A DNA stretch of 38,722 bases, from IMG/VR virus record IMGVR_UViG_2864804954_000002. One strand, given 5' to 3'. Position 1 is the first letter of the stretch. Every line of letters starts with the position of its first letter. This stretch comes from a virus. The translations under genes and the position numbers were made by a program. Shown one piece after another: positions 1-38,722 of this stretch. The notes under the pieces are model-generated. The model ran no database searches, had not been told where the DNA came from, and was given only the letters and a program-made list of their open reading frames with translations.

Positions 1-95
1 AGAAACTACAGCATTGATTTCTATAGATAATTATAACGCATTTCGTATAACGTGTATTATGTTAATTTTAGATAAATTTAACTTTAATACTTAAC
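1..95. repeat. Exact 95-bp duplication of the window end (identical to 38628..38722); circular-contig overlap
   Basis: Base-by-base comparison: agaaactacagcattgatttc...ctttaatacttaac occurs at both ends. An operon and its terminator are split across the junction. Confidence 0.9.
40..67 (+). other. dif-like XerC/XerD site (pdif type): ATTTCGTATAA-cgtgta-TTATGTTAATT
   Basis: 11-6-11 architecture. The right arm TTATGTTAATT resembles the E. coli dif XerD arm TTATGTTAAAT, and the left arm has the CG(T/C)ATAA core of XerC arms. It matches the Acinetobacter plasmid pdif consensus as I recall it. The second copy at 38667..38694 is only the contig overlap. Confidence 0.75.
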
Positions 96-105
96 AAACC
101 TACCG

Positions 106-1212
106 TTATTTATCTGATTTAGTTCGATTACAAGGCTTACAGAGCATTTGCAAATTATCGTCTGTGGTTTTACCACCTTGAGACCAAGGGATAATATGAT
201 CTCCTTCCATTTGTTCTAGGCTAAAATGTTGATTACAACTTGGACATATACCAGATTGATTTTGATATGCTTTTTGCATTTGCTTGTCTTTAAAAGCTCT
301 CAATGACAAATATTTTTCGTGCCCTGTTAATAAATACTGATATATCCCTTTTTTATTTTCAACTTCATCATCTTCAATCAAATCTGAAATTTTCTGCTCT
401 AAAGCATTTTGATCTAGTATCTTATCTTTGTGTAAATTAAAAAGCTCGCCCCATGGTAAACCTTGCATTAATTTTTTACGTTTATTTGGAAAAGTTGCAC
501 CAACCCATGTAATAACAGACTGAAAGTATTGCCATAGAGCTAAGGCATTAGGATCTTTCTGATGAACAGCCATATAGCTTTCAATATTACCGTTATATTT
601 AACTAAATCTGCTTTGGAAATCCAAGAAAGAGCTGTTTCTAAAAAATCTTGGCGAATAGGAGAGCCATTAAGATAGTCAGAACCTATTGCATACGCTGGA
701 CAGTTAGTTTTACTGAAATATTTTTTAGCATCAGATACCCATGAGCCACTATATACTGCATTTCTTAATTCCTGTTTAAACAATGGCTTACCAGCAATAT
801 TAATAGTTTCAAACCATTTTAACTTTTCACTATCAGACCCAGTACAAACATAGACCATTAGTTTGTAGTCTAAAATTTGATCTTTTTCATCCTGATTTAA
901 ATTATGAAAGTAGCGCATTTCATATGCAAAATCACCTTTCACATATTGGCAAATAGATATAGTACGTTGTTGACCATCAATAATTTCATATGTTCCATTA
1001 TCACGAGTAGCCCAATACATCACATTTAATGGAAAGCCTTGCTTGACTGTATGAATAACAGCATTTCGCTCTTTTTCACCATAAACGAATTCACGTTGAT
1101 ATGGTGGGCGTACATCAAGTTCTCCATGATAAGCAGTAACCCCATTTTCAGCATTATCCTGATAATTATCAGTTAGTTCCCTAATGCTAATTTCTTTTAA
1201 TTCAATTTTCAT
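106..1212 (-). CDS. DUF262 (ParB/Srx-like, GmrS-type) N-terminal domain fused to a C-terminal HNH nuclease
   Basis: PPYQREFVY and IIDGQQR motifs typical of DUF262. C-terminal CPSC..H..DHIIPWSQGG..N..MLCKPCN is an HNH zinc-finger motif. Overlaps the upstream methyltransferase gene by 11 nt. Confidence 0.8.
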   Translation of the reverse strand: MKIELKEISIRELTDNYQDNAENGVTAYHGELDVRPPYQREFVYGEKERNAVIHTVKQGFPLNVMYWATRDNGTYEIIDGQQRTISICQYVKGDFAYEMRYFHNLNQDEKDQILDYKLMVYVCTGSDSEKLKWFETINIAGKPLFKQELRNAVYSGSWVSDAKKYFSKTNCPAYAIGSDYLNGSPIRQDFLETALSWISKADLVKYNGNIESYMAVHQKDPNALALWQYFQSVITWVGATFPNKRKKLMQGLPWGELFNLHKDKILDQNALEQKISDLIEDDEVENKKGIYQYLLTGHEKYLSLRAFKDKQMQKAYQNQSGICPSCNQHFSLEQMEGDHIIPWSQGGKTTDDNLQMLCKPCNRTKSDK

Positions 1213-2230
1213 GGTTAGAACCTAATGTTAAACGTTTTTTAATTAGAATACGGGCGTAAGTAGGTTTTCCATTAATAGCACCATCTTTATCTTTGATTAA
1301 TCCATGTTCTTTGAAAGGTATATTCTCATTAACTCGATAATCATTTGAGCTAATAATTTCAAATTGTGTAGGATTGTATTTGTCTAAAAATGTTATTGGC
1401 ACACCCATAGCACCATCATAATCACAAGGAATATCAACAACTTTATTCACATTAATAGCATCGTAGTTGTCATATTTAGGATAGTCTTGTTCATTGTACG
1501 AACGGTATAAAATTAATTCTTCGTGCCGTTTAGCATGTTCAAGATTCGTGAACCAACAAATATTTCCAAGGCTTCGCCATTTTTGCCCCGTTTCATCTTG
1601 CCAAAATCTTGTTTCTCTTGGCTCGTAATAATCAGGAACTTTAAACTTCATATCACCACTTTTATGACCAAGCCATAATTTATTATCTCGAATAAGTGAA
1701 AAGACTTCTTTATAAGTAATGGCATTTTGACTGCCAACAACTAAGAATGATTTTTCATGCTCAATTAATTGAGCTAGATATTCTCGAAATAATGAAAATG
1801 GTGGATTAGTTACAACAATGTCAGCTTCTTTAAGCAATTCAATACATTCATTAGAACGAAAATCACCATCACCCTTTAATGGTTGAACGTTGATTTCACT
1901 AATGTCAGGAATACCGTTACCATCTTTATCACCTGTGTAGGTGAGACAAATAGCTTGTTCGCTGTCATTTTGACTAAATAAATCGGTTTCACGACTCTTA
2001 TAGCAAGTAGCGATTAATTTCTTTAAACCTAAATGTTCGAAATTATAAGAAAAATAACGGAAGAAATTACTTACAAAAGGATCATCACAATTACAATAAA
2101 CTGTTTTATTTTGGAAATGTTGCTTGTAGTGTTTTAATTCATTTTCTATATCTGTAAGTTGAGTATAAAACTCATCTTCTTTTGCTTTACTAGCTCTATG
2201 CAAATTAGAGTTTTTGCCTGTCTTAGTCAC
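1202..2230 (-). CDS. N6-adenine DNA methyltransferase (EcoRI-methylase-like family)
   Basis: Catalytic motif IV VVTNPPF. The N-terminal DEFYT motif is seen in the EcoRI_methylase-type family. First gene of a two-gene operon with the DUF262-HNH gene. Confidence 0.8.
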   Translation of the reverse strand: MTKTGKNSNLHRASKAKEDEFYTQLTDIENELKHYKQHFQNKTVYCNCDDPFVSNFFRYFSYNFEHLGLKKLIATCYKSRETDLFSQNDSEQAICLTYTGDKDGNGIPDISEINVQPLKGDGDFRSNECIELLKEADIVVTNPPFSLFREYLAQLIEHEKSFLVVGSQNAITYKEVFSLIRDNKLWLGHKSGDMKFKVPDYYEPRETRFWQDETGQKWRSLGNICWFTNLEHAKRHEELILYRSYNEQDYPKYDNYDAINVNKVVDIPCDYDGAMGVPITFLDKYNPTQFEIISSNDYRVNENIPFKEHGLIKDKDGAINGKPTYARILIKKRLTLGSNHEN

Positions 2231-2452
2231 TATAACAACCTTTATAAATCCAATCTATACATCAAAAAAATCTTGAATCTTCTAAGTATAGTTCATCTCA
2301 ATCTAATAGATTACTTATCGCTAAAAATTTCCGTTATAAAATTTATTTAACATAAAAACTCTTATGCGAAACTTAAGCTACTTTGGTAGTGTTTGCCAAC
2401 TCTTTATAACTGAACTACTCAAAATTATAAGTTCTTTATCTACTATCTTAAT

Positions 2453-2830
2453 ATGGGCGTTCCCTTTCAGGTCGGGCTAGTTGGCTACGCTAAAGCCAAT
2501 CAAAGATTGTCTTCCCCCTTCGGGCAACATCCCTAACGCAAAAGCAAAAGCTTTGGACTATATATTACTACAGGACTTTCAAAACTTCTCACCGACAACC
2601 AAACTCATTGAACTTTATTTTAAGCGTGTTCAATGTCAACCCCACAAGGAGGTATGACATTGCCCCCTAGCTTAAAAATTTTTAAGTTCAATGGTTGTCG
2701 CAGCGATAAAGTTTGATGAAGGTTCAGATCAGATACCTTCTACATACTCCTTGAATAAGGATGTCGCTTCGCTCCGCTAAAAAGCGTTTGTTTAATGGAT
2801 TGCCACAGCTCCAAGAATGATGAAAGTTAG
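2453..2830. other. GC-richer structured noncoding island (candidate ncRNA or replication/entry element)
   Basis: No credible ORF. Many local hairpins: TTGGCT/AGCCAA at 2481..2499, a C(UUCG)G-type loop near 2515, GAAGGT/ACCTTC at 2719..2741 and TCCTT/AAGGA at 2748..2761. AT-rich DNA lies on both flanks. Confidence 0.5.
2593..2700. repeat. 108-nt nested perfect hairpin (four helices, 32 Watson-Crick pairs)
   Basis: CGACAACC 2593-2600 pairs with GGTTGTCG 2693-2700. ATTGAACTT 2607-2615 pairs with AAGTTCAAT 2684-2692. TTTTAAGC 2618-2625 pairs with GCTTAAAA 2670-2677. AATGTCA 2632-2638 pairs with TGACATT 2655-2661. The apical loop contains AAGGAGGT. Confidence 0.85.
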
Positions 2831-2870
2831 AAGCAAAAACAAGCTTATCTCTTATAAAATATAGTTGTAA

Positions 2871-2884
2871 TAATAGAGCTATTA
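2871..2884. repeat. Dispersed palindromic motif TAATAGAGCTATTA, exact copy 1
   Basis: Exact 14-mer, about 40 bp upstream of the early promoter -35. Confidence 0.9.
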
Positions 2885-2920
2885 ATAATTATAAATCATA
2901 TAAAAAACATTAGTTTATAG

Positions 2921-2949
2921 TTGATTTAGGTACAATGTACCTATATAAT
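2921..2949 (+). promoter_or_regulatory. Sigma70-type early promoter TTGATT-17-TATAAT with a 17-bp palindromic operator filling the spacer
   Basis: -35 TTGATT at 2921-2926 and -10 TATAAT at 2944-2949. The spacer TAGGTAC-aat-GTACCTA (2927-2943) is a perfect inverted repeat. Confidence 0.7.
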
Positions 2950-3045
2950 AGCAAGCATAAGGTGAAGAGATATAAAAAGCCTTAGAGGTGCAACGTGTAC
3001 CGACTGCCAGGACTAGCAGAAAACCTTAGTCTAGGATTTTACAAA

Positions 3046-3555
3046 ATGAACGCATTCGACTTTTCTAATAAAGCTTCTGATTCTTCTAAATTATTCCGTC
3101 TTGAAGCTTTCAGCTTTACTTTTGATTTTGGCTTAAACATCTATTTCGATGATATGGACGACCTTCGTGACATCATTGGCGATACAGAAATCGAGTTCTG
3201 GCAAGTTGAAGGATTGCGAGAAGACACGTACATGAACGTGGATAATTTTAAAGACCTTGAGACAGCTATAGAGCTAATCATGGAAGGGCATTTTCAAGAA
3301 GACCTAGACCTATTCAAACAACTAAAAAATGAGGGATATGTTAGAAATTTAGAAGATGCCCAAGAATGGCATGAAGAAAACCAATTCTGTGAAGATATGT
3401 CAGATTATGACTTCGGTCACTATCTTATGCACGATGTAAGCTGCATTGAGATCCCTGAAGCATTGCAAGGGTATATTGATTATGAAGCTTATGGTCGTGA
3501 TGCCTTAATAAATGACTTTGTACGTATAGGCAATTACATCTATAGCAACCATTAA
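3046..3555 (+). CDS. ardA: ArdA-like antirestriction protein (acidic)
   Basis: Very acidic 169-aa product. The C-terminal YIDYEAYGRDALINDF resembles the conserved ArdA C-terminal motif. AGGA lies 9 nt upstream of the ATG at 3046. The ORF track extends to GTG 2995, which has a GAGGTG 4 nt upstream and is an alternative start. Confidence 0.6.
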   Translation: MNAFDFSNKASDSSKLFRLEAFSFTFDFGLNIYFDDMDDLRDIIGDTEIEFWQVEGLREDTYMNVDNFKDLETAIELIMEGHFQEDLDLFKQLKNEGYVRNLEDAQEWHEENQFCEDMSDYDFGHYLMHDVSCIEIPEALQGYIDYEAYGRDALINDFVRIGNYIYSNH

Positions 3556-3569
3556 GGGGAGTTATAGAC

Positions 3570-3740
3570 ATGACTATTATTTCTTTATCTCCATGCACAT
3601 CTAAACTGCCTACAGTCAGCTTGTGTAAATTCTGCCGATCTGTTGTTAGTTTGAAATTTCAATATTTCGCAGGCTGTTTTAACTGTGCAAAAGTCTCTAG
3701 CAAGAATCAGGCTATAACTTTTATTGTTATAGGAGCTTAA
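3570..3740 (+). CDS. Small Cys-rich (zinc-ribbon-like) protein, 56 aa, not in the ORF track
   Basis: AAGGGGA lies 9 nt upstream of the ATG. Translation is MTIISLSPCTSKLPTVSLCKFCRSVVSLKFQYFAGCFNCAKVSSKNQAITFIVIGA, with CxxC...CxxC. Tightly packed between ardA and the next gene. Confidence 0.5.
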   Translation: MTIISLSPCTSKLPTVSLCKFCRSVVSLKFQYFAGCFNCAKVSSKNQAITFIVIGA

Positions 3741-3743
3741 AAG

Positions 3744-4061
3744 ATGAATGCACAAGTATTTAAATCTGAAGCTCTTAGCCGTTTAGCTGTTCGCCTTCCT
3801 GCTGCTGTTCCTGTTATGGCAAAGGTTGATATAGATAAAATTGTTCAAGTTGTAAAAGTTGAGTCAGGAGAGGTTTATATAATTTCCAAAGATACCAAAG
3901 GAAAATATGAAAAGCCATATCATGTTTGGATGATGCACAAATCGGGTTTTATTCTGAGATCTGCAAACGGTGTACTTGGTTATCACTCTGTTATTAGAGC
4001 TTTAAATGAACTTGAAAAAACGATTAAGCTAAAAGGACAACGTACCTTAAAATTGAATTAA
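3744..4061 (+). CDS. Hypothetical early protein (105 aa)
   Basis: ORF track entry. AGGAG lies upstream, and it starts 3 nt after the previous stop. No motif recognised. Confidence 0.6.
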   Translation: MNAQVFKSEALSRLAVRLPAAVPVMAKVDIDKIVQVVKVESGEVYIISKDTKGKYEKPYHVWMMHKSGFILRSANGVLGYHSVIRALNELEKTIKLKGQRTLKLN

Positions 4062-4072
4062 ATGATAATATC

Positions 4073-4099
4073 AAGCTCCTGAAACATGGAGCTTTTTTT
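4073..4099 (+). terminator. Intrinsic terminator/attenuator hairpin whose 3' arm contains the SD of the next gene
   Basis: AAGCTCC (4073-4079), 8-nt loop, GGAGCTT (4088-4094), then a T-run to 4099. The ATG at 4101 follows. Confidence 0.6.
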
Positions 4100-4100
4100 A

Positions 4101-4346
4101 ATGAGCAAATTTGAAAATATGACCTTTGAAAACTTTTTAATTGAAGCTCCTGAAGCAGATCATATAAAAGATCTTAGAATGGATCTGGGGTTATCTGCTG
4201 CTCAGTGTGCCAAACTTGCAGGACTTTCAGACGGTGCATTATGGCGTAAATATGAGTCAGGAGAAAGACAACCAAATAAACAAACATGGACTGTCTTTTT
4301 AATGGCTTCAGGTCAGCACCCTAATTTTAAACTGAATACAAAATAG
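4101..4346 (+). CDS. Small HTH (XRE/Cro-like or Aca-like) DNA-binding protein
   Basis: LGLSAAQCAKLAGLSDGALWRKYESGERQP is a helix-turn-helix pattern. The start was moved from 4086, which lies inside the hairpin, to ATG 4101, which has GGAG 9 nt upstream. Confidence 0.55.
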   Translation: MSKFENMTFENFLIEAPEADHIKDLRMDLGLSAAQCAKLAGLSDGALWRKYESGERQPNKQTWTVFLMASGQHPNFKLNTK

Positions 4347-4395
4347 AATCTGTATAGGTACTAAGTCAGTGCCTATACCCCTCAAAAAAAATCGC

Positions 4396-4491
4396 CCGCT
4401 TCTTTGCTCGTATAGTGCTTAGTCATATCCCTATTTTTATCTGATTTAGTTGTATGGTCCTGTTCCATCATGTGAAGTCGCAAAGAAGCGG
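4396..4491. repeat. Perfect 12-bp inverted repeat CCGCTTCTTTGC / GCAAAGAAGCGG enclosing 72 nt
   Basis: Arms at 4396-4407 and 4480-4491, in a 288-bp noncoding gap. It is preceded by the hairpin GTATAGG/CCTATAC near 4351-4377. Confidence 0.8.
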
Positions 4492-4634
4492 AAACGGCTA
4501 CTTTCTGCATGTGATTTGATACCTACGGCTGTTCTTTGACCGTTCACTTTAAATATCAGCTAATAGCTAATTGATTTAGTTTATCTTTCACACATACTAG
4601 CGTTACTTATAAAAACTATTCTCTTGGGGGGAAT

Positions 4635-5201
4635 ATGGCTGATTCAATCTTATTAACTCATTCAGATTTAAAATCTCTTGTTCAAAAAGCTATTGATAAC
4701 CGAGCTACAGTTGAGCTTTTAGATCCTAAACAAGCTTATTTCCAGTTAAAGTCTGCTTATGATTACATCCAATCTGAGCTGAAAGCTGAAGAATCTTTCG
4801 CTGCATGTCCTGTTGTTATTCGTGGTCGAGTAAGTTGCTATTCAATTATTGGTCAAGTTCATGTTCCTGCTACATTAATCGTTGATGTTGTTATGCATCT
4901 AGGTCTGATTGAAGATGAAGGATTGTTTGCTCTTACACTACATGAAAATGAAGAAGAGCCTACTGTAAATGTAAATGTAGTAGATGTTGTCTTTGATTCT
5001 CTTCAAGATCTTGATTTCGTTACTGAGCCTTTTGAACTACTTATTCCTAATACAGTAGTACATGGTCAATGTGATCTTCCTGAAGACTATATCTTGTTTA
5101 ACCTGAAAGACTTAACAAGTCAGTTATCTAATCATGTAGATTTCAGTACTATTCATACAGCTATTGAAAATATGTCTGTAGCCATTGCGAATAGCAAATA
5201 A
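4635..5201 (+). CDS. Acidic hypothetical protein (188 aa), last early gene
   Basis: GGGGGGA lies upstream of the ATG. The product is rich in D/E. No motif recognised. Confidence 0.6.
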   Translation: MADSILLTHSDLKSLVQKAIDNRATVELLDPKQAYFQLKSAYDYIQSELKAEESFAACPVVIRGRVSCYSIIGQVHVPATLIVDVVMHLGLIEDEGLFALTLHENEEEPTVNVNVVDVVFDSLQDLDFVTEPFELLIPNTVVHGQCDLPEDYILFNLKDLTSQLSNHVDFSTIHTAIENMSVAIANSK

Positions 5202-5231
5202 AAAAGCCCCTAATCTGTAAAGGCTAAGGGC
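5200..5231 (-). terminator. Intrinsic terminator of the long minus-strand late/lysis operon
   Basis: On the minus strand, GCCCUUAG...UUAGGGGC forms 8 bp including 2 G.U pairs and is followed by U6. It lies just after the endolysin stop. Confidence 0.6.
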
Positions 5232-5239
5232 GTGTGTTA

Positions 5240-5647
5240 TTAAGGCTTAGGATATTGTTTGAATGGAAGTTGAAAATGTGGACCATCTTTAAATGTCTTC
5301 CAATCACCACCCCATTCAATCGGTATCTTAAGTTCTAAAGCTGCTTTTTTCATAGCATCTGCAATCTGTTCATAGTATTTCCAATCCCAAGAGACTGTAC
5401 CTTTATCTGAGCCTTCAGGTATTACCCAAGCAGCTAAATCAACGGCATGTCCTGTAAGATGTTTACTATTCATAGTTGTTGTTTTCTTCTCTTTTAAGAG
5501 TTGAGCTTGTCTTTCTTTCGTTCTTAATCCTTCTGTAATTGTGAAATCACATTCAGTTAGTTCAATTGCTCTCTTGACCACTTTAACCAGGTCAGGATGA
5601 ACACCTTTTAAATTAGACAAGCTCTTAGTACCGAGCTTGTATCCCAT
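5240..5647 (-). CDS. Endolysin, peptidase M15 (VanY / L-alanyl-D-glutamate peptidase-like)
   Basis: SKHLTGHAVDL and GGDW...DGPHFQL zinc-binding motifs. Adjacent to the holin-like gene. Confidence 0.8.
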   Translation of the reverse strand: MGYKLGTKSLSNLKGVHPDLVKVVKRAIELTECDFTITEGLRTKERQAQLLKEKKTTTMNSKHLTGHAVDLAAWVIPEGSDKGTVSWDWKYYEQIADAMKKAALELKIPIEWGGDWKTFKDGPHFQLPFKQYPKP

Positions 5648-5649
5648 TA

Positions 5650-5955
5650 TTATTCTTCTTTGTTTGGTTTTAAATCTTTAATGTTCTTGTTGAGTTGACG
5701 CTTTAAATATTTGATAACGAGTTCAGATCCTAGTGTTCCTAGTACTGCTGCTGCACCAACTACTGCAATAGTAGGTACTGAACACCAAATCAAGATAGAT
5801 CCTGCCATTAAGCTAGTCATACCATTTAATATGGCTTTAGCCCCAATCACTTTCCATGTATCTTGATCTGAAGTTGCAACAGATTTAGCTAGGTAGATAA
5901 CGAACCCTATTCCAAATAAAAAAGTTGATAAGTAAATATCACCTGTTTTAATCAT
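5650..5955 (-). CDS. Holin-like membrane protein
   Basis: Two to three hydrophobic helices and a charged C-terminus, immediately upstream of the endolysin. Start set to Met15 (5955) to avoid a 28-nt overlap; the ORF track start is 5997. Confidence 0.5.
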   Translation of the reverse strand: MIKTGDIYLSTFLFGIGFVIYLAKSVATSDQDTWKVIGAKAILNGMTSLMAGSILIWCSVPTIAVVGAAAVLGTLGSELVIKYLKRQLNKNIKDLKPNKEE

Positions 5956-5969
5956 TATTCTTCTTCTAA

Positions 5970-6242
5970 TTATTTTATTTGTAGTGCGTCTTGCCACATC
6001 TGATCTACTTCTTCTTCTGTTAAGGCTAAAGCTTGAGCTAGTTGAATAACTGTAGGATGTAGTCTAGATATTGTGTCTGTACTTTCAAATTCGATTTGAG
6101 TACGTTCATTTTGAGATAATAATTCTTTAACTTGAGTCAGTAATCCATTGTCATACATGACCAGGTTAAATTGACGCTTAGTTAAAGATGGTATTTGCTG
6201 TCTTTTAATTTGTACTACTTTCTGAGGATTGATAATAATCAT
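5970..6242 (-). CDS. Hypothetical protein (90 aa)
   Basis: ORF track entry. 4-nt overlap with the upstream gene. Confidence 0.5.
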   Translation of the reverse strand: MIIINPQKVVQIKRQQIPSLTKRQFNLVMYDNGLLTQVKELLSQNERTQIEFESTDTISRLHPTVIQLAQALALTEEEVDQMWQDALQIK

Positions 6243-6469
6243 TCTTGACCTCCATAGCCTGAAGGATTACCAATTGTATCTAGGTCTAACTCCCAAGCAT
6301 TTCTATACTCTCTATCAGTAGGGATTAATTCATCTTCCACTATCCAAAATGGTACGTTTAATGGAATACTGATGATTGCTATTTTTTCTATTGTGTATCG
6401 TTGTAAAGCTGATTCTGTTGGATGTACAACGGATACTATACCTTCATTATTTATATATATTGCTTTCAT
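6239..6469 (-). CDS. Hypothetical protein (76 aa) downstream of the tail fibre
   Basis: AAGGAG lies 6 nt upstream of the ATG at 6469. The ORF track start at 6541 would overlap the tail fibre gene by 62 nt. Confidence 0.5.
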   Translation of the reverse strand: MKAIYINNEGIVSVVHPTESALQRYTIEKIAIISIPLNVPFWIVEDELIPTDREYRNAWELDLDTIGNPSGYGGQE

Positions 6470-6479
6470 AAAAATCTCC

Positions 6480-8255
6480 TTAACAAAATATAGCGACATT
6501 CGCAGAAAACGAATCAAAGAAGCTATCTTGGTTATTATCAACAGTAGCTATGCGTACTGCATTTATTGTTTTTAGTGCTAGGCTTGTACTTGTACCTTTA
6601 TATTCAACCAATATGTTTGCTGAAGTTGCTCCTGAAGCAGTACTACCTTGTGATGCAGTACCTACTAGACAGTAGTTTGTATGTGGCATTGGTTTATCAA
6701 AATTGATTGTGTAATCACCTGTACCGTTATCTGTGATACTTAATACGTTCCCACTTGCATTAATAGCTACTGTATCAATTCCTTTAAAATTGACCCATGC
6801 TCTACATGCATAAACAGGAGCTTCACCTGTAGCATTTATCGAAGATCTAATATCACCTGTTATTTTTCCTGATACGGTTAGATTACCTTGTACGCTTTGA
6901 CTTCCTGCCCAAGTATTGCCACCTGTTAGACTTGGAGCTGTATTAGGTGAAACTTGTTGTGCTGTTCCTGCACTAACTCTACAGATCCAAATACCAACTG
7001 CTGATACAGGTCTATTCTCTCCTGCTGTAGGTACGACATTAGATGCTTTAAACTCCATAGGTGCATGTGATGATGAACTTACAGAGGTCCAAGAAGAGCC
7101 AGACAGTGTATGTCCTCCTGTAGTACGAGTGCCTGAAACAAAAGCACCTGTTACTGATGTACTGTTCGTATAAGCCCCACCAGAATCCCCAAGATAGGAT
7201 TTCCAAGGTGTCGTACCTTGAATATCTCGAATAGCATCTTTAAGAATAGTCGCTTGATAAATTGTTTCTCCTGCTATAGATCCATTACCATCACCACGAA
7301 GGAACAACCCTTTAATAGAGTCAGCTAAGAATCCGTTTAAGTCAGGCATCCTGAATGTCGTAACTCCATCTCCTGAAGAGTAAGCAGCACGTTTAGTTGG
7401 ATTTGCTAACCATTCAGCATCACTAATAAGTACAAATTTGCTTTGTACCTTAGCCCATAGAGAAGGAAAGTTTGCTCGATTAAGAAGTTGACCGTCATAG
7501 GATGCATAACCATCATCTATCGTTAATCGTGTACCGTTATGCCAAATTGGTGTACCTAAAGGTAGAGCTAAGAAGTTAGATTCTGTTTTGCTATAAACAT
7601 CTAAATTAGTTCTAGCTTGGCTTGCTGTTGTCGCACCTGTACCACCACCACTTACATTTACTATTGTTCCTGTACCACCTGATTGGATAAGAGAAACAAC
7701 TTCTTCTTTACTGTGTACATTTAAATTGGTACGAGCCGCTTCAGAAGATGCAGCTCCAGTACCACCACGATTGATAGGTCTTGTTTCTGTATTAGTAAGA
7801 TCTGCTAATTCATATGCATCGTCTGCTCTTGCTTGAGCATCTTTAGCTTCTTTTAATGCTTGATTAGCTGTACTGACTGAATAAGTGTAGTCAAGATCAT
7901 ATTGATCAACTTTATGACTCTGCTCTTGTAAGTTTAACCAAATTTTATCTAAGTCTTTATTTAGAACTTCAGGTCTAAAAGTATTGTTAAAGCTTTCAAA
8001 ATTTGTTGTTCTTTCTAGCTTTGTTTTCCTGAATATTTCTAGTTTTTGATTAGCTAATAAAGGTGTATGGAATTCTATGCCGTTTACATCTTTTAGATAG
8101 TTATAGTCGTTCATGCTAACGACTACATCATTCAATTTAATAAATAAATTTTCCTTATCTTCAATAAAGAAATTTACTGTATAAACTGAGTCAGCCCCAT
8201 TCGTTACGTATTTTGCATACGGTACAATTTGTTGTACTGTCATTGTTATTTTCAT
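6480..8255 (-). CDS. Tail fibre protein
   Basis: Duplicated GGTGA..(S/A)ARTNL.V.SK.E motif common in phage fibres. Gly/Ser/Thr-rich C-terminal half. Located at the end of the virion module. Confidence 0.8.
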   Translation of the reverse strand: MKITMTVQQIVPYAKYVTNGADSVYTVNFFIEDKENLFIKLNDVVVSMNDYNYLKDVNGIEFHTPLLANQKLEIFRKTKLERTTNFESFNNTFRPEVLNKDLDKIWLNLQEQSHKVDQYDLDYTYSVSTANQALKEAKDAQARADDAYELADLTNTETRPINRGGTGAASSEAARTNLNVHSKEEVVSLIQSGGTGTIVNVSGGGTGATTASQARTNLDVYSKTESNFLALPLGTPIWHNGTRLTIDDGYASYDGQLLNRANFPSLWAKVQSKFVLISDAEWLANPTKRAAYSSGDGVTTFRMPDLNGFLADSIKGLFLRGDGNGSIAGETIYQATILKDAIRDIQGTTPWKSYLGDSGGAYTNSTSVTGAFVSGTRTTGGHTLSGSSWTSVSSSSHAPMEFKASNVVPTAGENRPVSAVGIWICRVSAGTAQQVSPNTAPSLTGGNTWAGSQSVQGNLTVSGKITGDIRSSINATGEAPVYACRAWVNFKGIDTVAINASGNVLSITDNGTGDYTINFDKPMPHTNYCLVGTASQGSTASGATSANILVEYKGTSTSLALKTINAVRIATVDNNQDSFFDSFSANVAIFC

Positions 8256-8294
8256 TCCTAATTAGGTTTTAATTTTTATTGTTTTTAACTCTAT

Positions 8295-8308
8295 TAATAG
8301 AGCTATTA
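8295..8308. repeat. Dispersed motif TAATAGAGCTATTA, exact copy 2 (embedded in the palindrome CTCTATTAATAGAG)
   Basis: Exact 14-mer between the TerL stop (8309) and the tail fibre start (8255). Confidence 0.9.
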
Positions 8309-9955
8309 TTAAAAGTCAAGTTTCATCTCTGAATACTGATTAGAAGCTTGCCAATTGTTGTTATGGTTATATGTTGGATAGTGATTGTGTGTACCAATAC
8401 GGACGGCTTCCGCAGAAATTGCTCCTGCTAAACTATCAACATAGTCATCCTTGTTATTCGTTACTGAAGGATCAAATAAGCGCATCTCTTTTACTTGAGG
8501 ACTATCTGTTCCATTAACTTGTAAAACAGATTGATGTGCATATAAGTAGCCTGATAATAAAGGAGCTTCTAGCGTTCCTAAGATACGTTTATTCTTATTC
8601 TGAGTTTCATGTAGTTCACGTACACCACAATAGATGTTTCGTTTCTTAAATACGGATCTGAGAATTGATGGTACATGACCGCCTATTCCGTTGGTTTCTA
8701 CGATTATTGAAGGAAGCTTAAACTCTTCTACGATGTCAGCTAATTGATAAGCTTGACCACCTACTATTTGTCCTTTGTCATCTGTAACTGCTATTTCACC
8801 TGTTAAGGCTACTGATCTATGCCAGTACAGTTTTCCGTTCTCATCCTGAAGGACCAAAGCAACTGCTGATACATCTGATTTAGTTTTACCGCTACTAGGA
8901 TCTAGTTTAAGAGTTGCAGATACAATCCTCTTCTCTCCTAAAAGCATCTGAGTCTGTCCATTGGCTCTATGCCAGGTTACTTCTTCGTCATAAGGTACGA
9001 GTCTGTCAGGATCTAATCGGATCTCACCTACAGGCTTAGCATGGAGCTGATATTGGCTATCCCATTCATTGACTGTATTACATTGCTTTCTACGATCTTC
9101 CATCACTTCAGGAGTGAATCTGTCAGCCCAAAGAGCATCTGCATACACATCTAATAAGTTATGTTTAGCTGTCAGCTTGATTAAGTAGTCATGTTCCCTT
9201 TTCTCAACTTTATAATCGTCATACTCATTCAATAGCTTGGCTTGTGTGCCGATACCACTAAACAGATATTCAGGTTTAAAGGTAGTTGAGACTTCTAGCT
9301 CTCCTGAAGTAAAACGAGCTTCATGTTGGAACATGCGAAGGATTAAGCAGTTAGCCCCTGCTTCTTGGATCTGTGTATATAAGCTGTCAAAGCTATGCGG
9401 AGTTCCAATAAAGAGTCGTTGTGATCCAGGTACTAGAATATGGACCTGTTCTGATAATCTATATCTGAGCTTTTCCCTTGATTCAGGAGTCGCTGTAGTT
9501 GTTGGTGTCTCTACGTCATCATTTTGAATAAAGGTAGAACGTGCGCCTGTGACGTTGGATAAGATACCCCTAGCATGTAAGTTGCCATGCTTAACGTCTG
9601 AAGATCCGTGTATCCACCATTTCTGTGTTTCACCCTTTGCTTTCTGTTTATTCCAAGTTAAGGGATGTTTTTCTAATACTTGTTGAGTTCCACGACTACA
9701 TTTATAAGCATCGGGATCTGTCGCTCCTTGATGGAGTATTAATTCATCTGCATTCTTATAAAGTCTGTATGCGTTATATACATCTAATATGGTGGACTTG
9801 GCATGACCACGAGGAAGCATAAGCAATCCTAAGTTGCTAAAGTCTTCAAGCCACTCACAAACTGTTATATGGAAGTCGGGGATCTGCCAACCATTGACTA
9901 GACCCCACAACATATAGAACTCAACAAAGTTAGCTGTATTAGCCTTCTTTGCCAT
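8309..9955 (-). CDS. terL: Terminase large subunit
   Basis: Walker A-like LPRGHAKST and Walker B-like FIQNDDVE. C-terminal nuclease-like DDYVDSLAGA. Size and position fit. Confidence 0.8.
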   Translation of the reverse strand: MAKKANTANFVEFYMLWGLVNGWQIPDFHITVCEWLEDFSNLGLLMLPRGHAKSTILDVYNAYRLYKNADELILHQGATDPDAYKCSRGTQQVLEKHPLTWNKQKAKGETQKWWIHGSSDVKHGNLHARGILSNVTGARSTFIQNDDVETPTTTATPESREKLRYRLSEQVHILVPGSQRLFIGTPHSFDSLYTQIQEAGANCLILRMFQHEARFTSGELEVSTTFKPEYLFSGIGTQAKLLNEYDDYKVEKREHDYLIKLTAKHNLLDVYADALWADRFTPEVMEDRRKQCNTVNEWDSQYQLHAKPVGEIRLDPDRLVPYDEEVTWHRANGQTQMLLGEKRIVSATLKLDPSSGKTKSDVSAVALVLQDENGKLYWHRSVALTGEIAVTDDKGQIVGGQAYQLADIVEEFKLPSIIVETNGIGGHVPSILRSVFKKRNIYCGVRELHETQNKNKRILGTLEAPLLSGYLYAHQSVLQVNGTDSPQVKEMRLFDPSVTNNKDDYVDSLAGAISAEAVRIGTHNHYPTYNHNNNWQASNQYSEMKLDF

Positions 9956-10277
9956 CCTTTTTAGTACCCTTTTTACGTTTAGTCAGCTCTTTACGAACTG
10001 ATAGAAGGAGCTTCTCAGCTTCAGCTTCTTTTTGTTTTTCTTCGTCTTCTGTTGTAGTAATTGCTTGTGTCTTGTTACGTGCTTCGATCAGTTGTTCAAT
10101 TCTTGCAGCTAATGCCAATGTCTGATTGGCAGATTTCATCAACCAAAAACTATCCCCTCTACCCACTTTTGTTTCACGGTCACAGTCATTAGCACGTTCA
10201 ACAAGATCTACAGTATCTAGAATCGCCATCTCCTGAATACGGATAAGCTCTGATTTATATTCTTCTATTTTGCTCAT
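9939..10277 (-). CDS. Putative terminase small subunit
   Basis: Small charged coiled-coil protein directly upstream of terL and overlapping it. Called by position only. Confidence 0.4.
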   Translation of the reverse strand: MSKIEEYKSELIRIQEMAILDTVDLVERANDCDRETKVGRGDSFWLMKSANQTLALAARIEQLIEARNKTQAITTTEDEEKQKEAEAEKLLLSVRKELTKRKKGTKKDGKEG

Positions 10278-10320
10278 TCTTATTTTTTATTATTTAAATT
10301 TTATTATTTGATGTAATAGA

Positions 10321-10342
10321 AAAGGGAGATAAATCTCCCTTT
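10321..10342 (-). terminator. Hairpin terminator downstream of the OMP moron
   Basis: AAAGGGAGA-taaa-TCTCCCTTT, a perfect 9-bp stem flanked by A/T runs. Confidence 0.6.
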
Positions 10343-10372
10343 TACAATGTGCTTAAACTATTGAACGTATAA

Positions 10373-11119
10373 TTAGAAGTTGTAACGAATACCTAATGAG
10401 TAATCATGTGATACTAAATCTGCTGTCGTTTTCATATCGGAATTTGGTCCAAAGAAAACAGAATTATTCGTATTAAACTCAATTTCGCCAGCATCCACAT
10501 AACGATAACCTAAATCAAGCGCAACATTCTCAGTTACTTGATAAGCTACACCAACGTTAGCTGACCAAGTAAAAGTATTGCTTGTATCAGACTGACTGTC
10601 GCTTTCTATGAAAAACTCTGGATTTAATGATTGCTTGTTTTTAATACGAGTAACACCAACACCCGCTCCTAAGTACGGAGTGAATTTAGAGGTGTTTTTA
10701 AAGTCATAGTAACCATTTAACATTAAAGATTGGCTTCTAAGTTCATTTACAAGCAAACCAGGAAAACCTTCAGGTAGTGGAATTGAATCAGAAAAATCAG
10801 GAGTGTTTACTACAAATAAGTCTGCTCTTGGAGTAAATTTAACAGTATCTTTATATGTATATTCTAATTCAGCTCTAGCATTTACTTTGCTAATTTTACT
10901 GAAATCAAAACCAACAGCTAGTGCGATATTTGGGTAAACAGTTTCATCAACATCTTTGTTATGATAAGTCAAATCTACATCTGCTTCTGGGTTAAACTGA
11001 TATTCAGTATTTTCAAATTTTGTGTCGCTCACGCCTGCTTTTAATGATGTATAAAAACCACTATCTGCATAAGCAAAACTTGAAGTTGCAATGACAGTTG
11101 CTAATAAAATGCGTTTCAT
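10373..11119 (-). CDS. Outer-membrane beta-barrel protein (Lom/Ail/OmpW-like moron)
   Basis: Signal peptide MKRILLATVIATSSFAYA. Alternating beta-strand pattern and a C-terminal ...GIRYNF aromatic end typical of OMP barrels. Confidence 0.75.
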   Translation of the reverse strand: MKRILLATVIATSSFAYADSGFYTSLKAGVSDTKFENTEYQFNPEADVDLTYHNKDVDETVYPNIALAVGFDFSKISKVNARAELEYTYKDTVKFTPRADLFVVNTPDFSDSIPLPEGFPGLLVNELRSQSLMLNGYYDFKNTSKFTPYLGAGVGVTRIKNKQSLNPEFFIESDSQSDTSNTFTWSANVGVAYQVTENVALDLGYRYVDAGEIEFNTNNSVFFGPNSDMKTTADLVSHDYSLGIRYNF

Positions 11120-11310
11120 TAATGTATACCCTCTGTTATTATTATGTTCATATTAGCATAAGTAAATGTGTTTTTATTAGCATTATTTATCATTAAAGCT
11201 GCTTTTATCTCACTAACCAATACATTAAATTTCGATAGATTTTCTTCATTACTAATAGATATAGCATCCTCATTCTGATCTTGAGTTAGTATCGGGAACA
11301 CGTATTTCAT
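11119..11310 (-). CDS. Small hypothetical protein translationally coupled to the OMP gene
   Basis: TAATG stop/start overlap with the OMP gene. Overlaps the 3' end of the 855-aa virion gene by 41 nt. Confidence 0.35.
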   Translation of the reverse strand: MKYVFPILTQDQNEDAISISNEENLSKFNVLVSEIKAALMINNANKNTFTYANMNIIITEGIH

Positions 11311-13837
11311 TATTATCTAAGTCCCACCAATAACTAATACCGTAGTTAGATTCTTGTCTTCGTTGCTTACGCTCTCTGTAGCCTTCATCGAACAGATCTT
11401 GCAGTTCAGCTATTACTAAACGGTCGAATACAAGTCTTGTGTACCATACATTTTGAAATGGAATATTGTTCTTAGCTATGTTAATTGCTTCAGCTCCATA
11501 GCTTGAATCACGTTCATCTAAGAACTGTTTTCCTGCACCTGATACCATTGTGCCGACTGACATCACATCCTTAAATGCAGCAGGAAGAAGGAAGTCTTTA
11601 ATACTACGCTCTGTTGGATCTGTAGTAGCACTTATCGCATCTGCTAAGAAGGAAGCCGATCCTCCTTTCACAATAGCCTTCATATAGAAGTCTAAAGTTG
11701 TTGGATCTTCTAGGTCTTTACCTTGTGTCAGGTTTTGAATCTGAGCAACGATAGCTCCCATGAAAGTTGTATAGGCAAACAGTTTAGCTAGGTACACAAA
11801 CTTCTCTTGTGGAGTACCTTGTGCCATTGCTCTTGTCCATTGACGAGTAATCATAGCAAGCGGAAATTGTTTAAATTGCATAAAGAATCTAGTTAATTCG
11901 TTTGTCATCGTTCCACGTTCACGACCTAGACCCATCATAGTAGTTTCTCTAGCCCCGACCTCAAGAACCGCTGCATTAGTTTCTGTATATACATGATTCA
12001 TATATTTATTTGCTAACTGTTCTTTCAATCTGAAAGCATGGTCAGCTAGTTCTTGAGCTGTATAGCCTGTTTTATCAAAGTTGTAATAGTTAAGAATATC
12101 TTCATCTGAAATTTTAAATATGTCTTGATTGGTTATAAGCTTTTCACCTGTTGGAGCTTCTGTTCTTGTAACAAGTTGAAGAGCATTCCATTCATGTTCA
12201 GTGATACCACCACCTTCAAGCATCTTCTTATCTTTAGGTCCAAGTTCAGCCCATTTCTTAGCTGAGTTCAGATTAGATACATGATGCATAAGGGATACAC
12301 CAAAGGCACGTTTAGCTGAAGCTGTAATATGGTTTAAGCCTGAAGATCTGATAACTGCATTTGCAATCTTTCTTGTATTGGTATTGGCTTTAGCTAGTTT
12401 AGTAGAAGCTGATGCTAAATCGTCATCACCGAAGCGCACAAGGGCATTAGTCATTTCCCTTACACCGAGTCCGATAGAGATAGCAAAGTCTCTGTCTTCT
12501 TTATTGGCAAACTGTTTGAGATGTTTACCGAATACTTTTGAATAAGCCATTCCATGCATTTCTGAAGCTAATTTCATAGTTGCCTGATCTGAGAAGGCTG
12601 TAATAAAAGCACTACCCATCTTAGTAGCAACGGTCCATGATCTGAGCATACCGCCTACTTGAGCTAAGTTGCTGTCGATTGGAAGAGCTTGTCCTGCCAG
12701 TTCATCATAATGCTTGTTTATAAGAGCTGCTTGCTTTTGAATCTTACGATGCTCTTTAACGTACTTTGGATCTTGCATCATCTGATTAAGCAGATCATGT
12801 CCAAGTTGTTTGACTAATTTTTCAGGATTGCTACCAAACGTCTGCATGAGTCCAATTTCTGTTGCCATACGTCTTACATGGTTAGATAACAGATCATGGA
12901 AATTTACTTCTCCAAAGTCTTCTTGATACTTCACCCAGGAGTCCGCATCTTTAAAATGCACTTCCCTATGATGTTGGTGAAGAGCTTGCATATTCATCCC
13001 TACAGGTAGATCTGATTCTGATTGAACAGCATGAGCCTGTACTGAAGCTTTGTTATGTCCTTCTGATGCAATGGTGTGATAGACAGCTTTTAAGACATCT
13101 GCTACCTCCGCTTCACTCATTAATGATCCATCTTCTTTTCTATACTTGGATCTATCAGTTAAAGGTAATGTGTACTTAACCCACGCTTCCTGTCCTGCCT
13201 GAATGACTTTGTAATGGCTGTGTGATTGAGGAATACCATAGTTAGCAAGCTTCTTAATATCACCGCCATAACGGTTATAGTGAAGTCTGAGCTGTTCTAA
13301 TGTGTCCTGTACTGACTTAGCTAATCCTGCTATTTCAGCGTCACCTGAAGGCTTGCCAAAGATCTCTTTAACTAAAAGTTTTACTTTATCTGCATCTATT
13401 AGATAGCCTAAGCCTTTTTGAGTTTTAGTAAATACATCTGCTAAAGCCGACATATACCTTACTTCAACCGCCTGAATATTGTGTTCAACTGACTGAATAC
13501 CTGATTGATCAGTATGCATAACGATTTTTCTGTTCAAACTTTCTAATGGATTAAGCTTTGAATGAGAAGTCAGTTCATGGACCAATTGTTCACGGATCTC
13601 TAAATCATTAACAAGATTGGTTACTTCTTTAATATGCTGATCGGTATAGTTCTTGATTGCTCGATCTGCAATTGCTTCAGCACGTTCTTCGTCTGTCATA
13701 CTCTTCCAGGCTTTAATGTCTTCGGCAGGAAGTTCACGACTTGCTTTGATAAATTGTTGTTCTAATAAGTCTGCTTCTTTATCTGTAAGCTTGCGTCCTA
13801 ATACACCTTCTACGGCTGTTCTACATTCGTTCTTCAT
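11270..13837 (-). CDS. Large internal virion / ejection protein (855 aa)
   Basis: Size and position match T7 gp15/gp16-type genes. Mostly alpha-helical composition. Confidence 0.6.
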   Translation of the reverse strand: MKNECRTAVEGVLGRKLTDKEADLLEQQFIKASRELPAEDIKAWKSMTDEERAEAIADRAIKNYTDQHIKEVTNLVNDLEIREQLVHELTSHSKLNPLESLNRKIVMHTDQSGIQSVEHNIQAVEVRYMSALADVFTKTQKGLGYLIDADKVKLLVKEIFGKPSGDAEIAGLAKSVQDTLEQLRLHYNRYGGDIKKLANYGIPQSHSHYKVIQAGQEAWVKYTLPLTDRSKYRKEDGSLMSEAEVADVLKAVYHTIASEGHNKASVQAHAVQSESDLPVGMNMQALHQHHREVHFKDADSWVKYQEDFGEVNFHDLLSNHVRRMATEIGLMQTFGSNPEKLVKQLGHDLLNQMMQDPKYVKEHRKIQKQAALINKHYDELAGQALPIDSNLAQVGGMLRSWTVATKMGSAFITAFSDQATMKLASEMHGMAYSKVFGKHLKQFANKEDRDFAISIGLGVREMTNALVRFGDDDLASASTKLAKANTNTRKIANAVIRSSGLNHITASAKRAFGVSLMHHVSNLNSAKKWAELGPKDKKMLEGGGITEHEWNALQLVTRTEAPTGEKLITNQDIFKISDEDILNYYNFDKTGYTAQELADHAFRLKEQLANKYMNHVYTETNAAVLEVGARETTMMGLGRERGTMTNELTRFFMQFKQFPLAMITRQWTRAMAQGTPQEKFVYLAKLFAYTTFMGAIVAQIQNLTQGKDLEDPTTLDFYMKAIVKGGSASFLADAISATTDPTERSIKDFLLPAAFKDVMSVGTMVSGAGKQFLDERDSSYGAEAINIAKNNIPFQNVWYTRLVFDRLVIAELQDLFDEGYRERKQRRQESNYGISYWWDLDNNEIRVPDTNSRSE

Positions 13838-13855
13838 TCAATTCTCTTATTATTT

Positions 13856-16390
13856 TTATGCTGCTTGTTTCCAAGCACATTTAGCCAATGTCGCCATAGA
13901 TTTAGCGAGTAGCTGTATGTTGTCTTGTTCTTTTTGTAGCTTCTGTTGCCATTGTTGAGCTGTTAGATCTTCACCTGTTTTTTTAGATGAAATGACTAGA
14001 TCAGGATTAGCAATAAGCTTGTCTATTGTTTGTTGTCCTTTAGGGATTTGAGATAGGTATCCAAAAGCTCGACCTTCATCAAATATACGATCTAAAGCTG
14101 TTTCTAGTTCTTTATTGCCTTTATGGTCTACAAAATTACTCTTATTTGAACGTCCTACGTGAATAGATTTAGTTTGATGTGTTTGATGTGCATCATCTAC
14201 CGTTCTACGCACGTATGAGCCACGATATTGAAGCTCTTGAACTGTATTTCCATCCTTGTCTTTATAAGTACGTGTCAGTTCTTTGTGATATTTCTTGTCT
14301 TCATAGCGTTGCTTTTCTTTCCAGTCTGCTGCAATACTTTCGTCAGGTTTAAACTCTTTTGCAGGATCATCTACCCTATCCTTCACTTTAATCGTATTTG
14401 ATGTATGAGGTACTGATACAGTCTCACTTTCTGCAAAAACATCATCAATCAATTTACTGAGTTCTGCATCTGACATAGGTTTATAGTTTGGATCAGGAAG
14501 ATCAGGAACTAGATTTCCATGTTCATCTAATACCATGTTTGGCAGATCTAGCTGTTCTGTTGTCAGATCTCCCATTACTTCATGTTCCATATTTCGCTGT
14601 TCAAAAGCAGCTATATCGTGTGGACTGATAAACAAATCATCTACTTCAGGAAGGTTATCTAGGTCTAAACGATCTACTGTACCTTCATAGCTTGATTCAG
14701 GCTTAATAGGAGCTTGTTCTACAGTTGATGCTGTTTCAGATTCAAAAACAGATTTGTGAGTTGATCCTGAACCGCCATAATGTTGAGCTGTAATATCATC
14801 TATCTTCTTAGTGAAGTTGTGTATTGCATTGCCTATGGTTGCATCTTTAGGAATACCGTTAATACTCATTAAATGATCAGGATTCTTACTAAACTTACTA
14901 ATGACAGCTCTAGCTGATTGGTTAGAATTGTCTTTAATTGCTTTGAATACAATTTCTGCCCCTCCCCTGCCAAGTAAGTGAGGAATATAGATCTGTGAAC
15001 CTGTTAGAACTACACCTGTCTTGTCTTCGATATACTTAATATTGGATTTAGTATGTTTGATACCAAGTTTGATCTGTGTATTTAGATCATGTCTATTAGC
15101 TGCTGTACCACCTTCTGCTTGCCAGGTTGAATCAATAAACTGAAATACACCTGTAGCTGAAGACTTCTTATTTTTGATTGTAGGACTAAATGTACCTCTA
15201 CTTTCAAAATGAGCTAGGGCTACAATTGTTCTTGAATCTGCATCTGATAAGCCTTTAGCCGTTGCTTCATCATAAATACGTTTTTGTGTACCTGTAGCAG
15301 TAAAAGGTTTAACTTGTGGTTGTTTTGGTGTGCTTGTACCAGGATACTTCATCCCAGGGTTAAGCTTTTCCCATATTATTTTTCTATTCTGTTCAGTAGC
15401 TTCAGCTAATGTCTGTTTTTTATTAGTTGCTGTCTTAATAGAGCTATTATTTTGAATATGCTTTTTAACATCATCTAAAGTCTTGAGCTGTCCACCTGTA
15501 GCTTCAGAGATATTGACCTTCTCTCCCTTCATCACTTGATCAATCGCTTGATTCAAATTAGCTTCATGTTGAGCTAAATCATCTACTGTCTCTGCCACGT
15601 TAGGCATACTAGATACATCGGCATCTGCCTGAGCCTGTTCAACTGTTGCATTGAAATCTGCTTCAGCTTTATGGACCTCTGCTTCAGGTAAGTCTGCATT
15701 CCCTTTAGCATTCATATAACGTCCTGCTGCAAAGAAGGTAGAGCCAATAGCCATGTTCATAAAGATCGCATTAGGATCTGTAGCCATATCTTTATACATC
15801 TGACCTTGCTTCCCGTATCCCTTGCTATCTAAATAAGCTCCTTCTGCATACATCATGCCTTGTCCTGCTGCTGTAGGTGCAACAACTAAAGCAGCATAGT
15901 CTGCAACTAGAGACTTTTTAAATACATTAGATACAGGTAAAAAGGCTAAAGCAGCGTTTGTAGCTCCATAAATATTAGATGCTGTATCTGCTGTGTCTTG
16001 GTCTACGCCAAGTTGCTGAGTTAATTTTGTATGCTCTGTAGCTCTTGTACCAAGTCCAACTGTAGCAGCCATTCCATAAGGTCCTAATGGTGCGCCTACT
16101 GCCCCTGCTGATACAACTTCAGTAATACCTGAAGCGATATGTCCTGCTGTACCTTGATTAAGTGGAGTGAAAGCTTCATTTGCTTGTTGCATACGTCTAT
16201 CTGCAACTTCATCACCTTCTACAAATCGGCTTGCAGCATTAGATACGGATGTAACACCTTTAGCGACACCTGATACTGTGCCTAATCCAATGTCTGCTAG
16301 TGTTCCACGTTTAAACTTTTTAGGATCTGTTAGTTTCGTTTCATCAAAGGCTAAGTCTTGTTCTGTAAATTCTCCACTTAATAAGCCCAT
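13856..16390 (-). CDS. Internal virion protein with lytic transglycosylase (SLT) domain
   Basis: AHFESRG...ATGVFQFIDSTWQ carries the catalytic Glu and the GxxQ motif of SLT domains. Sits in the ejection-protein cluster. Confidence 0.75.
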   Translation of the reverse strand: MGLLSGEFTEQDLAFDETKLTDPKKFKRGTLADIGLGTVSGVAKGVTSVSNAASRFVEGDEVADRRMQQANEAFTPLNQGTAGHIASGITEVVSAGAVGAPLGPYGMAATVGLGTRATEHTKLTQQLGVDQDTADTASNIYGATNAALAFLPVSNVFKKSLVADYAALVVAPTAAGQGMMYAEGAYLDSKGYGKQGQMYKDMATDPNAIFMNMAIGSTFFAAGRYMNAKGNADLPEAEVHKAEADFNATVEQAQADADVSSMPNVAETVDDLAQHEANLNQAIDQVMKGEKVNISEATGGQLKTLDDVKKHIQNNSSIKTATNKKQTLAEATEQNRKIIWEKLNPGMKYPGTSTPKQPQVKPFTATGTQKRIYDEATAKGLSDADSRTIVALAHFESRGTFSPTIKNKKSSATGVFQFIDSTWQAEGGTAANRHDLNTQIKLGIKHTKSNIKYIEDKTGVVLTGSQIYIPHLLGRGGAEIVFKAIKDNSNQSARAVISKFSKNPDHLMSINGIPKDATIGNAIHNFTKKIDDITAQHYGGSGSTHKSVFESETASTVEQAPIKPESSYEGTVDRLDLDNLPEVDDLFISPHDIAAFEQRNMEHEVMGDLTTEQLDLPNMVLDEHGNLVPDLPDPNYKPMSDAELSKLIDDVFAESETVSVPHTSNTIKVKDRVDDPAKEFKPDESIAADWKEKQRYEDKKYHKELTRTYKDKDGNTVQELQYRGSYVRRTVDDAHQTHQTKSIHVGRSNKSNFVDHKGNKELETALDRIFDEGRAFGYLSQIPKGQQTIDKLIANPDLVISSKKTGEDLTAQQWQQKLQKEQDNIQLLAKSMATLAKCAWKQAA
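15436..15449. repeat. Dispersed motif TAATAGAGCTATTA, exact copy 3 (inside a CDS, encodes NNSSI)
   Basis: Exact 14-mer within 13856..16390. Confidence 0.9.
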
Positions 16391-16403
16391 CTTTTTATCC
16401 TTG

Positions 16404-18431
16404 TTATTTCCAAATTCTCATAATGTACGGTTTTGCTGTTTTAGGATTCTTCATCACTTTGCCATTAGGCTGTAAGAACATGAACCATCCAGTAGCATTA
16501 GGTACAGGTTGTACTACGTGTGTTTTTAAAATGTCTTCGTCAGGAGGAAGATAGCCTGTCTCTTTTCGATACTCAGTTCTGAAATGATTTTTAATATGAT
16601 CTTCAAAGCTTGTTTGAGTAAAGCCATACGGCATAAAGATGTAATTAGTATTTTTACCTAACTTCTGCTTATACGTTCCACCTGTAGCTATATCGAATGC
16701 CTGTTTAGCCATTTCCTTGTTGATGATTGGATTGCCTTTATCATCACGTTTAATGATGTTCTCACCACGTTTAGCGAGTCCTAGATAAATGGAATAAGCT
16801 AAGTTTTGATAAGCTCGATGTTCATTTGTACCAATCGCTGTAGCATTGCCAAATTCAGATTGAATCGCATTATGAAACTCTTTCTCTACGCCAAGTACAG
16901 AAGCTTGTCCTGCATTGAGGATCTGTTTACCTTCTAAAGCTACTTCTGCTGCTCTGATATTTGTACCGTATAAGGTAATATCTAATTGGTTAAGTTTAGC
17001 GATACCCATATAGTCATAAGCATTCTTTTCACCACCGATTAAGCTGAAATACTCTTTCTGAGCTTCTTTATTCTTTCCTGCCATTTTGGTTAGATCGGTT
17101 AGCATTGCCTTCTGTTGTTTAGGCGTTGCATCAAAATAACGATCTTTGAATGCTGTACGTTCTGACTTATTCCATTGGATCAGTGAGCCTACGCCACCAT
17201 TTGCTTTCTTTTGATCTGCTAGTAGATCTGTTGTTATCTGAGCCTTTTTAAAGTCAATTTGACCCGATCCAATTTGTTCAGGCGTAACGGTATATAGCTT
17301 ATGTCCTGTTTGAGATTGAACTGCTGCTACAGGATCATCATTTGCTCGTTGTTTAGATGTTGAAGCAATATTTTTAAATACGTTCAGCTTCTTCTGTAAG
17401 AGAGTCGCATCTTCTTGTGGTGTATTTTCCAGTTCTGAAGTCAGTCTTGCAATACTACGTTCCTGTTCAATTGGTGAAGCATCTCTAAACTTTTGAGCGT
17501 CTTTATTTAAAGCAATCGCTTCTTTGACTTCTGACTCATACTTTGTTCCTTTTACTGCTTCTAGTGTTTGATTAACCAAACTTTCAGATAGTGGATAGCC
17601 TGTAAAAGCATCTGCTACAAAGTCTTTGGTTAGCTGTGCATGTTCCTTATCCAGCTCCTTAGCTTTAATTTCAATACCTCTATTAATACGGCTAATAGCT
17701 GATTCAATATTTGCCTTATATGCATCTCTAGTCTCAATTTTCATGTGAGGAAAGACTGTATCTACATTCTTATGTAGTTCCTGTAGAGCTGTAATATCTT
17801 CTTGAGCTTCTAGGTTACTAAGTACACCCTTACCATCTGATAGATCTCTACGTTCATTCCATTTCTGAAGTGACTCTGTACGCTGTTCAGGCGTTAATAC
17901 AGGATTACGTTTAACTGTATCTTCATATAATGCAAAAGCCTGATCCCTATTTTCAAGTTTAAGCGTAGCTTCTCCTACTTGTTCAAAGTCTGCGTTGATG
18001 GACCTACGTTCTGTTTCAAAAGCCAATGGTTTAATGCCTGCTTGAGAGTCGTTATACATCTTCTCTGAATAGAAGTTGAATCGTTCTTTCTGCTTCTCAG
18101 GAATACGACCTACATAGTTTTGAGCAAGTTCATCTGTACGTTGTCTTAAATAGCTTTTAGCTGTAGCTTCATCAAACTCACCTGTAACTAATTTCTGTTT
18201 AGTCTCAGTAATATAGTCCTGGTACTCAGCTCCATATTTAGAAGCTTCAATGTTGAACTGATACTGATCCTTTTCATCTTGGATCTTCTGTTCTTTGATA
18301 GCGTATTGTTGACCTACTTGAGCCAAGTTCCCAACTGCTTGAGCAACTTGTCCTGCTCCTGAATCTAATACACGACCAGGTTGAGCTTGTGGCATCACAT
18401 TACCAAAGTTACCTAAAGGAATCTTTGCCAT
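16404..18431 (-). CDS. Internal virion protein (about 675 aa)
   Basis: Start set to ATG 18431 (MAKIPLGNF), 2 nt after the upstream stop, with GGGTGGG upstream. The ORF track uses GTG 18443. Confidence 0.6.
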   Translation of the reverse strand: MAKIPLGNFGNVMPQAQPGRVLDSGAGQVAQAVGNLAQVGQQYAIKEQKIQDEKDQYQFNIEASKYGAEYQDYITETKQKLVTGEFDEATAKSYLRQRTDELAQNYVGRIPEKQKERFNFYSEKMYNDSQAGIKPLAFETERRSINADFEQVGEATLKLENRDQAFALYEDTVKRNPVLTPEQRTESLQKWNERRDLSDGKGVLSNLEAQEDITALQELHKNVDTVFPHMKIETRDAYKANIESAISRINRGIEIKAKELDKEHAQLTKDFVADAFTGYPLSESLVNQTLEAVKGTKYESEVKEAIALNKDAQKFRDASPIEQERSIARLTSELENTPQEDATLLQKKLNVFKNIASTSKQRANDDPVAAVQSQTGHKLYTVTPEQIGSGQIDFKKAQITTDLLADQKKANGGVGSLIQWNKSERTAFKDRYFDATPKQQKAMLTDLTKMAGKNKEAQKEYFSLIGGEKNAYDYMGIAKLNQLDITLYGTNIRAAEVALEGKQILNAGQASVLGVEKEFHNAIQSEFGNATAIGTNEHRAYQNLAYSIYLGLAKRGENIIKRDDKGNPIINKEMAKQAFDIATGGTYKQKLGKNTNYIFMPYGFTQTSFEDHIKNHFRTEYRKETGYLPPDEDILKTHVVQPVPNATGWFMFLQPNGKVMKNPKTAKPYIMRIWK

Positions 18432-18433
18432 AA

Positions 18434-18991
18434 TTAAGCCCACCCTGAAGCATTTTGTTTAAGTCTACTGGTATCCATTGTTAATGAATTAGATTGGATG
18501 TTTGATACAGGTTGAGTTGTAGTTGATGCTTTGCTCATTTGAGAAGCTTGTCCTGCACCTGATAAGATCGTTGATCCTGTATTTAAGATACCGCTTACTG
18601 TAGCGTTACGAGCTTGAGCCTTATAAGTTGAAGCATCTGTTTTATATTGTGCTGATTGATTCTTAGCATTAAAGAATGATGTCCAGGCATCTTTAGATGA
18701 GTTCAAACTAATATCGTCTTCTATTACATCTACGACTGTATTCTCTGCATTCAGATCTAGTCCGTTACTTGCCATCTGAGCTTGAGCTGCTGATGCTTGT
18801 TTCTTTCCTAGTTCACGAATACGAGAAGCTTCTACCCTTCCTGCACTTTCTGCATTTCTAGCATTTTGTTCTGCTTGTTTAGATTGTGCTTTAGCTTGGT
18901 TACGTGCGCTAACTGCTGCATAAGCTGTAGATGCTGCTGCTAAAGCTGTACTCACCCACATAGCGACTGCTGCTGCTCCTGCTGCTGCCAT
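18434..18991 (-). CDS. Small internal virion protein (Ala/Ser/Gln-rich, N-terminal hydrophobic segment)
   Basis: Called from position and composition only. Confidence 0.5.
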   Translation of the reverse strand: MAAAGAAAVAMWVSTALAAASTAYAAVSARNQAKAQSKQAEQNARNAESAGRVEASRIRELGKKQASAAQAQMASNGLDLNAENTVVDVIEDDISLNSSKDAWTSFFNAKNQSAQYKTDASTYKAQARNATVSGILNTGSTILSGAGQASQMSKASTTTQPVSNIQSNSLTMDTSRLKQNASGWA

Positions 18992-19022
18992 ACTTACCTC
19001 ATTATTATTTTTATTATGTGTT

Positions 19023-19490
19023 TTATAGCTTCATCTCAAGAAATGAGCCTGTATGTTCAAAGCCAAACTTCTTGTAGAAGCTTATTGTTCTTTCTGTGTT
19101 GATCTTGGTTGCTGTACCACATTGAATAATTGTAGCTCCTGCTTCTTTAGCCCATTCAATAAAAGCTGTGACAAGCATATAAGCTACTTTACTACCTCTA
19201 TTATTAGAGCTAACAAATAAACAGTAATCAAAAGCCATAAGGCTTGTAGCACTAAACCATTCTCTCGTTAAGCCACCTACAAAACCGCCTAAGATCTTTC
19301 CTGTTTCATCTCTACAGACGAGTACGCATCCTTGTGATGGATACAGTATTAAAGTTTGAAGATGTGTTTTAACTGTTGCTAGGTCCATAGGACGTTGTGA
19401 ATATGTTGGAGATTCATTCCAGAATTGAACTGCTAAATCTAACAGTTCAGGTATATCTAATATCTTTGCTTTTTCTACTGTATATGCCAT
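19023..19490 (-). CDS. GNAT-family N-acetyltransferase
   Basis: Motif A-like NNRGSKVAYMLV and C-terminal ISFYKKFGF. 155 aa is a typical GNAT size. Confidence 0.75.
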   Translation of the reverse strand: MAYTVEKAKILDIPELLDLAVQFWNESPTYSQRPMDLATVKTHLQTLILYPSQGCVLVCRDETGKILGGFVGGLTREWFSATSLMAFDYCLFVSSNNRGSKVAYMLVTAFIEWAKEAGATIIQCGTATKINTERTISFYKKFGFEHTGSFLEMKL

Positions 19491-19498
19491 TTATATTC

Positions 19499-21622
19499 TT
19501 ATCTGTCGTTAATGTTCTGTTCCATCACTACAGCCGTTATATGAAGTGGTAATGGTTCAGATTGTTCTATGATGAGTTTGAAGTTATCAAAGTCAGCCCA
19601 TCCGTTCATCTCTATACGCTTGTTACCTGTAAATGGTTTAGGAGCTTCAAATAAGTTCTCTGTAAACTGCTTCAGCTCGACCATTTCTCCATTCACTGTA
19701 GGATTGAGAGATTCATATAGATAAAGGTTAATATGGTTGATCTTGATAATGCTTGGACTTGATGTTGCAGGACTGCCCTGTAGCTCAGGAGCAAATAAAC
19801 TTACTCTCGATGTGAACTTGCGACCTATATAGACCTGATGGACTGATGGATCACAATCAATGGTTAATGTATTGCCTTGTCTGTTTAAGATTGGAAGTGA
19901 GTAGGTTGAATTGCCGTCTTTGTAATAAGCAGCTACATCATTTCCTAATACGCCAATCTGTGTATGTTCGATGATACAAGGATTGTTATGCTGTACGTTG
20001 ACGTTGATTACTGAGTCTAATAACAGCTCTTCCTTCATCTGTTCAATCTGTATTGTTCCATTTCGATTGACTAGAAAATAAAGTCTGTCAGATCCAGTCG
20101 TAGAAGGTAATGACGTTACGCTTAATACTGTTCCACCTATATCATGTGTTGACCATGCAATAACTGACTGCTCTCTATTCAGTGTTAGGCTTGCTAATTT
20201 TCCGTTGCCTAATACAAACCAAATAATAGAATCAGGTTCAGCACAATACACCATCTCTTTAAAACCACCATTCTTCTTAGCAATGTGACTTGCTAATACT
20301 GTCAGTTCTGAAGATGTTAGTGAGTCGATGGAATAGTCATAAAGCAATGTACGGACTCGTTCTGCTCCACGTTGTACGAAGATAAGTTCTGATCCTACTT
20401 TCAATGGCTTGATGTTTTCTGTTGACCCAAAACTTGTATGTTCTAGGATTGAAGTATTAGTAGGTGTCATTGCATTCTGTGAACTGATGACTAATTCAGA
20501 TCCCCCTGTCATTACACATATACCTCTTGATTGAGCTAGATGTAGTACGTTGGTTAATTGGTCTGAACTTGCTGATACTGTAAAACTGTCTCCATCTGCT
20601 ACTGTTGGAAGGAAGTTTGTTACATCCCCTACCCTACTCAGCCATACATAGTTTGGATAGGTTTTAGTTCCTGCTATTACAAGACGCTGCTGATACATTG
20701 TCACGGCTCTTGGATACCCTAGATTGACTTCAAAGATGTCTTGTTTAAGAGTCCAGCTATTGCCTATAGCTTCAATATCAGTATTTAGTTTTAAAAGAAT
20801 CTCACCGAGTACTGTACTTGGACTGACATACTTATCTATTCGTATAATACCTTCATTGATAAATACAAATTTATTAACATCTGCTGCTGTAAAAGCTTGT
20901 GCTTCTGTTACAGAAGTTGTACCCCAATACTCATCTGGTATTGTTCCACCTTGAGAGGGTTGTCCTAATGTGGGTGTATTTCCTTGAGTGATCTTTTTAG
21001 CTCTAAAGTAATACCTTGTACCGCTAATTGTATGATGACAAATATCACCCACCTGATAACGCTTAGTACTGTCATATACAGCATAAGCTGAAGCAGTTAA
21101 TGTTACTGTCTTTCCTGCATTCTTTTCGTTTGGTTTAAGCGGTAATGTTGGAGTAGTCACTTCTTCCAGTGGCGGTACATAAAAATCAAATTCATCATAA
21201 GCCCAATTGGTTAAGTCTTCTGAAGCTCTTACCCAGGCTAATGGATGCTCGCTGTGTGCTATAAAGAATTGATACCTATTTTGTGTATAGTTAATTTCAT
21301 GGATCTCTTCTTCTGTATATGGAGTTACTAGGCTTTTAATTAATGTTCCGTTGCTATCCAATACATCTATTGATAGAGCTTTAAAAACAAGTATGTAGGC
21401 TACTGAATGACTGATAATGAATGGAAGGATTCTAACTGCTCCTTCTGTTGCTGCTGTAACTGCTGTACCACCTCTACGCTTTAAGCCCCCTTCTACAATT
21501 GGAAGAAAGTTCAGCATCTCTTTTGTGCCGTTTCTATATTGCTGTAGATCGGTACGCATCCATATATGTGGACTTAGTTCGCCTGAAGTGAAGTTGTTTT
21601 TAATTAGGTTGATCTTAGCCAT
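19499..21622 (-). CDS. Tail tubular protein B / nozzle-like protein
   Basis: 707 aa, directly after the adaptor-like gene, following the T7 gp11-gp12 order. Confidence 0.6.
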   Translation of the reverse strand: MAKINLIKNNFTSGELSPHIWMRTDLQQYRNGTKEMLNFLPIVEGGLKRRGGTAVTAATEGAVRILPFIISHSVAYILVFKALSIDVLDSNGTLIKSLVTPYTEEEIHEINYTQNRYQFFIAHSEHPLAWVRASEDLTNWAYDEFDFYVPPLEEVTTPTLPLKPNEKNAGKTVTLTASAYAVYDSTKRYQVGDICHHTISGTRYYFRAKKITQGNTPTLGQPSQGGTIPDEYWGTTSVTEAQAFTAADVNKFVFINEGIIRIDKYVSPSTVLGEILLKLNTDIEAIGNSWTLKQDIFEVNLGYPRAVTMYQQRLVIAGTKTYPNYVWLSRVGDVTNFLPTVADGDSFTVSASSDQLTNVLHLAQSRGICVMTGGSELVISSQNAMTPTNTSILEHTSFGSTENIKPLKVGSELIFVQRGAERVRTLLYDYSIDSLTSSELTVLASHIAKKNGGFKEMVYCAEPDSIIWFVLGNGKLASLTLNREQSVIAWSTHDIGGTVLSVTSLPSTTGSDRLYFLVNRNGTIQIEQMKEELLLDSVINVNVQHNNPCIIEHTQIGVLGNDVAAYYKDGNSTYSLPILNRQGNTLTIDCDPSVHQVYIGRKFTSRVSLFAPELQGSPATSSPSIIKINHINLYLYESLNPTVNGEMVELKQFTENLFEAPKPFTGNKRIEMNGWADFDNFKLIIEQSEPLPLHITAVVMEQNINDR

Positions 21623-21623
21623 A

Positions 21624-22181
21624 TTAGCGACCTCTGATCAGTGAATAGTCTGAATCTTTAAAGAATTGTTGTGATGGTATTTCTTGTGCCTGTACTGCTT
21701 TGGCTTGTTTAATCAGTTCTTGGCATTGCATGTAATAGCTGTCTGCTGTGCCTTGTGAGCCTGTTACAGCTTTAGTGATTTTTGATGCTAGATAAAGGAT
21801 TAAGCATTCAATAAATAGGCTGTCGTATGTTTCTTCATTCTTGTTATCGAATACATAGACCAGGTTAAGTTCTGATTGATCTGAAAGAAGTCTGTCTGTT
21901 TCTACAACATAATCTTCTGTATTTGCATTGATGATTCTGATTAGATCATCGGGTAATTGGAATTGATATGAATAGCCAAACTCAGGTTGAGTTGAGATTG
22001 GATTTAACTTAATGCGCTTGGTTGAGCATTGAAAAGGATGAAGTCTAAGTAGTGCTTTTCGACTTGAATCATAGACTGTTCTCATACGTCTAGCTGTACT
22101 TGTGTTCTCTTCAAAACTTGTAATTGAATCTGCTCCAATTAAAGATAAAGCTTGATTTGCTATGTCTGTCTTTGTCGTCAT
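21624..22181 (-). CDS. Head-tail adaptor / tail tubular protein A-like
   Basis: 185 aa, first gene after the capsid gene. The N-terminal IANQALSLIG pattern is seen in podoviral adaptor proteins. Confidence 0.55.
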   Translation of the reverse strand: MTTKTDIANQALSLIGADSITSFEENTSTARRMRTVYDSSRKALLRLHPFQCSTKRIKLNPISTQPEFGYSYQFQLPDDLIRIINANTEDYVVETDRLLSDQSELNLVYVFDNKNEETYDSLFIECLILYLASKITKAVTGSQGTADSYYMQCQELIKQAKAVQAQEIPSQQFFKDSDYSLIRGR

Positions 22182-22216
22182 GTAGCTTCCTTAGTTATTG
22201 TTATTATTAGGTATTG

Positions 22217-22250
22217 AAAGCCCCCTACCCTGTTACAGATAAGGAGCTTT
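22217..22250 (-). other. Stable hairpin just downstream of the capsid gene (attenuator or mRNA stabiliser candidate)
   Basis: On the minus strand, AAAGCUCCUUA...UAGGGGGCUUU forms 11 bp including 2 G.U pairs. No U-run follows on the minus strand. Confidence 0.45.
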
Positions 22251-22271
22251 GATTTTTTGTTAGATCTATAG

Positions 22272-22283
22272 ATAGAGCTATTA
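22272..22283. repeat. Dispersed motif, 12/14 copy (ATAGAGCTATTA), overlaps the capsid stop codon
   Basis: agATAGAGCTATTA. Confidence 0.8.
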
Positions 22284-23156
22284 AATCTTAAACTTAAACG
22301 CTACTACTTTGAGTTCATTTGTCCTAACAGCCCCTACGGACTCGATATGCCCGATGCTGTGGAAACGGTTAGCTGTTTCAACTTCTACAATCTTTAATGG
22401 AGAGATAGAGTTAATACCTACTTCTACTGCTGATTTCGTGTAAGCCACACCTGTTGCAGATAAACCATCTGCTGCTGTAATGCCTTCATAATGAACCCAC
22501 TGGAAACCTAAGAAGTTGCTGATCTCACCACGTTGGAGCATTTGTCCTGCAAGGTAATCTGCTGAAGTGAGAGTCGTATCTGCTAGTAAAGCATTTAGTA
22601 AGTCAGCGTTATACGTTACATAGATTTCTTCATCGTCAGCCAAGTTTTTAGTGAACTTAGTACGGATGTCGATAAGCAATTTTTTAGTGATCGGAGCTGT
22701 AGTTGTACCTAAGATTTGAGTAGCAGGAAGAGCTACGTTTGTATAAGTATCTGCACCAACTTCTTTACGTGGAGCGTTACCAAGAAGAGCGTTATATACA
22801 ACTGAGTCTACTTTGCGATTCCATTTTGAATGTAAGCGAGTTAATAGTTGATCTTGTGGATTAGCTTTTAATTTAGGTAGATCCTGAATAGCCAGGCGAC
22901 TGAAATTAGAGAAGTCATTCATTGTTGCTAAACGAGAAGCGAATGATGCATCTACATAAGATGTGTTACCGAAACGATCAGGAGTTGCCAGTACATCACC
23001 TAAAGTTCCCATTTCGTTTACGCTGAAAGAGCTGCCAGTTACAGAACCGATATTAGTTACTGTTGATAATAGTTTAGATTCTTTTTGTTCTAATAGTGCT
23101 ACATAAGTATCTGCGTACTGACGTACAAATACTGAATCAATGCTTGAATATGCCAT
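22281..23156 (-). CDS. Major capsid protein
   Basis: Follows the scaffold gene. Preceded by a long leader and followed by a hairpin. 291 aa. Confidence 0.65.
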   Translation of the reverse strand: MAYSSIDSVFVRQYADTYVALLEQKESKLLSTVTNIGSVTGSSFSVNEMGTLGDVLATPDRFGNTSYVDASFASRLATMNDFSNFSRLAIQDLPKLKANPQDQLLTRLHSKWNRKVDSVVYNALLGNAPRKEVGADTYTNVALPATQILGTTTAPITKKLLIDIRTKFTKNLADDEEIYVTYNADLLNALLADTTLTSADYLAGQMLQRGEISNFLGFQWVHYEGITAADGLSATGVAYTKSAVEVGINSISPLKIVEVETANRFHSIGHIESVGAVRTNELKVVAFKFKI

Positions 23157-23207
23157 TGTTTAAGTGTCCTTTTAATTAAGATTTTTTTATTGTTTTTTTA
23201 GTTTTGT

Positions 23208-23227
23208 TAGAGCTATTATTAGCTCTA
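23208..23227. repeat. Inverted pair of the motif core: TAGAGCTA-ttat-TAGCTCTA
   Basis: Perfect 8-bp arms, about 55 bp upstream of the capsid start. The left half is a 12/14 copy of the 14-mer. Confidence 0.85.
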
Positions 23228-23369
23228 TTTTTTATTGTGGTTGTAGAGCTTGTTGTTTGTCTCAGTTATCCATATCGGGCTGATAAGAAGTGATACAGGT
23301 CACATGCTCTACACAAGGACTCTGTATGGCTTAAAGCTTTATCTGAACGCCACTTCAGGAGCTATTTGT

Positions 23370-24104
23370 TTACTTTCTTAGGCTGTCGTAATACGAATCA
23401 ATCTGAGCCTTCACTGACTTATGATCAGGATGTTTAGGATTAAAGAACGCTTCACTACGCATTAAAGATTGGATGTCTACGTTGACAGGTGTACCGTTAT
23501 TGATCGGCTTGTCTTCTGTCATCTGTGATCCAAAGTAAGCAGCCATTTTGATAAAGGCTACGTTGTTTCCAATTAAAGGATTGTTGATCTGTTCGTCTGT
23601 AATGCCACATGCTCTAGCAGCTTTAACTGCATTAAATATGTTCTTCTCATAATCCTGACCCCAATCAGATTGAAGTGTCTGTACTGTTGTATCCGTATCT
23701 ATCTGTGAGCTATTGGATACCAGGTCTACTGCACGTTTATCATACTCACTCAAAAGGAAGTCGAGTTGTTTGTTTGTGATCCCATGCTTGTGAGCTTCAG
23801 TTAAAAACTCTTTATTTGATTCATCTGCTTTAAATTCTTCAAAGTCAAAGTCTTCACGTTCTAGTTTGTACTCATCTACAGATTTAGGAGCAACTTCTCC
23901 TGTACCTACTTTCTTTTCCAGGTAGCTGTATGATTCATTCATCTTGGCTACAGTGGCTTTATAGTCTACTGATCCATCTTCTGCTGTTACTTTAAACTTC
24001 TCAGGAATAGCTGTTTCATTAGAGCTATTATTACTTATACTTAATACTGTAGATGCTGTTGTATCTTGTTCAATTGCTTGTGGTTGTTCTAAGTTGTCTG
24101 TCAT
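23370..24104 (-). CDS. Scaffolding protein
   Basis: Acidic, helical 244-aa protein between the portal and capsid genes. Confidence 0.55.
   Translation of the reverse strand: MTDNLEQPQAIEQDTTASTVLSISNNSSNETAIPEKFKVTAEDGSVDYKATVAKMNESYSYLEKKVGTGEVAPKSVDEYKLEREDFDFEEFKADESNKEFLTEAHKHGITNKQLDFLLSEYDKRAVDLVSNSSQIDTDTTVQTLQSDWGQDYEKNIFNAVKAARACGITDEQINNPLIGNNVAFIKMAAYFGSQMTEDKPINNGTPVNVDIQSLMRSEAFFNPKHPDHKSVKAQIDSYYDSLRK
24017..24030. repeat. Dispersed motif, 12/14 copy (inside the scaffold CDS, encodes NNSSN)
   Basis: cAtTAGAGCTATTA. Confidence 0.75.
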
Positions 24105-24128
24105 TCTTTTTCTCTTTTTTAATTCTTA

Positions 24129-24323
24129 TTACTTAGGTTGTTCTGCTTCTTTAATACGTGCCAAGATGAAGTTGATAACGTCATGTTGACCAAGATTAAA
24201 AGCTGTCTGTGTTGCTGAATCTTTATCAAATGCTAGTTTGGTATGGAAGATTGAAATGAGTTCATCTAATACTTCGATACCTTCATGACTTGTAAAGATT
24301 CTTTGATATTTATTACTGTTCAA
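24129..24323 (-). CDS. Small hypothetical protein (64 aa)
   Basis: ORF track entry. Overlaps the portal gene end by 11 nt. Confidence 0.45.
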   Translation of the reverse strand: MNSNKYQRIFTSHEGIEVLDELISIFHTKLAFDKDSATQTAFNLGQHDVINFILARIKEAEQPK

Positions 24324-25989
24324 ACATTGCTCCTAACTGATCAGGTGTCATGTTCTTTGCTTGGTCCTTAGCTATGTCTAAGCCTGTCTGACCTACTTGT
24401 GACATGAGAGCTTGCTGTTGTTGTTGCTCTTGCATTGCCTGTTGCTGTTCTTGTTTGGCTTGCCTAAGTTCTGCTATTTCTTCATCCGTTCTAATCGCTT
24501 CTACAGGTACGGATAATGCATCTGCCATAACTTGTACCATTGCATCTAGGTTTAGGTTATCCATCACTGTCTGATCAATCTGAGCCATTTGAGATACGTT
24601 CAGCATTAAGTTTTGAATCGCTGTTACCCATTCTAATTTTTGAGATGCAGCCATAGGATTGATGAAATTAAAACTAATACGTGAAGCTTGCATTAGCTCT
24701 TCAGGAGCAGGAGGTAGTACGCCTGATCTCATTGCTAATCCCCATGTACGTTCAAGTAATACTTGTAAGTATTCAGATTGCATACGAGAGAAGATTGAAC
24801 CTAATTGGTTACGATATACCTGTACTCTTGCTTGGATCTCTGTAGCTGTTAATGGTGAACTGCCTTGTGGCGTTAATTGGTCACTCATCAATGTACGTTT
24901 AATCTTTGCTTGGAAGTGTTGAAGGAAGTCTAGTCCTAGTCCTACTGAAGCTGATCCTGTATCCAATCGTTTAATTGCGTCTACACTGTTTGCTGCAATG
25001 ATTGCATTAGGTCGAATACGAAGTGTATTAGGATTAACTACACCGTCATGCTGTGCTACCCAAAGACCACCAAGATTAAGTTCTGCTGTTTGTAGAGATA
25101 GTTTAGTTAGTTGGTTAGCTGTCTTAGCATCACTGATCACCATAGATCCCATACCTAAACCATAGTGGCTGTCAGGTATCTTCTTAAATCGAGATACCAC
25201 ACATGGGAACTCTTCAAAGCCACTCTCTTTTAGGATGTGTTTTGATTGAGATTCAATTGTGTATGAAGCGAAAGGCATTGATGTTGAAACACGTTTACCT
25301 TCTTCACCTTTAACAAACTTACTGTCTCTAGGGAAGATTGCTTGAACAAGTGTGAACTTCTGATCAGGTTTCTTTTCTAATGCTGTTTTAACTTTTTCTG
25401 ATACGTTGTCTATTCCAAACTCAGATACGATCTGTTCTGCTGATAACTCAAACTCCCTATAGATTGTGTCGATCAACCCATTTGCTTGTGTTGAGCTGAT
25501 ATAGCAGTTGCCAATAGACCAGGTATTAAATGTAAAACCGCCTTTGTCTCTATTCGTATCTGCATACAATACTGCCCATCCTGCCACTACTAGATCTGTT
25601 AGAAAGTCTGTGACTTCTGAATCAAAGTTAGATGCATGAATATTTCTAAATAGGAATTGATCTACTTGGCTTAACCATTGTTCGCCTTGTGTGAGCTGAG
25701 AAGGTGTATCTACACCGCTTGGAACTGATTTAAACCAAATACTGACAGGGCTTGTAGTACCACTAACAATAGAGCTAACAAGTAGTTGAATACTTTCTAC
25801 TGCTGTTGTGTCGAAGAGGTCTGTACGAGCCTGTTTACGTTCTTGTTCTAAAGCTAATGCTGCTACATCTGTAAAGCTTTGCTGACGTTCAGGAGCGCAA
25901 TATTTATAACATTCCTTCCAATGAGCTTCGTGCTTAATTCGATCTGTTTTGAGTTGGGACAAACGCTTTAATAGTTGTTGTGCGTTCAT
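24313..25989 (-). CDS. Portal (head-tail connector) protein
   Basis: 558 aa, first large gene of the morphogenesis block, with a Gln-rich C-terminus. T7 gp8-like position. Confidence 0.7.
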   Translation of the reverse strand: MNAQQLLKRLSQLKTDRIKHEAHWKECYKYCAPERQQSFTDVAALALEQERKQARTDLFDTTAVESIQLLVSSIVSGTTSPVSIWFKSVPSGVDTPSQLTQGEQWLSQVDQFLFRNIHASNFDSEVTDFLTDLVVAGWAVLYADTNRDKGGFTFNTWSIGNCYISSTQANGLIDTIYREFELSAEQIVSEFGIDNVSEKVKTALEKKPDQKFTLVQAIFPRDSKFVKGEEGKRVSTSMPFASYTIESQSKHILKESGFEEFPCVVSRFKKIPDSHYGLGMGSMVISDAKTANQLTKLSLQTAELNLGGLWVAQHDGVVNPNTLRIRPNAIIAANSVDAIKRLDTGSASVGLGLDFLQHFQAKIKRTLMSDQLTPQGSSPLTATEIQARVQVYRNQLGSIFSRMQSEYLQVLLERTWGLAMRSGVLPPAPEELMQASRISFNFINPMAASQKLEWVTAIQNLMLNVSQMAQIDQTVMDNLNLDAMVQVMADALSVPVEAIRTDEEIAELRQAKQEQQQAMQEQQQQQALMSQVGQTGLDIAKDQAKNMTPDQLGAMFEQ

Positions 25990-25996
25990 CTAATTA

Positions 25997-26197
25997 TCAC
26001 GTTCCTGTCTTCGTTCTTGGTGGACTGATTGCTGATAAAGCTGTTTGACCATCTACCAAACTGCCTAATGCTGTACTTTGTTTGTTTTTACGTCTTACTG
26101 CTGAGTTCTCATTAGATTCTTTCTGAGCTAATTCCTTAGCTTTACGTTCAATCTCTTCAGGTGACTCTTGCTGTACGACCTTCGGTTTTGATCCCAT
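25997..26197 (-). CDS. Small basic hypothetical protein (66 aa)
   Basis: ORF track entry, 7 nt upstream of the portal gene. Confidence 0.4.
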   Translation of the reverse strand: MGSKPKVVQQESPEEIERKAKELAQKESNENSAVRRKNKQSTALGSLVDGQTALSAISPPRTKTGT

Positions 26198-26385
26198 TAC
26201 TTTGTTTCCATGTTTGTTGTTTTATATGTTGTTGGGCGTTTCTTGCGACCAGGCTTCTTGTCCTTCGGATCAAGCCAAACGATGAAGCTGTTTGTCTTGA
26301 GCAAAGCCAAGATCCTTAACGCTTGTCTAGGTGCGTCTTACCGTTCTCTTAGTTCTAAAAGATACGTGGCATCCAATGTTGCAAA

Positions 26386-26412
26386 ATGCGTGTGCGTGTA
26401 CGTGCGTACATA
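26386..26412. repeat. 27-nt perfectly alternating purine-pyrimidine tract (atgcgtgtgcgtgtacgtgcgtacata)
   Basis: Read directly, inside a GC-richer 200-bp patch of the late-operon upstream region. Confidence 0.9.
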
Positions 26413-26597
26413 GGTATATAGAAGGGCAATCTAATTCTTTATCTAGCACTTGGATCTATGCAGTCTTTTCTCTAGTTCTTGTTATTGTTGTACTGTAGTC
26501 GTTGTATTTATAAGTATTAGATATTCTCTTTTTTAAAAGGTTAAATGTCTGTTTTAAATACAGATCTTGTTTATTATTATTATGTTAATAGCTGTAT

Positions 26598-26611
26598 TAA
26601 TAGAGCTATTA
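26598..26611. repeat. Dispersed motif TAATAGAGCTATTA, exact copy 4 (part of the near-palindrome TAATAGCTgTATTAATAGAGCTATTA)
   Basis: Exact 14-mer, about 400 bp upstream of the first late gene. Confidence 0.9.
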
Positions 26612-26865
26612 AAGAAAGCTCAGGATAGAAAGAGAAAAACTAAACTGAGCTAAAAGGGGATCTTATAGCCTACCTAGATAAGCTATTAGTTAAGGGTGAA
26701 ATAAAGGATATATAAAATGACTGACCTAGTTTTTATTATTACTCTTATTCAGCCTAAGTCGTTCTAAATAAGTAGTGAGAAATATATCACACTATTCTAT
26801 AAATGTCAAGCCACAAACACTATATGTAGTATGTTTGTATTTAATAAACCACTATATATTGTTTT

Positions 26866-27258
26866 TTAACTCAAGCCATAATCACATACATCTTCTTTCG
26901 TTACCCTACCTTTACTCATTTGTTCCTGCTCAGTCTTCAATAATTTTTCTGCTGTTGCTTTTGTATTTAATGAATTTGATAAGTCCTTATTGGCTTCAGT
27001 AACTTTTATCAAATCTTCAAGTATGTTGAGTTTTTTACATTGCTGTCTTGAAAACTCCTTACTGTAATTTGCATTAAGTGCTTCTACAGCTAAGTCTTTA
27101 GCACTATTAAAATCATTAAGTAAGCTATAAACAGTCCAGTTAAATTGCTTCTGTCTTGTTTCTATAGCAGGAGAATCTGCTGCTTGTTCATAGTCTGCAT
27201 GACTAATAGAGATACCAAATACACTTATAAGAGAGAGAAGGGCAGTCTTAATTTTCAT
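26866..27258 (-). CDS. Secreted/periplasmic small protein (signal peptide, two Cys)
   Basis: MKIKTALLSLISVFGISISHA-D is a signal-peptide pattern. 4-nt overlap with the upstream gene. Confidence 0.6.
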   Translation of the reverse strand: MKIKTALLSLISVFGISISHADYEQAADSPAIETRQKQFNWTVYSLLNDFNSAKDLAVEALNANYSKEFSRQQCKKLNILEDLIKVTEANKDLSNSLNTKATAEKLLKTEQEQMSKGRVTKEDVCDYGLS

Positions 27259-27602
27259 TGTATAAGTTTTTGTAAAGCTTCAGATAGTTCAGTATAGCAT
27301 TCAGTTGTTGAGCCGTTGAATGAGATTTTAGGCTTATAGTGATAGTCCTGCATTTCTGTTTTGAACTTTACTTCCATGTCATAGACTGCTTCTGCTGTAT
27401 CAGGAAGTTCGAGTAGGATCTGCCAGTCGTATGGCATAGCTTTCACAGTACCGTATCGAGTTAAAATGTTATTAACTGTAATACCTAATTTGAAGAATGA
27501 CTCTTCCTTATCCCAACATTTGATTAAGTAGAAGATAGGTTGACCACCGTTCTTGATTGATTGGTCTAGAAAAGACTGACGTTTGCATCCTTTAATTTTC
27601 AT
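27255..27602 (-). CDS. T5orf172 / GIY-YIG-like domain protein
   Basis: FYLIKC...FFKLGIT...R and NGSTECY resemble the T5orf172 (MUG113) signature. Confidence 0.55.
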   Translation of the reverse strand: MKIKGCKRQSFLDQSIKNGGQPIFYLIKCWDKEESFFKLGITVNNILTRYGTVKAMPYDWQILLELPDTAEAVYDMEVKFKTEMQDYHYKPKISFNGSTTECYTELSEALQKLIQ

Positions 27603-27626
27603 TTTAATGATCTCTTTAGCAACCCA

Positions 27627-27650
27627 TTAATAGGTCTTGTAATAGGTCTT
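27627..27650. repeat. Tandem 12-bp direct repeat TAATAGGTCTT(g/t) x2 in a divergent promoter region
   Basis: Read directly. GGTTAAT x2 also occurs at 27710 and 27725, closer to relB. Confidence 0.8.
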
Positions 27651-27755
27651 TTAATTAGTTATATTGTATTAAGGCTTGTAGCGTATCGTAATAAAACAAG
27701 GTCGGTTCTGGTTAATTGGCTACAGGTTAATGCAGAACATAATGAGTAAATTGGT

Positions 27756-28040
27756 ATGAATAACATTGTCCACAGTCGATTTGTGGCTAGTGTTTCAGAT
27801 CTAAAAAAGAATCCAATGGAAGTTGTTAGCAATGGATTCGGTGAAGCTGTAGCTATTCTGAATAGGAATAATCCAGCTTTTTACTGTGTTCCTGCTGATA
27901 TGTACGAAAGGCTGATGGATTTAATTGAAGATAAGGAACTGATCAAGCTAGCTGAACAAGTCGATACTGAAGAAACAGTAAAGGTATCTTTAAATGAGTT
28001 ACGAGCTAGAGTTCGCAAAAGCAGCTCTCAAGAAGTTTGA
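27756..28040 (+). CDS. Phd/YefM/RelB-type antitoxin
   Basis: The N-terminal VSDLKKNPMEVV...AVAILNRNNPAFYCVP pattern is typical of Phd/YefM antitoxins. Directly upstream of a RelE-like gene. Confidence 0.75.
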   Translation: MNNIVHSRFVASVSDLKKNPMEVVSNGFGEAVAILNRNNPAFYCVPADMYERLMDLIEDKELIKLAEQVDTEETVKVSLNELRARVRKSSSQEV

Positions 28041-28260
28041 TAAATTAAATCCTCAAATCGCTGATCAATTTATTCGTAAGTTGGAAGCAATACTAGAGAA
28101 TCCGAAGATACCTAAAAATAAACTGAGTGGATCTAACGATCTATACAAGATAAAGCTTAGGTCCGCAGGATATAGATTGGTGTACCAAGTTATTGATGAC
28201 AGGGTAGTGATATTAGTTCTTGACGTTGATAGACGGGACACCATCTATAAAAATATGTAA
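27994..28260 (+). CDS. relE: RelE/StbE-family toxin
   Basis: 88 aa, with the YRLVYQVIDDRVVILVLDVDRRDTIY C-terminal signature. Confidence 0.8.
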   Translation: MSYELEFAKAALKKFDKLNPQIADQFIRKLEAILENPKIPKNKLSGSNDLYKIKLRSAGYRLVYQVIDDRVVILVLDVDRRDTIYKNM

Positions 28261-28266
28261 GATAAA

Positions 28267-28587
28267 TTAGCCCTCAGTCTTTGATTGTTGGGCTTTTTTA
28301 GTACGTGGTTTAGATGTTTTATTAGTTTTAGGTTTATCTATCCCTATCAATTTGGATTGCTCTATAACGATCTGATTAGCATCCAGGGCATTGTAGATAC
28401 CTATCTCATGAGTAGTAATAGAAAACAGTTCAGGATGTTTGAAATAGGATTCAAATAAGGAAATAGGAATAGTTGGTCCATTTAAAATCAATTTTAGTTT
28501 GGTTGTATCTGTAAATTCAGGAATGATGTCTGAATATGTGACAAGTACGAGCTTGTCAGCTTGATAGATTTTATATACTGAATACAT
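28267..28587 (-). CDS. Hypothetical protein with a Lys-rich C-terminal tail (106 aa)
   Basis: ORF track entry only. Confidence 0.45.
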   Translation of the reverse strand: MYSVYKIYQADKLVLVTYSDIIPEFTDTTKLKLILNGPTIPISLFESYFKHPELFSITTHEIGIYNALDANQIVIEQSKLIGIDKPKTNKTSKPRTKKAQQSKTEG

Positions 28588-28784
28588 AGTTTCTCTTTTT
28601 ATTAGAAGTTTTATTTATTATTTTTGATGTCGTTTTCATATAAATATTAGTTATAGAAAACAGATTAATATATAACATATTTTTATTATATTGTCAATCC
28701 TTATAACTTTTAGGAATAAGAATACCTATTCTACATAGGCTATTTAAAACTATTTTTTGGAATACCAAATAAACAGAGTAGAAG

Positions 28785-28894
28785 CAGACAGTTCAATATA
28801 GAGTCCGTGTTGGGTACGGTAGTACACAATATGGATGATAGATTGAATACTGTCTGTTAATGGTTGATATGGTGCTGTGTCCGTTAGGATACAG
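28785..28894 (+). ncRNA. Candidate structured RNA, copy A
   Basis: P1 is CAGACAGTTCAAT (28785-97) pairing with ATTGAATACTGTCTG (28842-56) and has a 2-nt bulge. The inner hairpin is at 28805-19. The 3' hairpin CTGTGTCC-gtta-GGATACAG is at 28875-94. G.T pairs occur only on the plus strand. Confidence 0.5.
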
Positions 28895-29051
28895 TGACAT
28901 ATAAAGCATGTTACAGATACTAGATCTACAGAATCAGATAGAAATACCAATTCTATTTTTAAATTAATAATTAATTATCTTTTTAAAAGAAAGAGAAAGC
29001 TTTTTTCTATTCTTATATCTGATTGGTATTGAAAGAAAACAGGTTAGTAGG

Positions 29052-29164
29052 CAGTCAGTTCGATGTTTGATATGGATACGTGCCTGTTAAGGTACGGATA
29101 CAGATTAAAGATTGATTACTGACTGTTAAAGGTAAAGTCATGTTTGTGTCCGATAGGATACAAA
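29052..29164 (+). ncRNA. Candidate structured RNA, copy B (paralogue of copy A, 267 nt downstream)
   Basis: P1 is CAGTCAGTTCGAT (29052-64) pairing with ATTGATTACTGACTG (29111-25). The inner hairpin CGTGCC/GGTACG is at 29079-96. The 3' hairpin TTTGTGTCC-gata-GGATACAAA is at 29143-64. Changes relative to copy A are compensatory. Confidence 0.5.
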
Positions 29165-29287
29165 TATGGTTTTAGCTTGTTACTTCTAATTTATTAAATG
29201 TGGTTTCAGTGGCTTTGCATAAGAGTAGGAACGGAACGTCAGTTCTGTTTCTGGTCTTATCACTGAATACTATTAGAATGGAATGAG

Positions 29288-29345
29288 ATCTGAAGCTCCT
29301 TAGAGCTTTAGATTGAATGGTTATTCATTGCTTAATTCTTTTATT
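29288..29345 (+). terminator. Strong 11-bp hairpin, small hairpin and T-rich tract (candidate terminator of the ncRNA region)
   Basis: ATCTGAAGCTC-ctta-GAGCTTTAGAT (29288-29313, one G.T pair on plus), TGAAT-ggtt-ATTCA, then ttgcttaattcttttattcttt. Confidence 0.4.
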
Positions 29346-29878
29346 CTTTAAAAACAAGAAACAATAAATTCATATCTGTTGATAACTTCTACTTTTCCAT
29401 TACCCTACTTGTAATAGTAATGCAGAAATGTCAAAAAAATTAGACAATTTTATTTATAAAACCACTTAAAAACCCAATACTTATATGCTTATTTTAGATT
29501 TTATACACTGTCTAATTTTTTTAGAACATCTTTTTAATTTTTAGACTCTTTTAAATTTAAACTTTGAGCTGTTGTTGCGAACAACCAACATCTAAATCGA
29601 GTCACTATAGAAACAGAGCAACGTCAGATCAAAGTATCACGCCCATGATGGTATCAGATAATTGAAACTATTTGTTGGCGTGAATAACGCACCTTATTTT
29701 TTAATTGCAGTTGTGAATCAGATGTCTGATTAGGGGAATTTTTCTGTCTATTTTTTTCTAAAAAAGCTCTATTTCTCGTATAGAAATGCTAAATTTATTA
29801 GATGATCATTTATTTTACTTTATATAAATATCAATAACTTATATATTATTTACAATAATTTAATGTCAAAAAAAATAG

Positions 29879-29907
29879 TTGACATTGGTATTCAGATTTT
29901 ATACAAT
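29879..29907 (+). promoter_or_regulatory. Near-consensus sigma70 promoter TTGACA-17-TACAAT upstream of the helicase gene, overlapped by the inverted repeat AATGTCA-N11-TGACATT
   Basis: -35 at 29879-84 and -10 at 29902-07. The inverted repeat spans 29862-29886. Confidence 0.7.
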
Positions 29908-29994
29908 ATCCGAAACAGGGGATAAGCACCCTCTAACTGCTTAAACATATATAAATGACATGAAAATATAAGACCTATTTAGGTACACCCAATA

Positions 29995-31899
29995 ATGGAA
30001 TTACAAGATTTAATCATTGACGATGCAGTAAGTATCGAACAAAACACTCAAGAAAACACAATTACAATCAAAGCAGGCGACTCTTCTAAACGCCTTTCAG
30101 ATCTTATTAAAGACTTTCCTGAAAATTGCTATATAAATAAACAAATTACTGGCTGTGGCGGTACAACCCTTGTTTTAAGAAATGACGTTGATTATGTGGT
30201 ATTAGTACCATACGTTAATTTACTCAAATCTAAAGTTGCTGATAACGATCACCTAGACCATATCAATATCATTAAGCGTGGTGGTGAATGGACTGATAAT
30301 GATGCTGAGATTTCTGAACAATTAGCAGATCGTTCAAAGCCAAGAAAGATTATCTGCACATTTGATTCACTCCCTGCCTTGATGAAGATTAAAGGTTTTG
30401 TTCCAGGTGAGTTCAAGCTACTTGTTGATGAAGCGCATACCCTTGTTAATTTAGGTTCATTCAAAGCCCCTAAATGCGAGTTCATTCTGCATAACTACAG
30501 TAAGTTTGCATCGTATGTATTTTTGACAGCTACACCAACTAAACGTGAATATTTCCCTGATCTGATTGGATATTTACCTTTATGTACAATTGAATGGGAT
30601 AACGTAAGAGCTGTTAAATTTAACCTACAAAGATTAGATAAAGGTGTAAGTATCAACAATGCCTTATTTAATTTATGTTTAAGCTTCTTACTTGGTCGTG
30701 AAGAAGGCAACGCACATATCTTCTATAATAGTGTCAAAGAAATCACTCAAGTTATGGAGTGGTTAAGCAAGATTGTTGGTACTGATGGAAAGCCTGTTTT
30801 TAATCGTGATGAGATCCGATTGATTTGTTCTAAGTCTGCTCGTAATGAAAAGAAACTAGATACTAAATTAGGTGCATGGGGATTAGTTGACGATGTTGTA
30901 GAAAAGCCAGTAGGTAAGCTGAACTTCTATACCTCTACAATGTTCGAAGGTGCTGATATTTATGATGAGCATGGTAAAACCTACATCATCATTAATGGTT
31001 TACGTGATTATACCAAGATTGATTTTGCAGTCCTTGTACCTCAAATTTGTGGTCGTTTAAGAGACAGCCAATATAACGAATCTATCAATATTTTATTGAG
31101 CAATGTTCCTGAAGTTGCAAGTTGCACTAAGGAAGAATGGCAATCAAATGTTCTGACTAAGATTAAAGGTTCAAACGATTTACTTGAAGCTTTGAATAGT
31201 CCGACCAATAAAGATAAGCCTGCTGTTGTAAAAGCACTTTTAGACAGTATCGGTAAAGACCCATACATTTTCTTAAACGATGAAACCAAACAATTCTATG
31301 TATCTGATGTTGCTTTAAAATCAGAACTTCAATCTTTTGAAGCTATGGAAGCAACGTATGTAGTACGTGATGTTGAAGGCGTTGATCATAACGCTTCAGG
31401 TTATTCAGCTTCATTCCGTGAACTATTAACTGATGAATCAAAACAGGTTCAATTTACTAGCCCAATCTCAGGTATGTCTAAGCTCTTGAGTGGTTATCAA
31501 AGTTTTAGTGAAACGATGGAAGAGTACGTTTCTGCTAAAGAGAAGCAAGATGATCAAATCGTTGCCTTGATTGATGCTCGAAATAAGAACTTTGCTAAAT
31601 ACTATGATGCTCTTGGACCTGAAAAGATCAAAGCATTGCGCTATAGAAATAAAGATATTGATGAACTGTATGAAGCCCAATTTGCTGCTACAGACAATAA
31701 ACGCACTATCCAGACTAGATTAGCTCTACGTTTAAGTGATTTTATTTCTAACGCTGAAGCAAAAGAGAGATTAAGAACAATCTATGAAGCTTTAGAAATT
31801 AATAGAACTCCAAAAGCAAAAGATTTATTTGATTGGTATGATTTAAAACCAACAAAATTTAAAGGTGAAAATGGATTATTGGTTATTAAGATCAAATAA
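29995..31899 (+). CDS. SF2 (DEAH) helicase-like protein, probable replication function
   Basis: Motif II LLVDEAH, motif III LTATP and motif VI QICGRLRD are present. Motif I reads TGCGGTT, with no Lys. Confidence 0.6.
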   Translation: MELQDLIIDDAVSIEQNTQENTITIKAGDSSKRLSDLIKDFPENCYINKQITGCGGTTLVLRNDVDYVVLVPYVNLLKSKVADNDHLDHINIIKRGGEWTDNDAEISEQLADRSKPRKIICTFDSLPALMKIKGFVPGEFKLLVDEAHTLVNLGSFKAPKCEFILHNYSKFASYVFLTATPTKREYFPDLIGYLPLCTIEWDNVRAVKFNLQRLDKGVSINNALFNLCLSFLLGREEGNAHIFYNSVKEITQVMEWLSKIVGTDGKPVFNRDEIRLICSKSARNEKKLDTKLGAWGLVDDVVEKPVGKLNFYTSTMFEGADIYDEHGKTYIIINGLRDYTKIDFAVLVPQICGRLRDSQYNESINILLSNVPEVASCTKEEWQSNVLTKIKGSNDLLEALNSPTNKDKPAVVKALLDSIGKDPYIFLNDETKQFYVSDVALKSELQSFEAMEATYVVRDVEGVDHNASGYSASFRELLTDESKQVQFTSPISGMSKLLSGYQSFSETMEEYVSAKEKQDDQIVALIDARNKNFAKYYDALGPEKIKALRYRNKDIDELYEAQFAATDNKRTIQTRLALRLSDFISNAEAKERLRTIYEALEINRTPKAKDLFDWYDLKPTKFKGENGLLVIKIK

Positions 31900-31960
31900 T
31901 TTTATTTTATCCAATGTTTACTTGCTATTTTTATGATTCACTATCATATTTTATCAGGTG

Positions 31961-31989
31961 TTGCAATACTATTTTTATTTTGATATACT
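31961..31989 (+). promoter_or_regulatory. Sigma70 promoter TTGCAA-17-TATACT for the antirepressor gene
   Basis: -35 at 31961-66 and -10 at 31984-89. Followed by a structured leader of about 155 nt. Confidence 0.6.
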
Positions 31990-32149
31990 TCTCAACATAA
32001 AGAAAACAATAAGAACATTAGTGGGGCATAGTCAGCCCATATTTAAAAACCTCTCTGACTATAAACAAAACACAACTCAAAATATTAAGTCTGCATCCAA
32101 TCAGGATTATAAGCGGACTCAAAATTATTTTATTCAAAGGATATAAATT

Positions 32150-32917
32150 ATGACTTCATTATCATTACAAACTCAAAATTCTACTCCATTTAATACAGCT
32201 ATTATTACAGCTAATACCGTACCAACTATGACAAGCTTGGAAATTGTAGAGTTTATTAATAACCACAGACAAGCTAACGGTAACGAAACAGTTTTAGCCC
32301 ATTCAGACTTTTTGAAAAAAGTGCCTGAAGTTCTTGGTCATTTAGTTGCAGGAAATTTTTCCTCCATCTACAAAGACAGTCTTAACCGTGATAAGCCATG
32401 TTATGTATTCCCAAAACGTGAAGCTTGTTTAATGGCAATGTCGTACAGCTATGACTTACAAGCAGAAATCTATGATCGTATGACAGCAATGGAACAGATG
32501 GTACTTCAACCAAAACTACCAAGTAATTTCAAAGAAGCTTTACAGTTCTTAATTGAAGCAGAAGAGCAGAAAGAGCAACTAGCTTTACAAGTAGCTCAAC
32601 AACAACAAGTAATTGAAGTGATTCAGCCTAAAGCAGATGTGTATGACATCATTGCTAATCGTGACAACACATACACCATAAGAGATACAGCTAAACTTCT
32701 TAAAATGCGTCCTAAAGATCTTACTGATTGGCTATTAGCTAACGGATGGATATATGGAAAGACTTCAGCAACTTACAAACCATTTGCTGCACATGACCGT
32801 AACCATTTAAAACTTGTTGCTTCAAACTACGGAACTCAAGTTCGAGTGACAGGTAAAGGCTTAGTTTGGTTAGCACGTAAACTGAAAGTAGAGCTTGAAT
32901 CAAGTGATTTTGAATAA
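32150..32917 (+). CDS. Rha-family N-terminal / KilA-C (ANT) C-terminal phage regulatory protein (antirepressor-like)
   Basis: The N-terminal TMTSLEIVEFINNHR... is Rha-like. The C-terminal TIRDTAKLLKMRPKDLTDWLLANGWIY is KilAC-like. AAAGGA lies 8 nt upstream. Confidence 0.65.
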   Translation: MTSLSLQTQNSTPFNTAIITANTVPTMTSLEIVEFINNHRQANGNETVLAHSDFLKKVPEVLGHLVAGNFSSIYKDSLNRDKPCYVFPKREACLMAMSYSYDLQAEIYDRMTAMEQMVLQPKLPSNFKEALQFLIEAEEQKEQLALQVAQQQQVIEVIQPKADVYDIIANRDNTYTIRDTAKLLKMRPKDLTDWLLANGWIYGKTSATYKPFAAHDRNHLKLVASNYGTQVRVTGKGLVWLARKLKVELESSDFE

Positions 32918-33173
32918 GTTTAAGGGAGCATGGGAGGAACTAGATCAGTTCCTTTCTACCTATGATTTATCAATGCTTACTGAGATGGATAAGGACCAGG
33001 TACATAGCCTATTGGAAGAGATCTATCCTGAAAGAATCTCATCAAAACGCATCATCAAATATAAAGACCACAAAAAGAAAGAACATACACATACTGAGTA
33101 TTTCATTAACGCTGAAGAAGCTGAAGCAATACTCAAAAGGGCGAGGGAACTAAGCATTCCCTTTAAAGATTAA
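32895..33173 (+). CDS. Hypothetical protein (start uncertain: TTG 32895 or GTG 32904)
   Basis: ORF track entry. No ATG near the 5' end. Confidence 0.4.
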   Translation: MNQVILNKFKGAWEELDQFLSTYDLSMLTEMDKDQVHSLLEEIYPERISSKRIIKYKDHKKKEHTHTEYFINAEEAEAILKRARELSIPFKD

Positions 33174-33185
33174 CCAGGACCAGGA

Positions 33186-33500
33186 ATGAAAAAATTATCA
33201 AAAAAAGAGTACAACAAAATCGTAAAAGCAAAGATCTTACAAACAGGTTTATATAACGGTAGGTCAGTTGAAGAAGCTGAAATTTGCGATGAATTATTTG
33301 AACACTTATCAGACATCAAATCCGACTACAAGAAAGGTGTATTAACAGCCTTCAATGCTGATGCTGAAATGGCATACAACTTCCTCAAATATGAAAACGA
33401 ATATGCAGATGACCTAGACATTGATTATGGTATTGATGACTTGTACGGATCATATTCAGACAACATGAAAGACATTAAAACACACTTTGGAGATTACTAA
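33186..33500 (+). CDS. Acidic hypothetical protein (104 aa)
   Basis: AGGACCAGGA lies upstream of the ATG. ORF track entry. Confidence 0.55.
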   Translation: MKKLSKKEYNKIVKAKILQTGLYNGRSVEEAEICDELFEHLSDIKSDYKKGVLTAFNADAEMAYNFLKYENEYADDLDIDYGIDDLYGSYSDNMKDIKTHFGDY

Positions 33501-33664
33501 TGATCCCTACATTGATTACGGTTTACGCTCTTTTGGCGTTCCTTATGACGCTACAGCTCGTTCAAGTAAAGCTGTCACCAACACAAAATACAACTCTATT
33601 AAAACTTGTATTGCTTCAATGCTTAGGCGTTAAGCGCATACACGAAAACAATTTTAAAAGTTAA
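33500..33664 (+). CDS. Small hydrophobic protein (54 aa), not in the ORF track
   Basis: TAATG coupling to the upstream gene. MIPTLITVYALLAFLMTLQLV is a TM-like segment. Followed by a terminator-like hairpin. Confidence 0.4.
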   Translation: MIPTLITVYALLAFLMTLQLVQVKLSPTQNTTLLKLVLLQCLGVKRIHENNFKS

Positions 33665-33672
33665 TCCTTTAG

Positions 33673-33707
33673 CCTTACATTCGATTTGAGAGTAGGGTAT
33701 TTTTTTT
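33673..33707 (+). terminator. Putative intrinsic terminator ending the rightward operon
   Basis: CCTTAC...GTAGGG (6 bp, one G.U pair) followed by T8. Confidence 0.45.
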
Positions 33708-33834
33708 GCCTAACTTTTAATAGTGCTTAATATTATATAATTGGATTTATGGTTTAAAGCTCATCTATATTCTTTGTAGAAAGACTGTCCATATTTCACA
33801 GTATATTAGATGTAGTGGTATAGCGAATCTCTCA

Positions 33835-34503
33835 TCATAATTTTAATTTTCTATTTAGTTCATCAACTTCATTTTTCATATAATCTATTAAATATGTTGA
33901 CCTGAAATTAAATAATTCAAAGTGATGTATGAATGAAGTAACGTCATTTTCGCTAAATCCTTGTATTAGTACATCAATGTACCACTTATAAATATTTAAT
34001 TTTTCATAAATGTCATCTAATTCCTTACTGTCTTTTTCAAATGTAACGCTATTCTCTAGTGTCGAATAATATTTCATTGTAATATCTGATAAGTTTCTTC
34101 GCTTTTGTGCTAATTCATACTTATCGCCTTGATATTCATATAGCATTTCGTTTAAATCATTAATATTGTTATTGGTGATATCTATATATAAATCTCTGAA
34201 ATGTATATCAAAATATTGTAATAACTCTTTGAACTTAATTACTTCAATTTTAATTGATTTTAAATCGTCTTTTTCTAATTGGATATTATATTGTACTTTC
34301 CAATTAATAAAACCGATGATAGCAACAATTGGGGTAAGTACATAGGAGGTTGTAGTAATAATAGTATTGATTCCATTCATGCTAAAGGCACAAACAAGTG
34401 ATTTACCTTGACATATAGCCATATATTGAAAAAAACCAATTACCGAAAGGACAATGAGATATACCAATAAATAATAACCTATATATTTTTCTATATCTTT
34501 CAT
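33835..34503 (-). CDS. Membrane protein (two N-terminal TM helices plus a helical cytoplasmic domain) in a markedly AT-rich gene
   Basis: The hydrophobic segments YYLLVYLIVLSVIGFFQYMAI and TSYVLTPIVAIIGFINW. Lone minus-strand gene, visibly more AT-rich than its neighbours. Confidence 0.6.
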   Translation of the reverse strand: MKDIEKYIGYYLLVYLIVLSVIGFFQYMAICQGKSLVCAFSMNGINTIITTTSYVLTPIVAIIGFINWKVQYNIQLEKDDLKSIKIEVIKFKELLQYFDIHFRDLYIDITNNNINDLNEMLYEYQGDKYELAQKRRNLSDITMKYYSTLENSVTFEKDSKELDDIYEKLNIYKWYIDVLIQGFSENDVTSFIHHFELFNFRSTYLIDYMKNEVDELNRKLKL

Positions 34504-34595
34504 ACAACCCCCTAAAATCTAAGCCACAAATCATACCCTAACCTGTTACAAAATAGAGAAATATTTAACTGGATTAGCATTATTAATATAATTAA

Positions 34596-34607
34596 AATAG
34601 CTCTATT
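34596..34607. repeat. Dispersed motif, 12/14 copy in inverted orientation (AATAGCTCTATT), at the predicted parA promoter +1 region
   Basis: A putative TTTAAC-17-TATAAT promoter lies at 34564-34592. The motif lies 4 nt downstream of the -10. Confidence 0.75.
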
Positions 34608-34634
34608 GTTAAAGGTATTTAGAGCATAAGAAAA

Positions 34635-35249
34635 ATGATTGTATGTATAGCAAATCAAAAGGGTGGAGTTGGTAAGACAACCCTTGCAACTAACCTAGCT
34701 GTAGCATTAAGTAAGAAAGGGGACACAGTTCTTGTTGATGCTGATGACCAGCAATCTGCTGTTAAATGGTCAAAGCGTAGAACAGAAAATCTGATCGATA
34801 CAGAGCATCATAAAGGCGATTTGAAGAAGGTCCTGCTCGATCTGCAAAAGAAATATAAGTATGTCGTATTGGACGTTGCAGGGCGTGATTCAGAAGAGTT
34901 CCGTAGTGCCTTACAAGTTGCAGATAAATTGATTGTACCAACTCAACCAAGCCAAGCTGATGTTGAAGTATTGCCATTCGTGTTGAAGATGTTTAATACC
35001 TTCCAAAAGGTCAATGAAAAGCTTGAGCCGTTTATTGTGGTTAACAAAGCCCCTTCAAACTCAAAATCAACTGAAGTGGCAGATTCAATTGAACTGCTTC
35101 ATACGCTCCCTAAATTCAAGATCCTAAATACTGTGATCCGTGACCGTAAACAGTTCCGTGATGCTTCAGTACAAGGCTTATCTGTGTTGGAAATGGGTAG
35201 CTCGAAGGCTAAAGATGAGTTCAATGAGTTCTTGGTGGAGATCCTATAA
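34635..35249 (+). CDS. parA: ParA-family partition ATPase
   Basis: Deviant Walker A NQKGGVGKTT. 204 aa. Followed by a 1-nt overlapping partner gene. Confidence 0.85.
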   Translation: MIVCIANQKGGVGKTTLATNLAVALSKKGDTVLVDADDQQSAVKWSKRRTENLIDTEHHKGDLKKVLLDLQKKYKYVVLDVAGRDSEEFRSALQVADKLIVPTQPSQADVEVLPFVLKMFNTFQKVNEKLEPFIVVNKAPSNSKSTEVADSIELLHTLPKFKILNTVIRDRKQFRDASVQGLSVLEMGSSKAKDEFNEFLVEIL

Positions 35250-35707
35250 TGAGCAAGTTAAAAGCGAAAATAGGTTTTGGTGATGACCTTGACGAGATCC
35301 AGACTAATCCTGAAGCCACATTAGATGATGTTGCAGAGCAGGAAGTTGAATACACACGTAACTTAAAATACAAAATCATTCTTACACCGCATACAGGCGA
35401 AGTAAAAAAACGCTACCGTAAAGAACATGGACGCTTGGCATCTGTGCCTTTGTATTATGAGGAAGAGAAAGTTTTAAAAGAAGCAGCAGGTTTTGTCGGG
35501 GAGTCATTGAATGACTTCATCCGTGAAGTGGTTTTGAAAGAAGCAAAGCGTGTTTTAGGTGCAGAAAAATTTAACGCTACGATGAGTAAACCACTCAATC
35601 TAGCAAAGGTTGAATTGAGTGATGAAGAGCATCTGAAACTCAGTGAGCAGCGTAAAGCTGAACGTGAGAAGAATAAGCCTGCCAAAGCCAAGACCTATAG
35701 CGTATAA
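35249..35707 (+). CDS. Ribbon-helix-helix partition/centromere-binding partner (ParG/ParB-like)
   Basis: RLASVPLYYEEEKVLKEAAGFVGESLNDFIREVVLKEA is an RHH pattern. Position is immediately after parA. Confidence 0.55.
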   Translation: MSKLKAKIGFGDDLDEIQTNPEATLDDVAEQEVEYTRNLKYKIILTPHTGEVKKRYRKEHGRLASVPLYYEEEKVLKEAAGFVGESLNDFIREVVLKEAKRVLGAEKFNATMSKPLNLAKVELSDEEHLKLSEQRKAEREKNKPAKAKTYSV

Positions 35708-35710
35708 AAG

Positions 35711-35734
35711 AAAAGCTCCTTATGGAGCTTTTTT
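35711..35734. terminator. Bidirectional terminator hairpin
   Basis: AAAAGCTCC-ttat-GGAGCTTTT with flanking A and T runs. Overlaps the last codons of the convergent repressor gene. Confidence 0.7.
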
Positions 35735-36343
35735 ATTTTTAATAAATTTTGTAGCAAGTAAGGAAGCACCGATACCAATACCTAACAATGGATTTGCAAG
35801 TGATGCTAGAGCTACACCCATTGCTATGCCTGATGTACTTGCTATATCTGTAGGATTAATGAAACTTGTTGCTGCTATCTCAACCTTCTCTTGAACTTGT
35901 TTAACATCAAGATCGGGTTTTTTAGATACAAGATTTCTCACAGCTTTTTTTAGATCTAATGATATGTGGTCTTCAAAATTGGTAGGAAGAATAAGACTAT
36001 TTATATTTTCCTCATAATCTTCTTCACCTTCAGTATCCTTAATCAATCCATGCATTATGTTATATGTAGTTTGACTCAAAAAGGCTACTTCATGCTTGGT
36101 CAGGTAATCAGTTATCTCTTCAATAACAGCAACAATTTTACTTGCCTTAGTTCCAATCATTTCAGCCAAGATAGTTAAAAACTCCAAACTTATAGAAGAT
36201 TCTCCCCTTTCCATTTTACCTATCGCTGCATGGCTCATTCCAAACTTTTTACCAAGTTCACCCTGCTTTTTATAGCCTGCTTCTAACCTTATTTGGTTAA
36301 TGACATAGCCATTCACAATATCTAGTGTGCAAATTTTACTCAT
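35720..36343 (-). CDS. XRE-family HTH repressor with a C-terminal Gly-zipper membrane anchor
   Basis: HTH_3 pattern QGELGKKFGMSHAAIGKMERGESSISLEFL. The C-terminus is GIAMGVALASLANPLLGIGIGASLLATKFIKNKK. Confidence 0.7.
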   Translation of the reverse strand: MSKICTLDIVNGYVINQIRLEAGYKKQGELGKKFGMSHAAIGKMERGESSISLEFLTILAEMIGTKASKIVAVIEEITDYLTKHEVAFLSQTTYNIMHGLIKDTEGEEDYEENINSLILPTNFEDHISLDLKKAVRNLVSKKPDLDVKQVQEKVEIAATSFINPTDIASTSGIAMGVALASLANPLLGIGIGASLLATKFIKNKKAP

Positions 36344-36366
36344 TTGATCAATCTCTTATATCTTTT

Positions 36367-36392
36367 TAACAATCTATGATTGTTAGTATAAT
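36367..36392 (+). promoter_or_regulatory. Operator palindrome TAACAATC-tat-GATTGTTA abutting a TATAAT -10 box
   Basis: The inverted repeat is at 36367-36385 and TATAAT at 36387-36392, in the divergent region between the repressor and the 376-aa gene. Confidence 0.6.
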
Positions 36393-36406
36393 TCGCTTAA
36401 AAACAT

Positions 36407-36427
36407 CATGCAACTTTTAGTTGCATG
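36407..36427. repeat. Perfect inverted repeat CATGCAAC-tttta-GTTGCATG
   Basis: Read directly, in the same divergent region. Confidence 0.85.
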
Positions 36428-36527
36428 AAATAATAAATAATGGATATTATGAATCACATCGGAGCGAAACGATACGGCAGTCCTGAGCAATCAGGCATAA
36501 CTCAATAACCAATGAAAGGTGAAAAAA

Positions 36528-37658
36528 ATGACAAACGCTTCAACTCAATTCGACGCACAAGAATTTGCACAGTTCCAAGCATGGAAAAAACAAATGGCTG
36601 AAGAGCAGGCTAAAAAAGATGCTGAACGCCAGGAACAAGAATCGCTTAATGCAGTGAATAAAGAAAACTTCAAAATTGAGGATCTGGTCCAGTCCAATGA
36701 AAAATTTCAAAAACTGAATGAGCAAAAAGTTAAGTTCGCTGAACTCTGTGATTTTGCGTTTACGGATGCTAACCAAGCCTTAGTAGCAACTGTTTTCAGC
36801 TTTGCACAATGTCTTGCAGCGAATCAACGCACCACTGTTATGCTGAAAACGGCTGAAGCTTTAACAACAGACTTTATGCACATTTACGGATCTTGGGCAT
36901 ACCGCACGACCATGCATAAAAAGCTGAATAGCACTGAAGCTTGCATGACTGCCAATGCAATGCCTTACTACAACACATTAGGCACGACTTATGATACTGA
37001 GTTGAAAGAGCATTTCCGTACACAGGTAGATGAACTTAAACGTGGATCTCAGTATGTGATTGCCCCTGTATCATTGCAGAAATTCGATACAGCATCTAAA
37101 GAGTTTATCGGTAGCTTTACAGTGGATCTAACAAAAACATCCGATAAAAAAATTGATTGGACTGAGAATACACCTGAATTAAACCGTTTGCGGAATGATA
37201 TTGATTCCGACCAGTTTGAACTAATTTTTGAAATCCGTAAGGAGATTGAAAAACGTATTCCATTAATGACCAAGCTTTATAATATCTGTGAAGATGAAGC
37301 TGATTTTAAGAAGTACGCGCTTATTTTAGCAGTCGCGACATTCCTAGATTTAGAATCATTTAATGTGATTAAAGAAGCCGTATTAGAAATGGCAAATAAA
37401 GTTGAAAACGGCAATATTGAATTGTTCAAAGCTTCATTATCTGTTGCAGTTGAAAAATATAAATCTTGGAATCAAGAAAATATTTCAATTCATACGTTAG
37501 CTGAATTTATTACTGATACAGATTTTGGTGAAATTGGCATTGGTCGCTTGAGTTCGCTGTTATCTAAAATTGATTTAAAAACAGATAGCGTCCGTTGTAT
37601 GAATATCCCGACTCAAGGATTAGCAATCGCAACAATTGAAGAAAAGCTTGCAGCCTAA
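36528..37658 (+). CDS. Orphan 376-aa protein (possible plasmid replication/maintenance or lysogeny-control factor)
   Basis: ATG 36528 has AAAGGTG 7 nt upstream; the ORF track starts at GTG 36519. No motif recognised. Confidence 0.6.
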   Translation: MTNASTQFDAQEFAQFQAWKKQMAEEQAKKDAERQEQESLNAVNKENFKIEDLVQSNEKFQKLNEQKVKFAELCDFAFTDANQALVATVFSFAQCLAANQRTTVMLKTAEALTTDFMHIYGSWAYRTTMHKKLNSTEACMTANAMPYYNTLGTTYDTELKEHFRTQVDELKRGSQYVIAPVSLQKFDTASKEFIGSFTVDLTKTSDKKIDWTENTPELNRLRNDIDSDQFELIFEIRKEIEKRIPLMTKLYNICEDEADFKKYALILAVATFLDLESFNVIKEAVLEMANKVENGNIELFKASLSVAVEKYKSWNQENISIHTLAEFITDTDFGEIGIGRLSSLLSKIDLKTDSVRCMNIPTQGLAIATIEEKLAA

Positions 37659-37694
37659 GATGAATAAAAACCAAGCCTTGATGACTGATCACCA

Positions 37695-38252
37695 TTAAGG
37701 CTTATGCCCTACTGCCCTTTGAACTGTAGCAACACCCACACCAAACCTTTTAGCCACACTTCTAAAAGTCGAGCCATCTTCCTGCATGGCTTTTTGTATT
37801 TCTGAATAGTCTACTTTGCGCTTCCTGCCTTTATACAAGCCCTTCGCTTTGGCTTTAGCAATACCTTCCTTTTGACGTTCACGGATCATAGAGCGTTCAA
37901 ATTCAGCGAATGCAGCAAGCATCTGGAACATAAGTTTATTCATTGCCGATTGTGCTACATCATGGCTGAAGGTTAGATTTTCTTTATGAAAAATAATGGT
38001 TATGCCACGATCATTCAGACTGTTCACAATTTCATTCAGATCATTCGTATTTCGTGCCAGGCGGTCAATACTGTGAACATGCACCGTATCCCCATCACGA
38101 AGGTATTCGAGCATAGCGTTCAATTGAGGGCGTTCACGGCTACCACCACTTGCCTTCTCTGTGAAGGTTTTATCAAGGTGGATGCCATCCAATTGGCGTT
38201 CCGTATTTTGTTCAATTGAACTGACTCGAATGTAACCGACATGATTAGGCAT
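37695..38252 (-). CDS. Serine recombinase (resolvase/invertase family)
   Basis: GYIRVSSIEQNTERQ catalytic-Ser motif, DRLARN, and the C-terminal HTH FRSVAKRFGVGVATVQRAV. Confidence 0.9.
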   Translation of the reverse strand: MPNHVGYIRVSSIEQNTERQLDGIHLDKTFTEKASGGSRERPQLNAMLEYLRDGDTVHVHSIDRLARNTNDLNEIVNSLNDRGITIIFHKENLTFSHDVAQSAMNKLMFQMLAAFAEFERSMIRERQKEGIAKAKAKGLYKGRKRKVDYSEIQKAMQEDGSTFRSVAKRFGVGVATVQRAVGHKP

Positions 38253-38253
38253 T

Positions 38254-38370
38254 TTGTACCGTTAGCTATTAGATTTATAAATACATATTGTACCGAAATA
38301 GAAAGTTAAGTCTATAGATACTGATTTTTATATGATTTTACTAGGTCCTAAATTGTTCCGTTAAGCTATA
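38254..38370. promoter_or_regulatory. res-like site: three imperfect repeats of (A)TTGT(A/T)CCG(TTA/AAA)...
   Basis: TTGTACCGTTAGCTAT at 38254, ATTGTACCGAAATAG at 38287 and ATTGTTCCGTTAAGCTAT at 38352, directly upstream of the resolvase start. Confidence 0.6.
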
Positions 38371-38546
38371 CTCTATAGTTACATAAATTTAGATATTAAA
38401 AACTTCTCTCCGATAAACCCAGTACGGTTCACCTAAACAGATTGCTACCCCTGAACAAGTTGAACCAGAATCCGAAAAAAGAGGCTTTTAGAGCCGTTTC
38501 TTTAAGCTTCATGGCTGATCTTACTGTTTACCAAGGCTTATTAAAA

Positions 38547-38582
38547 TCGTGGAACATTGATCATTTAGAGGTCGTGGAACAT
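38547..38582. repeat. Two 11-bp direct repeats TCGTGGAACAT (25-bp period)
   Basis: Copies at 38547-57 and 38572-82. Confidence 0.8.
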
Positions 38583-38592
38583 GAAAAATCAT

Positions 38593-38622
38593 AAAAAAAG
38601 CCCACCTTGGGGGAGGTTGGGC
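38593..38622 (-). terminator. Intrinsic terminator for the methyltransferase/DUF262-HNH operon, reached across the circular junction
   Basis: On the minus strand, GCCCA(A)CC-loop-GGUGGGC is followed by U7. No minus-strand gene lies between it and 106..1212 once the ends are joined. Confidence 0.6.
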
Positions 38623-38627
38623 AAAAA

Positions 38628-38722
38628 AGAAACTACAGCATTGATTTCTATAGATAATTATAACGCATTTCGTATAACGTGTATTATGTTAATTTTAGAT
38701 AAATTTAACTTTAATACTTAAC
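38628..38722. repeat. Second copy of the 95-bp terminal duplication (includes the duplicated pdif at 38667..38694)
   Basis: Identical to 1..95. Confidence 0.9.

Follow-up and report, generated by a model that had tools for sequence, protein, structure and literature searches.

A dispersed 12-bp near-palindrome in an Acinetobacter phage-plasmid, probable recognition unit of the RHH partner of a type Ib ParA

Genome and partition genes

The window – the whole 38,722-nucleotide stretch of IMG/VR virus record IMGVR_UViG_2864804954_000002 – represents a circular genome of 38,627 bp, since its ends share a 95-bp repeat. It is an Acinetobacter phage-plasmid with T7-like structural genes. The ORFs of more than 600 amino acids encode the fibre, tail tube B, internal virion proteins (matched to phrog_684, phrog_11561 and phrog_992) and a helicase-like Rep; no gene for a single-subunit phage RNA polymerase was found among the ORFs of the window.

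The parA gene (34635–35249, plus strand) encodes a type Ib-like deviant Walker-A ATPase of 204 amino acids that lacks a DNA-binding domain at its N-terminus and has a KGGVGKT motif and Pfam matches to AAA_31, CbiA and MipZ. Directly downstream, overlapping the parA stop, is an ORF of 152 amino acids (35249–35707, plus strand) for a candidate ParB-like centromere-binding protein, predicted to have a disordered N-terminal tail and an RHH core at about residues 60–105. In Pfam, 22 of 25 members of this protein family match TacA1 and 19 of 25 match NikA-like. In the AF2 model the 10-residue blocks across residues 71–110 have a mean pLDDT of 82–88, residues 1–64 are below 50, and a helix pair (70–83 and 87–103) is preceded by a short extended segment. 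The top Foldseek matches to the model were nearly all RHH proteins (Arc, AtaR, TacA1, NikA, CopG), none of them significant (E of at least 0.2).

The repeat unit and its arrays

The first-pass annotation described a 14-mer, TAATAGAGCTATTA, dispersed through the genome far more often than chance would allow. The four exact copies (2871, 8295, 15436 and 26598) are all on the plus strand, compared with none in 100 dinucleotide-preserving shuffles. The copies matching at 12 of 14 positions were also found where it had placed them, at 22270, 23205, 24017 and, inverted, 34595. With up to two mismatches there are 18 matches in the window versus 0.97 expected, a count that takes in reverse-strand self-matches of the palindrome. 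Additional near copies are at 23217 (minus), 26586 (minus, one mismatch) and 32191 (plus, one mismatch), and weaker ones at 17672, 19190 and 27640. With low-complexity sequence excluded, the motif is the top over-represented 10-mer in the window and in six relatives.

The true repeat unit is a 12-bp near-palindrome, AATAG-CT-CTATT (general form AATAG-NN-CTATT). In almost every case a weaker second unit follows at a distance of exactly 12 bp, with a mean arm score of 6.4 (background 2.9). The window has nine to ten arrays, all of two units except the parA operator, a single unit with a possible degenerate element. The three doubled palindromes noted earlier at 8290, 26586 and 23208 have the structures first described, and the reported orientation bias – the same way relative to local transcription in 7 of 8 copies – was reproduced. 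The strongest unit of every late-region array reads CT on the sense strand, and in the relative L003 this strand carries 10 of 10 AATACAACTAT-type units. A first-order Markov model of sense-strand composition did not predict the GCT bias, nor is this bias accounted for by a DNA-binding function that is symmetric.

The earlier placement of copies between TerL and fibre, at the capsid stop, upstream of the capsid and portal operon, and at the parA promoter also stands. The putative parA operator unit, AATAGCTCTATT (34596–34607, plus strand), closely follows the −10 of a predicted sigma70-like promoter for parA (34565–34592), which is the classical position of a type Ib operator. It also covers the −35 of a divergent promoter-like site (34612–34585), and some 22 bp further downstream is TAGAGCAT, which may be a degenerate second element. 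The unit is kept in all relatives whose motif is of the GCT class and is inverted in three of them (L005, L011 and L074).

The following arrays are on the minus strand, in or near structural genes or upstream of ardA. The leader of the late (portal) operon has AATAGCTCTATT AATACAGCTATT (26587–26610), 165–190 nt downstream of a near-consensus sigma70-like promoter (26809–26781); relatives also have an array here, with two direct CT units in L004 and L007 and AATACAACTAT in L003 and L078. In the N-terminal part of the scaffold gene the array is in frame (24006–24029; AAT AGC TCT AAT GAA ACA GCT ATT), and L078 has AATACAACGAT at this position, directly before a conserved I-P-D-K-F-K. The array AATAGAGCTAAT AATAGCTCTAAC (23206–23229) is upstream of the capsid gene, about 50 bp from its start (23156); relatives retain a unit here within variable flanks, with GAATACAACGAT in L003 and AATAGAACTAT in L008 and L010. 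At the capsid stop codon (22281–22283) is AATAGCTCTATC TATAGATCTAAC (22259–22282); the codon overlaps the first unit by two bases and is inside the original 14-mer, a conserved G+C-rich hairpin (about 22217–22250) follows, and L003 has two copies of AATACAACTAT 24 bp apart. Between the TerL stop (8309) and the tail-fibre start (8255) is AATAGCTCTATT AATAGAGTTAAA (8284–8307), the unit invariant in L001, L002, L005, L007 and L009 while its flanks vary, with AATACAACTAT...AATACAACAAT in L003. Upstream of the ArdA operon, AATAGCTCTATT ATTACAACTATA (2860–2883) has its centre some 45 bp upstream of the −35 element in the predicted promoter of ArdA (2921–2949) and overlaps a leftward promoter-like site (2885–2858); in L001 and L004 the unit near ardA has the opposite orientation relative to ardA.

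A second in-frame array (15425–15448, minus strand) is inside the gene for the 844-amino acid internal virion (gp16-like) protein. The window encodes N-N-S-S-I-K there (AAT AAT AGC TCT ATT AAG) and L003, at the orthologous codons, K-N-T-T-I-N (AAA AAT ACA ACT ATT AAT). On the plus strand, AATACAGCTATT ATTACAGCTAAT (32192–32215) occupies codons 15–22, at the 5’ end, of the antirepressor (KilAC) gene, with a 12-bp period found by TRF. This array is also present in L001, L002, L005, L007 and L009, and in the last four it is kept in an Ant only 29–44% identical to that of the window. A variant 12-bp tandem pair, AAAAGACCTATT ACAAGACCTATT (27629–27652, minus strand), lies between orf115 and the Phd/YefM-RelE genes; its arms fit, its centre (AC) differs, and its membership is uncertain – it could be the operator of another protein. 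Only the arrays at parA and near ardA overlap promoter-like sites, and aside from the late-leader array the others are at no predicted promoter.

Variation of the motif among relatives

Conservation in related genomes, proposed earlier as a check on the motif, was found: about 20 relatives, with capsid identity down to 62%, keep arrays at the same positions, including the two in-frame sites inside structural genes. The sequence of the unit can change nonetheless. L003 has a capsid 95% identical and a Rep 98% identical to those of the window, yet has AATACAACTAT at the array positions, including the gp16-like codons, and other relatives carry AATAGAACTAT instead.

Across differing ParA backgrounds, the variant tracks the RHH core of the ParB-like protein, and it does not track the type of ParA, Rep, XRE repressor, antirepressor or capsid. 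There is a natural two-by-two swap, in which two ParA/N-tail types are combined with two RHH types. The RHH strand GTAIN occurs with ATACAAC(T/G)AT both in L003 and L012, which have an L010-like ParA, and in L078 and L079, which have an L008-like ParA. The strand GTNLT occurs with AATAGAACTATT in L010 and L065, which share one ParA type, and in L080 and L081, whose ParA is only 43% identical to that type. Within the GCT class the beta-strand varies (GRLASVP, GRLISVP, GGLASVP, GGNTTVP, GKHLTVP, GKRITVP), two RHH subtypes only 44% identical overall have the same motif, and no residue-to-base code could be derived from the strands compared. L008 is a hybrid: its strand is GTNLT, but its operator is CAATACAACTATTG and its dispersed sites are of mixed type. 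As the par region directly adjoins Ant-orf104, linkage could account for some of the co-variation.

The N-terminal tail tends to follow the type of ParA, a feature also known from omega/delta of pSM19035 (PMC3074150). Its first 22 or so residues are near-identical in two GCT-class RHH subtypes that share a ParA (at least 97% identical), with a whole-tail identity of 62%, while tails paired with L008-like ParA are 37–52% identical to each other and at most 37% identical to others.

Chromosomally integrated relatives whose 21.6-kb loci gave no ParA or ParB-like match do not have the dispersed motif. The RHH type of the window is shared by three non-phage plasmids (L148, L150 and L151), which have the operator at parA and 5–7 tandem 245-bp repeats, each with a 12-bp-phased triple unit; no tandem repeat cluster of this kind was found in the window. 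The non-phage Acinetobacter plasmids CP123920, CP094557 and CP045136 have the same Rep-ParA-RHH backbone, with a ParA 84–85% identical to that of the window, and like the window they have the RHH strand GRLASVPLYY, the parA operator CAATAGAGCTATTG and AATACAGCTATT units. Unlike in the phage-plasmids, these units are concentrated in 5–7 tandem 245-bp repeats near rep and are not spread through phage genes.

Several other candidate binders were considered. An XRE immunity repressor, one of the regulators suggested in the first-pass annotation, is excluded because relatives with an unrelated repressor or none keep the motif, and because L003, with a 73%-identical repressor, has switched it; the ParB-like protein itself could have a regulatory role. 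No correspondence with the motif was seen for Ant, Rep or the serine recombinase, and the HTH86/ArdA operon has no match in five genomes that still carry arrays. The units do not follow the type of Rep, as replication iterons would: the Rep proteins of the window and L003 are 98% identical while the motif differs, and L002 and L009 have no homologue of this Rep and the same motif.

Interpretation of the dispersed arrays

The motif is probably the recognition unit of the RHH partner of a type Ib ParA, and its copies a distributed set of centromere and operator sites. Dispersed sites for the RHH partner of ParA had been the leading suggestion of the first-pass annotation, and the comparative evidence favours it because the variant follows the RHH core, plasmids cluster the same units, and integrated relatives without a par match lack the motif; from this we infer binding and centromere activity. 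An RHH dimer would read the centre of each 12-bp AATAG-CT-CTATT and a second dimer would occupy the weaker unit 12 bp away, a phasing that fits tandem RHH dimers. At the parA promoter the unit would act as an operator for autoregulation. The remaining arrays, eight or nine of them with two units each, are spread over the late operon, the antirepressor gene and the region upstream of ArdA and would jointly form the centromere (parS) of the plasmid prophage, taking the place of the clustered repeats found in non-phage plasmids that share these par genes. When bound, the arrays may in addition reduce transcription of the lytic, antirepressor and anti-restriction genes. That an array has only two units counts against a centromere, as the best-studied RHH system requires at least four contiguous repeats for ParA activation (PMC9499535).

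It is possible, though somewhat doubtful, that the dispersed arrays, though bound by the ParB-like protein, serve chiefly as operators or roadblocks that silence lytic, antirepressor and anti-restriction genes in the plasmid state. The protein would then be a global regulator comparable to omega of pSM19035 and KorB of RK2, with partition via the parA-proximal site only. This overlaps with the distributed centromere and does not exclude it. Arrays of two units are short for an RHH centromere (PMC9499535), and the parS sites of omega overlap promoters that omega represses (PMC3074150). The late-leader array is downstream of a near-consensus promoter, others are in the 5’ end of the antirepressor gene, over a promoter-like site near ardA and just upstream of the capsid and fibre genes, and orientation is biased relative to transcription. 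However, most late-region arrays do not overlap predicted sigma70 promoters, two are within coding sequence distant from promoters, and non-phage plasmids that share the par genes keep many copies in a non-coding cluster that resembles a centromere-type array, not an operator.

Readings without the ParB-like protein fare worse. A late-gene promoter or activator box for a phage-specific factor or polymerase, of the T7 or P1 Lpa type, would suit the placement of arrays ahead of the portal operon and of the scaffold, capsid and fibre genes, which is like that of T7 class III promoters, as well as the consistent sense-strand orientation and a variant that changes among relatives as promoter specificity does. 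It is nevertheless improbable, as the genome has no phage RNA polymerase and the units are also present in non-phage plasmids. P1 Lpa-type late promoters have a palindrome centred near −22 together with a −10 hexamer; here there is no −10-like element (TAnnnT) at a constant offset, the sequences after the arrays differ, and the nearest TAAAAT-like element is within about 10 nt of the Shine-Dalgarno in most relatives. One array is directly upstream of a terminator-like hairpin, and at parA the unit is just downstream of the −10 of an ordinary sigma70-type promoter and is inverted there in some relatives. A role in the late mRNA, as a processing site, a terminator or boxA-like anti-terminator, or a translational operator, is a shade less credible again. 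The sense-strand bias agrees with it, an 8-bp hairpin is possible at some arrays (behind TerL, for the window and L003 alike), and GCTCTATTAACA resembles the rrn boxA, GCTCTTTAACAA. Yet at other arrays the hairpin potential is missing or the loop variable (a 16-nt spacer in L002, for example), no U-tract is present and an A-run follows on the sense strand, the sites at parA and upstream of ardA occur in either orientation, and L003 and L010 have no GCTCT at all, which rules out a conserved boxA role. Across the window, no match to an Rfam family attained the gathering score. The earlier idea of an mRNA processing signal is likewise unsupported, given the lack of a consistent hairpin, the flipped parA unit of three relatives and the varying half-site spacing. 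Least likely of all is that the arrays are conserved junctions for cassette exchange by recombination among related phage-plasmids, with no protein-binding role. The breakpoints of a capsid cassette swap between the window and L009 (about 23250 and 22290) are near the capsid-upstream and capsid-stop arrays, and arrays are also found ahead of the hypervariable fibre gene and near the beginning of the variable Ant gene, but the concerted switch of variant with the RHH core, the parA operator position, the 12-bp phasing and the repeat cluster of non-phage plasmids are left unexplained. Recombination is more likely a by-product of conserved 24-bp islands.

Comparison with known systems

The window has a small Walker-A ParA, a downstream RHH protein and a flexible tail matched to ParA, as in type Ib. 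ParF/ParG of TP228 is of this type, and ParG is an RHH protein with a flexible N-terminal tail that binds arrays of short degenerate boxes with AT-rich spacers beside the par promoter (PMC3130281). The parH site is a single cluster about 100 bp long, upstream of parF, whereas the arrays of the window are dispersed.

The delta/omega system of pSM19035 (Inc18) pairs a small Walker-A ParA with an RHH centromere-binding protein whose unstructured N-terminal tail contacts ParA, and has several separate parS sites of short tandem repeats, direct or inverted, that double as promoter operators (PMC3074150). The window is similar in the pairing, the predicted disordered tail and the several separate short-repeat sites. 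Omega binds 7-bp heptads in runs of 7–10, with at least four contiguous repeats for ParA activation (PMC9499535), whereas the units of the window are paired 12-bp near-palindromes at about 9–10 loci genome-wide, most of them off predicted promoters and two in frame in structural genes, and the host element is a phage-plasmid.

The phage-plasmid N15 has four separate inverted-repeat centromere sites, IR1–4, for SopAB (PMC7205306). It too is a plasmid prophage with a centromere of several separate palindromic sites and not one cluster. SopB, however, is a large helix-turn-helix type Ia ParB that spreads from single 16-bp palindromes, while the candidate binder of the window is a small, type Ib-like RHH protein whose sites are phased pairs of units. 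In KorB-IncC of RK2/RP4, 12 dispersed palindromic OB operators are used for partition as well as for global gene control; KorB, an HTH ParB that depends on CTP, acts with KorA, and its sites are single 13-bp palindromes classed by promoter distance. The likeness is in a palindromic site of a partition protein scattered round the replicon: in the window the sequence of the putative par operator is copied elsewhere on the replicon, and the copies are conserved in relatives.

Genome organization and relatives

The window has a G+C content of 36%. Its ends carry an exact 95-bp direct repeat (1–95 = 38628–38722), an assembly overlap, and the genome is therefore circular with a true length of 38,627 bp. 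The minus-strand block 5240–26197 is a T7-like structural module (portal, scaffold, capsid, tail tube A and B, internal virion proteins, TerS, TerL and fibre), followed by the holin and endolysin genes. The remaining genes encode ParA (34635–35249) and, directly after it, an RHH-like partner (35249–35707), an XRE repressor, a serine recombinase, a helicase-like Rep, a KilAC antirepressor (Ant), Phd/RelE and the ArdA operon.

A Megablast search with the window found no match among GenBank phages. A search with the capsid returned eleven Acinetobacter plasmid records, mostly of 37–45 kb, with identities of 62–100%, and many more relatives were found in IMG/VR, GTDB and other assemblies; the window therefore belongs to a family of Acinetobacter phage-plasmids. 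In more than 20 of 100 sequence clusters from these collections, the longest contig measures 30–40 kb. Relatives (plasmids, viral contigs and chromosomal loci) are designated by L-numbers. Nothing was found in the literature on the motif described below or on the partition system of this family.

The segment 106–2230 (−), encoding a DUF262/HNH-like protein and a DNA methyltransferase, has no homologue in the ten plasmid relatives compared and is a variable island adjoining the ArdA region. Upstream of TerS, the late operon contains an inserted gene for an outer-membrane beta-barrel protein (10278–11119), which has a terminator of its own; in its place, L001, L007 and L009 have an array with AATAGAACTATT-type units. 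No tRNA genes were found in the window, and a tRNA-Gly(TCC) gene lies between scaffold and capsid in L010 (19408–19483) and L008 (37386–37461).

A 12-bp unit repeated in phase

The motif is strongly non-random in its occurrence. The first-pass annotation had claimed four exact copies of a 14-mer as beyond chance, and this was confirmed: TAATAGAGCTATTA is found at 2871, 8295, 15436 and 26598, always on the plus strand, and was absent from all 100 dinucleotide-preserving shuffles. The four near copies it had listed were all recovered among 18 matches at ≤2 mismatches (0.97 expected), together with further copies at 23217 (−), 26586 (−) and 32191 (+), and the doubled forms and positions relative to ORFs were as it had described. 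The motif is the most over-represented non-low-complexity 10-mer in the window.

On the late-gene sense strand the unit reads AATAGCTCTATT, with 5-bp arms, AATAG and CTATT, flanking an asymmetric CT. A weaker second unit, typically AATAcAGCTATT, lies 12 bp downstream of the strong one – the mean arm score at this offset is 6.4, compared with a background of 2.9 and at most 4.7 at all other offsets – and L003 has up to four units in 12-bp phase. Two-unit arrays are found upstream of ardA (2860–2883), between TerL and the fibre gene (8284–8307), in-frame in a gp16-like gene (15425–15448), at the capsid stop (22259–22282), upstream of the capsid gene (23206–23229), in-frame in the scaffold gene (24006–24029), in the late-operon leader (26587–26610) and at the 5' end of the antirepressor gene (32192–32215). 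A unit lies at the parA promoter (34596–34607), and there is a doubtful variant at 27629–27652.

At every late-region array the strong unit has its CT on the late sense strand. The parA unit is inverted in L005, L011 and L074, and the unit upstream of ardA occurs in both orientations among relatives. Strand composition was rejected as the cause of the bias, as a Markov model predicts the opposite orientation of the window-type (GCT) unit to be slightly commoner. Because the late sites are orthologous, independent orientation events are few (ca. 6). The bias may have a historical origin, or it may stem from an effect on transcription that depends on direction.

Conserved elements near the arrays

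The scaffold–capsid spacer has a non-coding element of ca. 130 nt (23235–23369, −) that hardly varies among relatives with capsid identities of 62–100%. The element includes a predicted 8-bp long-range pairing, TGTAGAGC/GCTCTACA, and one pair predicted by RNAalifold is kept despite changes on both sides; by eye, ATACAG/CTGTAT becomes ATACCA/TGGTAT outside the predicted structure. Just after the capsid-stop array is a G+C-rich hairpin, AAAGCTCCTTATCTGTAACAGGGTAGGGGGCTTT (ca. 22217–22250, −), conserved in eight of the nine genomes compared, L003 included, with a different hairpin-like sequence at this position in L010. By its position the window's hairpin recalls the T-phi terminator after the capsid gene of T7.

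A near-consensus sigma70-like promoter with an upstream TG (TTGACA-17-TATATT, 26781–26809, −) is separated from the first late ORF by an untranslated leader of ca. 580 nt (26198–26780), in which the array is directly followed by a conserved inverted repeat, AGATCTGTATTTAAAACAGACAT. A palindrome, TAGGTACA-A-TGTACCTA (2927–2943, +), occupies the spacer of the predicted ArdA-operon promoter (TTGATT-17-TATAAT, 2921–2949); it probably serves as operator for another regulator, perhaps the 86-aa HTH protein encoded in the ArdA operon. A 15-codon ORF, MMKVRSKNKLISYKI (2817–2864, +), ends just before the array upstream of ardA, and its DNA is conserved in L002, L005 and L009. Rfam gave no RNA family at gathering score for the motif or the window elements.

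In-place switching of the unit

The expectation that relatives would carry the unit at equivalent positions was borne out in L001, L002, L004, L005, L007, L009 and about 20 further contigs, with flanks that vary. In L003, whose capsid is 95% and Rep 98% identical to those of the window, there is no GCTCT unit at all. At the window's array positions this genome has AATACAACTAT, all 10 copies (≤1 mismatch) being on the sense strand, and L008 and L010 have AATA(G/C)AACTAT. The gp16-like gene encodes N-N-S-S-I-K at its array in the window, against K-N-T-T-I-N at the orthologous codons of L003; the DNA signal is thus selected at the expense of protein sequence. The conserved scaffold–capsid pairing, close to the arrays, is unconverted in L003, and switching is thus specific to array units. 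An array-like pair, AATACCTCTATT AATACGGCTAAT, at 17673–17696 (+, antisense to a gp15-like gene) was rejected as a site: it is conserved in L005, L007 and L009, but since the orthologous L003 sequence is not converted to the L003 motif, this is probably mere coding conservation.

Between the window (22290–23250) and L009 (34500–35700), nucleotide identity drops from ca. 90% to ca. 60% across the capsid gene only. The breakpoints of this capsid swap are close to the capsid-upstream and capsid-stop arrays, which places the arrays at mosaic (cassette-swap) junctions. Two further arrays, the one preceding the fibre gene and the one at the 5' end of Ant, likewise border hypervariable genes.

The motif variant follows the RHH core

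At the parA operator and at the dispersed sites, the motif variant tracks the RHH core of the protein encoded after parA. Cores with the beta-strand GTAIN go with ATACAAC(T/G)AT, both in L003 and L012, which have an L010-like ParA, and in L078 and L079, which have an L008-like ParA. Cores with GTNLT go with AATAGAACTATT in L010 and L065 and also in L080 and L081, whose ParA is 43% identical to that of L010. Core identity is 52–68% within a motif class and 31–53% between classes, while the N-terminal tail tends to follow the ParA type instead. RHH cores set against ParA and tail types amount to a natural domain-swap experiment. L008 is a hybrid, and an exception to the pairing of strand and motif. 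The GCT class, with the window-type unit, has several strands (GRLASVP, GGLASVP, GGNTTVP, GKHLTVP and GKRITVP); because these are so diverse, no simple residue code could be read from the beta-strand, and such a code was rejected.

Pfam TacA1 and NikA-like, both RHH families, match most members of the protein family, and a profile search of PDB sequences gave only weak DUF1778 matches. In the AF2 model, residues 1–64 are a disordered tail, and a confident helix pair comes after a short extended segment. The top Foldseek matches, none statistically significant, were nearly all RHH proteins: Arc (TM 0.67–0.78, rmsd 2.5–3.2 Å), then AtaR, TacA1, NikA and CopG.

Resistance plasmids and integrated relatives

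Three non-phage Acinetobacter resistance plasmids (L148, L150 and L151) share the Rep–ParA–RHH backbone, with ParA 84–85% identical and the strand GRLASVPLYY. Each has CAATAGAGCTATTG at parA, one AATACAGCTATT unit just after rep, and 5–7 tandem 245-bp repeats (L148, 19383–20692; L150, about 14400–15400; L151, about 14080–15560), every one with AATACAGCTATT GATACAGTTATT GAAACAGC in 12-bp phase. The copies are 99% identical to each other in L148 (TRF) and differ between plasmids. This repeat array is a probable clustered centromere of classical look, built from the window's units. No repeat cluster of this type was found in the window.

Integrated relatives were also compared, namely the A. corruptisaponis chromosomal loci L013 and L015 and the similar viral contig L039 (portals 46–47% identical). 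Their 21.6-kb loci have no dispersed motif and no ParA or ParB-like match; the scaffold–capsid gap is about a dozen bases, and an ordinary terminator lies within ca. 20 nt after the capsid gene. A 9-mer scan of other ParA-bearing viral contigs found no par-operator dispersal comparable to that of the window; in L091 an unrelated 9-mer occurs at six places. At 40311–41926 in L149 (CP040057), the partner of a ParA with 68% identity to that of the window is of the ParB/RepB/Spo0J type and not an RHH protein, so related ATPases combine with both kinds of centromere-binding protein.

A probable distributed centromere and operator set

Several other readings of the motif were considered. A phage-polymerase promoter was rejected, as no RNA polymerase gene is present among the window's ORFs, and a sigma70 or P1-type late promoter, as no −35/−10 elements stand in fixed register. 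The likeness to a boxA or nut-like element is gone in the L003 and L010 classes. The suggestion of an mRNA processing signal fails along with that of a terminator, since there is no U-tract and the spacing varies. As to the binder, neither the XRE repressor (CI operator), Ant, Rep (iterons), the serine recombinase nor the capsid tracks the motif variant across genomes, and the HTH86/ArdA operon has no match in L008, L010, L065, L078 and L080, all of which still have arrays. The earlier proposal of a site for a late-gene or immunity regulator thus loses its immunity-repressor part. A regulatory role, which could involve the late-operon leader, the antirepressor 5' end and the region upstream of ardA, is plausible.

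The remaining proposal, a dispersed centromere bound by the RHH partner of ParA, is favoured: the motif tracks the RHH core, the same units are clustered in plasmids with the same par module, and integrated relatives with no par match have no motif. The best-supported interpretation of the sequence comparisons is a distributed RHH-type centromere/operator set in a phage-plasmid; the scattered two-unit arrays are the sole parS candidates in these genomes. In such a type Ib partition system the RHH protein would bind the phased 12-bp units, and the unit at the parA promoter would be an autoregulatory operator. This unit directly follows the −10 of the predicted parA promoter and covers the −35 of a divergent promoter-like site, a position that agrees with the autoregulation suggested in the first-pass annotation. 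What makes the set unusual are its in-frame sites, the concerted switching in place and the sense-strand polarity.

A packaging-size limit might, speculatively, have led to the replacement of a 1.3-kb cluster by 24-bp inserts. A joint reading, which we consider rather unlikely as a whole, is that a phage-plasmid limited by capsid size dissolved its centromere into about ten 24-bp mini-arrays within its own lytic genes, two of them in-frame in structural proteins. Segregation of the prophage and repression of late, antirepressor and anti-restriction genes would then both fall to one RHH protein; the RHH core would have been swapped by recombination and all sites then rewritten in place, and the sense polarity would mark a direction-dependent transcription roadblock. 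If true, core swaps and site rewriting would form a natural genome-wide series of protein–DNA co-evolution.

If the distributed centromere is confirmed, these phage-plasmids would offer a clean natural model of how type Ib (RHH) partition can work when the centromere is spread out and not clustered. RHH–DNA recognition could be decoded from the three motif variants and several RHH cores that occur in genomes otherwise nearly identical; if the core sets the preference, an L003 or L010 core is expected to favour AATACAACTAT or AATAGAACTAT, respectively. Since arrays are present in both the antirepressor gene and the leader of the late operon, there may be a link between plasmid maintenance and lytic control. 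The same par module is found on Acinetobacter plasmids with blaNDM-1, tet(Y) and sul2, which makes its cis sites relevant to the stability of these plasmids and to incompatibility typing.

KorB of RK2 is among the closest known systems. So are N15, with four separate centromere palindromes (PMC7205306), and omega/delta of pSM19035, in which an RHH protein with a flexible, ParA-contacting tail has three separate parS sites at promoters (PMC3074150). Omega needs at least four contiguous repeats to activate ParA (PMC9499535), whereas the arrays of the window have two units; even the clustered version in the resistance plasmids, however, consists of separated triple units.

Follow-up and report, generated by a model that had tools for sequence, protein, structure and literature searches.

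Two tandem, paralogous hairpin units occupy the plus strand of a gene-poor spacer in an Acinetobacter phage-plasmid (IMG/VR record IMGVR_UViG_2864804954_000002; the whole 38,722-nt stretch analysed is called the window below), and their structure is real, conserved, and confined to one strand. We tentatively read the units as plus-strand single-stranded-DNA hairpin signals of an origin region, i.e., priming or loading sites, and place this reading ahead of a plus-strand noncoding RNA by a narrow margin; sequence alone cannot decide between RNA and single-stranded origin DNA.

About a quarter of complete Acinetobacter plasmids (437 of 1846) have no recognisable Rep protein, and their replication "remains to be established," a novel Rep or small-RNA priming having been proposed (PMC12284255). 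The units lie in the replication region of two Rep-less backbones, one being a ~37-kb phage-plasmid family, and relatives in the other backbone group carry NDM-1 or OXA-58 carbapenemases. Together with the AT-rich/repeat region and the helicase-like or P-loop gene, the units are concrete, testable parts for this replicon type. If RNA, they would form a structured RNA family not described before and known to date only from mobile elements of Acinetobacter; if DNA signals, they would point to a helicase-initiated, host-primed replication mode that is undescribed for these plasmids.

Architecture of the two units

The only open reading frames between 28590 and 29990 encode 66, 38, and 33 amino acids, in agreement with the first-pass annotation, which saw no credible gene there; its placement of the region, with the accessory/toxin-antitoxin genes on one side and the phage-plasmid's helicase/antirepressor operon on the other, is also borne out. 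The genes flanking the spacer diverge, so any plus-strand RNA must begin within it. Along the plus strand the units are followed by a further hairpin block (block C), an AT-rich tract, repeated motifs that also overlap a promoter, the helicase-like gene, and parA (Table 1). We found no DNA matches in the phage database, no tRNA or tmRNA in a search of the window, and no literature on the unit sequences or on this replicon. GC skew was dropped as an indicator of origin position or direction because it tracks gene orientation.

Unit A (28782-28914) and unit B (29049-29183) start 267 nt apart, as had been reported for two copies of the same fold, and share an interrupted stem P1 of ~30 bp (originally given as 13-15 bp), a joint of 1-3 nt, a long second hairpin P2, and then GTTAC. 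The motifs cited for the two copies are present, namely CAGACAG/CTGTCTG in A versus CAGTCAG/CTGACTG in B, GTTAATGGT versus GTTAAAGGT, and GTGTCC-GTTA/GATA-GGATAC with flanking C-G versus T-A. The 3' hairpin motif thus stands, but the GTTAAnGGT element before it is more than the linker once supposed: its A(A/T)G is the partner of C(T/A)T in a conserved GC(A/T)TGTTAC, so the 3' hairpin is a 22-pair helix P2 that abuts P1. The P1 helix of unit B is 95-97% identical in pBJAB0715-type plasmids, which are not pNDM-BJ01-like (PMC5571222). Between the units, AATACCAAT of the small AT-rich hairpin is the inverted partner of ATTGGTATT at 29022-29030 (inverted repeat I16).

Table 1. Coordinates of the two units and of neighbouring features in the window
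Feature	Position	Strand	Basis
Unit A 5' flank, conserved, unstructured (TTGGAATACCAAATAAACAGAGTAG)	28755..28781	+	homologous (T)TGGTATT-AAA-AAACAG-(N)-GTAG before units in ~35 contexts; diverged form in L097
Unit A helix P1: basal CAGACAGTTCAAT / ATTGAATACTGTCTG, 'alpha' apical hairpin	28783..28858	+	folds; covariance model, 79.5 bits; basal pairs counted
Unit A helix P2: base ATG/CAT, apex GTGTCC-GTTA-GGATAC	28860..28909	+	fold; 22 pairs counted over 8 homologues, double changes in 10
Unit A 3' tail GTTAC, conserved	28910..28914	+	also follows P2 in diverged L097 units
Small AT-rich hairpin ATAGAA-ATACCA-TTCTAT with T run, 3' of unit A	28936..28962	+	direct reading; conserved after 'a' units; no terminator score
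Unit B 5' flank, conserved (GATTGGTATTGAAAGAAAACAGGTTAGTAG)	29021..29048	+	nearly invariant before 'b' units; no conspicuous sigma-70-like promoter
Unit B helix P1: basal CAGTCAGTTCGAT / ATTGATTACTGACTG, 'beta' apical hairpin with loop CCTGTTAAGG	29050..29127	+	folds; covariance model, 99.2 bits
Unit B helix P2: base AAG/CTT, 19-bp stem, apex GTGTCC-GATA-GGATAC	29129..29178	+	folds; terminator-like score
Unit B 3' tail GTTAC, conserved	29179..29183	+	folds
Hairpin block C: H1 29200-29273, H2 core 29287-29314	29200..29326	+	fold z = -7.0; sliding-window folding
AT-rich tract with repeated TGTC(T/A)A(A/T)TTTTT; candidate unwinding and initiator-binding region	29330..29560		GC 0.23-0.26; repeats D7, D12, I13
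Repeat AATGTCAAAAAAAATAG overlapping strong helicase-gene promoter TTGACA-17-TACAAT	29862..29907	+	promoter score 14.7 versus 6.4 ± 1.8 in random windows
634-aa SF2 helicase-like protein, probable initiator	29995..31899	+	fold and motifs

Strand specificity of the fold

RNA folding of the plus strand gave z values of -8.4 for unit A and -10.6 for unit B (0 of 200 shuffles were as good), compared to -4.5 and -4.0 for the minus strand, and DNA parameters gave -9.1 and -11.2 for the plus strand versus -3.6 and -2.8 for the minus strand. Among 29 distinct units, for which TGTTA(C/T) was demanded at the 3' end during extraction, 139 of 1276 plus-strand pairs (11%) are G.U(T), and the minus strand has none. 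The 1x1 mismatches of the plus strand are, with few exceptions, purine-purine (A.G or G.G); those of the minus strand, whose folding energy is about half as large, are nearly always A.C, C.U, or C.C. This asymmetry argues against a symmetric cruciform or a double-stranded protein site. The G.T bias had previously been taken as a sign of plus-strand RNA rather than a cruciform; the strand bias is upheld and the step to RNA is not, since the asymmetry fits single-stranded plus-strand DNA equally, as the DNA-parameter folds indicate. By the same two measures (DNA-parameter z and wobble/mismatch asymmetry), the units are strand-specific hairpins stable as DNA, of the kind seen in ssi/sso-type signals.

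The apical loops are of the form G..A in 52 of 58 cases (GUUA, GAUA, GAA, GGUA), with canonical GNRA in just 3, and tandem G.A motifs occur in the units. Loops d(GNA) and d(GNNA) closed by C.G form unusually stable DNA mini-hairpins; RNA families favour GNRA and UNCG.

Covariation and distribution of homologues

The 29 units come from 24 Acinetobacter plasmids together with viral and metagenome contigs. Compensatory substitutions, originally noted between copies A and B, are confirmed there and extend across these homologues, which keep the pairing. The basal helix of P1 is 96.8% paired, with pair 8/77 appearing as U-A (11), A-U (6), or C-G (3). Double changes affect 10 of the 22 pairs of P2 over 8 homologues, and A-U/G.U/G-C intermediates are frequent. 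Both helices beat all 500 shuffles, in cells paired and in covariation score, and every slid register. Entire apical hairpins have been swapped for unrelated ones between homologues while the stems were kept. The primary sequence of the junction is conserved even where helicase identity is only 43%, and most of the conserved sequence is taken up by helices at the P1/P2 junction instead of a single-stranded seed; the motif CTG(T/A)TAAGG occurs three to four times per locus.

The units are nearly always upstream of block C (or a small hairpin), the AT-rich tract, the repeats, and the helicase-like gene. Neither order nor orientation varied among the helicase and P-loop replicons examined, but one copy, in L096, is separated by ~2 kb from repeats that belong to an unrelated replicon, and the units are outside the minimal conserved replicon. 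Four whole plasmids contained no additional copies elsewhere or on the opposite strand. The replication genes that accompany the units are of three unrelated kinds, namely the 634-aa helicase, a 440-aa P-loop protein, and a Toprim/DnaD-like group in pANC7892.1; the units also occur in plasmids without any phage genes. They are truncated by insertion sequences or missing in plasmids L010, L012, L104, L110, and L087, and both the units and block C are absent from L087 and L088. The diverged relative L097 has small related hairpins in both orientations around TAGTGAAC repeats. Its helicase leader contains a reverse-orientation hairpin, GGCTTAACAGCC, perfectly complementary to the upstream GGCTGTTAAGCC hairpins (14 nt, L097 only), and both of its units have promoter-like sites ending 74-77 nt upstream (scores of 8.7 and 9.6).

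Block C and the helicase-type replicon

Block C is a separate plus-strand-biased element, retained even where the units have been lost; in 17 distinct homologous contexts the plus-strand folding energy exceeded that of the minus strand, about twofold in most. Two stretches that the first-pass annotation had assigned otherwise are part of it. The supposed degenerate third copy at 29237..29275 is not recovered by the covariance model, which gives two plus-strand matches only in the window. The supposed terminator at 29288..29345 consists of a hairpin (29288-29314) with no terminator-like score in our scan, the T-rich tract beginning ~25 nt later.

The 634-aa protein had no matches in Pfam, NCBIfam, or PHROG. 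Its AlphaFold2 model (pLDDT 86) has a generic RecQ/Hel308/Mfd/DEAD-type fold, with DEAH and TAT motifs and a motif I that reads TGCGGTT and has no lysine. We regard the SF2 helicase-like protein as probably the initiator of the replicon, and the AT-rich tract and repeats suggest that the region is the origin.

Tests for an RNA gene

The earlier impression that no known RNA family is present was substantiated with Rfam 15, which yielded no matches in the whole window at the gathering score (C4 antisense RNA, plasmid copy-control RNAs, 6S, and Y RNA included) and only chance-level miRNA/snoRNA matches (E 0.7-7) in a relaxed search of 28500-30050; the homologous L097 and L007 spacers gave none with E ≤ 1. 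A consensus scan revealed no sigma-70-like promoter before either unit. Weight-matrix scans before ~35 units gave best scores of 3-10, compared to 6.4 ± 1.8 for random sequence and 14.7 for the helicase promoter; these models are simple consensus ones applied to an AT-rich genome, and a real promoter could be missed. Helix P2 of unit B scored as terminator-like because its A run pairs with its T run. There is no T run in P2 of unit A or in the alternative P2 class of the homologues, and T-rich tracts follow other unit variants at 0-40 nt. Exact complementary seeds of 9-11 nt occurred only at chance level on both window strands, with no match of at least 11 nt beyond chance, and the window encodes no recognisable RNA-binding protein.

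Two further RNA functions were considered and rejected. By inspection, short reading frames after UAAGGAG-like loops vary in length and frame among homologues (MNKKLVIG, 18-aa, 15-aa), with 0-2 nt to the AUG. Mimicry of a tRNA anticodon loop by CUGUUAA/CUGAUAA fails in that the flanks form no anticodon stem, the loops being G-N-N-A tetraloops on C-G/U-A closing pairs.

The initial proposal of a plus-strand noncoding RNA pair therefore survives in part: the paralogous fold is conserved, lies on the plus strand, and is new to Rfam, whereas its RNA nature does not follow, with no promoter or antisense target found and an origin-like setting. Hairpin DNA of an origin, which that proposal had itself named as an alternative, is at least as likely as RNA.

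Possible single-stranded-DNA signals of a probable origin region

We infer the following scheme for the preferred reading. The initiator, probably the SF2 helicase-like protein, would bind the repeats at 29427-29878, open the neighbouring AT-rich tract, and unwind leftward with a presumed 3'->5' polarity. The exposed plus strand could then fold, block C first and units B and A after it, into hairpins that would resist coating by single-strand-binding protein and display the conserved junction, made up of the base of P1, CTGTTAA, the base of P2, and GTTAC. A primase, a primosome, or the RNA polymerase of the host might recognise this junction and start complementary-strand synthesis, which would run to the left, as the leftward structural genes do.

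Several observations favour such signals. The asymmetry of wobbles and mismatches is complete in the 29 units, and DNA parameters do as well as RNA parameters (z of -9.1 and -11.2). The setting is origin-like, with fixed order and orientation and no copies elsewhere in the four plasmids; no promoter was found for ~35 units and no antisense target in the window. The G..A loops resemble those of stable DNA mini-hairpins. Co-occurrence with three unrelated replication gene sets suggests dependence on a host factor, and the diverged L097 hairpins lie in both orientations around the TAGTGAAC repeats. The units are dispensable, having been lost or truncated in several plasmids, and plasmid priming signals are non-essential. 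On the other side, both the single-stranded state of this DNA and the identity of the origin are presumed. The 11% wobble, the A-U/G.U/G-C intermediates, and the tandem G.A motifs would be expected more of RNA than of DNA, the scan for intrinsic terminators picks out P2 of unit B, and simple promoter models could miss a real promoter. The location outside the minimal replicon, the L096 copy, the lack of units and block C in L087 and L088, and the inconsistent match to the strand expected to be transferred in mobilisable plasmids (L012 versus L146) also weigh against it.

The closest known systems are the ssi/sso signals, including the complementary-strand origin of phage G4, the minus-strand origin of M13/f1 (two adjacent hairpins), ssoA/ssoU of rolling-circle plasmids, and plasmid ssi sites. 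Like the units, these are strand-specific imperfect hairpins of 130-150 nt, independent of promoters and fixed in orientation relative to the replication genes, with a conserved base or junction and variable stems; they are modular, exchangeable between replicons, dispensable, and dependent on host factors. Tandem occurrence also has a parallel, as pMV158 reportedly carries two such signals. We know of no sequence similarity between the units and ssi/sso signals. Unlike those systems, the unit carriers are double-stranded plasmids or phage-plasmids of 35-65 kb without an HUH Rep protein, priming is only a candidate function here, and wobble pairs are commoner than expected for DNA signals. The oriV of IncQ plasmids (RSF1010) offers a second parallel in its order of repeats, AT-rich tract, and hairpins (ssiA/ssiB), in the plasmid helicase or helicase-like protein beside the origin, and in the conserved hairpin base. 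It differs in that, in the window's lineage, the unit hairpins occupy a single strand, no primase could be recognised on the plasmid, the helicase resembles SF2 enzymes and not the hexameric RepA type, and the units are dispensable whereas the IncQ ssi sites are essential.

Alternative readings

The units could instead be transcribed plus-strand noncoding RNAs, either two paralogous sRNAs of ~135-170 nt or domains of one ~560-nt transcript spanning A, B, and C, a second-ranked reading that we consider quite possible. Such RNAs could work by loop contacts, or by way of a conserved factor of the host or the plasmid, to control copy number, incompatibility, immunity, or defence. In mobile elements, strand-specific structures that are conserved mostly prove to be RNAs, and this reading gains from the very strong plus-strand RNA folds, from P1/P2 covariation above all 500 shuffles, from the 11% of G.U pairs and tandem G.A motifs, from the terminator-like P2 of unit B and the T-rich tracts 0-40 nt after other variants, and from the conserved unstructured 5' flank, which could be a leader or seed. 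The complementary hairpin in the L097 helicase leader and the L097 promoter-like sites (8.7 and 9.6) point the same way. It is weakened by the lack of a conserved promoter in the window's lineage despite the diverging flanking genes, of an Rfam family, of an above-chance antisense match in the window, and of a recognisable RNA-binding protein there; the conserved sequence is mostly helical, the loop types are atypical for RNA, and the P2 T run is paired with an A run and missing from the other P2 class. A more specific proposal, of a new structured plus-strand RNA class in which two hairpins, meeting at a conserved junction and topped by interchangeable apical hairpins, form a portable module that Acinetobacter plasmids and phage-plasmids carry beside a hitherto unrecognised helicase-type replicon and that acts via a host factor on replication, incompatibility, or immunity, is possible but somewhat more doubtful.

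Known regulatory RNAs resemble the units in part. P1/P7 c4, P4 CI, and HK022 put are structured sense-strand elements upstream of an antirepressor-containing operon, and phage regulatory RNAs share two copies per genome with compensatory differences. The units differ from c4, CI, and put in having no Rfam match (C4 included), upstream promoter, or complementary target in the window and in occurring also in phage-free plasmids. ColE1 RNA II/RNA I is similar in its run of stem-loops several hundred nucleotides long upstream of a probable origin with no recognised Rep; here, however, no 5'-end or antisense promoter was found, a probable initiator protein and repeats are present, and the units can be lost.

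Cis-acting RNA within read-through transcripts, as tandem terminators insulating the origin or as put-like antiterminators directed towards the helicase/antirepressor operon, is improbable. It would account for units without their own promoter, for two hairpins 1-3 nt apart, for the hairpin and T-run features after each unit, and for their position at the boundary between accessory genes and replicon. The two stem-loops of HK022 put, which is transcribed from an early promoter upstream and acts in cis on terminators beyond it, are one nucleotide apart, a geometry that the units match, but the weight-matrix scan found no upstream promoter. Transcription of the left-hand gene runs away from the units and leaves no obvious source of incoming transcripts. 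In addition, no T run comes after P1, a strong promoter of its own serves the helicase gene, and simple terminators need no such conservation as that of the junction at 43% helicase identity.

That the units are double-stranded targets of a plasmid protein, such as iterons, operators, a centromere, or a cruciform, is very improbable: the recurrence of CTG(T/A)TAAGG three to four times per locus and the inverted TTGGTATT / AATACCAA flanking the spacer between the units would suit such sites, but the stem arms covary instead of conserving sequence (P1 pair 8/77; P2 10/22), apical hairpins are exchanged for unrelated ones, every wobble and mismatch favours one strand as a duplex or symmetric cruciform would not select, spacing is irregular, and the units are not direct conserved repeats free of intrastrand pairing, as iterons are.

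Other DNA elements were rejected on direct reading. In an integron attC site, R' would read GTTRRRY, which GTTAATG and GTTAAAG do not fit, and the 5' base has no RYYYAAC partner; a resolvase and no integron integrase was found among the part of the window's ORFs that was scanned. By eye, neither the IHF nor the pdif/XerCD consensus fits the units, and no consistent hairpin-borne -35/-10 hexamers of the kind in F Frpo or M13 were seen. A signal of the strand transferred in conjugation is inconsistent with a relaxase gene that lies opposite the units' strand in L012 but on that strand in L146. Plasmid pZS-1, typed as 'MOBP', is a phage-plasmid without an annotated relaxase.

Two conserved double-hairpin units in a gene-free spacer

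The two tandem structured copies proposed in the first-pass annotation were both found in the window, quoted motifs included, and are designated units A and B. Each consists of an interrupted stem of ~30 bp (P1), 1 to 3 unpaired bases, a second long hairpin (P2), and the tail GTTAC. The supposed linker contributes to the base of P2, where A(A/T)G pairs with C(T/A)T of the conserved GC(A/T)TGTTAC; 5' of P1 lies an unstructured, conserved flank, (T)TGGTATT-AAA-AAACAG-N-GTAG. Sequence conservation clusters at the P1/P2 junction (CAGNCAGTT..., ...CTGN'CTGTTAAWGG, and ...GCWTGTTAC) and the apical parts are variable, the invariance of some columns being partly built in because the homologues were collected by patterns fixing CAGNCAGTT and TGNCTGTTAA. 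A sliding fold scan placed plus-strand structure at 28740-28950 and 29010-29340, with nothing comparable on the minus strand. The third copy and terminator of the same annotation proved to be a different element, hairpin block C, and a covariance model finds two plus-strand units only in the window.

Locations of features in the window and in homologous loci (L-numbers)
Feature	Position	Strand	Remarks
GmrSD-HNH endonuclease and EcoRI-like adenine methyltransferase genes	106-2230		adjoin ardA
Spacer	28588-29994		leftward 106-aa gene on one side, rightward 634-aa gene on the other
Conserved 150-bp block	28592-28745		contains palindromes AGAATACCTATTCT and CCTATTCTACATAGG
Unit A	28782-28914	+	P1-P2 fold
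Unit B	29049-29183	+	P1-P2 fold
Block C	29200-29326	plus-biased	fold z = -7.0
Block C, hairpin H1	29200-29273
Block C, hairpin H2 core	29287-29314		GATCTGAAGCTC-CTTA-GAGCTTTAGATT
TGTC(T/A)A(A/T)TTTTT repeats	29427-29443, 29508-29521, 29744-29757, 29862-29878		carried by an AT-rich tract, 29330-29907
Perfect 14-nt inverted pair	29433-29446 / 29509-29522
Structured stretch	29561-29705		long imperfect hairpin, arms 29561-29578 and 29618-29635; then short GC hairpin and T run, ~29677-29702
Helicase promoter	29879-29907		TTGACA-17-TACAAT, strong
Helicase leader	29914-29994
Gene-free spacer of L097	1240-4000		2.75 kb
IS ends at units	L004 4001; L096 8796-8815; L010 2950-2990; L104 2290-2310; L012 2580-2950		IS3-family in L004, L096, and L012; L010 and L104 ends not typed

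The basal helix of P1 was paired in 96.8% of cells among 21 distinct sequences, and its real register exceeded all 500 shuffles, as well as every slid register, in cells paired and covariation score. Pair 8/77 was U-A in 11 sequences, A-U in 6, C-G in 3, and mismatched in one. The N-N' pair almost always differs between the tandem units of one plasmid, and L008, the locus with the A.A mismatch, looks like a recombinant of A-like (a) and B-like (b) units. Among 8 distinct P2 sequences, both sides had changed in 10 of 22 pairs, including the base pairs that make up for A having TTAATGG where B has TTAAAGG. Among the homologues, at least five unrelated hairpins take the place of the apical part of P1, and P2 occurs in two classes with a common apex design.

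The units are strongly strand-specific. Across 29 distinct units, 139 of 1276 pairs were G.U on the plus strand, compared with none on the minus strand; almost all 1x1 mismatches were A.G or G.G on the plus strand and A.C, C.U, or C.C on the minus strand, and the plus strand had about double the folding energy. For units A and B, the RNA folding z scores were -8.4 and -10.6 on the plus strand and only -4.5 and -4.0 on the minus strand. This asymmetry is equally compatible with RNA and with single-stranded plus-strand DNA and does not separate the two, because DNA energy parameters also gave plus-strand z scores of -9.1 and -11.2.

Distribution, loss, and novelty

Related units were present in 24 to 27 PLSDB plasmids, all from Acinetobacter (at least 12 species), in 12 IMG/VR contigs, and in genome and metagenome contigs, these sequences deriving from few independent lineages; the phage collection gave no match. 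A typical carrier has one a and one b unit in tandem, 240 to 300 nt apart. Four whole plasmids contained no opposite-strand or extra copies, and one copy lies in a plasmid of 8.9 kb that has another set of replication genes. The element is real and conserved, and all finds to date come from Acinetobacter mobile elements and related uncultured contigs. No matching plasmid record annotates it, no Rfam family matches it, and the literature searched yielded no description. The units represent a new family, either of plasmid single-strand origin signals or of plasmid/phage structured RNAs, but as a kind of system they are not demonstrably new.

The replicon can do without the units. In L010, L012, L104, and L110, insertion sequences interrupt them or they have been replaced at a pdif-like site; L087 and L088, with a helicase 84% identical, have none. 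In at least five separate contexts, IS ends fall inside or directly beside units; the hairpin region is either an insertion hot spot or a place where disruption is tolerated.

An origin-like region beside a helicase-like gene

The window is an Acinetobacter phage-plasmid. Its 1.4-kb spacer, in which the only ORFs encode 66, 38, and 33 aa, is matched at 100% identity by plasmid NZ_CP092455.1 of Acinetobacter sp. AHP123, a plasmid with genes for terminase, portal, and capsid as well as parA, a toxin-antitoxin pair, and antirepressor genes. The endonuclease and methyltransferase genes are unannotated in that 37,296-bp plasmid, which makes the 38,722-base window a variant with another accessory island. 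The 150-bp block directly upstream of the 106-aa gene (phrog_23923) is ~92% conserved among otherwise different plasmids; in pBJAB0715-type plasmids, a ~120-aa gene with an apparent signal peptide is inserted between it and the first unit.

Rightward of the units follow block C, an AT-rich tract (GC 0.23-0.26), the repeats, the 634-aa gene, an antirepressor gene, and parAB. Block C shares the plus-strand bias of the units and shows covariation; it is kept in most helicase replicons, unit-less ones included, and is missing from L087/L088 and the 440-aa-type replicons. The last repeat overlaps the -35 hexamer of the helicase promoter, and the set looks like the iterons/operators of an autoregulated replication gene. 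Folding of 29561-29705 was not significant against shuffles; its hairpin arms covary in L087, and other replicon subgroups have a similarly placed structured block of different sequence, GAGC...AACCAACCGACTG...CAGAGGGCGG.

The 634-aa protein, encoded at 29995-31899, matched no family. Its model is confident (pLDDT 86) and shows a generic SF2 helicase fold; DEAH and TAT are kept, and motif I has an invariant TGCGGTT without the Walker-A lysine. Its ~260 relatives lie mainly on 35-40-kb Acinetobacter contigs, and distant ones (~30% identity) occur in ordinary phage early operons without a long spacer (L099). Order and orientation are constant wherever units accompany this helicase type, and are the same in pBJAB0715-type plasmids, where the units accompany an unrelated P-loop protein of 440 aa. 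Of 1846 Acinetobacter plasmids, 437 lack a recognizable Rep, and their replication mode is open (PMC12284255). We infer that the spacer is the origin and control region of an unrecognized replicon, of which the 634-aa protein is the likely initiator; the units mark, and help dissect, this type, called Rep-less by current typing schemes.

In the helicase leader, the tiny ORFs ATG ACA TGA and ATG AAA ATA TAA end just 5' of hairpin GACCTATTTAGGT, which holds the sole Shine-Dalgarno-like AGG; ATATAAATGACA and this hairpin are kept in every helicase locus read. The arrangement suggests that the replication gene is under translational coupling or control.

Single-stranded DNA signal or RNA

We tentatively favor single-stranded-DNA origin signals, at somewhat less than even probability. 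IncQ oriV offers a parallel for the way hairpins, AT-rich tract, repeats, and helicase gene are arranged, and in size and two-hairpin form the units resemble ssoA and the origins of G4 and of the M13 minus strand. Plasmid priming signals are dispensable, as the units are, and function beside unrelated replication proteins implies a host factor. Apical loops were G..A in 52 of 58 cases (GUUA 18, GAUA 17, GAA 7, GGUA 4; canonical GNRA only 3), inherited rather than independent samples, a pattern that fits the stable DNA mini-hairpin rule better than RNA loop preferences.

A transcribed noncoding RNA is only slightly less likely. Conserved strand-specific structures of mobile elements are mostly RNAs; tandem G.A and a wobble share of 11%, with A-U/G.U/G-C intermediates, are RNA-like, and P2 of unit B resembles a terminator. 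However, because the genes on either side point away from the spacer, a plus-strand RNA would have to start from a promoter of its own, and upstream of ~35 units none stood out above random level. The window offers no antisense target, the conserved sequence falls within the junction helices and not in a free seed, and the T run of P2, which is absent in the other P2 class, pairs with an A run. The RNA reading gains from L097, a diverged phage-plasmid-like contig (helicase 43% identical; two units, 50 and 42 bits), where each unit has a promoter-like site ending 74-77 nt upstream of it and the helicase leader has one reverse hairpin exactly complementary to upstream hairpins. Cis-acting RNA in read-through transcription is improbable, a double-stranded site slightly more so, and a small share of the probability goes to none of these readings. 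The wobble, mismatch, and energy asymmetry excludes a symmetric cruciform or double-stranded protein site.

With single-stranded origin signals, the observed structure, strand bias, position, and dispensability could be accommodated as follows. An initiator would bind the repeats and open the AT-rich tract; unwinding would proceed leftward, the helicase tracking the plus strand if it moves 3' to 5', as most SF2 helicases do. The exposed plus strand would fold in the order C, B, A, and the conserved junction, which always contains CTGTTA, might recruit a host priming enzyme (enterobacterial DnaG prefers CTG as its start triplet, a lead here). Synthesis on the plus-strand template would then run leftward, in the direction of the long leftward structural operon.

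In the L097 spacer, a 19-nt repeat (TAGTTATAAATAACAGTAG) also occurs ~7 times, alongside forward and reverse TAGTGAAC repeats and small hairpins GGC-TG(T/A)(T/C)AA-GCC (~8 forward, two reverse), and three strong promoters lie no more than 350 nt from the helicase start.
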